The notes beneath the pieces were generated by a model. The model ran no database searches and was not told the origin of the DNA. It saw nothing but the letters and a program-made list of their open reading frames with translations. From positions 79,523 through 103,522 of the forward strand of contig JBFLYP010000008.1 of the NCBI GenBank assembly GCA_040756575.1: a stretch of DNA of 24,000 nucleotides. The letters are read 5' to 3'. The translations under genes and the position numbers were made by a program. Every line of letters starts with the position of its first letter. The stretch's first letter is position 1. Shown piece after piece: positions 1 through 24,000 of this stretch. The stretch is from Bacillota bacterium. GTDB taxonomy: Bacteria; Bacillota; Desulfotomaculia; Desulfotomaculales; Ammonificaceae.

Positions 1-1
1 C

Positions 2-1498
2 AATCTCGCGGAGAAAAGCACCGGCACGTCTGCCGCGCCCGCCGTTCCGTTTCCTTATTACCTGCAGCGTGCGGGTGAGGCCTTGTGCCTCGGTGTTCTG
101 GACCTGCTGGCGCTCGGCCTCAGCTTCACCGTTGCGTCGGCGGTGCGGCTCGAAATCCTGCCGCGTTTGTGGCCGGGGCTCAGCGCAGGCCTCCCGGAGG
201 GCTTCTCCGCTCATTACTGGTGGCTGGCGGCCGTTGTAACCGGGATGCTGGCTTACGAAGGGCTTTATACCCGCCGGCTCTCCTTCTGGCGGGAGTGCGG
301 CGCCGTCTGCAAGGCGCTGACCCTCGGAATTCTCTTAATCCTCGCCATAGTCTCGTTGGGAAAACTCGGCGGTGAAATATCCCGGGCAACCCTGATGCTT
401 GCTTATACGGCCGCTGTGTTTTTAGTACCTTCCGTCCGCCGGCTGGGCAAGGCCGCGCTCTTCCGCTTCAACCCGTGGCGGCGCAGGGTGCTCATCCTCG
501 GCGCGGGGAAGACCGGGCGGGTGATGGCCGAAGCTCTGCTTAACGACCGCTACCGCGGCTACACAGTCTGTGGTTTCCTCGACGACGACCTTGTCAAACA
601 GCGCACAGGCGTGTCGGTGAACGGGACAACCCTCCCTGTCCTGGGCGGCTTCCGGGAGAGCGACCGGGTGATGGCCTTGACGAGGGCGTACGACCTCATC
701 GTGGCCGCGCCGGGGATGCCGGCCCAGGAACTTGTCGGCCTGGTGAACAGGCTGCACCGCCGGGCACCCTCGGTCATGGTGGTTCCCGACCTCTTCGGGA
801 TGCCGGTGGTCGGTGCCGAGGCCGACTACCTCTTCCAGGAAAGGGCGCTTGTCTTCCGGGTCCGCAACAACCTGGCCAGCCCCTTGAACCGCTTCGTCAA
901 GCGCACCTTTGACCTGGCTGCCGGTGGCGTTATCCTTGTGTTTATCGCCCCGCTGCTGGCTGCGCTCTCTGCGGCCGTGAAGCTTGATTCGCCGGGGCCG
1001 GTTTTCTTTCGGCACCGGCGGATCGGGCGCGGCGGTAAGCCCTTTTACTGTCTGAAGTTCCGCACGATGCACCTCAACAACGAAGCAATCCTCCGCGACT
1101 ACTTGGCACAAAACCCGGCTGCCGCTGAGGAATGGCGCCTTTATTACAAATTGAAAGGCTACGACCCCCGGGTGACCCGTGTGGGGCGGCTGCTGCGCCG
1201 GTTCAGCCTGGACGAGCTGCCGCAGCTTTTCAACGTCCTGAAAGGCGAGATGAGCCTGGCCGGCCCGCGCCCTTACCTCCCGCGGGAACGCGGCGACATC
1301 GGCTACTTAGCCGACAGCATCTTCATCGCCCGGCCCGGAATGACCGGACTCTGGCAGGTGAGCGGCCGCAACGAACTTACCTTCGAGGACCGCGTCCGGC
1401 TCGAAGCCTGGTATGTCCACAACTGGTCGCTGTGGCTCGACATCACTTTGCTGCTGCGGACATTCAGCGCGGTATTTGCAAGGCGGGGGGCTTATTAG
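2..1498 (+). CDS. Polyprenyl glycosylphosphotransferase (bacterial sugar transferase, WbaP/EpsB-like); 5' end probably outside window
   Basis: Frame is open from nt 2 with no stop upstream of the tracked TTG at 83. C-terminal sugar-transferase hallmarks: [44 protein letters not shown]. Central Rossmann-like [12 protein letters not shown] and hydrophobic N-terminal helices. Confidence 0.85.
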
Positions 1499-1537
1499 AG
1501 TCCCGGCGGAATGTGAGTAAGGCTTACTTACAAACTG

Positions 1538-1546
1538 TGGTATACT
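1538..1546 (+). promoter_or_regulatory. Candidate extended -10 promoter (TGgTATACT) between the sugar transferase and the first cassette
   Basis: tgtgGTATACTgtag: TATACT at 1541-1546 preceded by TG at 1538-1539. No good -35. Sequence resemblance only. Confidence 0.3.
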
Positions 1547-1581
1547 GTAGATGAGCAGACGCGGCCGATTTGTTTTCCGCT

Positions 1582-1623
1582 GAACCTTGAATGCAAAACG
1601 TCGAACTTCGAACTATAAACGAG
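1582..1623 (+). repeat. Heptamer array R1 (degenerate, 6 phased units)
   Basis: gaacctt gaatgca aaacgtc gaacttc gaactat aaacgag, running straight into the RBS gaggag of the MNT gene. Confidence 0.7.
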
Positions 1624-1633
1624 GAGAATAAAG

Positions 1634-1990
1634 GTGGACCGGGAAAAACTTCCGGAAAAACGGGCGGCCTACACGAAGCTGCTCCGAGAGTCTCTGGAGC
1701 GGGCCGTCGCAGTACTTTCCTCATTAAAGGAAGTTGAGCGCGTCAGTCTCGTCGGTTCATATGCCTGCGGTCGGGCCGACCTGCTAACCGATCTCGACCT
1801 TTTGGTTGTGATGCGTACGAAGCGCCCGTTTCTTGAGCGGTTACGGGAGCTTTACAGTCTGCTGGCGCTCCCGGTAGACCTGGACCTTTTATGCTACACA
1901 CCCGAGGAACTTGACGCCTTAAAAGACCGGCCCTTTTTCAAAAAGTTGCTTCAGAAAGAAGTGGTGCTCTATGAGAAGAAGCCCTCTTGA
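1634..1990 (+). CDS. Minimal nucleotidyltransferase (MNT-type antitoxin of an HEPN-MNT module)
   Basis: GTG start after RBS gaggag. Pol-beta NTase motif [10 protein letters not shown]...DLDLLVV. Overlaps the downstream HEPN gene by 20 nt. Confidence 0.8.
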
Positions 1991-2375
1991 AGAAGGAAGA
2001 CGCTGGCTCGAGCAGGCCGGGGAAGACCTCCGCTGGGCCAAAGACCTGGCCGAGCGGGGCGGATACCACCTGGCCTGCTTTCTTGCCCAGCAGGTTAGCG
2101 AAAAGGCGGTCAAAGGTTTTCTTTACGCACAGGGTGAGGAGGTAGTGCTGGGCCACTCCATCGAACGGCTCTGTCACGCCGCCGCCCGCTGGGAACCGGA
2201 ATTTGCCGTGAAGGTGAAGCGCTGGTCCATCCTGGACGGCTATTACGTACCGACGCGTTACCCAAACGGCCTTCCAGATAGTATTCCTGCCCGCGTCTAC
2301 ACCCGTGATGCGGCCCGCGAAGCAGTGCGCTTAGCAGAAGAAGTTGTGGACTTTGTACGCCAGAAGCTCACATAG
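1971..2375 (+). CDS. HEPN domain protein (toxin partner of MNT)
   Basis: W..A..DL..A, GHSIERL and [13 protein letters not shown] are typical of HEPN (PF05168-like) proteins. Overlaps the MNT gene. Confidence 0.8.
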
Positions 2376-2378
2376 CCC

Positions 2379-2410
2379 AAACTTCGAACTAACAAACTTC
2401 GAACTATCTT
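2379..2410 (+). repeat. Heptamer array R2 (TTCGAAC type)
   Basis: aaacttcgaactaacaaacttcgaactatctt, immediately after the HEPN stop (2373-2375). Confidence 0.7.
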
Positions 2411-2457
2411 CTTATCGGTAGCACGCCGATCTTTCACAACTTGATACTGTTAACCGG

Positions 2458-2484
2458 CGCCTCCGCGAAATGGGCTACTTTTAG
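2458..2484 (+). pseudogene. 27-nt relic of the 3' end of a PAPS-reductase-family gene (..LREMGYF*)
   Basis: cgcctccgcgaaatgggctacttttag is near-identical to 8703-8729 and clearly related to 8047-8073 and 4286-4312. A heptamer array follows directly. Confidence 0.6.
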
Positions 2485-2535
2485 AACTTCGAACTGTTTA
2501 ACCTCGAACTATCTAACTTCGAACTATCGAACTAA
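2485..2535 (+). repeat. Heptamer array R3 (TTCGAAC type)
   Basis: aacttcgaactgtttaacctcgaactatctaacttcgaactatcgaactaa. Confidence 0.75.
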
Positions 2536-2552
2536 TGCTCAACCTCCCATAA

Positions 2553-2617
2553 GGTAAAGTATAATAAAAGAAAAAAACCGGCCCGTATCGAACGAAAAGT
2601 AATAGATGGGGGGTAAA
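2553..2617 (+). promoter_or_regulatory. Conserved about 65-nt leader, copy 1 (contains TATAAT at 2560-2565)
   Basis: ggtaaagtataat..aaaaaaaccggcccgtatcgaacgaaaagtaatagatgggggg aligns by eye with 10018-10078 at roughly 85% identity with a 4-nt indel. Confidence 0.45.
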
Positions 2618-2621
2618 CAGG

Positions 2622-2806
2622 AACTTACAGAACATCTACGAGTATATCGCTGCAGATTCCGAGGTTTACGCCAGCCCGGTTTGTAAAAAGTATCGTAAAA
2701 ACAAGCGAAAAGCTCACGAGCTTCCCGCTAATAAGTCGAATAGTTCCTGAATTTGCAGCCTACGGCTTGATAGCGGAAACAAGACGATTATCACGGTTAC
2801 GGTTAA
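2622..2806 (+). pseudogene. ParE/RelE-family toxin remnant (5'-truncated, frameshifted)
   Basis: One frame reads NLQNIYEYIAADSEVYASP. The +1 frame continues VKSIVKTSEKLTSFPLISRIVPEFAAYG. Together these match the ParE pattern (I..YIA.DSP..A ... L..FP..GR.VPE). No start codon or N-terminus. Confidence 0.4.
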
Positions 2807-2839
2807 GAAAAAAATTTTCTCCGAGAGGAGGAATGACTT

Positions 2840-3094
2840 GTGAAAATAGAGTACGATCCTGAAGTAGACGCCCTTTACATAGAGTTTCGCAGCGCGTCAC
2901 CCGTCCATAGCGTAGACATTGAAGAAGGAGTCAGCGTAGACCTGGACGAGGAACATCATATCGTTGGGGTAGAGATTCTGGACGCATCCGAAAGGCTTCG
3001 GGAAAACTTAGCCCGGATCGAGCTAACCGGCCTGCCGCTCTGGGAATTGCCCCTCAGGCGGCGCTTGCCGGCCTCATCCCCCGGTGCAGAATAA
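2840..3094 (+). CDS. DUF2283 domain protein
   Basis: GTG start after RBS gagaggagg. MKIEYDPEVDALYIEF...IVGVEILDAS is the characteristic DUF2283 signature. Confidence 0.75.
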   Translation: MKIEYDPEVDALYIEFRSASPVHSVDIEEGVSVDLDEEHHIVGVEILDASERLRENLARIELTGLPLWELPLRRRLPASSPGAE

Positions 3095-3116
3095 CCTGCG
3101 TAAGATGGGCTTTTGT

Positions 3117-3180
3117 TAACCCTGAACGCCGAACCTTGAACCCTGAACTTCGAACTTCGAACTATCTAACTTCGAACTAA
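3117..3180 (+). repeat. Heptamer array R4 (mixed types)
   Basis: taaccct gaacgcc gaacctt gaaccct gaacttc gaacttc gaactat ctaacttc gaactaa. Preceded by cctgcgtaagatgggcttttgttaa (3095-3119), a possible further relic of the ..LREMGYF* gene end. Confidence 0.8.
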
Positions 3181-3212
3181 GTTGCTGTTATTAAGAATGA
3201 GGTGAGACTTAC

Positions 3213-3437
3213 GTGGTAGACACAGCATCTTCTTCTCGCTTCCAAGAGGTCATCGAAATGGTCGAGACGTTACCGCCGGATGATCAGAAGCTATTGATCG
3301 AAATCATCCGGCAGCGCTTGATCCAGCACCGGCGCGCTGAAATAGCGGCGGAGGTCCAAGAAGCTCGTCATGCGTACCAGCGGGGCGAAGTCCGCCGGGG
3401 CACGGTAGGTGACCTCATGGAGGAACTGGCAGAGTGA
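3213..3437 (+). CDS. Putative antitoxin of the RelE-like toxin
   Basis: GTG start after RBS gaggtgag. Small acidic helical protein. Its stop overlaps the toxin start (GTGA). Confidence 0.55.
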   Translation: MVDTASSSRFQEVIEMVETLPPDDQKLLIEIIRQRLIQHRRAEIAAEVQEARHAYQRGEVRRGTVGDLMEELAE

Positions 3438-3718
3438 GAACCCTCGTCTGGAGTCCGACTTTCTTGCGTGCATTCAAGCGAACGGTTCGCCGGCAGCCGG
3501 AATTGCGAACAAGAGTTGAGCAAACCCTTAAACAGCTTGCCGAGGACCCTTTTCACCCCGCGCTGCATAGCCACAAATTGAAGGGAGAGTTAGCCGGCAC
3601 GTGGGCTTGCACCGTGGACTACAATAACCGTATCCTTTTCGAACTTGTCCGGAATCCAGAGTCAGGTGAGGAGGAGATTCTTCTCTTGACGATGGGCACC
3701 CACGATGAAGTGTACTGA
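3434..3718 (+). CDS. RelE/YafQ-family mRNA interferase toxin
   Basis: F.RAFKR..., DPFHPALHSHKLKGELAGTWACTVDYNNRILF...GTHDEVY is typical of RelE/StbE/YafQ-type toxins. Confidence 0.8.
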   Translation: MRTLVWSPTFLRAFKRTVRRQPELRTRVEQTLKQLAEDPFHPALHSHKLKGELAGTWACTVDYNNRILFELVRNPESGEEEILLLTMGTHDEVY

Positions 3719-3737
3719 ACAGGTTTCTTCTGTCCAA

Positions 3738-3846
3738 AGAGAGATCTTGGCGCTTATAAGCAGACTGGACCCAGGCAGAAAGAATTAAAAGTGTCATTCA
3801 CGGTTTCGTACGCTACCTCCGCAACCATAACAAACGTCGAACGTAG
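3738..3846 (+). pseudogene. 3' relic of a four-helix-bundle (23S rRNA IVS protein family) gene, frameshifted
   Basis: ..LGAYKQT.. then, after a frame shift, KSVIHGFVRYLRNHNKRRT*. Parallels LYKQTEEVKKTIYGFMRYLRSNPKKR* (9486-9859) and LYKQAEKTKSIICGLMRYLRTNPKP* (11740-11991). The stop lies in a heptamer unit. Confidence 0.4.
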
Positions 3847-3867
3847 AACGTAGAACGCAGAACGGCG
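3833..3867 (+). repeat. Heptamer array R5 (5 units)
   Basis: aacgtcg aacgtag aacgtag aacgcag aacggcg. Confidence 0.8.
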
Positions 3868-3872
3868 CAAAC

Positions 3873-4312
3873 AAGATCGCTACGACATTCACCGGCGGCA
3901 AGGACTCCACCACGCTCTTGCACATGCTCCGGCAGGTGGGCGGCGGGAAAGTGCCCGTCCGGGTGATAAAAATCGATACCGGCGCCGACTTCCCGGAGAT
4001 TTACGCCTTCGTTGACCGGCTCTTCACCGCCATCCGCTGGGACGAGCAGGAGGCCCGGCAGGATGAACAGTACTTCTCCGAGGGCAAAGACCCCGATCAC
4101 TTGCGGGTGCAGCCCACCCTGCACTTTAAGGAGATCGACATCTGGAGCTACATCCGCAAGTACGAACTTCCTTTCTGCGAGCTTTACCGCGCGGCTACCG
4201 CAGCCTTGACTGCGCGCCCTGCACCGGCCGCGGCGGCCCCAGCGAGCGTGGCGCCCGCTCCCGGGATAAAGAGGCCGCCATGCAGCGCCTGCGGGAGATG
4301 GGCTATTTCTAA
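3873..4312 (+). pseudogene. PAPS-reductase-family gene, decayed paralog of 7411-8073
   Basis: Nucleotide-level homolog of 7483-8073. It is 5'-truncated (lacks about the first 25 codons). It carries an in-frame 150-bp deletion (FVDRL|FTAIRW; the intact copy has 50 extra residues AKEWEL...GLKAV). A 1-nt deletion at ELYR|(RGYRSLDC) shifts the frame. Tracked ORF 3918-4358 is the resulting chimeric read-through. Confidence 0.85.
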
Positions 4313-4336
4313 CAAATGCGAGATAGGTTACAATAT
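4313..4336 (+). repeat. 24-nt shared joint caaatgcgagataggttacaatat, copy 1 (contains TACAAT)
   Basis: Identical to 8074-8097. Both copies follow the stop of a PAPS-reductase-family copy and precede different TA modules. Confidence 0.8.
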
Positions 4337-4372
4337 CTATAGATCCAAGTTTTTGTGAAAGGCAGAGGAAAA

Positions 4373-4609
4373 ATGAAAAAGGAGTTAATCCAATCGGATC
4401 CTGATGTTATGATGGGCAAACCGGTCATTGCCGGGACGCGGATTCCTGTTTCCCTGATTCTTGAAAAGCTTGCCGCCGGGGAAACGATGGAGCAGATCCT
4501 CCAGGCTCATCCGCGCTTGACGGAAGAGGCGATCCGGGCCGCCCTGGCTTTCGCCGCGGAAGCCGTTAAAGCCGATATAGCATACGCAATACGGGAAAAA
4601 GCCAAATGA
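4373..4609 (+). CDS. DUF433 domain protein (putative antitoxin)
   Basis: ATG at 4373 after ggcagagga. DPDVMMGKPVIAGTRIPVSLILEKLAAGET..ILQAHPRLTEEAIRAAL is the DUF433 signature. ATGA overlap with the next gene. Confidence 0.8.
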   Translation: MKKELIQSDPDVMMGKPVIAGTRIPVSLILEKLAAGETMEQILQAHPRLTEEAIRAALAFAAEAVKADIAYAIREKAK

Positions 4610-4974
4610 TCTTCCTGGCGGATGAAAGCGTTGACCAGCAGATCATCGACCGGTTAAGAGAACACGGCTACGTAGTGATAGCCGTCGTGGAAATGGAGCC
4701 GGGTATTAGCGATACAGCCGTGTTAGATTTAGCGAATGCGCGTGAGGCTTTGTTAGTTACAGCGGACAAAGACTTTGGTGAACTCGTCTTCCGCCAGCGC
4801 CGGGTAAGTAAAGGTATAATCCTGCTACGCTTAGCAGGCCTATCCCAAGAAAAGAAAGCGGCGCTGGTTGCCCAAGCGATAGAGACTCACTTAAAAGAAC
4901 TGGAAGGTTCGTTTGGGGTTATAACGCCTGGCTCCTTGCGTATCAGGAAAATGCGCGTCAAAAAAACTAACTAA
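4606..4974 (+). CDS. DUF5615 PIN-like protein (putative toxin partner of DUF433)
   Basis: MIFLADESVD..L...GY.V..V......SDTAVLDLA..REALLVTADKDFGEL matches the DUF5615/Mut7-C-like pattern. Confidence 0.75.
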   Translation: MIFLADESVDQQIIDRLREHGYVVIAVVEMEPGISDTAVLDLANAREALLVTADKDFGELVFRQRRVSKGIILLRLAGLSQEKKAALVAQAIETHLKELEGSFGVITPGSLRIRKMRVKKTN

Positions 4975-5145
4975 ACCTTGAACCCTGAACGTCGCACCTT
5001 GCACCTTGCACCTTGCACCTTGAACCTTGCACCTTGCACCTTGAACCTTGAACCTTGAACCTTGAATGTCGAACGTTGAACGTTGAACGGACCCCAAAGG
5101 TCCATCCCTTAAGCTGTAACGCCGAACGTTGAACGTCGAACGAGG
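4974..5145 (+). repeat. Heptamer array R6 (longest: 16 phased units, hairpin motif, 4 more units)
   Basis: aaccttg aaccctg aacgtcg (caccttg)x4 aaccttg (caccttg)x2 (aaccttg)x3 aatgtcg (aacgttg)x2, then motif 5085-5114, then aacgccg aacgttg aacgtcg aacgagg. Confidence 0.95.
5085..5114 (+). repeat. Conserved 30-nt hairpin motif, copy 1
   Basis: gaacGGACCccaaaGGTCCatcccttaagc: 5-bp stem GGACC/GGTCC with a 5-nt loop. Confidence 0.9.
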
Positions 5146-5158
5146 GGGGATAAAAAAC

Positions 5159-5395
5159 TTGAAACGCTTTAATTTAACCAGTCTCATATGGAAGGAAGAA
5201 CACGGCTACGTCTCAAAATGCCCGGAACTCGGCGTGGCCAGCGCCGGCGACACAATCGAAGAAGCATTTGCCAACCTGAAAGAAGCGGTAGAGCTTTATT
5301 TAGAAAACGCTAAAGAACTGGGCCTCTTGGATGAATTGAGTTTCGCGCTCAGGCCGGATAAATTTACCGCCTCTTTCGAGGTCGAGGCCCGGTGA
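5159..5395 (+). CDS. hicB: HicB-family antitoxin
   Basis: TTG at 5159 after RBS gagggggg. ..EEHGYVSKCPELGVASAGDTIEEAFANLKEAVELYLE is the HicB/UPF0150 N-domain pattern. Overlaps the hicA start. Confidence 0.7.
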   Translation: MKRFNLTSLIWKEEHGYVSKCPELGVASAGDTIEEAFANLKEAVELYLENAKELGLLDELSFALRPDKFTASFEVEAR

Positions 5396-5642
5396 CCCGG
5401 CTGCCTGTTTTATCCGATACCGAAGTGATCAGAATTCTCCTCAGACTCGGCTTCCAGTACGCTCCGAGGCGAGGAAAGGGCAGTCATATTGCGTTGTATA
5501 AAGCCGGCGAATCTGGACACCGGTTGCTGGTAATCGTACCGAAAAGAAAAGAAAAGAGATTCCCCGCGGCACCCTAATGGCAATTTTAGAACAGGCACAA
5601 GTCAGCCGTGAAGAATTCCTGCGCCTGCTTGGGAGAGAATAA
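5392..5642 (+). pseudogene. hicA: HicA-family toxin with a frameshift in an A-rich run
   Basis: Frame 1 gives ..VIRILLRLGFQYAPRRGKGSHIALYK...VIVPKRKEKRFPAAP* (stop 5575-5577). The expected HicA C-terminus EIPRGTLMAILEQAQVSREEFLRLLGRE* is in another frame (5556-5642). The switch lies in gaaaagaaaagaaaagag (5541-5558). Confidence 0.7.
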
Positions 5643-5660
5643 CGCTTCGTCTGCTGATTT

Positions 5661-5751
5661 GAACCCTAAACGCCGAACGCCGAACGTAGAACGCTAAACC
5701 TTAAACGTTGAACGTTGAACGTCGAACCTTGAACCTTGAACGTTGAACGAA
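5661..5751 (+). repeat. Heptamer array R7 (13 phased units)
   Basis: gaaccct aaacgcc gaacgcc gaacgta gaacgct aaacctt aaacgtt gaacgtt gaacgtc gaacctt gaacctt gaacgtt gaacgaa. Confidence 0.9.
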
Positions 5752-5776
5752 CCCCAGAGGTCCATCATTTTGAGCT
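5745..5776 (+). repeat. Hairpin motif, copy 2 (degenerate)
   Basis: gaacGAACCccagaGGTCCatcattttgagc: the stem carries one mismatch and the 3' tail has diverged. Confidence 0.7.
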
Positions 5777-5804
5777 TAAACGCTTAAGAGAGGAGGTAAA
5801 CCAA

Positions 5805-5888
5805 ATGGAGCTACTTCGCGAAGTGGCTGAAGCGCTGGACATGAAACAGGATTTTCTCGCCCGGAAAAGCCTGAACCTTGAACGTTGA
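5805..5888 (+). pseudogene. Truncated duplicate of the first about 23 codons of the 10082-10360 gene
   Basis: MELLREVAEALDMKQDFLARKSL is identical in protein to 10082 onward. It then runs into array R8 and stops (NLER*). It has its own RBS gaggagg. Confidence 0.75.
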
Positions 5889-5949
5889 ACGTTGAACGTT
5901 GAACGTCGAACGTAGAACGTCGAACGTAGTACGTCGCACGCCGAACGAG
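5873..5949 (+). repeat. Heptamer array R8 (11 units)
   Basis: gaacctt (gaacgtt)x3 gaacgtc gaacgta gaacgtc gaacgta gtacgtc gcacgcc gaacgag. Confidence 0.9.
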
Positions 5950-5957
5950 GTGAAAAA

Positions 5958-6218
5958 ATGGCCACCGAAAAAAAGGATTTAAAAGAAATCTTGCGCCTTG
6001 CCAGCCAGCTTCCGGAGGAGCAACAATTAGAACTTATTACCAAGTTGTCCTTACGCCTCCGCGTTAAAGGTGAAAGAGAAAATACCGGTAAACGATTGTC
6101 TGCTGCCAAAGAAGCACTCTTGGAAAAGACAAAGGGAGCTTGGGCCAACAATCCTGAAATAGAACGCGCGCTTGCAGAACTCAACCGGAGTTGGCAGGAA
6201 TGGGCAAAGGAATTGTAA
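5958..6218 (+). CDS. Putative antitoxin (VapB-position) of PIN toxin
   Basis: ATG after gaggtgaaaaa. Its N-terminus MATEKKDLKEILRLASQLPEEQQLELITKLS is paralogous to 10827-11057. Overlaps the PIN gene. Confidence 0.55.
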   Translation: MATEKKDLKEILRLASQLPEEQQLELITKLSLRLRVKGERENTGKRLSAAKEALLEKTKGAWANNPEIERALAELNRSWQEWAKEL

Positions 6219-6592
6219 TTGATACCGGCGTTATAATTGCTCACCTGAGAGCAGCCGGCAAAACAAAGACCTCTTTCCAGGAGGCTATTGAGCGGTATCC
6301 AAAATGTTATATATCGTCAATCACTGCCTGGGAAATCGAATACGGTGCCTGTCGCGCCGGGCGCCCTTCAGATCTCACGGATATTTTGGGATTGGTTAAA
6401 GTGTTGCCTTTTGACCTGGAAGATGCACGCGTAGCTGCAAAAGTGCACGCGGAACTGAAATCGCGCAACCAAGAAATAGGCATCCGGGACGTCTTTATCG
6501 CCGGAACCTGCCTGGCAAATGGTCTGCCTCTTTTAACCGCCAACGTCAAGCACTTCCGGCGAGTAAGTAACTTAGAGGTAATACAACCTTGA
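6200..6592 (+). CDS. vapC: PIN domain ribonuclease toxin (VapC family)
   Basis: GIVIDTGVIIAHL (first acidic residue), ...ITAWEIEYG..., ...IGIRDVFIAGTCLANGLPLLTANVKHF. ATG at 6200 preferred over TTG at 6191. The stop TGA lies in the first heptamer. Confidence 0.8.
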   Translation: MGKGIVIDTGVIIAHLRAAGKTKTSFQEAIERYPKCYISSITAWEIEYGACRAGRPSDLTDILGLVKVLPFDLEDARVAAKVHAELKSRNQEIGIRDVFIAGTCLANGLPLLTANVKHFRRVSNLEVIQP

Positions 6593-6692
6593 ACCTTAAA
6601 CGTTGAACTTTGAACCTTGAATGTTGAACGTTGAACGTTGAACGGACCCCAGAGGTCCATCCCTTAAGCCTGAACCTTGAACGTTGAACGAA
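6585..6692 (+). repeat. Heptamer array R9 (8 units, hairpin motif, 3 units)
   Basis: aaccttg aacctta aacgttg aactttg aaccttg aatgttg aacgttg aacgttg, then motif 6640-6669, then gaacctt gaacgtt gaacgaa. Confidence 0.9.
6640..6669 (+). repeat. Hairpin motif, copy 3
   Basis: gaacGGACCccagaGGTCCatcccttaagc. Confidence 0.9.
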
Positions 6693-6709
6693 AAAAGGAG
6701 TGACCTGCG

Positions 6710-6907
6710 ATGAAAAAGTCTCTGAAAAACTACGACGACCTCAACGTGACAGAAAAGCGGATCAGCTATCTCTTAGGAGCACGGTTGCGAGAAACAGACA
6801 GGGTCAAGAATGCGATGAAAAAACAGGATGGGATCAGGAAGAAGCATCCTGCACCTGAAGGTTGGGATAGCGCTTCCGTAATTAGAAGTTGGCGGGAAAC
6901 CCGGTGA
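6710..6907 (+). CDS. Putative antitoxin (VapB-position)
   Basis: ATG after RBS aaggag. Small charged protein. Its stop overlaps the GTG of the downstream PIN fragment (GTGA). Confidence 0.5.
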   Translation: MKKSLKNYDDLNVTEKRISYLLGARLRETDRVKNAMKKQDGIRKKHPAPEGWDSASVIRSWRETR

Positions 6908-7310
6908 GTGTTTTAGACGCCTCTGTAATACTGAAGTGGTTCATAAATGAAGAGGACAGCGACCAGGCACTCCGGCTCAGAGAAGAATTCTACTCAGGTA
7001 AAAGGGATATCGTAGTTCCTGATCTTCTATTATATGAGGTAGTGAACGCTTTAAAATACAATCCAACTTTTAAAGAAACTGAAATCAAGAAAGCGGTTAA
7101 AACGCTTTTCGACCTTGGAATAAAGATAATAACTCCCGCTTTGAAAAAGCTAAAGGACTGCGGCTAAAATAAAAATATAGGGATAAGCCGGATATCTCGT
7201 TTACGGATTTAACTTCTATCGTAATTATGCAGGAGCTGAAAATCTCGCGGATTTTACCAGAGGACGAACACTTCATGCAGGTCGGCCTGAATTTCGAACT
7301 TGCTCCATAA
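6904..7310 (+). pseudogene. vapC: Disrupted/chimeric PIN (VapC) toxin
   Basis: The N-terminal part VSVLDASVILKWF...VVPDLLLYEVVNAL stops at 7165-7167 after about 88 codons. A different frame (7173-7310) encodes a PIN C-terminus of another subtype: DISFTDLTSIVIMQELKISRILPEDEHFMQVGL..*. Confidence 0.6.
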
Positions 7311-7311
7311 C

Positions 7312-7393
7312 GAACCTTGAACCTTGAACGTTGAACCTTGAACGGACCCCAAAGGTCCATCAACCTAAGCTTTAACGTTGAACGTTGAACAGA
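7312..7393 (+). repeat. Heptamer array R10 (4 units, hairpin motif, 3 units)
   Basis: gaacctt gaacctt gaacgtt gaacctt, then motif 7340-7370, then taacgtt gaacgtt gaacaga. Confidence 0.9.
7340..7370 (+). repeat. Hairpin motif, copy 4
   Basis: gaacGGACCccaaaGGTCCatcaacctaagc (tail variant). Confidence 0.85.
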
Positions 7394-7410
7394 CAGGAGG
7401 CCCCCTACCC

Positions 7411-8073
7411 GTGAGTCTGAACGAAAAAGAAGCGAAAAGTCTGAAGCTGATTCGCGAAACCCTCGACCGCTTCGGCCCGGACAAAGTCGCTACCACCTGG
7501 ACCGGCGGCAAGGACTCCACCACCCTCCTGCACATGCTCCGGCAGGTGGGCGGCGGCAAAGTCCCCGTCCGGGTGATAAAAATCGATACCGGCGCCGACT
7601 TCCCGGAGATTTACGCCTTCGTGGACCGGCTGGCGAAGGAATGGGAGTTAGACCTCCACGTCCTCCGCAACGAAGAAGCGATAAAAACCATCAAAGTGGC
7701 GGAGGACCCGCTCCAGTGCTGCTACCAGCTCAAGACCGTGCCGCTCCTCAACTTCATCCGGGAGCAGGGCTTGAAAGCGGTCTTCACCGCCATCCGTTGG
7801 GATGAGCAGGAGGCCCGGCAGGATGAGCAGTACTTCTCCGAGCGGAAGGATCCCGACCACCTGCGGGTGCAGCCCCTCCTGCACTTCCGGGAGATCGACA
7901 TCTGGAGCTACATCCGGAAGTACGATTTGCCCTTCTGCGAGCTCTACCGCCGGGGCTACCGCAGCCTCGACTGCGTGTCCTGCACCGGCCGCGGCGGCCC
8001 CAGCGAACGCGACGCCCGCTCCCGGGACAAGGAGGCCGCCATGCAGCGCCTGCGGGAGATGGGCTATTTCTAA
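7411..8073 (+). CDS. PAPS reductase / PP-loop ATP pyrophosphatase family protein (intact copy)
   Basis: GTG at 7411 after RBS caggagg; the tracked TTG at 7378 lies in the repeat. PP-loop-like TWTGGKDSTTLLHML. CysH/CysD-like LRVQPLLHFREIDIWSYIRKYDLPFCELYRRGYRSLDCVSCT. Confidence 0.85.
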   Translation: MSLNEKEAKSLKLIRETLDRFGPDKVATTWTGGKDSTTLLHMLRQVGGGKVPVRVIKIDTGADFPEIYAFVDRLAKEWELDLHVLRNEEAIKTIKVAEDPLQCCYQLKTVPLLNFIREQGLKAVFTAIRWDEQEARQDEQYFSERKDPDHLRVQPLLHFREIDIWSYIRKYDLPFCELYRRGYRSLDCVSCTGRGGPSERDARSRDKEAAMQRLREMGYF

Positions 8074-8097
8074 CAAATGCGAGATAGGTTACAATAT
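8074..8097 (+). repeat. 24-nt shared joint, copy 2 (TACAAT at 8090-8095)
   Basis: Identical to 4313-4336. Confidence 0.8.
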
Positions 8098-8121
8098 AGA
8101 CTGAGAGGGGTGCGCCAGGTA

Positions 8122-8391
8122 ATGAAGATTTTCTATACAGTCGTCCTGAGAAAACTCTCCGACCAGTGGGTAGCCCTGTGCCTGGAAAACGGTTGCGTGG
8201 GACAGGGAACCACCCGGGAGGAAGCCGTAGAGAAGCTCAGATCCGCGGTTTCTTCCATAATGGAGGCAGCACATGACGATCCGGATATATTTGTGGCACC
8301 GGTACCGATTAAGGAACTTCATGAGTTTCTGACCGTCGGCGGCGTCGATCCTGTGGCCGAAACCTTTGAGCTAAGGGCCGTAAATGCCTAA
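8122..8391 (+). CDS. hicB: HicB-family antitoxin
   Basis: ATG at 8122. MKIFYTVVLRKLSDQWVALCLENGCVGQGTTREEAVEKLRSAV is the HicB N-domain pattern. Overlaps hicA by 8 nt. Confidence 0.7.
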   Translation: MKIFYTVVLRKLSDQWVALCLENGCVGQGTTREEAVEKLRSAVSSIMEAAHDDPDIFVAPVPIKELHEFLTVGGVDPVAETFELRAVNA

Positions 8392-8626
8392 GAACATTCC
8401 GTCGCTGAAGCCCCGCCAGTTGGTCCGTCTGTTGGAGGGAGCGGGCTGTCGCTTTTACAGGGAGGGCAAAGGCGATCACCGCCTTTACGTGCGCTACGCT
8501 GAAGGAAAGAAGTTGGTGGTTCCCATAGATATGGGGCTTACGGAACTCTCCCCAGTATATATCTTGCGCGTACTCAGACAGTTCAGGTTCACAGACGCAG
8601 AAATTGAAGAAATGTTGAAATCATAG
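8384..8626 (+). CDS. hicA: HicA-family mRNA interferase toxin
   Basis: LKPRQLVRLLEGAGCRFYREGKGDHRLYV is the YcfA/HicA pattern. Paired with the upstream HicB. Confidence 0.8.
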   Translation: MPKNIPSLKPRQLVRLLEGAGCRFYREGKGDHRLYVRYAEGKKLVVPIDMGLTELSPVYILRVLRQFRFTDAEIEEMLKS

Positions 8627-8729
8627 CCTGTGCCCCTGCACCGGCCGCGGCGGGCCTACCGAGCGCGGCGCCCGTTCCCGGGATAAAGAGGCAGCCATGC
8701 AGCGCCTCCGCGAAATGGGCTACTTTTAA
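8627..8729 (+). pseudogene. About 100-bp relic of the PAPS-reductase-family 3' end
   Basis: Aligns with 7971-8073 (tgcaccggccgcggcgg...atgcagcgcct.cg.ga.atgggcta.tt.taa). Starts right after the hicA stop. Its own stop (8727-8729) is the first unit of array R11. Confidence 0.8.
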
Positions 8730-8800
8730 CGTTGAACGTTGAACGTTGAACGTTGAACGTTGAACGGACCCCAGAGGTCCATCCCTTAAGCTTTAACGAG
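8727..8800 (+). repeat. Heptamer array R11 (5 units, hairpin motif, 1 unit)
   Basis: taacgtt (gaacgtt)x4, then motif 8762-8791, then tt taacgag. Confidence 0.9.
8762..8791 (+). repeat. Hairpin motif, copy 5
   Basis: gaacGGACCccagaGGTCCatcccttaagc, identical to copy 3. Confidence 0.9.
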
Positions 8801-8809
8801 GTGAAAAAA

Positions 8810-9034
8810 ATGGGACTCGAAAACACAAGAGACGAACTGCTCCTAAAACAAATCAACACCTTAGAACGCGAAGTAGAGCGCCTCAAGCGGAACCTTCTTC
8901 ATAACCTAACTGCGAGGACCGGCCGAAAAAAAGCCAAACCCTCTCTGTTTGGAAGCGTCCGGAGCGGCGACATTGCCGATGAAGAGATCCAAAAGGCAAA
9001 GACGGCTTTGTTTAGAGACCTGGAGGATCTGTAG
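8810..9034 (+). CDS. Putative antitoxin (VapB-position)
   Basis: ATG at 8810 after gaggtgaaaaaa; the tracked upstream start lies in the repeat. Coiled-coil-like small protein immediately upstream of the PIN gene. Confidence 0.5.
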   Translation: MGLENTRDELLLKQINTLEREVERLKRNLLHNLTARTGRKKAKPSLFGSVRSGDIADEEIQKAKTALFRDLEDL

Positions 9035-9051
9035 CGCTTATGGAGGAGGAT

Positions 9052-9438
9052 ATGCTGTATGTTCTTGATACCCATGTGCTCATTTGGTATTTCACCGGTA
9101 GTAGACGCCTTAAACAGCAGCTTAAAGAACTCATTGATCATGTTCGGTCAGCAGGTGGACGTCTGTTAGTCCCTACGATAGTGCTGGCCGAAGCAATGGA
9201 CATCGCCGAAAAAGGCCGTGTACGCTTCGACTTCACCGAAATGTACCGGTTGATCAAGGAAGAACCGGAGTTCGAAATCGTCAGCTTCAGCCCGGATATC
9301 CTTGAAGAGTCGACGCGGATCAGTAATATTCCTGAAATTCACGACCGAATCATCGTCGCTACAGCTAAATTTTACCAGGCAGGTATACTAACAAAAGACA
9401 GGATAATCCGTAGCTCAGGAGAGACAGAAACGCCTTGA
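9052..9438 (+). CDS. vapC: PIN domain ribonuclease toxin (VapC family)
   Basis: MLYVLDTHVLIWYF..., ...VPTIVLAEA..., ...HDRIIVATA.....ILTKD. RBS ggaggagga. The stop TGA lies in the first heptamer. Confidence 0.8.
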   Translation: MLYVLDTHVLIWYFTGSRRLKQQLKELIDHVRSAGGRLLVPTIVLAEAMDIAEKGRVRFDFTEMYRLIKEEPEFEIVSFSPDILEESTRISNIPEIHDRIIVATAKFYQAGILTKDRIIRSSGETETP

Positions 9439-9485
9439 ACGCCGCACGCCGAACGTAGAACGTAGAACGTCGAACGGTGAAACAA
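9437..9485 (+). repeat. Heptamer array R12 (7 units, in phase up to the next ATG)
   Basis: gaacgcc gcacgcc gaacgta gaacgta gaacgtc gaacggt gaaacaa, followed directly by ATG 9486. Confidence 0.9.
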
Positions 9486-9859
9486 ATGCCAATCGAAAAA
9501 TTCGAAGACATCCAGGCCTGGCAGCTTGCCCGGGAGTTGACCCAGGGGTGTATACAGCAACAAACCGGAAGGAATTCAGCCGTGACTATGGCCTGCGCGA
9601 CCAGGTGCAGCGCGCCGCCGTCCCCATAATGGCCAATATCGCGGAGGGATTCGACAGCCAGAGCAACCAGACGTTCCTGCAGTTCCTGAGCTACGCGGTC
9701 CGGTCGGCTACCGAGGTCCAGTCCCATCTCTACGTCGCCCTGGACCAAGGCTACATAAACGAAACTACGTTTGCCGAATTGTACAAACAAACGGAGGAAG
9801 TTAAAAAAACGATTTACGGCTTTATGCGCTACCTGCGCTCCAACCCCAAAAAACGTTGA
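9486..9859 (+). pseudogene. Four-helix-bundle protein (23S rRNA intervening-sequence protein family), apparent 1-nt frameshift near codon 21
   Basis: ATG 9486 gives MPIEKFEDIQAWQLARELTQG, the typical family N-terminus (F.DL.vWQ.A..L). The rest of the family signature (VYTAT..F..DYGLRDQVQRAAVPIMANIAEGF...FLQFLSYAVRSATEVQSHLYVA) is in the frame of tracked ORF 9548-9859. Could instead be a sequencing error or a GTG-initiated shorter product. Confidence 0.7.
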
Positions 9860-10016
9860 ACTATCTAACTTCGAACTAATAAACTTCGAACTTCGAACTA
9901 TCCAACTTCGAACTTCGAACTATCCAACTTCGAACTTCGAACTATCTAACTTCGAACTTCGAACTTCGAACTAACAAACTTCGAACTAATTAACCTTGAA
10001 CCTTGAACGTTGAACG
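9854..10016 (+). repeat. Heptamer/octamer array R13 (TTCGAAC type, 22-nt higher-order repeat; last 3 units TTGAAC type)
   Basis: cgttgaa ctatctaa cttcgaa ctaataaa (cttcgaa)x2 ctatccaa (cttcgaa)x2 ctatccaa (cttcgaa)x2 ctatctaa (cttcgaa)x3 ctaacaaa cttcgaa ctaattaa ccttgaa ccttgaa cgttgaa. Confidence 0.95.
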
Positions 10017-10030
10017 GGGTAAAGTATAGT
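10003..10030 (+). promoter_or_regulatory. Candidate sigma-A-type promoter: TTGAAC (from the last heptamers), 16 nt, TATAGT
   Basis: TTGAAC at 10003-10008 and TATAGT at 10025-10030, inside conserved leader copy 2 (10018-10078). Sequence resemblance only. Confidence 0.4.
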
Positions 10031-10081
10031 AAAAAAAACCGACCAGTACCGAACGAAAAATAATAGATGGGGGTAGACGAA

Positions 10082-10360
10082 ATGGAACTGCTTCGGGAAG
10101 TGGCTGAAGCGCTCGATATGAAACAGGATTTTCTCGCCCGGAAAAGCCTGACCTTATACCTGGAAAAAGAACTGCGCGACACGGAAGCAGCGATTTTTAA
10201 AATCACCTCCAGATACGGCGTTAAGTCAGTATTTGAACTTGATGAAAGACTGAAACAAGGGAAACTGAAAGAAGAAGATATGCTTGACGACTTCCTTGAA
10301 CTTGACTACCTGGAGGCAAAAAGGGATAAGATCCGCCGTGTCCTGGAGAAGATTCAATGA
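10082..10360 (+). CDS. Putative antitoxin-position protein upstream of the DUF6516-like gene
   Basis: ATG at 10082 after gatggggg. Helical charged protein MELLREVAEALDMKQDFLARKSL.... ATGA overlap with the next gene. Confidence 0.5.
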   Translation: MELLREVAEALDMKQDFLARKSLTLYLEKELRDTEAAIFKITSRYGVKSVFELDERLKQGKLKEEDMLDDFLELDYLEAKRDKIRRVLEKIQ

Positions 10361-10737
10361 TAACGCTGGAAAAGCTCCGGAGAATCGCCGAAGTCGAGTA
10401 TTGTGATATAGTGGCATTTACGGAGATTATGCAAAATAAGCTCCGGATTTACCTGATAGATAAGTCATTTGTTGATGTTGGGTTTTCAGTAAAGGTCCCT
10501 GGCCGCTACTCCTATCACTGGGAAAGACGACACGTAGATCAAACGATCTATCGCCATGATAATTTTCCGGACCCACGTTGGAAGGCGGTCTCGACCTTTC
10601 CTAAGCACTTCCATAAAGGGTCGGAGAACCAAGTGGAGGAGAGTCACATCAATGACGACCCAGGGACAGGCATCCGTCAATTTATGGAATTCGTCCAAAG
10701 ATTGATTAGAGGTCTAACTTCGAACTGTAAACCTTGA
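10357..10737 (+). CDS. DUF6516-like (TumE-type) putative toxin
   Basis: YSYHWERRH...IYRHDNFPDPRWKAVSTFPKHFHKGSE resembles the DUF6516 pattern (Y.YHW......RyDNaPH......fPhHkH). Family recalled from memory, not searched. The last codons (LTSNCKP*) are repeat units. Confidence 0.5.
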   Translation: MITLEKLRRIAEVEYCDIVAFTEIMQNKLRIYLIDKSFVDVGFSVKVPGRYSYHWERRHVDQTIYRHDNFPDPRWKAVSTFPKHFHKGSENQVEESHINDDPGTGIRQFMEFVQRLIRGLTSNCKP

Positions 10738-10817
10738 ACGAGGAGTGTTTTTGATGATCGAACTTCGAACTATCTAACTTCGAACTTCGAACTATCGAAC
10801 TTCGAACTATTAACCGA
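10714..10817 (+). repeat. Heptamer array R14 (two blocks: 10714-10743 and 10758-10817)
   Basis: ctaacttcgaactgtaaaccttgaacgagg ... cgaacttcgaactatctaacttcgaacttcgaactatcgaacttcgaactattaaccgagg. Confidence 0.85.
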
Positions 10818-10826
10818 GGTGAAAAA

Positions 10827-11057
10827 ATGGCCACCGAAAAGAAAAAAATATCAGAGCTTGTGCGACTCGCCGGCAGACTTCCGGTAAACGAACAATTAGA
10901 ATTAATCGCCAGACTTTCTGCCCAGCTTGCAGGTAAGAGAGCCGCTCACATTGAAAAAAGAACATGGATGGAAATGGCGGGTCTCGGCGCCGAAATTTGG
11001 AAAGACGTTGACGCCCAGGAGTATGTCCGCCGGGAGAGAGCAAGTTGGGAAGATTAG
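10827..11057 (+). CDS. Putative antitoxin (VapB-position), paralog of 5958-6218
   Basis: Same leader gaggtgaaaaaATGgccaccgaaaa. N-terminus MATEKKKISELVRLAGRLPVNEQLELIARLS. Confidence 0.55.
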   Translation: MATEKKKISELVRLAGRLPVNEQLELIARLSAQLAGKRAAHIEKRTWMEMAGLGAEIWKDVDAQEYVRRERASWED

Positions 11058-11536
11058 CGGCGATCCTCAAAGCGTATCGCACTGTCGCACTGGATACCGC
11101 GGTTTTTATCTACCACTTCGAGAAAAACGAGAAGTATAGTGTAATAACTGAAGAAATTTTCTCGCGTCTGGACAAAGATAAAAACTTCGCTGCGGTTACT
11201 TCGGTCATCACCGTGCTGGAAGTTTGCGTAAAGCCTATTAAAGAATCGCGGCAGGACCTAGCGACCGAGTACACACAAAAATTGCTTTATGATGATAAAC
11301 TGGCAACCTGGGTTGTTGATGGAAATATAGCCCAAAAAGCTGCCGAAATCAGGGCTAAGTACGGTATAAGGACTCCTGATGCGATTCAAGTAGCCACAGC
11401 CATTACAGCGGAAGCAGATGTTTTTATCACCAATGACACCGCCTTAAAGAAAATCGAAGAAATCGAAGTACTGGTCCTCAAAGAACTTGCCGCCCCAGTG
11501 GAAGAGGCTAACACTCCAGCAAACGCCGAACGTTGA
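11045..11536 (+). CDS. vapC: PIN domain protein (VapC-like toxin); start uncertain
   Basis: VALDTAVFIYHF..., ...VITVLEV..., ...RTPDAIQVATAITAEADVFITND. The stop TGA lies in a heptamer unit. Confidence 0.7.
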   Translation: MGRLAAILKAYRTVALDTAVFIYHFEKNEKYSVITEEIFSRLDKDKNFAAVTSVITVLEVCVKPIKESRQDLATEYTQKLLYDDKLATWVVDGNIAQKAAEIRAKYGIRTPDAIQVATAITAEADVFITNDTALKKIEEIEVLVLKELAAPVEEANTPANAER

Positions 11537-11569
11537 ACGCCGAACGCCGAACGTAGAACGCAGAAAGGA
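11521..11569 (+). repeat. Heptamer array R15 (7 units)
   Basis: aaacgcc gaacgtt gaacgcc gaacgcc gaacgta gaacgca gaaagga, running into RBS aggagg. Confidence 0.9.
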
Positions 11570-11582
11570 GGCTTTAATTGCA

Positions 11583-11792
11583 ATGGATTCTGTCAAGCAA
11601 ACGGCCATCGAAGCCATAAAGCGGCTCCCTGACGGATGTTCCTTGGAGGACATTATGTATCAGGTCTATTTTATCTCGCAGGTATTTGAGGGTTTAAGGG
11701 ACGCTCAGGAAGGCCGGGTAATAACCAGCGAAGAATTAGATGCAGCGCGCCGCCGTCTCGGTTATGGCAAATATAGCGGAGGGCTTCGATAG
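11583..11792 (+). pseudogene. Antitoxin-like ORF whose 3' end is replaced by a junction into a four-helix-bundle gene fragment
   Basis: MDSVKQTAIEAIKRLPDGCSLEDIMYQVYFISQVFEGLRDAQEGRVITSEEL looks like a small addiction-module component. From about 11736 the DNA is homologous to 9603 onward, read out of frame. Confidence 0.5.
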
Positions 11793-11991
11793 CCAGAGCA
11801 ACCAGGTGTTTTTACAGTTCCTGACCTACGCGGTCAGGTCGGCTACCGAGGTCCAGTCGCATCTCTACGTCGCCCTGGACCAAGGCTATGTAACCAAAGA
11901 TACCTTTGATAACTTGTACAAGCAGGCGGAAAAAACGAAGAGCATTATATGCGGCCTTATGCGGTATCTCCGCACAAACCCTAAACCTTAA
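11736..11991 (+). pseudogene. Four-helix-bundle (23S rRNA IVS protein family) gene, 5'-truncated copy
   Basis: QRAAVSVMANIAEGFDSQSNQVFLQFLTYAVRSATEVQSHLYVALDQGYV... parallels 9606-9859. It lacks about the first 40 codons and any RBS. Confidence 0.7.
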
Positions 11992-12065
11992 ACCTTAAAC
12001 CTTAAACCTTAAACCTTGAACCTTGAACGTCGAACGTTGAACCTTGAACGTTGAACGCAGAACTG
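11975..12065 (+). repeat. Heptamer array R16 (13 units; last array of the island)
   Basis: caaaccc (taaacct)x5 tgaacct tgaacgt cgaacgt tgaacct tgaacgt tgaacgc agaactg, then RBS ggagga. Confidence 0.95.
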
Positions 12066-12078
12066 GAGGAAACTTGCG

Positions 12079-13170
12079 ATGGCCGCAGATTATAGCCATC
12101 TAAAAACGCGCATCCAGGGATGGCTCTTCGAAAAAGTGGTTAGGTACCTGTTACGACTCAACGATTACACCATCATTTCTCTTGACTCATTAGCGGGTAA
12201 AGCAGAGAAATATTACCGGGACAGGGGAAAAGGTTTGGAAATACGCGGGCGCGGCGAGTGGCATCAGATAGATGCGGCAGGGCAGTTTCAATTTATACCG
12301 CCGTTTGTATATCAAATTCGCCTTCTTTCTGAAGCAAAATGTTACCGGCAGACCGCAGTGGGTCTTCCTATTGTTCGCGGATTTGTAGGCGCCCTTAAAG
12401 ACATCAGCGAAAACTACTTTACGGATGTTGATGACCCCGGGAATAATGATTATAACCTCCGGTTTACCGATTGTGGTGCTATTTTTTCCACCTCGGGATT
12501 TTCAGATGAAGCGGAAAATTACGCTTTTGCTCACGGTATCAAGTTAATCAGTTATAAAAATTTACCGATTATGCGGGATATCACTGAATGCATCTTCAAT
12601 TTCGTCGACTCGTTAGAATCTTTCCTCCCCCACATAGCCAAGAGAGAACCTGAACTCCGGCGAGAGATTTGTAACATATTACAGGGTTCTGGCTTTAATG
12701 ATATGCGAGACCACAGTTCGCTGCCACCACAATTAAATCAGCACATTCTCAAATTGCGCGACATACTCTTTGAAATCAAATTTTCCGCCGTCGGTTTAGC
12801 GGCAGGAGGGTTCCCGGTGCACTTGGTCGGCACGCAGGAGTTCCCACGCAAGGCGGTTGCAGAACGTGACCAAGTCGAATGCCACATTTACCACGAACAA
12901 GGCAACCCGTTCCATGTCAGGCTGGTAGACCGGGTCTGGAGCGCTTATTTTTCAGTACCCGAGGTGATGATGAGCAAATTTTTAGCTAATAGAGAAATGA
13001 TGGTTGAATTCAAAGGTCGAAGCTTATCCTTTATTGACATACCCATCAAGATTAATGGTATGCGCCGCATTATCAGGCTTGAGCTGGATCCGAAGTGGCT
13101 GGAACAGGTCAGGAAAACCGCCAAGGACCGGCAATCGAGAAAACAGCGAGGGGCGTCAGATAAGGGGTAG
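12079..13170 (+). CDS. Mrr-like restriction-endonuclease-fold (PD-(D/E)xK) N-terminal domain protein with uncharacterised C-terminal half
   Basis: WLFEKVVRYLLRLNDYTI (FE..v..LL...GY), HQIDAAG (D), LLSEAKCY ((E/Q)xK), VRGFVGAL, CGAIFSTSGFSDEAENYAFAHGIKLISY (g.fiTts.Ft..A..yA....I.Li). I recognise no motifs in residues about 175-363. Visibly more AT-rich than its neighbours. Confidence 0.5.
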   Translation: MAADYSHLKTRIQGWLFEKVVRYLLRLNDYTIISLDSLAGKAEKYYRDRGKGLEIRGRGEWHQIDAAGQFQFIPPFVYQIRLLSEAKCYRQTAVGLPIVRGFVGALKDISENYFTDVDDPGNNDYNLRFTDCGAIFSTSGFSDEAENYAFAHGIKLISYKNLPIMRDITECIFNFVDSLESFLPHIAKREPELRREICNILQGSGFNDMRDHSSLPPQLNQHILKLRDILFEIKFSAVGLAAGGFPVHLVGTQEFPRKAVAERDQVECHIYHEQGNPFHVRLVDRVWSAYFSVPEVMMSKFLANREMMVEFKGRSLSFIDIPIKINGMRRIIRLELDPKWLEQVRKTAKDRQSRKQRGASDKG

Positions 13171-13245
13171 TGTTCCTTGATGCTCAGAATGCGAGAAATT
13201 TTGCGAATAAGCGCTTTGGTTGTCTATTACGGGTTTGCCTAATTT

Positions 13246-13779
13246 TTGCCTACGCAGCCTTATCCGGGATGGCGCTTCGCTTACGCCGTGCGCCGCTTCC
13301 TGGTACGCTTCATTTTTAAATCGTGTGGACGTGATGTTATCATTAAAAACCGCGCTTATTTCGGGACGGGCAAAAATCTGGTATTAGGTGATCGTTCACA
13401 ACTCGGCGAACGATGCAAGGTTGAAGATGATTTAGTGGTTGGCGATGATGTTATTATGGGTCCCGATGTTTTTATCATGTCTTCGGCTCACGCATTCGAA
13501 CGCCTGGATATTCCCATTAACCAACAGGGGGCTCAGCCCCGGCGACCGGTGGTTATTGGGAATGACGTTTGGATCGGGGCGCGGGTGATAATCCTGCCGG
13601 GAGTGCACGTCGGCGACCAAGCCGTGATAGGTGCAGGTGCTGTGGTAACAAAAGATGTCCCCCCGCGGGCAGTCGCCTGCGGTGTACCGGCGCGGGTGGT
13701 CCGGTTCAGGGGGGAGAGGGTACGTACGCGAGCAGGTCGGCCGGCAAGTAACGATCAGCGCCTGGGCGAGGGACTATGA
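13246..13779 (+). CDS. Hexapeptide-repeat (LbH) O-acetyltransferase; upstream in-frame TAA separates it from its likely original N-terminus (ATG 13180)
   Basis: [88 protein letters not shown]. 13180-13239 encodes MLRMREILRISALVVYYGFA in the same frame, followed by TAA 13240-13242. Confidence 0.8.
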
Positions 13780-15104
13780 CACGCGGCAAAACACTTATGG
13801 AATGTATGCAACTTTTGGAATCGGCCGGCGTGGCGGTCTGTATCCTTCACGGGTACGCAACTTATCCGGACTGTATCCCATCGGATGTGGACTTTGTAGT
13901 CTCTCCGAGGGGTTTACAAAAGCTTCCGGCGGTCTTGAAGCATGGCGAAAACGCTACAGGCGCCCGGCTTGTGCAGGTAATCCAGCACGAAGACACGTGT
14001 TATTCTTACATTCTCGCGCACCCGGGAGCTAACGGAGATGTGGCCTTTCTCCAACTCGATGCGGCTACAGACTATCGGCGGAACGGACGCATCTTCTTCA
14101 GGGCAGAAGAGTTTTTGAGCTCCCGAAAACGGTTCAAAGACTTCTGGGTGCCGCCGCCGCACCTGGAGTTTACCTATTACCTTGTAAAGAAAATTGCCAA
14201 GGGTTATATGGACGAGCGGCATTGTTCGTATCTCTCGGAGTTGTATCTTCAGGACCCGCAGCGGTGCAAAGAACAGATACTCCGGTTCTGGTCCTCGGCG
14301 GCCGCCCAAAAGCTCATCCGGGCGGCAGCTTCAAACAATTGGGACGAGGTAGGTGCCGCCCTATCTCAGTTACGCCAGGATCTTTTACAGACGACTGTGC
14401 GGAAGGACCCCTTAGGTGTTGCCCTTTACTGGTGGGGAGAGTTGCAACGTGCCGTAAAACGGTGGTATCAGCCTACTGGATTACACGTGGTTTTTCTGGG
14501 ACCGGATGGCTCCGGAAAGTCAAGCGTCATTGCCCAAGTAGAAAAAAATCTTAGGCTTGCGTTCCGCAGAACCGCCCGGAGGCACCTGCGGCCGTACTTA
14601 TTTAAACCACAGAAAGGAGCATGGGCACCGGCAACGAACCCCCACGCCAAGCCGCCCTACGGAAGGTTCAAATCCGTGCTAAAGCTGGCCTACCTGTGGT
14701 TTGATTATACGGTAGGATACGTTTTTCGGATTCAGCCTCAACTTGTTCGTTCCACGCTCGTCTTGTTTGACCGTTACTTGGACGACCTGCTCGTTGATCC
14801 GAGGCGTTACCGGTACGGCGGTCCGCTATGGCTCGCCCGGCTGGTGGCCCGGTTCATCCCCCGCCCGGACTTGGTGATCCTTTTGGACGCGCCGCCGGGG
14901 GTACTTCAAAGACGCAAGCAGGAGGTTTCGTTTGAAGAAACGGCCCGGCAGCGGGAGGCCTACCTGGAGCTGGTGCAGAATCTGCCGAACGGTTATGTAG
15001 TAGATGCTTCGAAGCCCCTGGATGAGGTAATTGCGGAGGTGCAACGGATTATTCTGAATTATATGGCCGAGCGCACCGCCCGGAGGTTGAGATTGAAGGG
15101 ATGA
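13776..15104 (+). CDS. Two-domain protein: N-terminal nucleotidyltransferase-like region plus C-terminal P-loop (dTMP-kinase-like) kinase domain
   Basis: Walker [19 protein letters not shown] and [18 protein letters not shown] resemble dNMP-kinase-fold proteins. N-terminal [16 protein letters not shown] resembles an NTase DxD. ATGA overlap with the acetyltransferase stop. Confidence 0.6.
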
Positions 15105-16135
15105 ACCAGGAGATGACCGTTTTCTTCCCGCCGCGCACAACCGTTCTCGCCCTTCCCGCATGGGAGAGGCCGCGTCTTCTTTTCCCCGACGGTGGAGTAC
15201 GCCGGCGGTGGCAGGAAAGTTCACTTTATCCCGCGTCACGCTGGCAGGGTCGCGCCTACAGGTTCTTCCTCCGGTGCAAAGGCATTTTAGGATTAGTAGA
15301 GAAGCAGGTGTCTCATAGGAGCAACTGGGAAGTAGGTGAATTTGTCTGGGATATATTGCCTGAGGCAACCTGTGCAATAGTCTTCGTGGGTCCGCCAGGC
15401 CCAGCACAGAAGATTACCATCCAACTTCGAGACGCTACGGATCGCGTGTTGGGCTATGTTAAGTATGCAGAAAAACCTGCAGCCGTAAGAAGACTATCAC
15501 GGGAATACCAGATGTTAAAAGCCCTTCCCGACAACAACCTCGGGCCGGTGCCCCTAAAGTACGGCAGGTTGCTCAACGGGGAAGCCCTCGTGCTTTCGCC
15601 CCTTCTCGGACAACCATTACCTGCAAAGCTGCCGCCGCCGGAGGAACTGGTAGCTCTTCTGGCAACGATGTCCACTGGTTTAGAGTATGCGGTAGAAGAA
15701 CACCCGTGGATAAATTCGATTTTGGAAGATAAACACCAGCACCTCGTATCCTGGATTGAAAACCTGGGGCAAAGAAAGTGGCCGGTGGTTTTGCAGCACG
15801 GCGATTTGGCCCCGTGGAACGTGAAAAAATCGCCGGACGGTAACGCTCGTCTGTTTGACTGGGAGTACGCCTATTTAGAAGGATTCCCGCATCTGGACCT
15901 CATATACTACATTCTCCGGGTGGCTGCCCTCATTTACAGATGGACGCCACTAAGAGCATTTAGATATACCAAAACGTACTTATCGAAAAAGTTCCCGTCG
16001 TTATCTAACCGTGAGGTTGATGCGCTCGTTCGTCTAACGGCGTACGTAACGTATCTTCAGTCGCTCGAAGATGGGCTTCCGCCAGATACTCCTTTATTGA
16101 GGTGGTACCGCCAGCTATGGGAGGCAAAGGGGTGA
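15101..16135 (+). CDS. Aminoglycoside/choline-kinase-fold phosphotransferase (APH family)
   Basis: Catalytic loop HGDLAPWNV and metal-binding LFDWEYA. ATGA overlap with the preceding gene. Confidence 0.65.
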   Translation: MNQEMTVFFPPRTTVLALPAWERPRLLFPDGGVRRRWQESSLYPASRWQGRAYRFFLRCKGILGLVEKQVSHRSNWEVGEFVWDILPEATCAIVFVGPPGPAQKITIQLRDATDRVLGYVKYAEKPAAVRRLSREYQMLKALPDNNLGPVPLKYGRLLNGEALVLSPLLGQPLPAKLPPPEELVALLATMSTGLEYAVEEHPWINSILEDKHQHLVSWIENLGQRKWPVVLQHGDLAPWNVKKSPDGNARLFDWEYAYLEGFPHLDLIYYILRVAALIYRWTPLRAFRYTKTYLSKKFPSLSNREVDALVRLTAYVTYLQSLEDGLPPDTPLLRWYRQLWEAKG

Positions 16136-17391
16136 GTCAGCGTCTGAAAGTCTTCCTCTCCGCCTACGCGTGCGAACCGGGGAAGGGATCGGAGCCTGGT
16201 GTCGGCTGGGGGATGGCACGAGAGATGGCCCGGTTTCACGATGTTTGGGTGACTACGCGCGCAAATAACCGGCCTGCAATCGAGGCGGAACTCGCACGGA
16301 ACCCGATTCCAAACCTGCACTTCGTTTACTACGACCTGCCGCGCTGGGCGCGTTTCTGGAAAAAGGGGCAGCGGGGCGTGCAGCTTTACTATTACCTCTG
16401 GCAGGTCGGCGCTTATTTCATGGCACGGCGACTGAACCGGGAAATCGGTTTCGATCTTGCGCACCACGTAACGTTTGTAAAGTACTGGTCGCCGAGCTTG
16501 CTGGCGCTTCTGCCGGTTCCCTTTATTTGGGGGCCAGTCGGCGGCGGCGAATCGGCGCCCCGGGCGTTCTGGCGCGACTTTAGCCTGCGGGGACAGGTAT
16601 ACGAAGCACTGCGCGGTCTGGCACGGTGGTTGGGGGAGCTCGACCCCTTTGTGCGGCTGACCGCCCGGCGGAGCGTCGTAGCGTTGGCAACAACGAACGA
16701 AACAGCGGCGCGGCTCCGCAAACTGGGTGCGAGGGATGTGCAGGTTTTCTCGCAGGTGGGCTTATCAAAGGAAGAAGTAGAGGAACTCGGGAAGATAGAG
16801 GGGCGTTCGGGTAATCCGGTTCGGTTTATCAGTATCGGCCGGCTTCTCCATTTGAAAGGTTTCCACCTGGGGCTGCGCGCGTTTGCTGAGGCAAGGCTTG
16901 CGGGGGCAGAGTACTGGGTAATCGGTGACGGTCCGGAGCGCGGTCGTTTGGAAACCCTCGCGAAAAAGCTGGATATAGCCGACAGGGTAAGGTTCTGGGG
17001 CTGGCTACCCCGGGAAGAAACTTTAAGGAAACTTGCCGCTTGCGACATACTGGTTCACCCGAGTTTGCATGACTCCGGCGGCTGGGTCTGCGTCGAGGCG
17101 ATGGCTGCGGGCCGTCCGGTGATCTGTCTGGATCTGGGTGGGCCGGCCACCCAGGTTACGGAGGAAACAGGTTTCAAGGTGCCGGCCTTGTCACCCGAAC
17201 AGGCGGTGCAGGACCTGGCGGAGGCGATGGGTAAACTCGCCCGGGATATTGACTTGCGCATCCAGATGGGCGAAGCCGGGCGCCGGAGGGTGCAGGAATA
17301 CTTTGCTTGGACCAAGAAACTTACATGCGTTAACCAAATTTACACGAAGGCGATTAATGATGCAAACCCGAGAGACCACGGCCAATCTTAG
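16132..17391 (+). CDS. Glycosyltransferase family 4 (GT-B)
   Basis: GTG at 16132 (GTGA overlap). KVFLSAYACEPGKGSEPGVGW; ...FISIGRLLHLKG...VIGDGPER...VHPSLHDSGGWVCVEAMAAGRPVI. Confidence 0.85.
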   Translation: MSQRLKVFLSAYACEPGKGSEPGVGWGMAREMARFHDVWVTTRANNRPAIEAELARNPIPNLHFVYYDLPRWARFWKKGQRGVQLYYYLWQVGAYFMARRLNREIGFDLAHHVTFVKYWSPSLLALLPVPFIWGPVGGGESAPRAFWRDFSLRGQVYEALRGLARWLGELDPFVRLTARRSVVALATTNETAARLRKLGARDVQVFSQVGLSKEEVEELGKIEGRSGNPVRFISIGRLLHLKGFHLGLRAFAEARLAGAEYWVIGDGPERGRLETLAKKLDIADRVRFWGWLPREETLRKLAACDILVHPSLHDSGGWVCVEAMAAGRPVICLDLGGPATQVTEETGFKVPALSPEQAVQDLAEAMGKLARDIDLRIQMGEAGRRRVQEYFAWTKKLTCVNQIYTKAINDANPRDHGQS

Positions 17392-18829
17392 GATAACCGC
17401 TCTTTTAATCGTTGCCTCTGTCTGCGTTGGGACAGCCGCTGCGCTGGCGCTGCAGTCGCCGCTTGGTCTAAAAGCGGCGCTGCCCGTGCTTGTTCTCCCA
17501 CCCTTGCTTTTAGCGGTTCTTATAGCCGGATCAAGGCCGAGGCGCTACATCTTGAGTTTGCGGTGGTGGCACGCGCTGTGGGCGCTTCTCCTTATCAGCG
17601 GGCTGACGCTCCGGGTGCGGGGTGTTGAGCAGATTCAGGAAAATCCTGCCGACCCTGCGGCGCTTTTCAGAATCGGGCTCGTCTGCACGGTGGCCGCCGC
17701 TGTGCTCCTAAAGGGTACAATCGGCCGAGGAGGCTTGCACCGCAACTTATCTCGTGGCCTGGTAGCACCGCTGACCTGCTACGCTTTGTTTGGGGTATTC
17801 TCGACCATATGGTCCGTATACCCGGCATGGACACTTTACCGGTCTGTGGAATACCTGGTGGACATAGCCCTTATCGCCACCATCATCGGCTCACTCCGCT
17901 CGGCGGAAGACTATAAGCGGTTCTTCGACTGGACCTGGATACTGTTTGCCTGCCTGTTGGGATCGGTCTGGCTGGGGGTATTGCTGCGGCCCGATGAAGC
18001 GATCAGGCACGGCGTTGGCGTTACAGGGATACAAATTCACGGTGTCTTTCCGGTAATCTCGGAGAACGGCACCGGTGACTTGGGTGCCATACTCGCGGCC
18101 GTGGCGATAGGGCGGCTCCTCTTCACGAAGGAGAACCGGAAACTTTTCCTTGCCCTCCTTCTGGTCTCTTTAGCCACACTGGTTTTGGCATACAGCCGAA
18201 CGCCGCTAACGGCTTTTTTCCTGGCGGTCATGGTTATGCTCTATGCCGGGCGCCGCCTCACCCTTCTAACTGCGCTTCTGGCAGGGATGGGTATTGCGGG
18301 AGTGAGTCCGCTGGGGCAGTTTCTCTGGGAATTTTTCCGGAGAGGGCAAAGTATGGAATTGTTTTTTTCTTTGTCTGGACGCGTGTATTGGTGGGAGTAT
18401 TTATGGGATGTTTTTAGGGAAAACCCAATATTCGGCTTGGGCGCGTACGCGGGAGGGCGTTTTGTTGTGTTGGATGCGTTAGGTGCCGGGTTGTCTTCGT
18501 CTGTCCACAACACATTTTTGGAAGTCGTGATAGGCAGTGGTCTTGTAGGATTGGTTATTCTACTCGCCGGTTTGGGAGGTACCTGGTGGCATCTCCTGAG
18601 GGCAAACAATCTGACCGGGCGTGGCACGTTGGAACATTATTTAACCATCGAAGCTCTTGGGTTGTTAACCATAGAAACGTTCCGCGCCTTCTTTACATCC
18701 GGACCAGTCATCTGGCACCCGGCAATCCGGTTTCTTCTCGTGATAGGCTATGCGGAGTTTTTACGCCAAAACTTGAAGAACAAGACACTTTTTGGCCAGA
18801 CGCACTCTCTGAAAGCTGGGGTCGAATGA
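17357..18829 (+). CDS. O-antigen polymerase/ligase family membrane protein (Wzy-like)
   Basis: ATG at 17357 (MMQTRE...). The tracked extension to 17138 overlaps the GT4 gene in another frame. Multiple TM helices, ..LAYSRTPLTAFFL.. and ..NPIFGLGAYAGG...VHNTFLEV.. motifs. Confidence 0.75.
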   Translation: MMQTRETTANLRITALLIVASVCVGTAAALALQSPLGLKAALPVLVLPPLLLAVLIAGSRPRRYILSLRWWHALWALLLISGLTLRVRGVEQIQENPADPAALFRIGLVCTVAAAVLLKGTIGRGGLHRNLSRGLVAPLTCYALFGVFSTIWSVYPAWTLYRSVEYLVDIALIATIIGSLRSAEDYKRFFDWTWILFACLLGSVWLGVLLRPDEAIRHGVGVTGIQIHGVFPVISENGTGDLGAILAAVAIGRLLFTKENRKLFLALLLVSLATLVLAYSRTPLTAFFLAVMVMLYAGRRLTLLTALLAGMGIAGVSPLGQFLWEFFRRGQSMELFFSLSGRVYWWEYLWDVFRENPIFGLGAYAGGRFVVLDALGAGLSSSVHNTFLEVVIGSGLVGLVILLAGLGGTWWHLLRANNLTGRGTLEHYLTIEALGLLTIETFRAFFTSGPVIWHPAIRFLLVIGYAEFLRQNLKNKTLFGQTHSLKAGVE

Positions 18830-19150
18830 ATGCAAGCTGAGCCTAACGAACTATCTCAAGCGACGTCAAACCGGCCGAAAATTCTTTTCCTGCACCAGGG
18901 CGGAGAGTTGTACGGCTCGGACATCATCTTTTATCAGGTGGTGCAGGCCGCCGCCCGCTACGTTGAGCCCATTGTCATCCTGTCGGAGCCGGGGCCATTA
19001 GTTGACCGCTTACGGGGCCTTACAGGAAACTTATATATCCGGCAACTCGGTGTCTTGCGGCGACAGCACTTTAACCTGCGGGGAGCAGTATGGTGCGCTT
19101 TCCATATCATACGTGCTGCCTTTGAAATCGCAACAATTGTGTTGAAGGTG
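18830..19150 (+). pseudogene. N-terminal fragment (about 105 codons) of a GT4 glycosyltransferase
   Basis: PKILFLHQGGELYGSDIIF...PIVILSEPGPLVDRL is the GT4 N-domain pattern. Similarity ends near 19150, and the tracked ORF then runs on through unrelated sequence to 19240. Confidence 0.6.
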
Positions 19151-19161
19151 CAAGCAGCGGA

Positions 19162-19611
19162 GTGTGGCAGAGGCTGTCATGGTGGTCCGACATTTTCCAA
19201 CGCCAATTTACAGATTTGGCAACCGCGGTTTTCGGGTTAGGCTACGGCTTTCCACTGATTGATTTCACCATCGCCGGAGGAATCACAGTCCGAGAGCCTC
19301 ATAATTCATACATCTCTGTACTCGCACGGCTTGGCGTAGTTGGTGCCTTTGTTTTTCTGTGGATGCACCTTCTATTATTACGCGTTTGGCATCACGCTTA
19401 CAAGATGTGTACCCGCATGCGCTGGCGAGACGGCGAAAATAGGCTACTGATTCTAATGGTATTTTTCATTTTAGTATGGATATGTGCCGTAGGTGAGGAT
19501 GCTTTCGAAAAGCCGTTTGTGACTATTCCTTACTACTTCTTCTGGGGCATCGTTCTGCGATTTGCATACCACCTCAAAAAGGGTGCGATTGGAGTTTTGA
19601 ACCGTGAGTAA
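19162..19611 (+). pseudogene. C-terminal fragment of a second Wzy/O-antigen-ligase-family gene
   Basis: RLSWWSDIF......AVFGLGYG...EPHNSYISVLARLGVVGAFVFL parallels the C-terminal third of 17357-18829 (RVYWWEYLW...PIFGLGAYAGG...VHNTFLEVVIGSGLVG). There is no N-terminal two-thirds. This frame opens only at 19126. Confidence 0.55.
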
Positions 19612-20794
19612 CTGCATCCTTATAGTCCATAACTATTATCAATACGCGGGTGGCGAGGATTCCGTAGTCGCTGCCGAACAGGCTTTGCTTGGTTCTAAGA
19701 ATCAAGATGTGCGGCTATTATCTATCTCCAATGATTCCCTAAAAGGCTTCGGGGCCAAGATAAAAAGCGTACACGGAACGGTATATTCTCATTGTGCAGG
19801 GCAGTGGATCAAACGGGAACTCACCAAAAAAAAGCCAGACCTCACCCATTTCCACAACACCTTTCCCCTTATCTCCCCGGCCGCCTATTATGCGGCCAAG
19901 ACGGCGGGAGTGCCGGTGGTGCAGACGCTGCACAACTACCGGTTGCTCTGTCCTAACGCGTTGTTTTACCGGGACAAGGGGGTGTGTGAAGATTGTCTTG
20001 GCAAGACTCCCCCGTGGCCGGGGGTGCTTCGCGGCTGCTACCGGGGCAGCCGGGCGGCTACGGCCGTGGTGGCCGCGATGCTGACAGTTCACCGTTTTTT
20101 GCGGACCTGGACCAGGATGGTGGACGTCTATATCGCCCTTACAGAATTCTCGCGGCGGAAGTTTTTCGAAGGGGGCCTGCCGGCAGACAAGATTGTGGTC
20201 AAGCCGAACTTCGTCCACCCCGACCCCGGTCCGGGTGACCACCACGGAGGCTACGCCCTTTTTGTGGGACGGCTTGCGCCGGAAAAGGGCTTAGAAACAT
20301 TGCTGAAAGCCTGGGAAAAGCTCGGCGGCAGGATTCCACTGAAGATCGCGGGTGACGGGCCGCTGGCGTCTTTGGTGGCGGAGGCTGCGGAACGTCTCCC
20401 AGGAGTGCAGTGGCTCGGACGGCGCTCTAAAGACGAGGTGTTAAGGCTTATGAAAGACGCTACGGTGCTGTTGTTTCCATCAGTCTCCTATGAAGGTTTT
20501 CCCATGACCATCGCCGAGGCATACGCAACCGGGCTGCCGGCTCTTTCCTCGCGCCTGGGGGCGATGGTGGAAATTGTGTGCGACGGCCGCACCGGACTGC
20601 ACTTCCGCCCCGGAGACCCGGAGGACCTCGCAGCCAAGGTGGAGTGGGCCTGGACGCACCCGAGGCAGATGGCCGAGATGGAGCAGGAGGCGCGTCGGGA
20701 GTACGAGGCCAAGTATACCGCGGAAAGGAACTACGAAATGCTGATGGACATCTACCAGTTAGCTGTCAGGCGACACAGAGGTGAAAGGGTGTGA
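19604..20794 (+). CDS. Glycosyltransferase family 4
   Basis: ILIVHNYYQYAGGEDSVV; Cys cluster CPNALFYRDKGVCEDC; ...FVGRLAPEKG...IAGDGPL...LFPSVSYEGFPMTIAEAYATGLPAL. Confidence 0.85.
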   Translation: MSNCILIVHNYYQYAGGEDSVVAAEQALLGSKNQDVRLLSISNDSLKGFGAKIKSVHGTVYSHCAGQWIKRELTKKKPDLTHFHNTFPLISPAAYYAAKTAGVPVVQTLHNYRLLCPNALFYRDKGVCEDCLGKTPPWPGVLRGCYRGSRAATAVVAAMLTVHRFLRTWTRMVDVYIALTEFSRRKFFEGGLPADKIVVKPNFVHPDPGPGDHHGGYALFVGRLAPEKGLETLLKAWEKLGGRIPLKIAGDGPLASLVAEAAERLPGVQWLGRRSKDEVLRLMKDATVLLFPSVSYEGFPMTIAEAYATGLPALSSRLGAMVEIVCDGRTGLHFRPGDPEDLAAKVEWAWTHPRQMAEMEQEARREYEAKYTAERNYEMLMDIYQLAVRRHRGERV

Positions 20795-21546
20795 GGCCGC
20801 CACACGGGCGGGTATTAGGCGTACGGGTGGATGCGACAAGTTTCGCTGACGCAGTATCGAGGATCGGCGGTTGGGCTAACGGGTTCGAATCCCGTTACGT
20901 GGTGGTCGCCAACGTCCACGTGGCAATGATGGCGCACGATGACCCGGCATACCGGGAAATCGTGAATAACGCTGATCTTGTCACTCCCGACGGGATGCCG
21001 CTCGTCTGGGCACTCCGGGTTCTGGGCTTTAAGCAGCAGGAACGGGTTCACGGGGCACGTTTGGTTCTGGACCTCTGCAACTGGGCTGCGGCTAACGAAG
21101 CGCCTGTATTTTTCTACGGGAGTACGCCGGAAACACTCGCCGCGCTGCGCCGCAATCTCCTGGCCCGTTTCCCCAACCTCCGTATCGCCGGCATGTACTC
21201 CCCTCCCTTCCGGCCGCTTTCACCCGCGGAGGACGAAGCTGATGTTAAGCGAATAAACGCTTCGGGTGCGCACATTGTTTTTGTGGGGCTGGGCGCGCCC
21301 AAGCAGGAGCGGTGGATGGCCGCTCACCGGGGGCGGGTTAATGCAGTGATGCTGGGCGTGGGGGCGGCTTTCGATATCCTTGCTGGCCGAATAAAGCAGG
21401 CGCCGGCGTGGATGCAGCGCTCAGGGCTGGAGTGGCTATACCGGTTACTGAAGGAACCACGGCGGCTCTGGTGGCGCTATTTGTATTACAACCCGCGGTA
21501 TCTGGCTTTGCTATCGCTGCAACTGTTGGGCCTGAAAAAGTTTTGA
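20791..21546 (+). CDS. WecB/TagA/CpsF family (GT26) glycosyltransferase
   Basis: VTPDGMPLVWALRVLG, FFYGSTPETL, VFVGLGAPKQERWMA, GVGAAFDILAGRIKQAP.W....GLEWLYRL. Confidence 0.85.
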   Translation: MRPPHGRVLGVRVDATSFADAVSRIGGWANGFESRYVVVANVHVAMMAHDDPAYREIVNNADLVTPDGMPLVWALRVLGFKQQERVHGARLVLDLCNWAAANEAPVFFYGSTPETLAALRRNLLARFPNLRIAGMYSPPFRPLSPAEDEADVKRINASGAHIVFVGLGAPKQERWMAAHRGRVNAVMLGVGAAFDILAGRIKQAPAWMQRSGLEWLYRLLKEPRRLWWRYLYYNPRYLALLSLQLLGLKKF

Positions 21547-21561
21547 AAGGTGGCTGGTTTT

Positions 21562-22614
21562 GTGCAAAAACGGAAAGCGCTCATCACCGGGATCACGGGG
21601 CAGGACGGAGCGTACCTGACGGAGCTTCTCCTTGGTAAAGGCTACGAGGTTCACGGAGTTATCCGCCGGTCCTCTACCTTCAACACTGACCGCATCGACC
21701 ATCTCTACCGCGACCCACACGACGCAGCGGCGAAGGTTTTCCTCCATTACGGGGACCTGACGGATGGAGCGAGTCTTCGGAAGATACTGGAAAAGGTTGG
21801 GCCGGATGAGGTTTACAACCTCGGGGCGCAATCACACGTCAAGGTCTCCTTCGAGGTCCCAGAATATACAGTTGATGTCGTGGCGCTCGGCACGCTGCGC
21901 CTCCTGGAAGCCGTGCGCGAATACCGCGAACGCACCGGCAAACAGGTGAAGTTTTATCAGGCCAGTTCTTCAGAGATGTTCGGCGCTGCACCGCCGCCTC
22001 AGAATGAGAAGACCCCTTTCTACCCTCGCAGCCCGTATGCCTGCGCAAAGGTGTACGCCTATTGGCAGGTGGTTAACTACCGGGAGGCGTACGGGCTGTT
22101 TGCCTGCAACGGCATCCTTTTCAACCACGAATCGCCCCGCCGGGGTGAAACCTTCGTCACACGCAAGATTACCCGGGCGGCTACCAGGATCAAGCTCGGT
22201 CTGCAGGACAAGCTCTACCTGGGCAACCTTGATGCCAAACGCGACTGGGGCTATGCGGGGGACTACGTGGAAGCCATGTGGCTCATGCTCCAGCAGGACG
22301 AACCGGACGACTACGTGGTCGCCACGGGCGAATCCCGTTCGGTGCGGGATTTCTTGGGAGAGGCCTTCGGTTTGCTGGGTCTCGACTGGCGGGAATACGT
22401 GGAGATCGACCCCCGCTACTTCCGTCCGACGGAGGTTGAGTTCTTGCTGGGAGATGCCGCGAAAGCCCGGCAAAAGCTCGGGTGGCAACCCAGGGTAAGC
22501 TTCAAAGAGCTTGTGAAGATGATGGTGGACCACGACATGGAGCTCGCACGTCAGGAAAAGACTTTAAAGGACGCAGGGCACGTTGTGGCACTGAGAGGGA
22601 TCGCGAATGATTGA
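21562..22614 (+). CDS. gmd: GDP-mannose 4,6-dehydratase
   Basis: [81 protein letters not shown]. Start taken as GTG 21562 (RBS aaaggtgg); GTG 21550 is also possible. Confidence 0.95.
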
Positions 22615-22635
22615 TTGGGGAGGAGCGGCATAGTA

Positions 22636-23595
22636 ATGGATAAGGGTGCAAAGATTTACGTAGCCGGGCACCGAGGGTTAGTGGGCTCCGCAATCGTGCG
22701 AAGGCTTAAATCGGAGGGCTACACCAATCTTGTGCTCCGGACACATCAGGAGCTGGACCTCACCAACCAAGAGGCAGTTTACCGTTTCTTCGCGGACGAG
22801 CGCCCGGAATACGTTTTCTTGGCCGCCGCCAAAGTCGGCGGTATCCTGGCCAACAGCACCTATCCGGCGGCTTTTATCAGGGAAAACCTGCTCATCCAGA
22901 CCAATGTTATTGATGCGGCGTATCGTCACGCGGTGAAAAAGCTTCTCTTCCTTGGTTCTTCTTGTATTTATCCCAAGTTTGTACCCCAGCCGATGAAGGA
23001 AGAATACCTCCTGACCGGGACGCTCGAACCGACAAACGAGCCTTACGCCGTCGCGAAAATCGCCGGGATAAAGATGTGCCAGGCTTACAACAAGCAGTAC
23101 GGCACGAACTTCATCAGCGTGATGCCGACAAACCTTTACGGTCCAGGTGACAACTTCGACCTTGAAACCTCACACGTTCTGCCGGCTTTAATCCGCAAGT
23201 TTCACGAGGCAAAAGTTTCCGGAGCGCCGTACGTCATGGTTTGGGGTTCGGGCACGCCGCGTCGTGAATTTTTGCATGTGGACGATTTAGCGGACGCCTG
23301 TCTCTTTCTAATGAAAAATTACAACTCGTCAGAAATTATTAATATCGGCGTTGGCGAAGACCTGACGATCGCTGAACTGGCGGCGATGGTCAGGGAGATA
23401 GTCGGTTATACTGGTGAGATCGTCTTCGATACCTCCAAACCAGACGGCACGCCGCGCAAACTTCTCGATGTCGGCAAATTGTTCGGGTTCGGGTGGCGGC
23501 CGCGTATTCCTCTGAGGGACGGTATCCGGTCTACTTACGAATGGTTCTTACAAAACTATAAGAAGGCCTCCCCATCGCCCTGCTCGAAGCGATGA
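22636..23595 (+). CDS. fcl: GDP-L-fucose synthase (GDP-4-keto-6-deoxymannose 3,5-epimerase/4-reductase); extreme 3' end is read from a fused GT fragment
   Basis: [66 protein letters not shown]. The last about 12 codons ([11 protein letters not shown]) overlap the GT4 C-terminal fragment in another frame. Confidence 0.9.
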
Positions 23596-23876
23596 GCTAC
23601 GGCCTCCCCTGCCTCGCCAGCGACATCCCACCGCACCGGGAGGTGATTGTAGACGGAGAAAATGGTTTTCTTTTTGCCGCAGATAACCAAGAAGCCCTCA
23701 GGCAGCGATTGGGAGAACTGATTGCGCTGGGCGAAGAAACGCGACAGCGTATCAGCAGTGCGGCACGAACTCTGGTGATGCAGGATTACGATTGGGATGC
23801 AGTTGTTGACCAGATAGAGGCGCTTTATGCCGAAGGCTTGAAGCGATATGAAAAGAGGAAAAATAAAACAAGCTGA
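23562..23876 (+). pseudogene. C-terminal fragment of a GT4 glycosyltransferase
   Basis: [38 protein letters not shown] is the GT4 E-x7-E region. The frame opens only at 23562 (TAA at 23559-23561). No N-terminal domain. Confidence 0.7.
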
Positions 23877-24000
23877 CATCCACCAGGAGGACTTTAACCC
23901 ACCGCCGCCGGAGGTACTGGGAAACCGGGTCTCGAAGCTGGACCGGTACAAAAAAGACATCGATGAGTGGTTGGAAGAAGACAAGCGGGCCCGGAAGAAA
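23848..24000 (+). mobile_element. Probable IS21-family transposase (IstA-like) ORF, start atypical or truncated, continues past window end
   Basis: MKRGKIKQADIHQEDFNPPPPEVLGNRVSKLDRYKKDIDEWLEEDKRARKK resembles the IstA segment ..SKLDPY...I..WLe.D...prKqRHT. The usual N-terminal HTH region is not present upstream. Recalled pattern, not searched. Confidence 0.35.

Follow-up and report, generated by a model that had tools for sequence, protein, structure and literature searches.

The window (the whole 24,000-nt stretch of DNA analyzed here) belongs to an uncultured, deep-subsurface-type Bacillota, kin of Ammonifex and Desulfotomaculum, and in the MAG of this subsurface organism a cell-envelope polysaccharide operon is interrupted by a hypervariable island of about 18 type II TA-type cassettes, all co-oriented on the + strand, as are all window features listed below. 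The 11.6-kb stack is located between wbaP and an Mrr-like gene. The conserved left flank is the 3′ part of wbaP (83..1498; Pfam Bac_transf, 1.9e-60), encoding an undecaprenyl-phosphate sugar phosphotransferase; the full product (517 aa) is encoded on contig L122, the name WbaP was taken from a source, and the DNA is 70% identical to the syntenic gene of the metagenome contig L175. The conserved right flank is the Mrr-like gene of the restriction-endonuclease fold (12079..13170; Mrr_cat, 9.3e-5), which is 92% identical in L175 and located at the same position. Pfam profile matches confirm the cassette gene content proposed earlier from the letters alone (MNT and HEPN, DUF2283, RelE/YafQ-like, DUF433 and DUF5615, two HicB and HicA, four PIN, TumE, and Mrr_cat), as well as the calls of the flanking sugar transferase and acetyltransferase (Bac_transf and Hexapep). 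One of the four PIN genes is truncated, PAPS_reduct is represented by one full gene and relics, and 23S_rRNA_IVP four-helix-bundle genes by two copies; DUF6516 is the former name of the TumE family.

The first heptamer array (1582..1623), which follows a TATACT −10-like box (~1548), runs into the Shine-Dalgarno (SD) sequence GAGGAG of the MNT gene, and the same order of array and SD follows wbaP in L175. The MNT (1634–1990; NTP_transf_2, 1.1e-7) and HEPN (1971–2375; 1.8e-25) pair (1634..2375) is followed by two GAACTTC/GAACTAT arrays (2378–2406 and 2485–2534, spanning 2378..2534; TRF and reading), between which lies a 26-nt relic of a PAPS-reductase 3′ end (2459–2484; direct reading against 8706–8727). 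The segment 2553..3094 contains a leader duplicate (2571–2612) matching 10032–10073 (repeat family D13), a putative decayed ParE-like stretch read by eye (~2600–2790), and a DUF2283 gene (2840–3094; Pfam, 5.2e-18). In the next array (3117..3179; phased-unit scan) two unit flavours meet, and the homology blocks to the related MAG044 overlap inside it (3146–3158), which appears to mark a recombination joint. An antitoxin (3213–3437) and RelE/YafQ-like toxin (3434–3718; YafQ_toxin, 1.7e-6; ParE-like, 1e-4) form a pair (3213..3718) with 94% identity to MAG044. At the 3′ edge of the following array (3832..3866) begins a 5′-truncated PAPS-reductase copy (D10) with an internal deletion and the 3′ leader ggttacaatat (3863..4336; D6, D9, D10; PAPS_reduct, 2.9e-13). 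The DUF433 (4355–4609; 1.1e-24) and PIN-like DUF5615 (4606–4974; 1.5e-24) pair (4355..4974) precedes a long array with a GCACCTT sub-run suggestive of local slippage, a hairpin module (5085–5116), and a short array ending in an SD (together 4973..5144).

The first HicBA cassette (5129..5643; Pfam) consists of HicB (5129–5395) and a possibly frameshifted HicA (5392–5577), with identities of 97% to MAG044 and 87% to L175. After an array with a hairpin module (5745–5776; together 5661..5790), a 5′ fragment of a TumA-like antitoxin gene (5806..5872), 90% identical to 10082–10151 (D12) and missing at the corresponding position of L175, is cut at the next array (5873..5947), which ends in the SD GAGGTG. 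The subsequent antitoxin (5958–6218) and PIN toxin (6191–6592; 3.4e-18) pair (5958..6592) has its stop codon in the first unit of the next array, which is followed by a hairpin module (6640–6671) and a second array (6584..6692). The truncated PIN gene (6889–7167; 6.9e-6, profile positions 2–70 of 120 only) lies between an antitoxin gene (6710–6907) and a further relic (6710..7310 in all), and array, hairpin module (7340–7371), and second array come again (7312..7393). The full-length PAPS-reductase-family gene (7378..8073; PAPS_reduct, 7.2e-38), which fell under every NCBIfam cut-off, is probably a resident of the polysaccharide locus and no cassette; in L159 and MAG044, arrays and then a sulfatase gene come after a PAPS-reductase 3′ end. 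The second HicBA pair (HicB 8122–8391, HicA 8384–8626; 8122..8626; Pfam) has a direct repeat of the PAPS-reductase 3′ end on either side (7951–8097 and 8607–8753; D6).

Five identical GAACGTT units (TRF) with a hairpin module (8762–8793; together 8727..8800) precede an antitoxin (8810–9034) and PIN (9040–9438; 2.6e-14) pair (8810..9438), which is 93% identical to its L175 counterpart and 90% identical to that of Ammonifex sp. SURF_55 (L137). An array ending in an SD (9437..9478; TRF) leads to a frameshifted four-helix-bundle gene of the 23S_rRNA_IVP/TIGR02436 family (9486..9859; Pfam, 3.7e-27; TIGR02436, 1.7e-27). The longest array (9858..10018; TRF score 179) is built from 22-nt super-units, GAACTTC GAACTTC GAACTATC. 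The TumA-like antitoxin (10082–10360) and TumE toxin (10357–10737; 5.6e-15) pair (10082..10737) is overlapped at the TumE stop codon by two arrays ending in an SD (10715..10817), and the next antitoxin (10827–11057) and PIN (11045–11536; 3e-17) pair (10827..11536; 93% identity to MAG044) has its PIN stop codon within an array (11521..11562; TRF and phased-unit scan). The last cassette is an antitoxin relic fused to the 3′ fragment of the second four-helix-bundle gene (11583..11991; Pfam; D8), and the last array (11976..12066; 13 units) finishes with GGAGG, the SD that serves the Mrr-like gene.

In the window, TRF and the phased-unit scan detected 26 runs of at least three phased NAACNNN units, which merge to ~20 arrays. 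The sequence-only reading had counted 16 and had rightly placed them in the inter-cassette gaps. All of them carry GAAC on the + strand and span 1582–12066, with none elsewhere in the window, and three consecutive GAACNTN units were matched 18 times compared with 0.00 in 100 dinucleotide shuffles. Two unit flavours are found, GAACGTN/GAACCTT (period 7) and GAACTTC-GAACTAT(C) (periods 7, 15, and 22), and they differ greatly in predicted folding (−20 kcal/mol for GAACGTT arrays, no fold at all for GAACCTT arrays). Runs of a single variant within arrays (GCACCTT ×7, AAACCTT ×5, GAACGTT ×5) look like visible SSR dynamics. A conserved module of ~36 nt, GAACGGACCCCARAGGTCCATC-N4-TAAGC, which contains a 5-bp hairpin with weak covariation and had been overlooked before, is present in five of the ~20 gaps (at 5085, 5745, 6640, 7340, and 8762). 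The repeat is thus a heterogeneous (GAACNTN)n array, often accompanied by this module.

Consistent with the earlier reading, the island and its surroundings (window and 8 kb upstream) lack an integrase, a transposase, and any attC-like site. Pfam annotation of the window and of the 8 kb upstream yielded no recombinase, nor did the annotated genes on L175 or, in 40 kb of MAG044, the ORFs with a length of 250 aa or more. A tRNA search detected none, Rfam gave no match even at E ≤ 1, and terminator-like sites on the + strand were no commoner than in shuffles.

Relatives differ in which cassettes they carry and in what order, in line with the earlier reading. Between wbaP and the Mrr-like gene, L175 has a 4.6-kb island of only ~7 cassettes in another order, while its Mrr-like gene and shared downstream genes are 88–92% identical to those of the window. 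MAG044 carries cassettes of the window at 87–98% identity, again reordered, in a different polysaccharide locus, and also a second island of 17 kb with segmental duplicates, in which cassettes occur in both orientations and most are antisense to the arrays. The island was absent from the compared locus of a relative whose WbaP is 68% identical. The comparators are all metagenome assemblies or MAGs, so that repeat mis-joins could make some order differences artefactual. In a three-way comparison, cassette homology ended at the last heptamer, GAACGAGG, and the unit make-up and length of the arrays were completely different between genomes. Homology-block ends lay within 10 nt of an array in 18 of 41 cases against an array coverage of 12.2% (binomial p = 4.5e-7), although block ends are not independent and any intergenic feature would show part of this enrichment. 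The truncated duplicates said to end at arrays were recovered in families D6 and D8–D12 (e.g., the genes of D10 and D12 directly adjoin arrays). Some junctions lie outside arrays, namely at the PAPS-reductase 3′ end and leader (D6; MAG044 comparison). The HicBA pair between direct repeats, the truncated genes at arrays, and the segmental duplicates of MAG044 have the appearance of signatures of homologous insertion and deletion.

The sequence-only reading had regarded the arrays as tied to accessory cassettes and had named their occurrence in ordinary intergenic regions as an observation that would speak against this. They do occur there. Its statement that no arrays exist outside 1582–12065 holds within the window and fails in the genome, where arrays and a full module are located in four operon gaps within the ~7.5 kb before window position 1 (before an SLH gene, between Wzy_C and Wzz, between Wzz and a tyrosine kinase, and before wbaP). 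The module pattern matched 50 stretches in seven related Bacillota MAGs, and a covariance model found ~150 copies in 409 kb. Array and module lie directly 5′ of hemB, engA (in two different MAGs), proS, lon-like, radical-SAM, sulfatase, and wzy genes, and modules in housekeeping gaps are sense (~25) about as often as antisense (~20). Four consecutive GAACNTN units matched more than 120 stretches in IMG/VR, and on a phage contig that encodes portal and capsid proteins the arrays exactly occupy intergenic gaps, for example before the capsid gene. The GAACNTN arrays are therefore a dispersed, fast-evolving, lineage-wide intergenic repeat of the STRR or heptanucleotide-SSR type, without specificity for the island.

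Judging from these results, we favor, at a probability of roughly 0.6, that the STRR-like hypervariable heptamers serve as sites of homology and slippage at which the TA cassettes are shuffled, duplicated, and truncated by general recombination rather than by an enzyme of the integron kind. Because every cassette is flanked by arrays that share one direction within an island, the arrays may supply homology that moves with the cassette, and sites of slippage or microhomology. Recombination between them would delete, duplicate, truncate, swap, or reorder cassettes without a dedicated integrase, and RecA-type exchange, replication slippage, and Campbell-type insertion of excised or imported DNA are candidate routes. 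Forward reading frames are closed by the arrays in 46 of 60 cases and reverse frames in 19 of 60, and an SD and start codon adjoin 11 of 20 arrays. Because sense arrays close most frames and usually end in an SD, translation of a cassette joined through an array would be insulated and would start afresh on a read-through transcript of the operon. This may be why an operon tolerates a co-oriented stack without terminators in its middle. The cassettes of the second MAG044 island are mostly antisense to the arrays, indicating that a role as insulator or leader is not general. Array orientation is uniform per island (19 +, 20 +, and 37 −) as opposed to the mixed housekeeping gaps. Random acquisition does not account for such uniformity, which calls for local duplication or an exchange that preserves orientation, or else points to a directional mechanism.

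An unlikely alternative is that the arrays are primarily RNA-level cis elements of 5′ leaders or intercistronic spacers, their boundary position being incidental and the variability of the cassettes resulting from ordinary recombination. Such elements could be tandem sites for an RNA-binding protein or unstructured platforms for standby and re-initiation. In 82 of 259 viral arrays, the start of an ORF (≥80 aa) lies no more than 20 nt from the array 3′ end, compared with 31 of 259 in the antisense control (23 vs. 6 for the MAG loci). Arrays terminate with an SD or even with the start codon itself (GAACATG), genes with high expression, among them engA and the capsid gene, follow arrays, and a similar proposal was made for TAACTGA repeats (PMC4679880). 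However, modules are antisense in ~45% of co-directional housekeeping gaps and throughout the second MAG044 island, folding is very different between flavours, and hairpin covariation is weak. An RNA element alone gives no account of the homology breaks inside arrays, but such a role and general recombination at the repeats can be true together.

We consider it improbable that the arrays or the hairpin module are att-like substrates of a dedicated recombinase, an integron analogue on short tandem repeats whose enzyme, possibly trans-encoded and of the Xer, RAYT, or another type, might capture, excise, and shuffle cassettes. TA cassettes of chromosomal integrons occur in both orientations, as do those of the second MAG044 island, and in each of four islands all arrays and modules share a single orientation. 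The conserved site with a differing cassette set and order, and the module sequence kept across seven MAGs as expected of a protein-recognition site, also fit this proposal, and the missing cis integrase is compatible with a trans-acting enzyme. On the other hand, arrays and modules precede engA, hemB, proS, lon-like, and same-operon genes in both orientations, arrays also lie between phage structural genes, only a minority of the window gaps has a module, some junctions are not in arrays, and no candidate enzyme was among the annotated genes searched. Breakpoints vary in position within the arrays, whose unit composition is unrelated between genomes, a pattern that fits homology- or slippage-driven exchange and not site-specific recombination. 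Cassette boundaries coincide with arrays as first suggested, and the island is a series of cassettes joined at repeats, while we found no evidence for a dedicated cassette-accretion platform of a different kind.

It is likewise improbable that the island is real and its shuffling an artefact of short-read misassembly or population-mixture chimeras at arrays; Logan contigs of the same sample and run do break inside arrays (window positions 3175 and 11989) and several arrays exceed 90–160 nt, but shared cassettes differ by 2–15% between assemblies and the sets differ (7 vs. 18), which indicates different genomes and not alternative paths of one assembly graph, the window duplicates are diverged (66–94% identical) and truncated as a record of old events, array units are heterogeneous and locally unique, and both flanks are retained in L175.

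This class of array has already been described in other bacteria. The GAACNTN arrays resemble the (GGGANTN)n arrays of Xanthomonas and Nostoc, heterogeneous heptamers in which positions 1–4 and 6 are likewise conserved (PMC4692102), and in their placement they resemble the TAACTGA repeats, which are located directly 5′ of start codons in Beggiatoaceae, cyanobacteria, and Bacteroidetes (PMC4679880).

The heptamer arrays that the sequence-only reading described between the cassettes of the island were confirmed. Tandem Repeats Finder confined the period-7 arrays of the window (also with super-periods of 14, 15, 21, and 22 nt) to 2378-12063 and found a single unrelated 12-nt repeat, at 18384, outside the island. 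A phased scan gave 26 runs of at least three NAACNNN units at 1596-12066, with GAAC always on the + strand. Three consecutive GAACNTN units were matched 18 times in the window versus 0.00 times in 100 dinucleotide shuffles. Unit lists, together with a census of units at viral and MAG loci, show GAACNTN to be conserved at positions 1-4 and 6 and free at positions 5 and 7. Runs of a single variant unit (GCACCTT x7, AAACCTT x5, and GAACGTT x5) indicate slippage in situ. Arrays of GAACGTT or GAACTTC units have a quasi-palindromic sequence and fold well, whereas those of GAACCTT or GAACGCC/GTA do not, and thus there is no structure common to all arrays.

The gene content proposed for the island was recovered with Pfam, namely MNT and HEPN, DUF2283, a RelE/YafQ-like toxin, DUF433 and DUF5615, two HicB/HicA pairs, four PIN genes (one truncated), TumE, one full PAPS_reduct gene with relics, two four-helix-bundle copies of the family 23S_rRNA_IVP/TIGR02436, and an Mrr_cat gene, flanked by a Bac_transf gene and a Hexapep gene. 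The cassettes show the type II toxin-antitoxin (TA) pattern, i.e., adjacent small antitoxin and predicted toxin genes of recognised folds (HEPN/MNT, RelE/YafQ, HicA/HicB, four PIN, DUF5615/DUF433, and TumE). Because polysaccharide genes lie on both sides (SLH protein, Wzy_C, Wzz, and tyrosine kinase genes upstream; glycosyltransferase, Wzy, WecG, and epimerase genes downstream), the island interrupts a cell-envelope polysaccharide operon, as had been proposed. WbaP has an identical counterpart in an NCBI "Bacillota bacterium" MAG, and its next relatives belong to Desulfofundulus, Desulfotomaculum, Moorella, and Ca. Desulforudis. Neither a tRNA nor a tmRNA gene was detected in the window, and such a gene was rejected as the integration site. 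Exact-protein look-ups of the PIN protein encoded at 9040-9438, of DUF5615, and of TumE returned no record. Two Logan contigs of run SRR29635774 encode the flanking proteins, and each ends within an array (at window positions 3175 and 11989), either because the assembly broke at the repeat or because cassette content truly differs within the population.

The PAPS-reductase copies were rejected as defence cassettes, since the gene gave weak matches to BrxP and SspD with scores beneath all NCBIfam cut-offs. Copies of its 3' end adjoin arrays four times in the window (2459-2484, 4190-4336, 7951-8097, and 8607-8753), and a relic of the same 3' end occurs in at least two other genomes (at 7560-7590 of locus L159 and 190-230 of locus L170), where it is followed by arrays and then by a sulfatase gene. 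This recurrence argues that PAPS reductase is a resident gene of the polysaccharide locus, and an ancestral PAPS-reductase-sulfatase pair in a sulfated-polysaccharide locus is suggested. The HicBA cassette at 8122-8626 has a direct repeat of the PAPS-reductase 3' end on either side, the mark of an insertion driven by homology, and is an example of a joint that lies outside the arrays.

Cassette content and order vary among relatives, as anticipated. In the syntenic metagenome contig L175, wbaP is followed by an island at 3077-7679, the Mrr-like gene (92% identity), and the same downstream genes (88%), and this island holds only ~7 cassettes in the order 4HB, PAPS reductase, HicBA, VapBC, a TA pair missing from the window, TumA, and VapBC. 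In the related Bacillota MAG MAG044, the cassettes of the window occur at 87-98% identity in yet another order, and a second island of 17 kb lies 14 kb away in another polysaccharide locus (sulfatase, GT2, Wzy, GT4, OLD nuclease, and MurJ genes). In a MAG with a 68%-identical WbaP, wzy directly follows wbaP and the island is absent. The hexapeptide acetyltransferase gene directly to the right of the Mrr-like gene (window 13246-13779) is missing from the syntenic L175:8733-8839, and the set of polysaccharide genes thus varies at this border, too. An OLD-family nuclease gene (AAA_15 and OLD-like TOPRIM) lies among glycosyltransferase genes and beside glycosyltransferase fragments at L133:838-2670 (MAG044_2), possibly as a further defence gene that has entered a polysaccharide locus.

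The joints of these rearrangements lie preferentially at the arrays. Internal duplicates and truncations of the window terminate at arrays, in line with the sequence-only reading, and 18 of the 41 homology-block ends inside the island fall within 10 nt of an array (12.2% expected; p = 4.5e-7). In three-way alignments with the relatives, the 5' limit of cassette homology coincides with the final heptamer, GAACGAGG, which doubles as the SD, and the 3' limit lies ~30 nt past the stop codon. Between orthologous cassette flanks, the arrays are hypervariable, being wholly different in unit composition and number. The differences in cassette order might be ascribed to misassembly at repeats, which is a real caveat but an improbable explanation, since it cannot account for diverged cassettes, differing cassette sets, and old truncated duplicates.

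Five gaps of the island carry a conserved module overlooked in the sequence-only reading, GAACGGACCCCARAGGTCCATC-N4-TAAGC, which is ~36 nt long, embedded in arrays, and able to form a 5-bp hairpin (GGACC-N5-GGTCC). Its pattern was found in 50 stretches of seven MAGs (Ammonifex sp. SURF_55, Desulfotomaculum sp. UWMA-0229, a Thermoanaerobacteraceae MAG, and four "Bacillota bacterium" MAGs), and a covariance model built from it located ~150 copies in 409 kb of MAG loci. The stem is kept mainly at the sequence level with little covariation, as 93.9% of cells are paired and just 6 cells are altered on both sides, mostly at the outermost pair; this speaks neither for nor against a role as a structured RNA or an ssDNA hairpin. 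No Rfam family was matched, either by the whole window at the gathering threshold or by the island at E<=1. The module gave 0 matches in IMG/VR and was on this ground rejected as a phage-carried element. At L154:4870-5030, on a ~12.9-kb contig of MAG044_2, the module loop is split by a ~110-nt GC-rich palindromic insert (GGCCTGCCTGTGCG...CGCAGACAGGTCC), which has the appearance of another small element lodged inside the module; a related sequence lies ahead of the HicBA cassette of MAG044 island 1. In MAG044 island 2, a 29-nt motif, GAACGTGTCAAGGAACCGTCCCCTGTCAC, closes many arrays (loci L150 and L131; e.g., L150:3700-3760); this motif was not seen in the window.

The statement that no arrays occur outside the island holds within the window but not for the genome, in which GAACNNN arrays are present in four places within the ~7.5 kb directly upstream, namely before the SLH gene, in the Wzy_C/Wzz gap with a perfect module, in the Wzz/kinase gap with a variant module (stem CTGAC/GTCAG), and, as 8 units, just before wbaP. 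In the loci of the seven MAGs, the ORFs directly 3' of an array with module include hemB, engA/der (two MAGs), proS, a lon-like protease gene, and genes for a radical-SAM enzyme, an amidohydrolase, a sulfatase, and Wzy; together with the operon gaps of the window genome, these loci show many intergenic array sites irrespective of gene function. The engA/der sites (L134:1994-2140 and L138:1262-1790, from MAGs DeMMO5_7 and MAG163) are either an orthologous retained site or independent insertions. Four consecutive GAACNTN units were found in at least 120 IMG/VR stretches among the matches listed. On phage contig L093, which carries portal, major capsid, and adaptor genes, arrays (2594-2649, 4731-4765, and 6582-6623) exactly occupy the gaps between structural genes, directly before the capsid and other structural genes, and the last unit can provide the start codon (GAACATG). 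The sequence-only reading had regarded the arrays as boundaries of accessory cassettes and had itself named arrays in ordinary intergenic regions as evidence to the contrary; such arrays were found in ordinary gaps, at housekeeping loci, and among phage structural genes, and the claimed specificity is therefore abandoned.

The MAGs that carry these arrays also contain a second heptamer family, CAGAANN, to which about 20% of the 123 arrays of period 7 at the MAG loci belong. Arrays of CAGAANN are paired with inverted arrays of its complement, NNTTCTG, as potential long hairpins that share the intergenic regions of the GAAC arrays and often lie just 5' of them (L165:1-140, L132:930-1040, L147:1-90, and L174:3963-4011 and 5203-5347). 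In several IMG/VR contigs of ~60% GC, GAACNTN arrays form divergent pairs around a ~30-nt AT-rich core that recur every 1-3 kb, often beside a GCCCC-TTCG-GGGGC hairpin (L099 at 590-676, 1484-1573, 2569-2657, and 11289-11376; also L022, L014, and L071), a different architecture built from the same heptamer.

A statistical polarity of arrays towards start codons does exist. Arrays tend to sit just 5' of start codons when compared with the antisense control (82 vs 31 in viral loci; 23 vs 6 in MAG loci), 11 of 20 arrays adjoin an SD and a start codon, and arrays close 46 of 60 frames in the sense direction versus 19 of 60 in the antisense direction. A crude orientation statistic for viral loci, based on ORFs of 110 aa or longer, was discarded as too noisy. 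Arrays are strictly co-oriented within each island. A strict sense-leader role was rejected as a general rule, because modules between co-directional long ORFs are ~45% antisense (25 sense and 20 antisense) and the arrays of MAG044 island 2 are antisense to most cassettes. No + strand terminators were found above chance. That the arrays are primarily RNA-level elements is plausible and compatible with the explanation we prefer, but we consider it rather unlikely as their main role.

The best-supported reading is that the arrays are a lineage-wide, hypervariable intergenic repeat of the STRR type acting as recombination or slippage joints. Every cassette has co-oriented copies on its flanks, and general recombination or slippage involving these copies would therefore reshuffle the island, and other common segments such as the PAPS-reductase 3' end would act likewise; the outcomes would be deletion, duplication, truncation, replacement, and reordering of cassettes. 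The island may be co-transcribed with the operon, and because sense arrays provide stop codons and SD sequences, they would behave as insulators and the cassettes would stay expressible in a read-through transcript. TA addiction may then keep the stack, by inference from TA cassettes in chromosomal integrons.

A dedicated recombinase supplied in trans, with arrays or modules as its substrate, would agree with the co-orientation of arrays within islands and with the conservation of the module, but we think it improbable, because arrays also lie at housekeeping genes, joint positions are variable, and no candidate enzyme was seen among the annotated genes of the window and its flanks or the large ORFs of MAG044. 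In agreement with the earlier claim that the island lacks an integrase, the genes annotated with Pfam in the window, in the 8 kb upstream, and downstream included no recombinase or Phage_integrase-type gene, and no integrase was found among the large ORFs of MAG044. The bolder proposal that GAACNTN arrays and the GGACC-N5-GGTCC module together are the substrate of a trans-acting activity, a tandem-repeat analogue of the integron in subsurface Bacillota and possibly phages, is a long shot; the activity might be that of a recombinase or nuclease that binds the repeats, or of a polymerase prone to slippage that lays heptamers at joints. If true, it would keep arrays co-oriented in islands and actively exchange TA or defence cassettes between genomes. 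A new recombination system is not established by this work.

The pdif sites of Acinetobacter plasmids are 28-bp XerC/D sites (11-6-11) in alternating orientation. Modules bounded by pdif sites resemble the island in being integrase-less, in containing TA genes, in having short repeated boundary sites, and in being thought to be moved by host-encoded functions, whereas direct tandem heptamers, without anything dif-like, form the boundaries in the island. No 11-6-11 Xer site was found on reading the boundary repeats, all of which are direct.

REP/BIME, BOX, and ERIC-type elements are hot spots of recombination and rearrangement. Like these (including the boxB sub-units of BOX), the module is a short, highly conserved sequence with a hairpin, intergenic, in either orientation, and associated with variable tandem sub-units, and it is likewise dispersed in both orientations. 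It differs in that its stem is only 5 bp and embedded in 7-nt arrays, and in that neither paired inverted copies nor a RAYT-type gene was seen in the loci examined. The analogy loosely fits the module alone.

Integron attC sites are imperfect palindromes with R''(RYYYAAC)/L'' and L'/R'(GTTRRRY) boxes, and CALINs are TA-rich arrays of attC cassettes with no integrase. The island resembles sedentary integrons and CALINs in its long stack of small, mostly co-oriented cassettes with many TA pairs, in its separator repeated in uniform orientation, and in cassette content and order that differ among relatives at the fixed wbaP-mrr platform (L175 and the shuffled copies of MAG044). On direct reading, the gaps contain direct 7-nt arrays with or without the module and no attC-type site of 57-141 nt with paired R''/L''-L'/R' boxes, which upholds the claim that attC-like palindromes are absent. 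GTTGAAC fits GTTRRRY, but this likeness is of low information, limited to the GAACGTT flavour, and without a paired inverse site, and was dismissed as coincidence. The separators are variable-number 7-mers that also lie beside housekeeping genes, and junction positions are not fixed. With neither intI nor attC found, the island does not fit the definition of an integron or CALIN.

The closest counterparts are heterogeneous heptamer repeats of the STRR type, namely the STRR of cyanobacteria, the (GGGANTN)n heptamers of Xanthomonas and Nostoc (Rehm, 2015; PMC4692102) and the TAACTGA repeats of Beggiatoaceae, cyanobacteria, and Bacteroidetes (MacGregor, 2015; PMC4679880). The window arrays share with them tandem 7-nt units whose core is at positions 1-4 and 6, with positions 5 and 7 free, an occurrence at many intergenic places in each genome, independent of gene function and often just upstream of start codons, strong variation in length and sequence among close relatives at orthologous sites, and several heptamer families per genome. 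They differ in the GAAC core, the Bacillota MAG and phage-contig hosts, the embedded hairpin module, and the direct comparative evidence for a role as joints in a TA-cassette array that has been shuffled.

Intergenic repeats of 7 nt have been catalogued since 1990 and were reportedly shown in 2007 to be over-represented in many bacteria; to our knowledge, neither a function nor a consequence of these repeats is established. Such repeats and TA-rich cassette arrays are each already known. We found no report of GAAC-core heptamer repeats in the papers searched, and the GAAC-core family with a hairpin module in subsurface Bacillota and the GAAC arrays in phage contigs appear to be new, extending the repeat class to uncultured deep-subsurface Bacillota and phage contigs. 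The comparative evidence pointing to heptamer repeats as joints of a shuffled, integrase-less TA island at a fixed operon site also appears to be new. Compared with the known repeats, this locus offers a testable consequence, namely that the repeats mark joints where TA cassettes are shuffled, duplicated, and truncated at a fixed site without an integrase, and that they let an 11.6-kb accessory stack sit within an operon.

Follow-up and report, generated by a model that had tools for sequence, protein, structure and literature searches.

We identified in the window, the whole 24-kb stretch of DNA analyzed, one intact gene of the PAPS-reductase family accompanied by several eroded copies of itself. 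The gene appears to be resident and conserved in an operon for cell-envelope polysaccharide biosynthesis, in most relatives paired with an arylsulfatase-like gene. Its extra copies are best read as scars of recombination between lineages, anchored in this conserved gene, and not as functional parts. We give this reading as a whole a probability of about 0.6.

An uncharacterized PP-loop protein

The intact gene (7411-8073, forward strand) starts with GTG and encodes a protein of 220 amino acids, identical to NCBI MEW6447656.1, from which the 10 N-terminal codons of the orthologues are absent. Residues 26-193 match PAPS_reduct (PF01507; E = 6e-38, 131 bits with a cut-off of 22.5), and the protein carries a PP-loop (TGGKDS), a CC pair and a CxxC motif. 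Across 35 homologues, the GGKDS residues inside the PP-loop (32-36) were invariant, as were C103, C104, C188 and C191, whose counterparts in an alignment with the APS reductase 2goy lie in its ECC and GCEPCT segments. By sequence, these four cysteines (the CC pair and the CxxC) are putative cluster ligands, as in the Fe-S subclass of APS reductases. Further, an AF2 model of the protein (pLDDT 87.5) had as its top Foldseek matches PAPS/APS reductases, CysD and FMN adenylyltransferases exclusively.

The sequence-only reading had doubted that the gene belongs to sulfur assimilation, and HMM classification bears this out, for the protein falls under all NCBIfam cut-offs. In CysH the C-terminal catalytic cysteine lies in an ECGLH-type motif. 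No cysteine follows C191 in our protein, and the tail of its family reads ER.GR..KE..M..L..GYF. Housekeeping CysH was rejected on the lack of this cysteine and on the NF002537 score (96.9, cut-off 154); the further CysH-type models TIGR00434 and TIGR02055 scored 83.5 and 66.7 (cut-offs 165.1 and 235.3). CysD was rejected too: NF003587 gave 132.6 bits, under its cut-off of 195, the match lay mainly in the N-terminal half (strongest stretch, residues 3-146), and a CysN-like gene is absent from the window. The product is probably an uncharacterized PP-loop protein of the PAPS-reductase superfamily, with four Fe-S-ligand cysteines of the APS-reductase type and without the C-terminal catalytic cysteine. 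It may act in a sulfonucleotide- or adenylate-dependent modification of polysaccharides. Our literature search found no paper on this polysaccharide-cluster PAPS_reduct subfamily.

Another reading is that the gene is a functional defense or DNA-modification component (DndC-, SspD- or BrxP-like) of the toxin-antitoxin (TA) array. The gene does sit among TA modules, and PADLOC returned matches to BrxP of BREX type 4 (E = 2.6e-15, 53.7 bits) and, more weakly, to SspD (E = 3.2e-7, 28.4 bits). However, both matches span only the common PAPS-reductase/PP-loop domain (model positions 114-313 of 779 in BrxP), the protein scores far better with the CysD and CysH models, and its closest structural matches are APS and PAPS reductases. 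No match to DndC was found, partner genes of the Dnd, Ssp and BREX systems are absent, and the array-free orthologues belong to polysaccharide clusters. A defense function is thus very improbable.

Residence in a polysaccharide operon

The first visible gene of the operon (83-1498, forward strand) encodes a priming sugar transferase (Bac_transf; PF02397, E = 1.9e-60), and polysaccharide genes for a hexapeptide transferase, two GT4 proteins, Wzy_C, WecG and a GDP-mannose dehydratase lie downstream. In array-free relatives, PAPS_reduct usually follows Bac_transf directly; this order was seen in loci L008, L009, L010 and L002, and in L008/L009 and L010 it continues, free of arrays, into a Sulfatase gene. 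The distance between PAPS_reduct and Sulfatase/Phosphodiest is likewise 0-1 gene in the polysaccharide clusters of L011 (a Candidatus Desulfofervidus MAG), L012 (Thermodesulfovibrio), L005 and L014, and L012 additionally carries an APS kinase, a CysQ-like gene and a sulfotransferase. All independent related loci (9/9) were in polysaccharide clusters, and the array-free orthologues in such clusters span at least three phyla. A partner of the alkaline-phosphatase superfamily was present in L001, L002 (as a fragment), L004, L005, L008, L010, L011, L012 and L014; neither the window nor L007 has a Sulfatase/Phosphodiest partner beside the PAPS gene. We define the polysaccharide-cluster PAPS_reduct/arylsulfatase-like gene pair here as a class, by genomic context.

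The GAAC-heptamer tracts and their palindrome were limited to the window, L007, L001, L015 and L017, at the same locus in all. Homologues elsewhere sit in heptamer arrays at these four loci; the other relatives are array-free. Because orthologues occur in array-free polysaccharide clusters and arrays only in the closest relatives, the array grew around the gene, contrary to the suggestion that the gene serves the array as a backbone or scaffold cassette.

The PAPS locus of the window is a mosaic. Positions 3720-6663 (IVP relic, pseudogene, HicBA-1, VapBC-1) match the order IVP, PAPS, HicBA-1, VapBC-1 in L007. The PAPS gene shares about 90% of its DNA and 90% of its protein sequence with L007, and the downstream genes share 88-92% of their DNA, whereas Bac_transf is far more diverged (58% protein identity).

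Eroded copies and their flanks

The largest eroded copy is a pseudogene (3863-4312, forward strand) that the source record annotates as the protein MEW6447647.1. It aligns with the intact gene and its flank in three blocks (3863-4020 with 7473-7630, 4021-4189 with 7781-7949, and 4190-4336 with 7951-8097), with 431/474 identical positions. This alignment confirms the lesions described previously: a 5' truncation, here at a heptamer tract, an in-frame deletion of 150 bp (7631-7780 of the intact gene) and a 1-nt frameshift (7950). The deletion takes out the invariant CC pair, and the remaining ORF still scores 50.7 bits with PF01507. Just 5' of the pseudogene, alignment revealed the 3'-end relic of a 23S_rRNA_IVP-family gene (3795-3831, forward strand), an order that mirrors the adjacency of IVP and PAPS genes in L007.

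The degenerate 27-mer CGCCTSCGSGARATGGGCTAYTTYTAR occurred exactly four times in the window (at 2458, 4286, 8047 and 8703) and never in 100 shuffles. The occurrence at 2458-2484 (forward strand) is a relic of 27 nt that runs directly into a AACTTCGAAC-type repeat tract; it shares 26/27 positions with 8703-8729 and 24/27 with the orthologues in L007 and L001. The one at 8703 ends a relic of about 100 nt (8627-8729, forward strand), which starts immediately 3' of the HicA stop codon; a (GAACGTT)n tract, the palindrome and the next cassette come after it. Positions 8635-8730 are identical to 7979-8074 at 82/96 sites, with bases 8627-8634 ambiguous. At 3093-3119 (forward strand), the peptide LRKMGFC* marks a more diverged site with six mismatches to CGCCTSCGSGARATGGGCTAYTTYTAR. 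It is the sole additional site in the window with at most seven mismatches (0.01 sites with at most six are expected per shuffled window), and it begins directly after the stop codon of a DUF2283 gene. Given the rarity of such a match, the stop codon in register and the heptamer tract at which it ends, this is probably a fifth copy. Our search found no additional fragments of the gene in the window. Thus, the sequence-only inventory of one intact copy and eroded copies, including the possible relic near 3095, was upheld.

The two kinds of 3' end reported earlier were recovered with their flanks, and both flank types are also present in other genomes. In the A type, the gene end is followed by a 24-nt joint and then a TA module. 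The joint at 4313-4336, a native 3' flank, is identical to the second copy aligned at 8074-8097 (both forward strand), is homologous to the flanks in L007 and L015, and contains a conserved AGGTTAYAAT (-10-like) box; a DUF433/DUF5615 module lies 3' of it. In the B type, to which the 2458-2484 and 8627-8729 relics belong, a heptamer tract follows directly. The intact gene is preceded by a heptamer tract, a GGACCCCAAAGGTCC palindrome and a ribosome-binding site (7312-7410, forward strand), and a HicB-like/HicA module (8122-8626, forward strand; HicA_toxin, E = 1.7e-6; DUF7387, HicB-like) separates it from the 8627-8729 relic.

Relics are also found outside the window. An Ammonifex MAG (L001) has its own relic of about 47 nt, in the order PAPS, S8 peptidase, relic, tract, Sulfatase, and in two independent metagenomes (L017 and L018) only a 79-codon 3' remnant of the PAPS gene is left. 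None was found at the array-free loci.

Origin of the extra copies

The divergence between copies is unevenly distributed. The last 41 nt of the intact gene and pseudogene, together with the 24-nt joint, are 100% identical, compared with about 10% divergence elsewhere (P about 0.001). For this pair, dN/dS was 0.126 and dS 0.35 (true orthologues, dN/dS 0.14-0.20). The 8627-8729 relic differs from the intact gene mainly at synonymous sites (13/15 differences; dN 0.044, dS 0.89) and from all other copies by dN 0.01-0.08 and dS 0.64-0.89. Overall, the copies have dN/dS of 0.08-0.16 and dS of 0.35-0.9. Such mainly synonymous divergence, as expected under purifying selection, indicates that the copies derive from different functional alleles.

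This pattern fits poorly with a tandem duplication in place, in which unequal crossing-over between heptamer tracts would have multiplied the PAPS gene and its neighboring cassettes within one lineage, with the spare copies then decaying slowly and neutrally. The heptamer tracts are similar enough to recombine, other cassettes in the window are likewise duplicated and fragmentary, and the final 65 nt of the intact gene and pseudogene are identical. Neutral decay, however, pushes dN/dS towards 1. Furthermore, L007 and the array-free loci each have only one copy of the orthologue, and a neighbor-joining tree places intact gene, pseudogene and L015 at nearly equal distances of roughly 9%. L015, an independent metagenome contig with different neighbors, carries the identical 150-bp deletion, with GACCGGC joined to TCTTCACC. 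We consider duplication in place unlikely; of the earlier proposal that the gene was repeatedly duplicated and eroded, the multiple eroded copies stand.

We favor recombination between lineages as the source of the copies. In a small Ammonifex-like clade, co-oriented TA cassettes, with GAAC-heptamer tracts between them, have built up in the spacers that flank the PAPS gene on either side. DNA from a related lineage may have entered the locus with the conserved PAPS gene as its homology anchor, the other side being joined illegitimately. The incoming segment would bring a complete PAPS gene and its cassettes, leaving what is left of the resident gene, its 3' part, cut off beside the resident tract, and the redundant copies would subsequently erode through deletions and frameshifts. 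The dN/dS of 0.08 between the pseudogene and L015, despite their common deletion, could be accounted for only through later recombination with functional alleles. No donor genome with the exact incoming segments was found.

The window is part of a MAG contig, and haplotypes of co-existing strains could have been strung together through repeats, so that the pseudogene and the intact gene would not share a chromosome. Blocks are indeed flanked by repeat tracts of up to 115 bp, and the difference of about 10% between the copies resembles that between orthologues in its substitution pattern. Yet the sequence at the relic junctions is unique (as between the HicA stop codon and the relic at 8626/8627), the intact gene-insert-relic architecture reappears in the independent L001 and the truncated remnant in L017 and L018, and the pseudogene has the extra lesions of a redundant copy. 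An assembly artifact is accordingly improbable.

The position of the relics raises another alternative, that the PAPS 3' end and its adjoining tract form an attI-like cassette entry site, served by a recombinase encoded elsewhere, with each capture duplicating part of the 3' end. All six fragments (about 25, 27, 47, 103, 200 and 450 nt) keep the 3' end and adjoin a tract or conserved flank, and inserts (HicBA, S8 peptidase, IVP, methyltransferase) recur exactly between the PAPS gene and its native neighbor in several genomes. The wide range of breakpoints, however, gives no evident fixed crossover point, and cassettes vary 5' of the gene as well. No recombinase domain was detected in the tested ORFs of the window, and neither an attC-like structure nor an Rfam match turned up. 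We regard such a site as improbable. It is also unlikely that the junction of the PAPS 3' end and the GAAC heptamers is the founding entry point of an undescribed cassette-accumulation system, and that the 150-bp-deleted allele, which is common to different populations and evolves under continued purifying selection, is kept as a variant rather than being a dead gene. If so, TA arrays would be built inside a polysaccharide operon, perhaps using its read-through transcription, and the nested 3' relics would be a readable record of successive captures.

Comparison with known systems

The protein shares its fold with the [4Fe-4S] assimilatory APS reductases (CysH of Pseudomonas aeruginosa, PDB 2goy, and of M. 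tuberculosis, PDB 7lhr). 2goy_A was the top Foldseek match (E = 1e-15, TM 0.76); its cluster region aligns with the CC pair and the GYxSxGCxPCT CxxC of our protein, which also has a PP-loop-type motif. Identity is only about 23%, however, and the genomic context is polysaccharide rather than cysteine synthesis. The best sequence match was CysD, the small subunit of GTP-regulated ATP sulfurylase (PDB 1zun; 1zun_A, E = 6e-34 in a PDB profile search, N-terminal half). The CysD tail (...SERQGR...MEEKKRQGYF) resembles that of our protein (ER.GR...KE..M...GYF) in a stretch that is not significant alone, but CysD has about 300 residues and our family 220-230, and the Fe-S-type cysteines do not align with cysteines of the 1zun chain.

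As in chromosomal integron arrays and integrase-less attC clusters, the array consists of small, co-oriented, repeat-separated cassettes with their own ribosome-binding sites, many of them TA modules, and it varies greatly from one close relative to another. Unlike integrons, the window has neither IntI nor the imperfect hairpins of attC sites, and its cassettes are spaced by tandem repeats of a 7-nt GAACNNN unit together with a short palindrome, so an integron gene cassette was rejected. The literature searched held no description of a GAACNNN-spaced cassette array. Remnant gene copies are known from variable polysaccharide loci, and integrative elements leave a second copy of the target gene's 3' end at their insertion sites. 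The window differs from both in its varying breakpoints, its lack of an integrase and its units, small TA cassettes bounded by GAAC-heptamer tracts. It resembles both in the succession of intact gene, foreign DNA and displaced 3' fragment from another lineage, within a mosaic locus that has conserved anchor genes.

Copies of the PAPS-Reductase Family Gene in the Window

Alignments, 27-mer counts and a relic search confirmed the proposal of the sequence-only reading that the window carries one intact and several decayed copies of a PAPS-reductase family gene. The intact gene (7411-8073, GTG start) encodes a 220-aa protein with a PF01507 domain (E = 6e-38) that is identical to the MAG protein MEW6447656.1 at NCBI. 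Local alignment matched the pseudogene to it in three blocks (3863-4020 to 7473-7630, 4021-4189 to 7781-7949 and 4190-4336 to 7951-8097), with 431 of 474 positions identical when the 24-nt joint downstream of both copies (4313-4336 and 8074-8097) is included. The same alignment revealed the lesions of the pseudogene (a 5′ truncation, a 150-bp in-frame deletion and a 1-nt frameshift), on which the source record annotates a 144-aa protein (MEW6447647.1). The 3′ fragment at 8627-8729 (relic B) matched the intact gene at 82 of 96 positions (8635-8730 versus 7979-8074). A degenerate 27-mer of the gene end had four exact occurrences in the window, where none was expected. The possible relic reported near 3095-3119 is a probable one: 3093-3119 is the sole further window site with 7 or fewer mismatches to the 27-mer (it has 6, a level expected 0.01 times per shuffled window), has a stop codon in register and adjoins a tract of tandem GAACNNN heptamers. 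Searches with blastn-short and tblastn found no additional fragments in the window. At 7411-7440, the intact copy is missing 10 N-terminal codons (AANWTLEQKE) found in the closest relative, L007, and largely kept in the other close orthologues compared; the loss is an in-frame deletion of 30 nt bounded by short AAAGAAGC repeats.

The copies have two types of 3′ end with differing flanks, as first described. The joint is the native 3′ flank in one allele set and includes a conserved AGGTTAYAAT box (window, L007 and the metagenome contig L015); the other set passes directly into GAAC repeats (window relics, the Ammonifex MAG locus L001, L008 and the metagenome contig L017). A consensus scan made no sigma-70 promoter call in the joint, of which the conserved -10-like box is all that stands.

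Fragments From Diverged Functional Alleles

The intact gene and the pseudogene differ with dN of 0.044 and dS of 0.35, and their dN/dS (0.126) compares with 0.14-0.20 in true orthologue pairs. Relic B stands further apart from every other copy (dN 0.01-0.08, dS 0.64-0.89), with 13 of its 15 differences from the intact gene being synonymous, and the pseudogene differs from L015 with dS of 0.43 and dN/dS of 0.083. Such mostly synonymous divergence indicates, from the sequences at hand, that the fragments were cut recently from different, functional and well-diverged alleles and did not decay slowly in place. Duplication followed by decay in place, as the sequence-only reading had it, agrees with the layout of the copies but not with this substitution pattern. 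At least three such alleles contributed fragments. Pairwise distances among the intact gene, the pseudogene and L015 are all similar (roughly 9%). Over its final 41 nt and the 24-nt joint, the pseudogene matches the intact gene without a difference (P about 0.001), a stretch of identity that points to a recent gene conversion.

The deletion is shared as well. In L015, a metagenome contig of 1.5 kb that is independent of the window, positions 1-326 contain a deletion junction identical to that of the pseudogene (GACCGGC joined to TCTTCACC) in an allele free of the frameshift and with L007-type neighbors. The 150-bp deletion eliminates an invariant pair of cysteines. Either the deleted alleles represent a maintained short isoform or their flanks have been repeatedly overwritten by functional alleles.

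Proposed Recombination Scars in Related Genomes

Relics of the gene were also present in other genomes. The order in L001 is PAPS-family gene, tract, S8 peptidase gene, 47-nt PAPS-family relic, tract with palindrome, and sulfatase gene; the relic lies at 7086-7132, the S8 peptidase gene inserted upstream of it encodes 1305 aa, and the sulfatase gene is the native arylsulfatase-like gene. Two separate metagenomes (L017 and L018) contain a 79-codon 3′ remnant alone, behind a DUF2442 gene. There were no relics at array-free loci. All six fragments retain the 3′ end, and their lengths are about 25, 27, 47, 103, 200 and 450 nt. Further, window positions 3720-6663 (IVP relic, pseudogene, HicBA-1 and VapBC-1) are collinear with the IVP, PAPS-family, HicBA-1 and VapBC-1 genes of L007, whereas the slot of the intact copy is unlike L007. 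The locus is a mosaic in other ways as well: the Bac_transf genes upstream (window 83-1498, L007 1459-3039) share 58% protein identity and the genes beyond the array 88-92% DNA identity, a difference that places a probable recombination boundary in or near the array. No other contig on record has the exact HicA-2 or pseudogene protein.

We interpret the extra copies as scars of recombination. Incoming DNA would pair with the resident locus inside the conserved PAPS-family gene and supply a complete gene copy together with foreign cassettes, with an illegitimate join further along; the 3′ remainder of the resident gene would then be stranded beside the resident tract. Only 3′ remnants would persist because of selection for one working copy. 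Chimeric assembly could mimic the co-residence of two long copies in sequence from a MAG, but the relic junctions sit in sequence that is unique, and independent assemblies show the same architecture. A dedicated attI-like site is not supported either and has a low probability, the breakpoints being variable and the window free of recombinase genes, as it is of Rfam families and tRNA genes. Nor do relic lengths that range from about 25 to 450 nt support a fixed att site within the gene. With at least three source alleles and a 3′ end that is always kept, the fragments therefore record the rebuilding of a hypervariable locus through inter-lineage exchange.

The Heptamer/TA Array and Its Polysaccharide Operon

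At least 12 small co-oriented cassettes, mostly toxin-antitoxin (TA) pairs, occupy positions 1500-12066 within a polysaccharide operon (MNT/HEPN, DUF2283, RelE-like, DUF433/DUF5615, two HicBA, several VapBC/PIN, TumE and IVP). Between the cassettes lie imperfect tandem repeats of the heptamer GAACNNN, often accompanied by the palindrome GGACCCCARAGGTCC, which lies directly ahead of the next ribosome-binding site at 5089, 6644, 7344 and 8766. Outside the window, such tracts are confined to its closest relatives (L007, 90% identity; L001, 87%; L015; and L017), the nearest named relatives in a genome scan being Ammonifex MAGs, and are absent from eight array-free loci; L008 has merely two CTTCGAACTATC units, between the PAPS-family gene and the sulfatase gene. 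Hence, embedding of homologs in arrays was borne out for the closest relatives and not for the eight other loci. As the array is restricted to the closest relatives and the gene is present in array-free loci, the gene is older than the array, which grew around it. It belongs to the host polysaccharide operon, and the idea that it is a backbone or scaffold cassette of the array is not supported. The literature searched contained no description of heptamer/TA arrays.

Several cassettes are themselves damaged or variable. The HicA-1 toxin gene (window 5392-5640, L015 623-870, L007 4658-4900) contains a (GAAAA)n run with two units in L015, which encodes a full-length 81-aa HicA, three in the window and one in L007, the latter two being frameshifted; this variation is possibly a slipped-strand on/off switch of the toxin. 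Of the 23S_rRNA_IVP (four-helix-bundle) gene, the window contains a frameshifted copy (9487-9859), a fragment (11738-11991) and a short relic (~3795-3831), and in the distant L013/L014 (56% identity) a member of its family lies at 8750-9133, immediately behind the PAPS-family gene and ahead of the Phosphodiest partner of that gene. Debris of TumE-module and PIN cassettes (5805-5879, 2535-2612 and 6889-7167) comprises the 5′ part of a TumE-module antitoxin gene (88% identical to 10061-10155, where the intact antitoxin gene begins, leader included), a copy of the leader of that module and a PIN gene in truncated form.

The window is a polysaccharide cluster of the same kind as the related loci, with a Bac_transf priming sugar transferase gene (83-1498) upstream and, from 12079 onward, genes for a hexapeptide transferase, kinase-like proteins, two GT4, Wzy_C, WecG and GDP-mannose dehydratase. 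Where the TA array is absent, as in L008/L009 (76% identity) and L010 (71%), the order is Bac_transf, PAPS_reduct, Sulfatase and more polysaccharide genes. The PAPS-family gene also lies inside polysaccharide clusters in L011 and L004 (Desulfofervidus-related MAGs), L012 (Thermodesulfovibrio), L005 (a Thermodesulfovibrionales MAG) and L013/L014, and a Sulfatase or Phosphodiest gene adjoins it or is near it in L011, L004, L012, L005 and L014 (only a fragment in L013). This partner is arylsulfatase-like yet scores under every model cut-off, and is absent from the window and L007; the literature searched held nothing relevant on the gene pair. The neighbors in L012 (2285-7947), which include a sulfotransferase, a CysQ-like phosphatase, an APS kinase and flippases, hint that the subfamily serves polysaccharide sulfation. 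As a member of this operon, the PAPS-family gene probably acts in polysaccharide synthesis, with a specific chemistry that we can only infer. The 363-aa ORF right after the array (12079-13170; 92% DNA identity in L007) has a weak match to the restriction-endonuclease-like Mrr_cat (E = 9e-5) and no NCBIfam match.

An Uncharacterized Subfamily of the PAPS-Reductase Superfamily

No NCBIfam model reached its cut-off with the intact protein (132.6 versus 195 for CysD, where the N-terminal half accounts for most of the match, and 96.9 versus 154 for CysH). Invariant in 35 homologues are GGKDS, C103, C104, C176, C188, C191 and the tail ER.GR..KE..M..L..GYF. The CC pair and CxxC align to the Fe-S cluster region of the P. 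aeruginosa APS reductase (2goy), at residues that serve as cluster ligands in that structure. The AF2 model (pLDDT 87.5) has as its nearest structures 2goy, 4bwv, 2oq2, 1zun and FAD synthase. These sub-cut-off scores, motifs and structures assign the protein, as predicted from its sequence, to an uncharacterized subfamily of the superfamily. Because no cysteine follows the CxxC, the protein is unlikely to work by the canonical reductase mechanism. A housekeeping CysH or CysD was rejected on three grounds: the model cut-offs, the lack of the catalytic cysteine and the absence of CysN from the window.

A defense role finds no support: the BrxP match in PADLOC is domain-level only, the SspD match is weak, NCBIfam and PADLOC models gave no DndC match, and partner genes are absent, so that a DndC, SspD or BrxP identity was rejected. 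Of the sequence-only reading, a non-housekeeping gene in multiple copies survives; the defense or scaffold role and the decay in place are not supported. This removes a tempting defense or DNA-modification reading. What deserves more work is the heptamer/TA array, together with the deletion allele that is shared with L015. Both this array and the subfamily described here may prove useful more widely. The subfamily is conserved across phyla and resembles APS reductases, with the Fe-S cysteines but not the catalytic one, and is usually encoded beside an arylsulfatase-like gene in polysaccharide clusters, with a tail that resembles that of CysD.

Follow-up and report, generated by a model that had tools for sequence, protein, structure and literature searches.

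Degenerate heptanucleotide repeat tracts in a Bacillota toxin-antitoxin cassette island: likely intercistronic leaders that may supply homology for cassette shuffling

The tract at 4974-5145 of the 24,000-nucleotide stretch of DNA analysed here (the window) is a member of a lineage-specific family of degenerate heptanucleotide SSRs with the unit G-A-A-C-S-Y-H. The reading of this family that the sequence comparisons favour, at a probability of roughly 60%, is that slippage-prone heptanucleotide repeats serve as intercistronic leaders and provide homology for cassette shuffling. The tract lies in a hypervariable island inside a polysaccharide gene cluster of an uncultured Bacillota bacterium, probably a spore-former. 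The island is flanked by a sugar-transferase gene on the left (83-1498) and by a Mrr_cat-domain gene on the right (12079-13170). By Pfam its cassettes encode MNT/HEPN, DUF2283, RelE-like, DUF433/DUF5615, two HicBA and three VapBC systems, together with a TumE pair, two copies of a 23S-IVS protein, PAPS-reductase and gene remnants, every cassette being on the + strand of the ORF list. Exact-sequence look-ups of the island toxin proteins gave no recorded match, and a BLAST search of 4355-6700 against plasmids and phages found none either. The island and the neighbourhood of the tract are made up as follows.

1499 to 12078, + strand: hypervariable island of about 16 co-directional small cassettes (ORFs, Pfam, and the same locus in the relatives L132, L122 and L125)
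4606 to 4974, + strand: upstream gene, a DUF5615 / PIN-like toxin partner of DUF433 (PF18480, E = 1.5e-24)
4974 to 5088, + strand: main array of the flagged tract, period 7, 16.4 units, 86% matches, 0% indels (TRF)
5085 to 5121, + strand: conserved element GAAC-GGACCCCAAAGGTCC-ATCCCTTAAGCTGTAACG, of which the window has five copies
5118 to 5145, + strand: right-hand short array AACGCCG AACGTTG AACGTCG AACG... (TRF, sequence)
5142 to 5161, + strand: Shine-Dalgarno (SD) sequence GAGGGGGG (5142-5149) and probable start of hicB (HicB_lk_antitox and HicA Pfam matches)

The other arrays of the island, with the sequence at its entry, are from left to right:

1538 to 1546, + strand: extended -10-like sequence TGGTATACT, just 3' of the sugar-transferase gene, with TATACT at the same place in L132 and L122
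1583 to 1624, + strand: first, short island array, ending in GAACGAGGAG, 10 nt 5' of the GTG at which the MNT gene begins (sequence)
2378 to 2534, + strand: class-2 arrays of AACTTCG / AACTATCY units at 2378-2406 and 2485-2534, the latter coming after a PAPS-reductase 3'-end remnant (2467-2483) (TRF)
3118 to 3179, + strand: mixed array passing from class 1 to class 2, 5' of the RelE-like pair (TRF)
3833 to 3867, + strand: array AACGTCG AACGTAG x2 AACGCAG AACGGCG, 5' of a PAPS-reductase fragment (TRF)
5662 to 5790, + strand: 13-unit array, variant stem-loop GAACCCCAGAGGTCC (5749-5763) and the leader that precedes a truncated duplicate of the 10067 gene
5872 to 5947, + strand: array of about 11 units ending in GAACGAGGTGAAAAAATG (vapB) and running straight on from the truncated gene, to which a CCTGA / CCTT microhomology (5862-5885) fuses it (TRF, sequence)
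6585 to 6693, + strand: array, then stem-loop (6644-6658), then short array; the first unit contains the stop codon of vapC (TRF)
7312 to 7394, + strand: array, stem-loop (7344-7358) and short array, 5' of the PAPS-reductase gene (TRF)
8728 to 8798, + strand: (AACGTTG)5.6 array, followed by the stem-loop (8766-8780) and an SD; immediately 5' of the array lies a PAPS-reductase 3' remnant (8712-8727) (TRF, fold)
9437 to 9479, + strand: array GAACGCC, GCACGCC, GAACGTA x2, GAACGTC, with the vapC stop in the first unit (TRF)
9858 to 10019, + strand: class-2 array with a 22-nt higher-order repeat (AACTTCG AACTTCG AACTATCY), then four class-1 units; next after it a promoter-like TTGAAC-16-TATAGT (promoter scan; site 10003-10030) (TRF)
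10716 to 10818, + strand: short class-1 and class-2 arrays flanking the tumE stop, 5' of vapB (TRF)
11522 to 11565, + strand: six-unit array overlapping a vapC stop codon (TRF)
11976 to 12067, + strand: last array, 13 units (AAACCTT x6, then mixed), ending in GAACTGGAGGAAACTTGCGATG, the start of the Mrr_cat-domain gene, with a right flank common to L132 (TRF)

Of the 17 gaps that separate cassettes from 1500 to 12100, 15 contain heptamer arrays, always on the + strand, and besides those first flagged TRF reports some 20 period-7 arrays from 2378 to 12063. They are heptanucleotide SSRs, head-to-tail 7-nt copies that run longer than chance by TRF and by an anchored pattern, with GAAC repeated six times at 7-nt spacing matching seven times in the window against 0.00 expected (100 dinucleotide shuffles). 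All 16 class-1 arrays found by TRF are on the gene strand, and a comparison of TRF with the ORFs found none inside a toxin-antitoxin pair and none in the stretch of polysaccharide genes (12079-23595). The strict 7-nt phase that an earlier, sequence-only reading had claimed is upheld, the flagged array keeping it through 16.4 copies at 0% indels, far beyond chance, and the 22-nt higher-order repeat it described is recovered by TRF at 9859-9988 in 5.9 copies. That reading had also named an assembly artefact as a danger. The last array is matched base for base in an independent short-read assembly (Logan SRR29635774, L001) and like arrays occur on independent ENA and JGI metagenome contigs, therefore they are no artefact of assembly. 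Short-read assemblies do break at each array junction (Logan contig), so such islands can be expected to be systematically fragmented in MAGs.

It is the comparison with related genomes that suggests a part for the tracts in cassette exchange. L132 is about 92% identical in the flanking genes and has another cassette order at the same locus, with L122 and L125 showing further arrangements there. The ends of homology blocks fall within 20 nt of an array or element in 18 of 33 cases against 18% expected (p = 3e-6), the other 15 of 33 lying at other cassette edges (e.g. 10061, 8075) and the ends not being independent events. At the junction of hicA and the tumE pair, where the flanks are identical, comparison of the window with L125 shows a clean gap of 35 nt (5 x 7) within the array, and unit numbers differ also at the junctions common to L132 and L122. 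The copy number at equivalent junctions goes from 3 to about 20, and composition differs too. Variant units occur in local runs, GCACCTT x4 then x2 and AAACCTT x6, as expected from slipped-strand or unequal exchange. The slippage that had been proposed from the sequence is thus supported, as is the variation in array length by which it was to be checked, by a five-unit indel between identical flanks together with these runs. Cassette boundaries fall at variable points inside the arrays without a fixed core site; the number of units over which sequence is shared varies, and so does the composition of arrays that lie between the same flanks. Gene remnants are joined directly to arrays, as are the PAPS-reductase 3' ends at 2467 and 8712 and the truncated gene at 5862.

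The position of the tracts with respect to genes is equally regular, each spanning the distance from a stop codon to the next SD site. Stop codons lie in or beside the first unit, the TAA stop of the DUF5615 gene (4972-4974) adjoining the first repeat unit of the flagged tract, and the last units merge with the SD, e.g. GAACGAGG, 10-25 nt 5' of start codons. The SDs that follow are canonical (GAGGGGGG, GAGGTG, AGGAGG, GGAGG). In the flagged tract the right-hand array (5118-5142, period 7, 3.6 copies by TRF) runs into the SD of hicB, whose probable start is the TTG at 5159, and this SD and start are kept in L132. ORFs that begin 'MNVERTPEVH' from a TTG start inside arrays were discarded as artefacts of the conserved element. 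Besides the arrays, five inter-cassette gaps hold a conserved 15-nt stem-loop, GGACCCCARAGGTCC, which at 5089-5103 has a 5-bp stem and a 5-nt loop. There are 28 instances of the element across the window and 12 metagenome contigs, and in the 26 that were aligned the outer stem pair has two compensatory T-A changes and five mismatches; the inner 4 bp of the stem are almost invariant (one A-for-G variant, at 5749). The comparison with relatives shows that the stem-loop variant and the right-hand array move with the downstream cassette, and that the array/stem-loop module also stands 5' of rpmA, yqfC-like, yabN-like and sugar-transferase genes.

Within the lineage an SD and start follow within 45 nt on the same strand in 12 of 42 array segments, against 1 of 42 on the reverse strand (p = 0.0016). 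Orientation was judged by this test and by manual annotation, six-frame ORF statistics being noisy from spurious antisense ORFs. Generic GAAC arrays of other phyla have an SD and start downstream in 15 of 156 cases, which is no enrichment over the 12% at random positions. The gene-strand orientation could be inherited, with cassettes and arrays moving as units. Promoter-like hexamers are not enriched at the arrays (9 found, 7.2 expected), with one site linked to an array (10003-10030), and so the arrays are neither promoters nor intrinsic terminators, the promoter/terminator scan having found no terminator-like sites at them. Rfam 15 gave 0 matches over the whole window at the gathering threshold and, in the island at E <= 5, three chance-level matches, none at the arrays; tRNA and tmRNA were looked for and none found. 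The arrays were also considered as anti-SD mimics (CACCUU against GGAGG), since the MFE structure pairs CCUUG with CGAGG, and this was rejected because the GAACGCC/GTA/GCA units of the relatives lack CCUU.

The placing of contiguous, ungapped 7-bp units in arrays of at least four, 5' of toxin-antitoxin operons, could also be that of dsDNA heptad iterons. Such an array would resemble an operator or a centromere, and a small repressor, for example a ribbon-helix-helix protein like omega/ParB of pSM19035, would bind it cooperatively and silence or organise the island. Whilst the parS heptads of that plasmid are a precedent (PMC9499535), native omega sites mix orientations (PMC9499535) and the units here all point one way, on the gene strand, and differ from the omega heptad WATCACW. 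The promoter-like hexamers at chance level, only one of them involving an array, and the presence of the module 5' of rpmA and sporulation genes further make this very improbable.

When the TRF arrays of the window and relatives are aligned in phase, what is constant is the phase and the GAAC anchor of the consensus. Information is highest at G-A-A-C (1.2-2.0 bits), positions 5-7 carry 0.3-1.3 bits in the window and relatives, and the positions 5 and 7 that would make a palindrome are least informative (0.6-0.8 bits). The claim that the arrays are built on the palindromic hexamers AACGTT and TTCGAA is therefore not sustained, the palindromic positions being the least conserved and GAACGTT units numbering 21 of 92 in the window (23%) and 5 of 154 in the relatives (3%). 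The flagged array itself is mostly GCACCTT and GAACCTT with GAACGTT as its final two units, the phased counts being 6/15, 4/15 and only 2/15 respectively. Each genome has its own unit spectrum, with GTT/CTT in the window and GCC/GTA/GCA/GTC in the relatives. GAAC is strongly conserved when all units are counted but only modestly when distinct unit types are, for which a chi-square gives p of about 0.08 in the window and about 0.01 in the relatives, and common descent with gene conversion could therefore explain part of it. A database search for taxonomic range found GAAC arrays in many phyla, a scan of genome contigs for GAAC-N3 x5 giving at least 120 loci, with none related to the window among the matches listed. 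A control pattern anchored on GACA also has at least 120 loci in IMG/VR, like the GAAC pattern, with similar unit heterogeneity, which rules out GAAC as a universal anchor. As GACA arrays are as common and as variable among the matches listed, GAAC is not globally special.

An anchor of 4 nt that is kept whilst a 3-nt spacer varies is what might be seen if the tracts served as a platform for an oligomeric RNA-binding (or ssDNA-binding) protein, one that recognises GAAC in a 7-nt register and governs how each cassette is translated or processed. The strict phase, the gene-strand position directly 5' of SD and start, the lack of structure of the tracts in relatives and the occurrence of the module 5' of housekeeping genes are all consistent with such a platform, for which HutP (PMC2425495) and the TAACTGA repeats (PMC4679880) are precedents. 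Against it, it has no candidate protein, a copy number of 3 to about 20 at equivalent junctions fits a fixed stoichiometry poorly, the anchor drifts, with GCAC units amplified six times in the flagged array, and GACA arrays are equally common (at least 120 loci each) and variable in IMG/VR. The platform is rather unlikely, though as an added function it would be compatible with the leader and homology reading.

The same generic character of heptamer arrays may be taken to mean that the tracts are functionless, neutral slippage-prone filler that hitch-hikes in dispensable gaps, with recombination incidental and GAAC conservation the descent of one founder unit plus gene conversion. This would accord with GAAC and GACA patterns at no fewer than 120 IMG/VR loci each and of similar heterogeneity, with GAAC arrays in many phyla, with the wide variation of copy number and composition at equivalent junctions, and with heptanucleotide repeats being the commonest class of long SSR in prokaryotes, as summarised in PMC4679880. 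It sits badly, however, with variability that is unequal along the unit in two genomes, with a constant relation to stop codon, stem-loop and SD across many junctions, with a tract 5' of housekeeping genes in compact operons and with a strictly gene-strand orientation, and it is quite improbable.

It had further been proposed that a single strand of (AACGTTG)n folds back on itself with pairing punctuated at each unit, in the manner of an attC site. Such folding does occur as described at 8728-8766, the best class-1 fold-back array (-17.8 kcal/mol, z = -3.9), where blocks of 4-6 pairs are split by single unpaired positions. The arrays at 6585-6647 (z -3.6), 9858-9990 (z -8.05) and 10758-10810 (z -4.7) also fold better than shuffles, and within 5072-5145 pairing joins the AACGTT units to the left of the stem-loop with those to its right. 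Only arrays rich in palindromic units beat their shuffles in this way (z about -3.5 to -8), fold z and the fraction of AACGTT/TTCGAA units having a Spearman correlation of -0.80. As a general or functional property the fold-back fails. The flagged interval is no better than shuffles (DNA z -1.95, RNA z -1.60), its 16-unit array alone has an RNA fold z of -0.94, and z < -2 is not reached by 5 of the 10 window arrays or by any of 11 in the relatives. Several arrays of the relatives are less structured than shuffles (z +2.1 and up to +5.3), which is to be expected of any direct repeat of a non-self-complementary unit, and so is no evidence of selection. Fold-back is found only where the variable positions spell AACGTT or TTCGAA and is not a conserved property.

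The likeness to attC finds no better footing. Pfam identified no tyrosine recombinase or integrase in the island ORFs or flanks of the 24-kb window (including 12079-23170) and no transposase-like ORF in the window, and an inverted-repeat scan of 1400-12200 found no attC-type inverted repeats at cassette junctions, only one (I3) of its nine pairs touching an inter-cassette array and none being of attC form. An attC reading of the units was tried and dropped, as GTTGAAC fits GTTRRRY only in GTT-type units and has no inverse-core partner or inverted repeat. That the arrays act through mismatch-punctuated fold-back, as a cruciform or ssDNA hairpin forming attC-like recombination substrates, would suit the arrays rich in AACGTT/TTCGAA that outfold their shuffles (z -3.6 to -8.05), the units that pair across the stem-loop and a cassette array that behaves like an integron array. 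Yet the flagged array of 16 units is unstructured, half of the window arrays and all 11 in the relatives miss z < -2, palindromic units make up 23% in the window and 3% in the relatives, and the junctions have neither R''/L''-L'/R' repeats nor fixed breakpoints, with no integrase in the window. As a general property the fold-back model is largely refuted, and as the mode of action of the arrays it is highly unlikely.

The reading preferred here, that of leaders which also supply homology, may be set out at two levels. In DNA, slipped-strand or unequal exchange would lengthen and shorten the tracts in steps of 7 nt, and the tracts would supply homology for cassette deletion, duplication and swapping, because the inter-cassette gaps hold them in one orientation. 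The exchange would be homologous rather than site-specific, with an outcome that may resemble an integron without a visible integrase or attC. In RNA the tracts would be transcribed as an essentially unstructured, single-stranded leader, followed by the small 5' stem-loop and the SD that belong to each of the mostly promoterless cassettes. Transcription would probably come from the extended -10 at the island entry (1538), which we infer to be a candidate promoter reading into the cassette array. It is conceivable, if doubtful, that the array/stem-loop modules form the backbone of an integrase-free integron-like platform, in which the entry promoter drives promoterless toxin-antitoxin and defence cassettes that are captured, reordered or lost via the GAAC tracts, possibly with a factor reading GAAC in a 7-nt register that could also process the transcript or tune translation.

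To our knowledge, no clear role for heptanucleotide repeats has emerged since the first accounts of the cyanobacterial STRR elements. The present case is unusually informative in that the tracts are placed constantly with respect to stop codon, stem-loop and SD and keep a 4-nt anchor whilst the rest drifts, and in that, at a single chromosomal locus, they sit exactly at the points of toxin-antitoxin and defence cassette exchange between close relatives. Tracts that supply homology would offer a simple recombinase-free route to defence-island plasticity, and tracts that in addition recruited a factor in a 7-nt register would be a new class of leader signal. Should the integrase-free platform be true, it would be a new Bacillota way to assemble and shuffle defence genes.

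Amongst known systems, integron cassettes are served by IntI and attI, and their attC is an imperfect inverted repeat R''-L''...L'-R' (RYYYAAC...GTTRRRY) that folds as ssDNA. The island shares with them a row of small cassettes that all point one way, for the most part lack promoters and in many cases encode toxin-antitoxin systems, a promoter-like entry site, and a cassette content and order that differ between close relatives with breaks coinciding with the inter-cassette repeat. It differs in that the window has no intI or attI, the inter-cassette element is a direct tandem repeat rather than an imperfect inverted one, there is no fixed crossover point, and the stem-loop goes with the cassette 3' of it rather than with the one 5' of it. 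The REP/BIME elements of enterobacteria are 20-40-nt palindromes in alternating orientation associated with RAYT transposases. They too are a dispersed, lineage-specific intergenic mosaic with a small palindromic stem-loop, transcribed within operons and a known site of rearrangement, whereas the elements here consist mainly of directly repeated heptamers, with a single 15-nt stem-loop, and the window shows no RAYT.

Regulatory sites with a short period also bear comparison. The omega heptad has the consensus WATCACW and lies at promoters, with omega also regulating the epsilon/zeta toxin-antitoxin genes. TRAP in Bacillus has RNA sites of (G/U)AG repeats. The pSM19035 parS is built of contiguous 7-bp heptads in mixed orientations, at least four being needed for function (PMC9499535). 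The arrays here likewise have contiguous ungapped 7-bp units, four or more, and omega provides a toxin-antitoxin link in Bacillota plasmids, but the arrays are GAACSYH, unidirectional, on the gene strand, reach the SD and show no promoter enrichment. The RNA site of HutP has three XAG motifs with spacers of 4 nt between them, the sequence of which does not matter, giving a 7-nt period (PMC2425495). HutP and TRAP resemble the present case in having a short conserved motif in fixed register on a leader RNA (putative here), the HutP register being exactly 7 nt; the motif here is GAAC, the copies are far more numerous and variable, the arrays have no terminator to antagonise and there is no candidate for a cognate protein.

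The cyanobacterial STRR heptamers were reportedly described by Mazel et al. in 1990. Mrazek et al. 2007 are reported to have found heptanucleotide repeats to be the commonest long SSRs in prokaryotes (summarised in PMC4679880). The arrays share with these LSSR and STRR elements a head-to-tail, non-coding, lineage-specific and abundant character, length change by slippage, and whole-unit copy-number polymorphism between related genomes (35 nt here). They differ in being heterogeneous with a conserved 4-nt anchor, strictly gene-strand, and part of a composite module of array, stem-loop, array and SD.

A full-text literature search for the repeat strings returned no matching paper, and the closest described case is that of the TAACTGA repeats 5' of start codons. 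These heptamers are found in marine Beggiatoaceae, some Cyanobacteria and Bacteroidetes (MacGregor 2015, PMC4679880), are overwhelmingly intergenic and 'forward', ending a few nt 5' of start codons, occur in 2-6 copies sometimes broken by related heptamers, mostly without an RBS in the BOGUAY cases, and have been proposed to act in translational control (PMC4679880). In common with them the arrays are tandem 7-nt units with an AAC core, intergenic, forward and ending just 5' of a start codon. The unit here, on the other hand, is degenerate (GAACSYH) and shares the AAC core only, the arrays reach 16-20 units and fill the whole gap from stop to SD, and a canonical SD follows, so that the repeats do not replace the RBS. 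The host is a Bacillota, and the arrays are coupled to a conserved stem-loop and lie at toxin-antitoxin cassette boundaries that are rearranged between relatives.

The island is a row of small toxin-antitoxin and defence cassettes, flanked by a sugar-transferase gene and a Mrr_cat-domain gene and surrounded by a polysaccharide cluster.

1499-12078, + strand: island, a row of small cassettes (MNT/HEPN, DUF2283, a RelE-like pair, DUF433/DUF5615, two HicBA pairs, three VapBC pairs, a TumE pair, two 23S-IVS proteins, one PAPS-reductase gene and several gene remnants)
12079-13170: Mrr_cat-domain gene, 363 aa, weak restriction-endonuclease domain match (E = 9e-5)

Heptamer arrays occupy 15 of the 17 inter-cassette gaps, and they were found neither within toxin-antitoxin pairs nor between the polysaccharide genes. 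Tandem Repeats Finder (TRF) gave the array at 4974-5088 a period of 7 with 16.4 copies, 86% matches and no indels, a second period-7 array at 5118-5142 and some 20 more between 2378 and 12063, and it recovered at 9859-9988 the 22-nt higher-order repeat that had been described from the sequence. Six GAAC anchors spaced by 7 nt were matched 7 times in the window against 0.00 in 100 dinucleotide shuffles, which together with the lack of indels bears out the strict 7-nt phase. That the arrays might be an assembly artefact is ruled out by a Logan short-read contig (L001, SRR29635774_6237), identical to the window at 100% over 11,182 nt, and by independent ENA and JGI contigs with the same kind of arrays. 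The terminus of the Logan contig falls within the last heptamer array (window 11989), and islands of this type probably break up at each junction in short-read MAGs.

The sequence-only reading took palindromic hexamers as the building blocks of the arrays, and this is not borne out. With units phased by the consensus of each TRF array, and no anchor imposed on single units, the 92 window units carry 1.24, 1.44, 1.85 and 1.59 bits in the G-A-A-C anchor, and the three positions after it have 0.61, 1.27 and 0.73 bits; GAACGTT makes up 21 of the 92. It accounts for 5 of 154 units in relatives, where the main units are GAACGCC, GAACGTA, GAACGCA and GAACGTC, with anchor and phase retained. The array at 4974-5088 consists of GAACCCT, GAACGTC, four GCACCTT, GAACCTT, two GCACCTT, three GAACCTT, GAATGTC and two GAACGTT, and the second unit class (AACTTCG AACTTCG AACTATCY) retains the AAC anchor at 7, 7 and 8 nt.

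The proposed fold-back structure holds for the AACGTT/TTCGAA-rich arrays (z -3.9 at 8728-8766, -3.6 at 6585-6647, -8.05 at 9858-9990 and -4.7 at 10758-10810), but not for the interval in which it was first suspected, 4974-5145 (DNA z -1.95, RNA z -1.60; the 16-unit array alone -0.94), nor for relatives. Arrays of other units do not fold in this way (5662-5749, z -1.2; 5872-5947, z +0.25; 11522-11565, z +1.0), and z follows the fraction of palindromic units across 21 arrays (Spearman -0.80). A z below -2 is reached by 5 of 10 window arrays and 0 of 11 arrays of relatives, with those of L132, a related metagenome contig, showing much less structure than their shuffles (z +5.3 and +2.1, centroid empty). 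As z tracks palindromic units and the relatives are unstructured, self-complementarity is not conserved and is a by-product of certain unit variants in this genome.

Scanning metagenomes with a stem-loop motif found in the gaps returned 12 contigs. L132 (reverse strand, 5300-10100) carries the same locus in a relative, with flanking genes about 92% identical, and runs from the sugar transferase and a TATACT promoter-like site through rearranged cassettes (IVS, PAPS reductase, HicBA, VapBC, a new PIN pair, a TumE-pair antitoxin and VapBC) to the Mrr_cat-domain gene. The 12079-13170 protein is kept at the distal edge of the island in L132, and an array precedes its gene in both the window and L132. 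Two further arrangements occur in L122 and L125. Four related assemblies share one chromosomal locus with differing sets and orders of cassettes, a hypervariable defence-type island.

In the island, 18 of 33 homology-block ends fall no more than 20 nt from an array or conserved stem-loop element, where 18% would be expected (p = 3e-6; these ends are not fully independent). Between hicA and the TumE-pair cassette both flanks are shared, and there the tract of L125 departs from that of the window by a 35-nt gap, or 5 whole units, plus unit substitutions, which supports the suggested replication slippage; at other shared flanks the first one or two units are common and the remaining tract is different. 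Tracts thus vary by whole units and differ between close relatives despite conserved flanks. Gene fragments also meet the arrays.

2467-2483, 3918-4310, 7378-8073, 8712-8727: PAPS-reductase family, a complete gene, a copy with an internal deletion and two isolated 3'-end remnants
5797-5873: truncated duplicate of the TumE-pair antitoxin-like gene at 10067-10360

The 3' remnants at 2467 and 8712 are each joined straight to a heptamer array, and the truncated duplicate meets its array at a CCTGA/CCTT microhomology (junction 5862-5885). These fusions have the look of scars left by deletions that recurred at the tracts. Both the scars and the cassette breakpoints fall at the tracts.

The tracts are one-directional, on the gene strand, and adjoin both stop codon and SD. 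Each begins at or within the upstream stop codon, the vapC TGA at 6592 and at 9438 falling inside a CCTTGAAC unit, and runs out into the SD of the next gene, as in GAACGAGGGGGG-N9-TTG (hicB) and GAACGAGGTGAAAAAATG (vapB). Five gaps contain GAAC-GGACCCCARAGGTCC-ATC-N4-TTRAGC-N2-RAACG, with a 5-bp stem and a 5-nt loop.

5089-5103, 5749-5763, 6644-6658, 7344-7358, 8766-8780: stem-loop GGACCCCARAGGTCC, also in contigs L122-L133

Its context is constant (GAAC before, ATC-N4-TTRAGC after), its covariation is weak (inner 4 bp almost invariant, the outer pair with 2 compensatory changes and 5 mismatches), and neither stem-loop nor arrays matched Rfam. The stem-loop variant and the short right-hand array accompany the downstream cassette regardless of the upstream neighbour. 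In other contigs this module of array, stem-loop and short array lies upstream of what we take, from translated sequences rather than tool annotations, to be rpmA, a yqfC-like sporulation gene, a yabN-like gene and a sugar-transferase gene, so the module is an intergenic element that occurs throughout the genome in a probably spore-forming lineage and is concentrated in the island.

Promoter-like and terminator-like sites showed no excess in the scan, and no tRNA was found in the window. An extended -10-like TGGTATACT lies at 1538-1546, between the first array and the sugar-transferase gene and directly after the latter; its equivalents in L132 and L122 are TATACT, kept whichever cassette comes next, and the entire island has in it a candidate promoter. 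The homologous cassette leaders at 2554-2565 and 10003-10030 (GTAAAGTATAAT / GTAAAGTATAGT, then an A-rich run) each have their own promoter-like -10, and at 10003 the array's final TTGAAC unit supplies the -35 at 16-nt spacing.

GAAC-anchored heptamer arrays occur in many phyla, and a GACA-anchored control in IMG/VR is equally frequent (at least 120 loci each) and equally heterogeneous, among the matches listed. As generic GAAC arrays among the matches listed from other phyla are also not start-codon-proximal, GAAC marks the lineage and is no universal signal. Of the GAACSTT arrays listed from IMG/VR contigs, 41 of 123 lie upstream of an SD and start codon, against 10% at random positions, and these arrays often form inverted pairs giving long mismatch-punctuated hairpins.

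L169 2430-2545; L143 7570-7625, 8816-8864; L004; L086; L096; L112: inverted GAAC-heptamer pairs

Such pairs are frequent among the GAAC-heptamer arrays of IMG/VR contigs and of MAGs, those of Acidobacteriota included, and have a fixed polarity, 5'-(GTTCNNN)n-loop-(GAACNNN)n-3' (37 to 4 against the opposite among matches listed in the genome and GAACSTT IMG/VR scans), with periodic mismatches in hairpins that stop 10-20 nt upstream of an SD and start codon; that of L169 folds at -31.8 kcal/mol (z -3.5). For GACA-anchored arrays the labelled polarity is reversed, 11 to 0 among the matches listed. No inverted pairs were found in the window's lineage.

Homologous or slipped exchange inside the tracts probably shuffles the cassettes. 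Transcription of the island is probably driven by the extended -10 at 1538, which would make the tracts single-stranded intercistronic leaders preceding a small 5' stem-loop. Such leaders might serve ribosomes as a standby site, be processed by an RNase, or offer a platform to a protein that reads GAAC at 7-nt intervals. Such a putative protein would parallel HutP, which reads XAG-N4 (PMC2425495).

The repeat system is real, non-artefactual and of a known kind, the heptanucleotide long SSRs, with its function inferred in an uncultured organism. A full-text literature search for these repeat strings found no paper, and positions 4355-6700 had no match among plasmid and phage records. The nearest parallel described is provided by the TAACTGA repeats of Beggiatoaceae, whose orientation is forward and which stop shortly before start codons (PMC4679880). 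The omega heptads of pSM19035 (PMC9499535) are alike in their contiguous 7-bp architecture but different in orientation, sequence and position. The attC-like hairpin first proposed is not supported. No integrase or transposase was seen at the locus in the window, L132, L122 or L125, and the island differs from an integron in integrase, attC structure and fixed crossover point. The outcome for cassettes is nevertheless alike, and it is this integron-like turnover at heptamer tracts that is the noteworthy part.

Follow-up and report, generated by a model that had tools for sequence, protein, structure and literature searches.

A short palindromic motif in heptamer arrays of a narrow clade of subsurface Bacillota: likely core of a small dispersed repeat

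In the stretch of Bacillota DNA analyzed here (24,000 nt, referred to as the window), small toxin-antitoxin (TA) cassettes are separated by arrays of tandem repeats, and at several of these junctions the array contains a short palindromic motif. A preliminary description of this DNA had suggested that the motif defines the 5' edge of a class of cassettes and that it might be a recombination core site, a protein operator, or an RNA element. The question raised by the locus is what the motif belongs to: the cassettes, their transcripts, or the arrays. We favor, with confidence somewhat better than even, the reading that it is the core of a small dispersed repeat that resides between genes in the GAACNNN arrays of uncultured subsurface Bacillota forming a narrow clade and is not a feature of TA cassettes.

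RESULTS

The palindromic unit and its array context

The cassettes of the window comprise MNT/HEPN, DUF2283, a RelE/YafQ-like pair, DUF433/DUF5615, two HicAB, three to four VapBC, a TumE pair, 23S-IVS proteins, and PAPS-reductase copies and fragments. They are flanked by a sugar transferase gene and polysaccharide-synthesis genes, and the 14 junctions between them consist of tandem repeats, either GAACNNN heptamers or a 15-mer of the AACTTCGAACTATCT type. The hairpin unit is present at 5 of the 14 junctions and absent from 9. No recombinase or transposase domain was recognized in any sizeable ORF of the window. The features considered below are as follows (all on the + strand).

1634-12063, +: cassette region, small TA and related cassettes, all + strand, with 14 repeat-array junctions between them
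4974-5142, +: GAACNNN heptamer array hosting copy 1, about 16 repeats upstream and 3 downstream
5085-5120, +: unit copy 1; GAAC tag 5085-5088, loop CCAAA, ATC, tail CCTTAAGC, end TGTAAC
5089-5093 and 5099-5103, +: stem arms of copy 1, GGACC and GGTCC
5660-5749, +: heptamer array upstream of copy 2
5745-5781, +: unit copy 2, degenerate; 5' arm GAACC, loop CCAGA, tail ATTTTGAGC, end TTAAAC
5872-5947, +: heptamer array without unit, first "empty site," GCACGCC GAAC/GAGGTGAAAAAATGGCC
6585-6690, +: heptamer array around copy 3; its first heptamer holds the VapC stop TGA (6590-6592)
6640-6675, +: unit copy 3, downstream of the VapBC-a cassette; loop CCAGA, tail CCTTAAGC, end CTGAAC
7312-7390, +: heptamer array around copy 4
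7340-7376, +: unit copy 4; loop CCAAA, tail AACCTAAGC, end TTTAAC
8728-8766, +: heptamer array upstream of copy 5, 5.6 perfect AACGTTG repeats
8762-8797, +: unit copy 5; first 30 nt as in copy 3, end TTTAAC abutting the RBS GAGGTGAAAAAAATG
9437-9476, +: heptamer array without unit, second "empty site," TTGAAC/GCCGCACGCCGAACGTA

The + strand of the window carries five copies of GAAC-GGACC-N5-GGTCC-ATC (at 5085, 5745, 6640, 7340, and 8762), with a chance expectation of about 0. The 30-mer GAACGGACCCCARAGGTCCATCCCTTAAGC matched exactly at 5085-5114, 6640-6669, and 8762-8791 (0 expected from 100 shuffles), the last two copies being identical to each other. Its 18-nt core, GGACCCCARAGGTCCATC, gave five matches in the window against 0.06 expected; that at 7344-7361 is exact but leads into a different tail, and that at 5749-5766 has one mismatch, GAACC replacing GGACC. 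The positions, identities, and loop variation (CCAAA or CCAGA) that had been described before, including a tail variant near 7340 and a degenerate copy near 5745, were all reproduced. All five copies continue the GAACNTT heptamers in register, as had been noted for their position after TTGAAC-type arrays. Each is followed by heptamers, an RBS, and a start codon (TTG 5170, ATG 5806, ATG 6710, GTG 7412, and ATG 8811 for copies 1 to 5); this order agrees with the preliminary description, but the number of heptamers, given there as one to four, was found to be zero to three. The unit is longer than the 30-mer: from the first base after GAAC through a terminal xAAC it measures 32 to 33 nt (5089-5120, 5749-5781, 6644-6675, 7344-7376, and 8766-8797), with the consensus (GAAC)-GGACC-N5-GGTCC-ATC-N4-5-YWAGC-N2-3-xAAC.

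An intrinsic terminator was ruled out, none being called at the five sites and no T-run following the stem. Promoter scans likewise called none of them, in agreement with the earlier view that the motif is neither a terminator nor a sigma-70 promoter. In Rfam, nothing in the window reached the gathering score, and a permissive scan gave only two chance miRNA hits.

The surroundings of individual copies differ between relatives. What follows copy 2 is a truncated fragment of the TumE-antitoxin gene (5806-5870); its unit, tail, and gene were found intact in the related sequences L051, L055, and L065. At the position of copy 3, after VapBC-a, a unit is also present in MAG044 and L065, yet with other tails and other downstream cassettes. 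Copy 4 precedes a full-length PAPS-reductase-family gene (7412-8073) whose L065 orthologue has no unit upstream, and the unit-plus-RBS module of copy 5 precedes another gene, VapB-a, in L065.

Several other properties of the arrays were recorded. Five cassette genes have their stop codons inside the first heptamers of the next array (6590-6592, 9436-9438, 9857-9859, 11534-11536, and 11989-11991), as TGA within TTGAAC or TAA within CTTAAAC. Since 7 and 3 are coprime, a sense TTGAACN array puts TGA in every frame within 21 nt, so that any ORF fused to such an array is terminated. Arrays with a 15-nt period (AACTTCGAACTATCT, 7+8) occupy 2378-2534, 3145-3179, 9858-10001, and 10758-10810 of the window. 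In MAG044 the hairpin unit often lies at the switch between 15-nt-period and GAACGNN arrays, with tails AGCATAAGYC before AACTTCGAACTA arrays and CCCTAAGC before GAACGNN arrays. A repeated module of about 70 nt, at 2536-2620 and 10016-10083, precedes two different cassettes; it contains a -10-like GGTAAAGTATA(A/G)T and ends in ATAGATGGGGG. Beside the arrays, the scan found a promoter-like sequence only at this module (10003-10030).

Distribution among genomes and neighboring genes

A genome search, as the preliminary description had proposed, was made with the exact 22-mer against one genome from each of 185,579 species. It returned 64 copies in 50 stretches from seven uncultured subsurface Bacillota MAGs (Ammonifex sp. 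SURF_55, DeMMO5_7, MAG044, MAG002, MAG163, Thermoanaerobacteraceae Yes71-27, and Desulfotomaculum sp. UWMA-0229) and none from any other species scanned. Each MAG has 6 to 16 exact copies, except for Yes71-27 with one, and further variants besides. A scan with a free loop added 20 metagenome contigs, with the loops CCAAA, TCAAA, CTAAA, TTAAA, CTGAA, GCAGA, and TCAGA; viral contigs gave no match to the motif.

A census of GACC-N5-GGTC in 494 kb of retrieved related DNA gave 158 cores. One base upstream of 150 of these is an xAAC tag, which in 139 cases is GAAC. Of the tagged cores, 136 are preceded by at least two heptamers within 40 nt, 98 are flanked on both sides by heptamers, CATC comes next in 120, and 140 fall outside predicted genes. 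Solitary units without a flanking array also exist (L032 2751, L027, and L003/L017). The genes that start within 200 nt downstream of units on the same strand are mostly housekeeping genes, among them those for ALAD/HemB, EPSP synthase (aroA), EngA/Der, ribosomal protein L27 (rpmA), and ABC transporters; others encode a sulfatase, a glycosyltransferase, radical-SAM enzymes, and TpiA, and one unit lies 17 nt upstream of the tmRNA gene (ssrA).

The proposed role of the motif as the 5' boundary of a cassette class was not supported, and none of the functions suggested with it (recombination core site, operator, or RNA processing element) drew positive support. The unit occurs at a minority of the window junctions; the same cassettes in relatives have it on the other side or lack it; units also precede housekeeping genes and the tmRNA gene; and in the second TA array of MAG044 all copies are antisense to the cassettes. 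The unit does not, on this evidence, mark TA cassettes; it is probably part of a mosaic intergenic repeat system. An antitoxin operator was rejected, since units precede unrelated TA families as well as housekeeping genes. No description of this repeat family was found in the searchable literature, nor did searches on heptamer repeats yield anything relevant for Desulforudis, Ammonifex, or Desulfotomaculum or for an association with TA systems.

Other repeats were seen in the same DNA. Different heptamer families (TATTCTG/TATTCTA, GCTGATA, AGTCACG, CTGACTA, and CGGTGTA) lie beside units in Ammonifex sp. SURF_55 (L010, L017, L021, L025, and L043) and in L023, L033, and L042. A short repeat, GTGTCAAGGAACCGTCCCCTGTCACAC, recurs directly after arrays in L009, L011, and L028 (MAG044 contig 2), and in L007 it takes the form ATGTGTCAGAGAACCGTCCCCTGACAC after an RBS (1167-1215 and 6702-6750). 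A conserved module of about 70 nt (..CACGACGATTAATCGTCGCCACCGGGAATGAAAACGGTTCAATCGC..TTATAAAC) precedes the heptamer-unit block in L004, L053, L056, L067, and L070 and has no match in Rfam.

Subfamilies, predicted structure, and orientation

In an unbiased survey of array interruptions, most of those of 31 to 33 nt were found to share the ends GAAC-N-GACC and (T)AAGC..xAAC and to differ in their interiors. Subfamily A is the hairpin, subfamily B is GGACCCGGATTCCAYGCNGTATTAGC, with no predicted structure, and subfamily C is a different hairpin; the length of the unit is 32±1 nt across these subfamilies with unrelated interiors.

As RNA, the + strand is predicted to form only a 5-bp hairpin of about -8 kcal/mol (37 C; z about -0.4), and the complementary strand a 10-bp stem including three G·U pairs (-16.9 kcal/mol; z, -2.3); folding as single-stranded DNA is weak for both strands. 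No covariation was detected across 47 distinct units, paired cells amounting to 49.8% versus 49.9% in shuffles and the covariation score being no higher than that of shuffles or slid registers. Within subfamily A, with wobbles counted, 87% of cells are paired on the complementary strand, compared with 64% on the + strand (slid registers, 56% and 50%), a strand asymmetry that is partly compositional. Given the lack of covariation and a hairpin-free sister subfamily, the hairpin is a property of the dominant subfamily, held by sequence conservation; nothing supports it as a conserved structural requirement. The arms are also GGWCC, that is, AvaII-type sites, but a link to restriction-modification was dropped because GGWCC is not avoided (observed/expected, 0.86 to 0.96).

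Relative to the downstream gene, 49 units have the same orientation and 14 the opposite in a first set, and 70 versus 28 over all loci, giving a sense fraction of about 71 to 78% with both orientations occurring. The heptamer arrays behave likewise (49 sense versus 17 antisense), and in the second TA array of MAG044 contig 2 (46.7-64 kb) the genes lie on one strand and all arrays and hairpins on the other. As regards replication direction, in the available fragments GC skew tracks the coding strand and is unrelated to the strand of the unit (32 versus 36). Sense copies lie at no fixed distance from the start codon (17 to 75 nt), and 7 of 12 antisense copies are found 25 to 34 nt past a stop codon. 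The sense excess may reflect purging of the orientation that would place the stronger complementary-strand hairpin into mRNAs.

These data bear on the possibility that the unit is a cis-acting RNA element, the hairpin serving in a polycistronic transcript as a processing site or exonuclease barrier that confers cistron-specific stability. REP hairpins in operons of Escherichia coli stabilize individual cistrons in this way. The intergenic and mostly sense position shortly before start codons would suit such a role, as would the copy in the leader of the tmRNA gene and the antisense copies past stop codons, whose transcripts would carry the strong 10-bp hairpin. However, the common orientation yields only the weak 5-bp RNA hairpin, covariation is lacking, and sister subfamilies occupy the same slot without this hairpin. 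Together with the unfixed distance to the start codon, the occurrence of both orientations, the many cassette junctions without a unit, and the lack of an Rfam match, this makes an RNA element decidedly unlikely.

Gain and loss of the unit as a discrete block

Two clean pairs of filled and empty orthologous sites were identified and checked by hand, automated searches being swamped by the self-similarity of the arrays. Upstream of VapB-a, L065 reads GAACGCC GAAC-(GGACCCCAAAGGTCCATCCCTTAAGCTTTAAC)-GAGGTGAAAAAATGGCC, with the 32-nt unit in parentheses, and the orthologous window site (5934-5960) reads GCACGCC GAAC-( )-GAGGTGAAAAAATGGCC. Downstream of VapC-c, L065 reads GAGAAC-(GGACC...AACCTAAGCTTTAAC)-GCCGCACGTCGAACGTA, with a 33-nt unit after GAAC, and the orthologous window site (9435-9457) reads TTGAAC-( )-GCCGCACGCCGAACGTA. 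The boundaries are alike in both pairs, GAAC followed by 32 to 33 nt ending in TAAC versus GAAC alone. The variation at the motif among relatives that the preliminary description had anticipated thus exists, as an insertion/deletion polymorphism of the unit.

Orthologous spacers of MAG002 and Yes71-27 contain tandem units at the same positions, three versus two on one side. Blocks of arm plus loop have been swapped whole between them (CCAAA versus TTGAA; TGACC-TTTAA-GGTCT versus GGACC-CCAAA-GGTCC), with the flanking gene 91 to 95% identical. Clustered units are arranged head to tail in one orientation. Some units are themselves split by other sequences, namely, CCTGCCTGTGCGTG palindromic expansions, which bring them to 62 to 118 nt, and in one case a MITE-like element, about 190 nt long and bounded by CCCAGCACTCAG terminal inverted repeats. 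In several orthologous copies the 22-nt core is identical despite a flank divergence of 12 to 25%. Split units were located at L007 1397-1458 and 2061-2165, L032 4884-5000, L028 (complement, about 6500-6618), and L045 1815-2028, the expansions being of CCTGCCTGTGCGTG / CGCACGCAGACAGG repeats; the MITE-like element also occurs beside units in L004, L011, L028, L040, L044, and L070.

These observations show that the unit is multicopy, intergenic, and clade restricted and that it comes and goes as one discrete piece, precisely 3' of a GAAC. We infer that it spreads at the DNA level, for which there would be two routes. It might be inserted 3' of GAAC, a tetranucleotide that the arrays offer many times, with the palindrome as the recognition element for a putative trans-acting enzyme, or arrays might pass it to one another by gene conversion or recombination. 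A tblastn search of 494 kb of related DNA with IS608 TnpA, RAYT, XerD, and Hin queries gave no match, and, as neither this search nor the domains of the window yielded a transposase or recombinase, the mobilizing activity is hypothetical.

Other points also temper the interpretation as a dispersed repeat. Precise deletion between AAC direct repeats would explain the filled and empty sites equally well; the clean pairs number only two; an identical 22-nt core amid diverged flanks could mean functional selection instead of selfish spread; and the sense bias is also compatible with a role at the RNA level.

A further alternative is that the unit is a passive variant, a sequence of array origin that unequal crossing-over, slippage, and gene conversion between arrays carry along. 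Such carriage would account for the heptamers that nearly always lie on both sides of the unit, for the block-wise swaps between subfamilies at orthologous sites, and for an A/G loop polymorphism common to all tail types, and array breakpoints are indeed frequent. It sits poorly with the solitary units, with the precise and identical boundaries of both filled/empty pairs, and with a length that stays constant across subfamilies of unrelated interior, and we consider it unlikely.

The conserved core could also be bound, as double-stranded DNA, by a dimeric global regulator or nucleoid-associated protein, with GGACC and GGTCC as half-sites at a fixed spacing of 5 bp. The arms and spacing are kept while the first loop bases are free (CC, TT, CG, TC, CT, GA, and GC), the core is conserved at orthologous sites with diverged flanks, and the free hairpin is too weak to matter alone. 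On the other hand, tandem runs of two or three units, variable distances to genes, both orientations, and unrelated classes of neighboring genes are not expected of such a site. Orthologous units swap arms and loops as blocks, and the conserved asymmetric flanks (GAAC, CATC, and ..AGC..xAAC) are unexplained by a symmetric dimer. We regard this possibility as very unlikely.

Reshuffling of cassettes at the arrays

Ten window cassettes recur in MAG044 contig 2 (24-32.3 kb) with 82 to 98% identity but in a wholly different order, and homology between the two regions stops in arrays. In L051 and L065, two blocks of 99.2% identity are found in the order A-B versus B-A, and the breakpoints lie in heptamers 20 to 60 nt upstream of hairpins, not at the motif, where the preliminary description had proposed to look for cassette exchange. 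In L056, the gene that follows one upstream module and its unit differs from that in L067 and L070. The hairpin is not tied to a fixed cassette, with the one exception of the TumE antitoxin, upstream of whose gene the unit-tail-RBS module is kept in four sequences.

The junctions are imprecise. PAPS-reductase 3' fragments lie at 2459-2485 and 8627-8729, and an IVS fragment is fused at 11740. The TumE-antitoxin fragment (5' 65 nt, 5806-5870) is fused to a heptamer array at 5866 (...aagcctga/accttgaacg), the break falling at a heptamer-like microhomology, where the intact gene (10084-10360) reads ...aagcctgaccttatacc. Such imprecision fits exchange within arrays through homology or microhomology, rather than a site-specific event at the hairpin. 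The arrays, not the hairpin, may supply the homology for permuting, truncating, and fusing cassettes.

Could the motif nonetheless be an attC-like core site, at which a dedicated recombinase encoded elsewhere in the genome moves the cassettes? Such a site would explain why cassettes are permuted among three sequences (the window, MAG044, and L065), and also between L051 and L065 (at 99% identity), and why orientation is uniform within an array region whatever the strand of the genes. As with attC bottom strands, the complementary strand gives the more stable fold, and downstream of VapBC-a the hairpin core is common to three genomes whose tails and next cassettes differ. Yet 9 of 14 window junctions have no unit, the mapped breakpoints lie in heptamers upstream of the hairpin, and the junctions are imprecise, with arrays joined to truncated genes at 5866, 8627, and 11740. 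A large number of copies adjoin housekeeping genes that belong to no cassette, no recombinase was found in the window or by tblastn in the 494 kb, and the hairpin is far shorter than any attC. We judge a dedicated recombination site to be most unlikely.

Sites of the attC type are imperfect palindromes of 57 to 141 nt with paired R''/R' and L''/L' boxes and extrahelical bases, in a system with IntI and attI. With sedentary chromosomal integrons the region shares a long, co-oriented array of small, mostly promoterless, TA-rich cassettes, repeats at every junction, an order permuted between close relatives, and a uniform repeat orientation per array. It differs in that no intI or attI was found here and that the junction repeat is a heptamer array instead of a 57- to 141-nt palindrome; the palindrome here has 15 nt (a 5-bp stem and a 5-nt loop) and no same-strand inverse core. 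Where integrons have one site at each cassette 3' end with an internal crossover, here 5 of 14 junctions have a unit and the breakpoints lie in heptamers, the hairpin being optional and the junctions imprecise, with gene truncations. A likeness of GTTGAAC to the integron core site GTTRRRY is probably coincidental, since only one heptamer variant fits and there is neither an inverse core nor an integrase. The LexA "Cheo box" (GAAC-N4-GTTC) was rejected by inspection, the arrays being direct and not inverted repeats.

It is conceivable, though we find it distinctly improbable, that the GAACNNN arrays and palindromic units together form an integrase-independent scaffold for cassette shuffling, a Gram-positive functional analogue of the chromosomal integron. 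An ORF fused to an array would stop within 21 nt and the array end would provide an RBS, while recombination between arrays would permute, delete, and capture small TA and defense cassettes. The order swap at 99% identity would then indicate that shuffling is ongoing in natural populations, and a putative enzyme that nicks at GAAC might enter at the hairpin unit and so start these events.

Further rearrangements were noted. The PAPS-reductase family is represented by one full gene (7412-8073) and three partial copies (3865-4312, 8627-8729, and 2459-2485). The HicAB2 cassette (8124-8626) lies between direct repeats of about 100 nt from the PAPS-reductase 3' end (7975-8073 versus 8627-8729, about 85% identical), and the same 3' fragment follows arrays in L034 and MAG044 (L048). 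A promoter-like caaatgcgagataggttacaatat is common to the positions after the stop codons at 4313 and 8074. At L051 about 2020 versus L065 about 5700-5500 (99% identity), VapC-c of L051 has lost about 175 nt internally, which joins the gene body directly to the terminal array, a further case of a deletion that ends at an array.

Comparison with known repeat systems

The interpretation that we favor, a small dispersed repeat housed in heptamer arrays, has its closest counterpart in cyanobacteria. Elhai et al. 2008 (Genome Res 18:1484) reportedly described the elements SDR1-8, embedded in STRR tandem heptamers of Nostocaceae. Shared with these are tiny dispersed units (a few tens of nucleotides), often hairpin forming, inside tandem heptamer arrays, with nested insertions, presence/absence polymorphism, and restriction to one coherent clade. 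To our knowledge, no encoded mobilizing protein is known for SDRs, and none was found here. The recent mobility taken to characterize SDRs has its parallel in the two filled/empty pairs, the nesting, and the different unit numbers in orthologous spacers, and their position in tandem heptamers has its parallel in the census (136 of 150 cores with heptamers upstream and 98 of 150 with heptamers on both sides). The unit-bearing genomes also contain several tandem heptamer families, as does Nostoc with its STRRs. The hosts are Bacillota rather than Nostocaceae, the heptamer (GAACNNN) is unrelated, and the unit is somewhat longer (32 to 33 nt including xAAC); a shared structure with compensatory changes is a feature of SDRs, whereas none was found for the unit. 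The 2008 work is cited in PMC3116915, PMC5861425, and PMC2884548.

REP/BIME and REPIN-RAYT elements of Proteobacteria are intergenic, multicopy short palindromes with an unpaired GTAG or CGTC tag, and REPs possibly have roles in mRNA stability and protein binding (PMC3733652, PMC3116915); Firmicutes families are not mentioned in the REP survey PMC3733652. Common to REP/BIME and the unit are the intergenic, multicopy occurrence, a conserved unpaired tetranucleotide at one end, mosaic clusters, and use as insertion targets. The tag is GAAC here as opposed to GTAG or CGTC, and the stem is 5 bp (9 to 10 bp with wobbles on the complementary strand). Units are tandem and direct, whereas those of REPINs form inverted doublets, and the RAYT and IS608 TnpA queries had no match in the 494 kb.

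The neisserial intergenic mosaic elements offer a looser parallel. A prophage recombinase is known to act in integration at their dRS3 (ATTCCC-N8-GGGAAT). Like the unit, dRS3 is a short inverted repeat with a fixed spacer that punctuates arrays of other repeats and adjoins loci of exchangeable (silent or toxin) cassettes where repeats promote recombination; its sequence and host are unrelated, and the unit is not known to have a prophage recombinase as partner. Overall, the unit lacks the defining features of attC and of GTAG/CGTC REPs. It appears to resemble most the heptamer-embedded SDRs of Nostocaceae and, more loosely, BIME/NIME mosaics, a likeness in architecture.

Small palindromic intergenic repeats are already well described in Proteobacteria, Neisseria, and cyanobacteria. 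A family limited to a few deep-subsurface lineages and combined, as in Nostoc, with heptamer arrays suggests that the joining of heptamer array and mini-hairpin either evolved more than once or reflects a shared mechanism. The GAACNNN arrays break assemblies and, because stop codons and RBSs lie inside the repeats, mislead gene callers. Since TA and defense cassettes are rearranged at them, the arrays bear on how the accessory genomes of slow-growing subsurface bacteria are read.

In the window, the cassettes at 5392-5600, 6889-7310, 9487-9859, and 11583-11991 look degraded; among them are an apparently frameshifted HicA and 23S-IVS, a truncated PIN gene, and an antitoxin-like ORF fused to an IVS fragment. 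A gene with an Mrr-like restriction endonuclease domain (12079-13170) marks the downstream edge of the cassette region and is found at the same edge in L065, with 92% identity.
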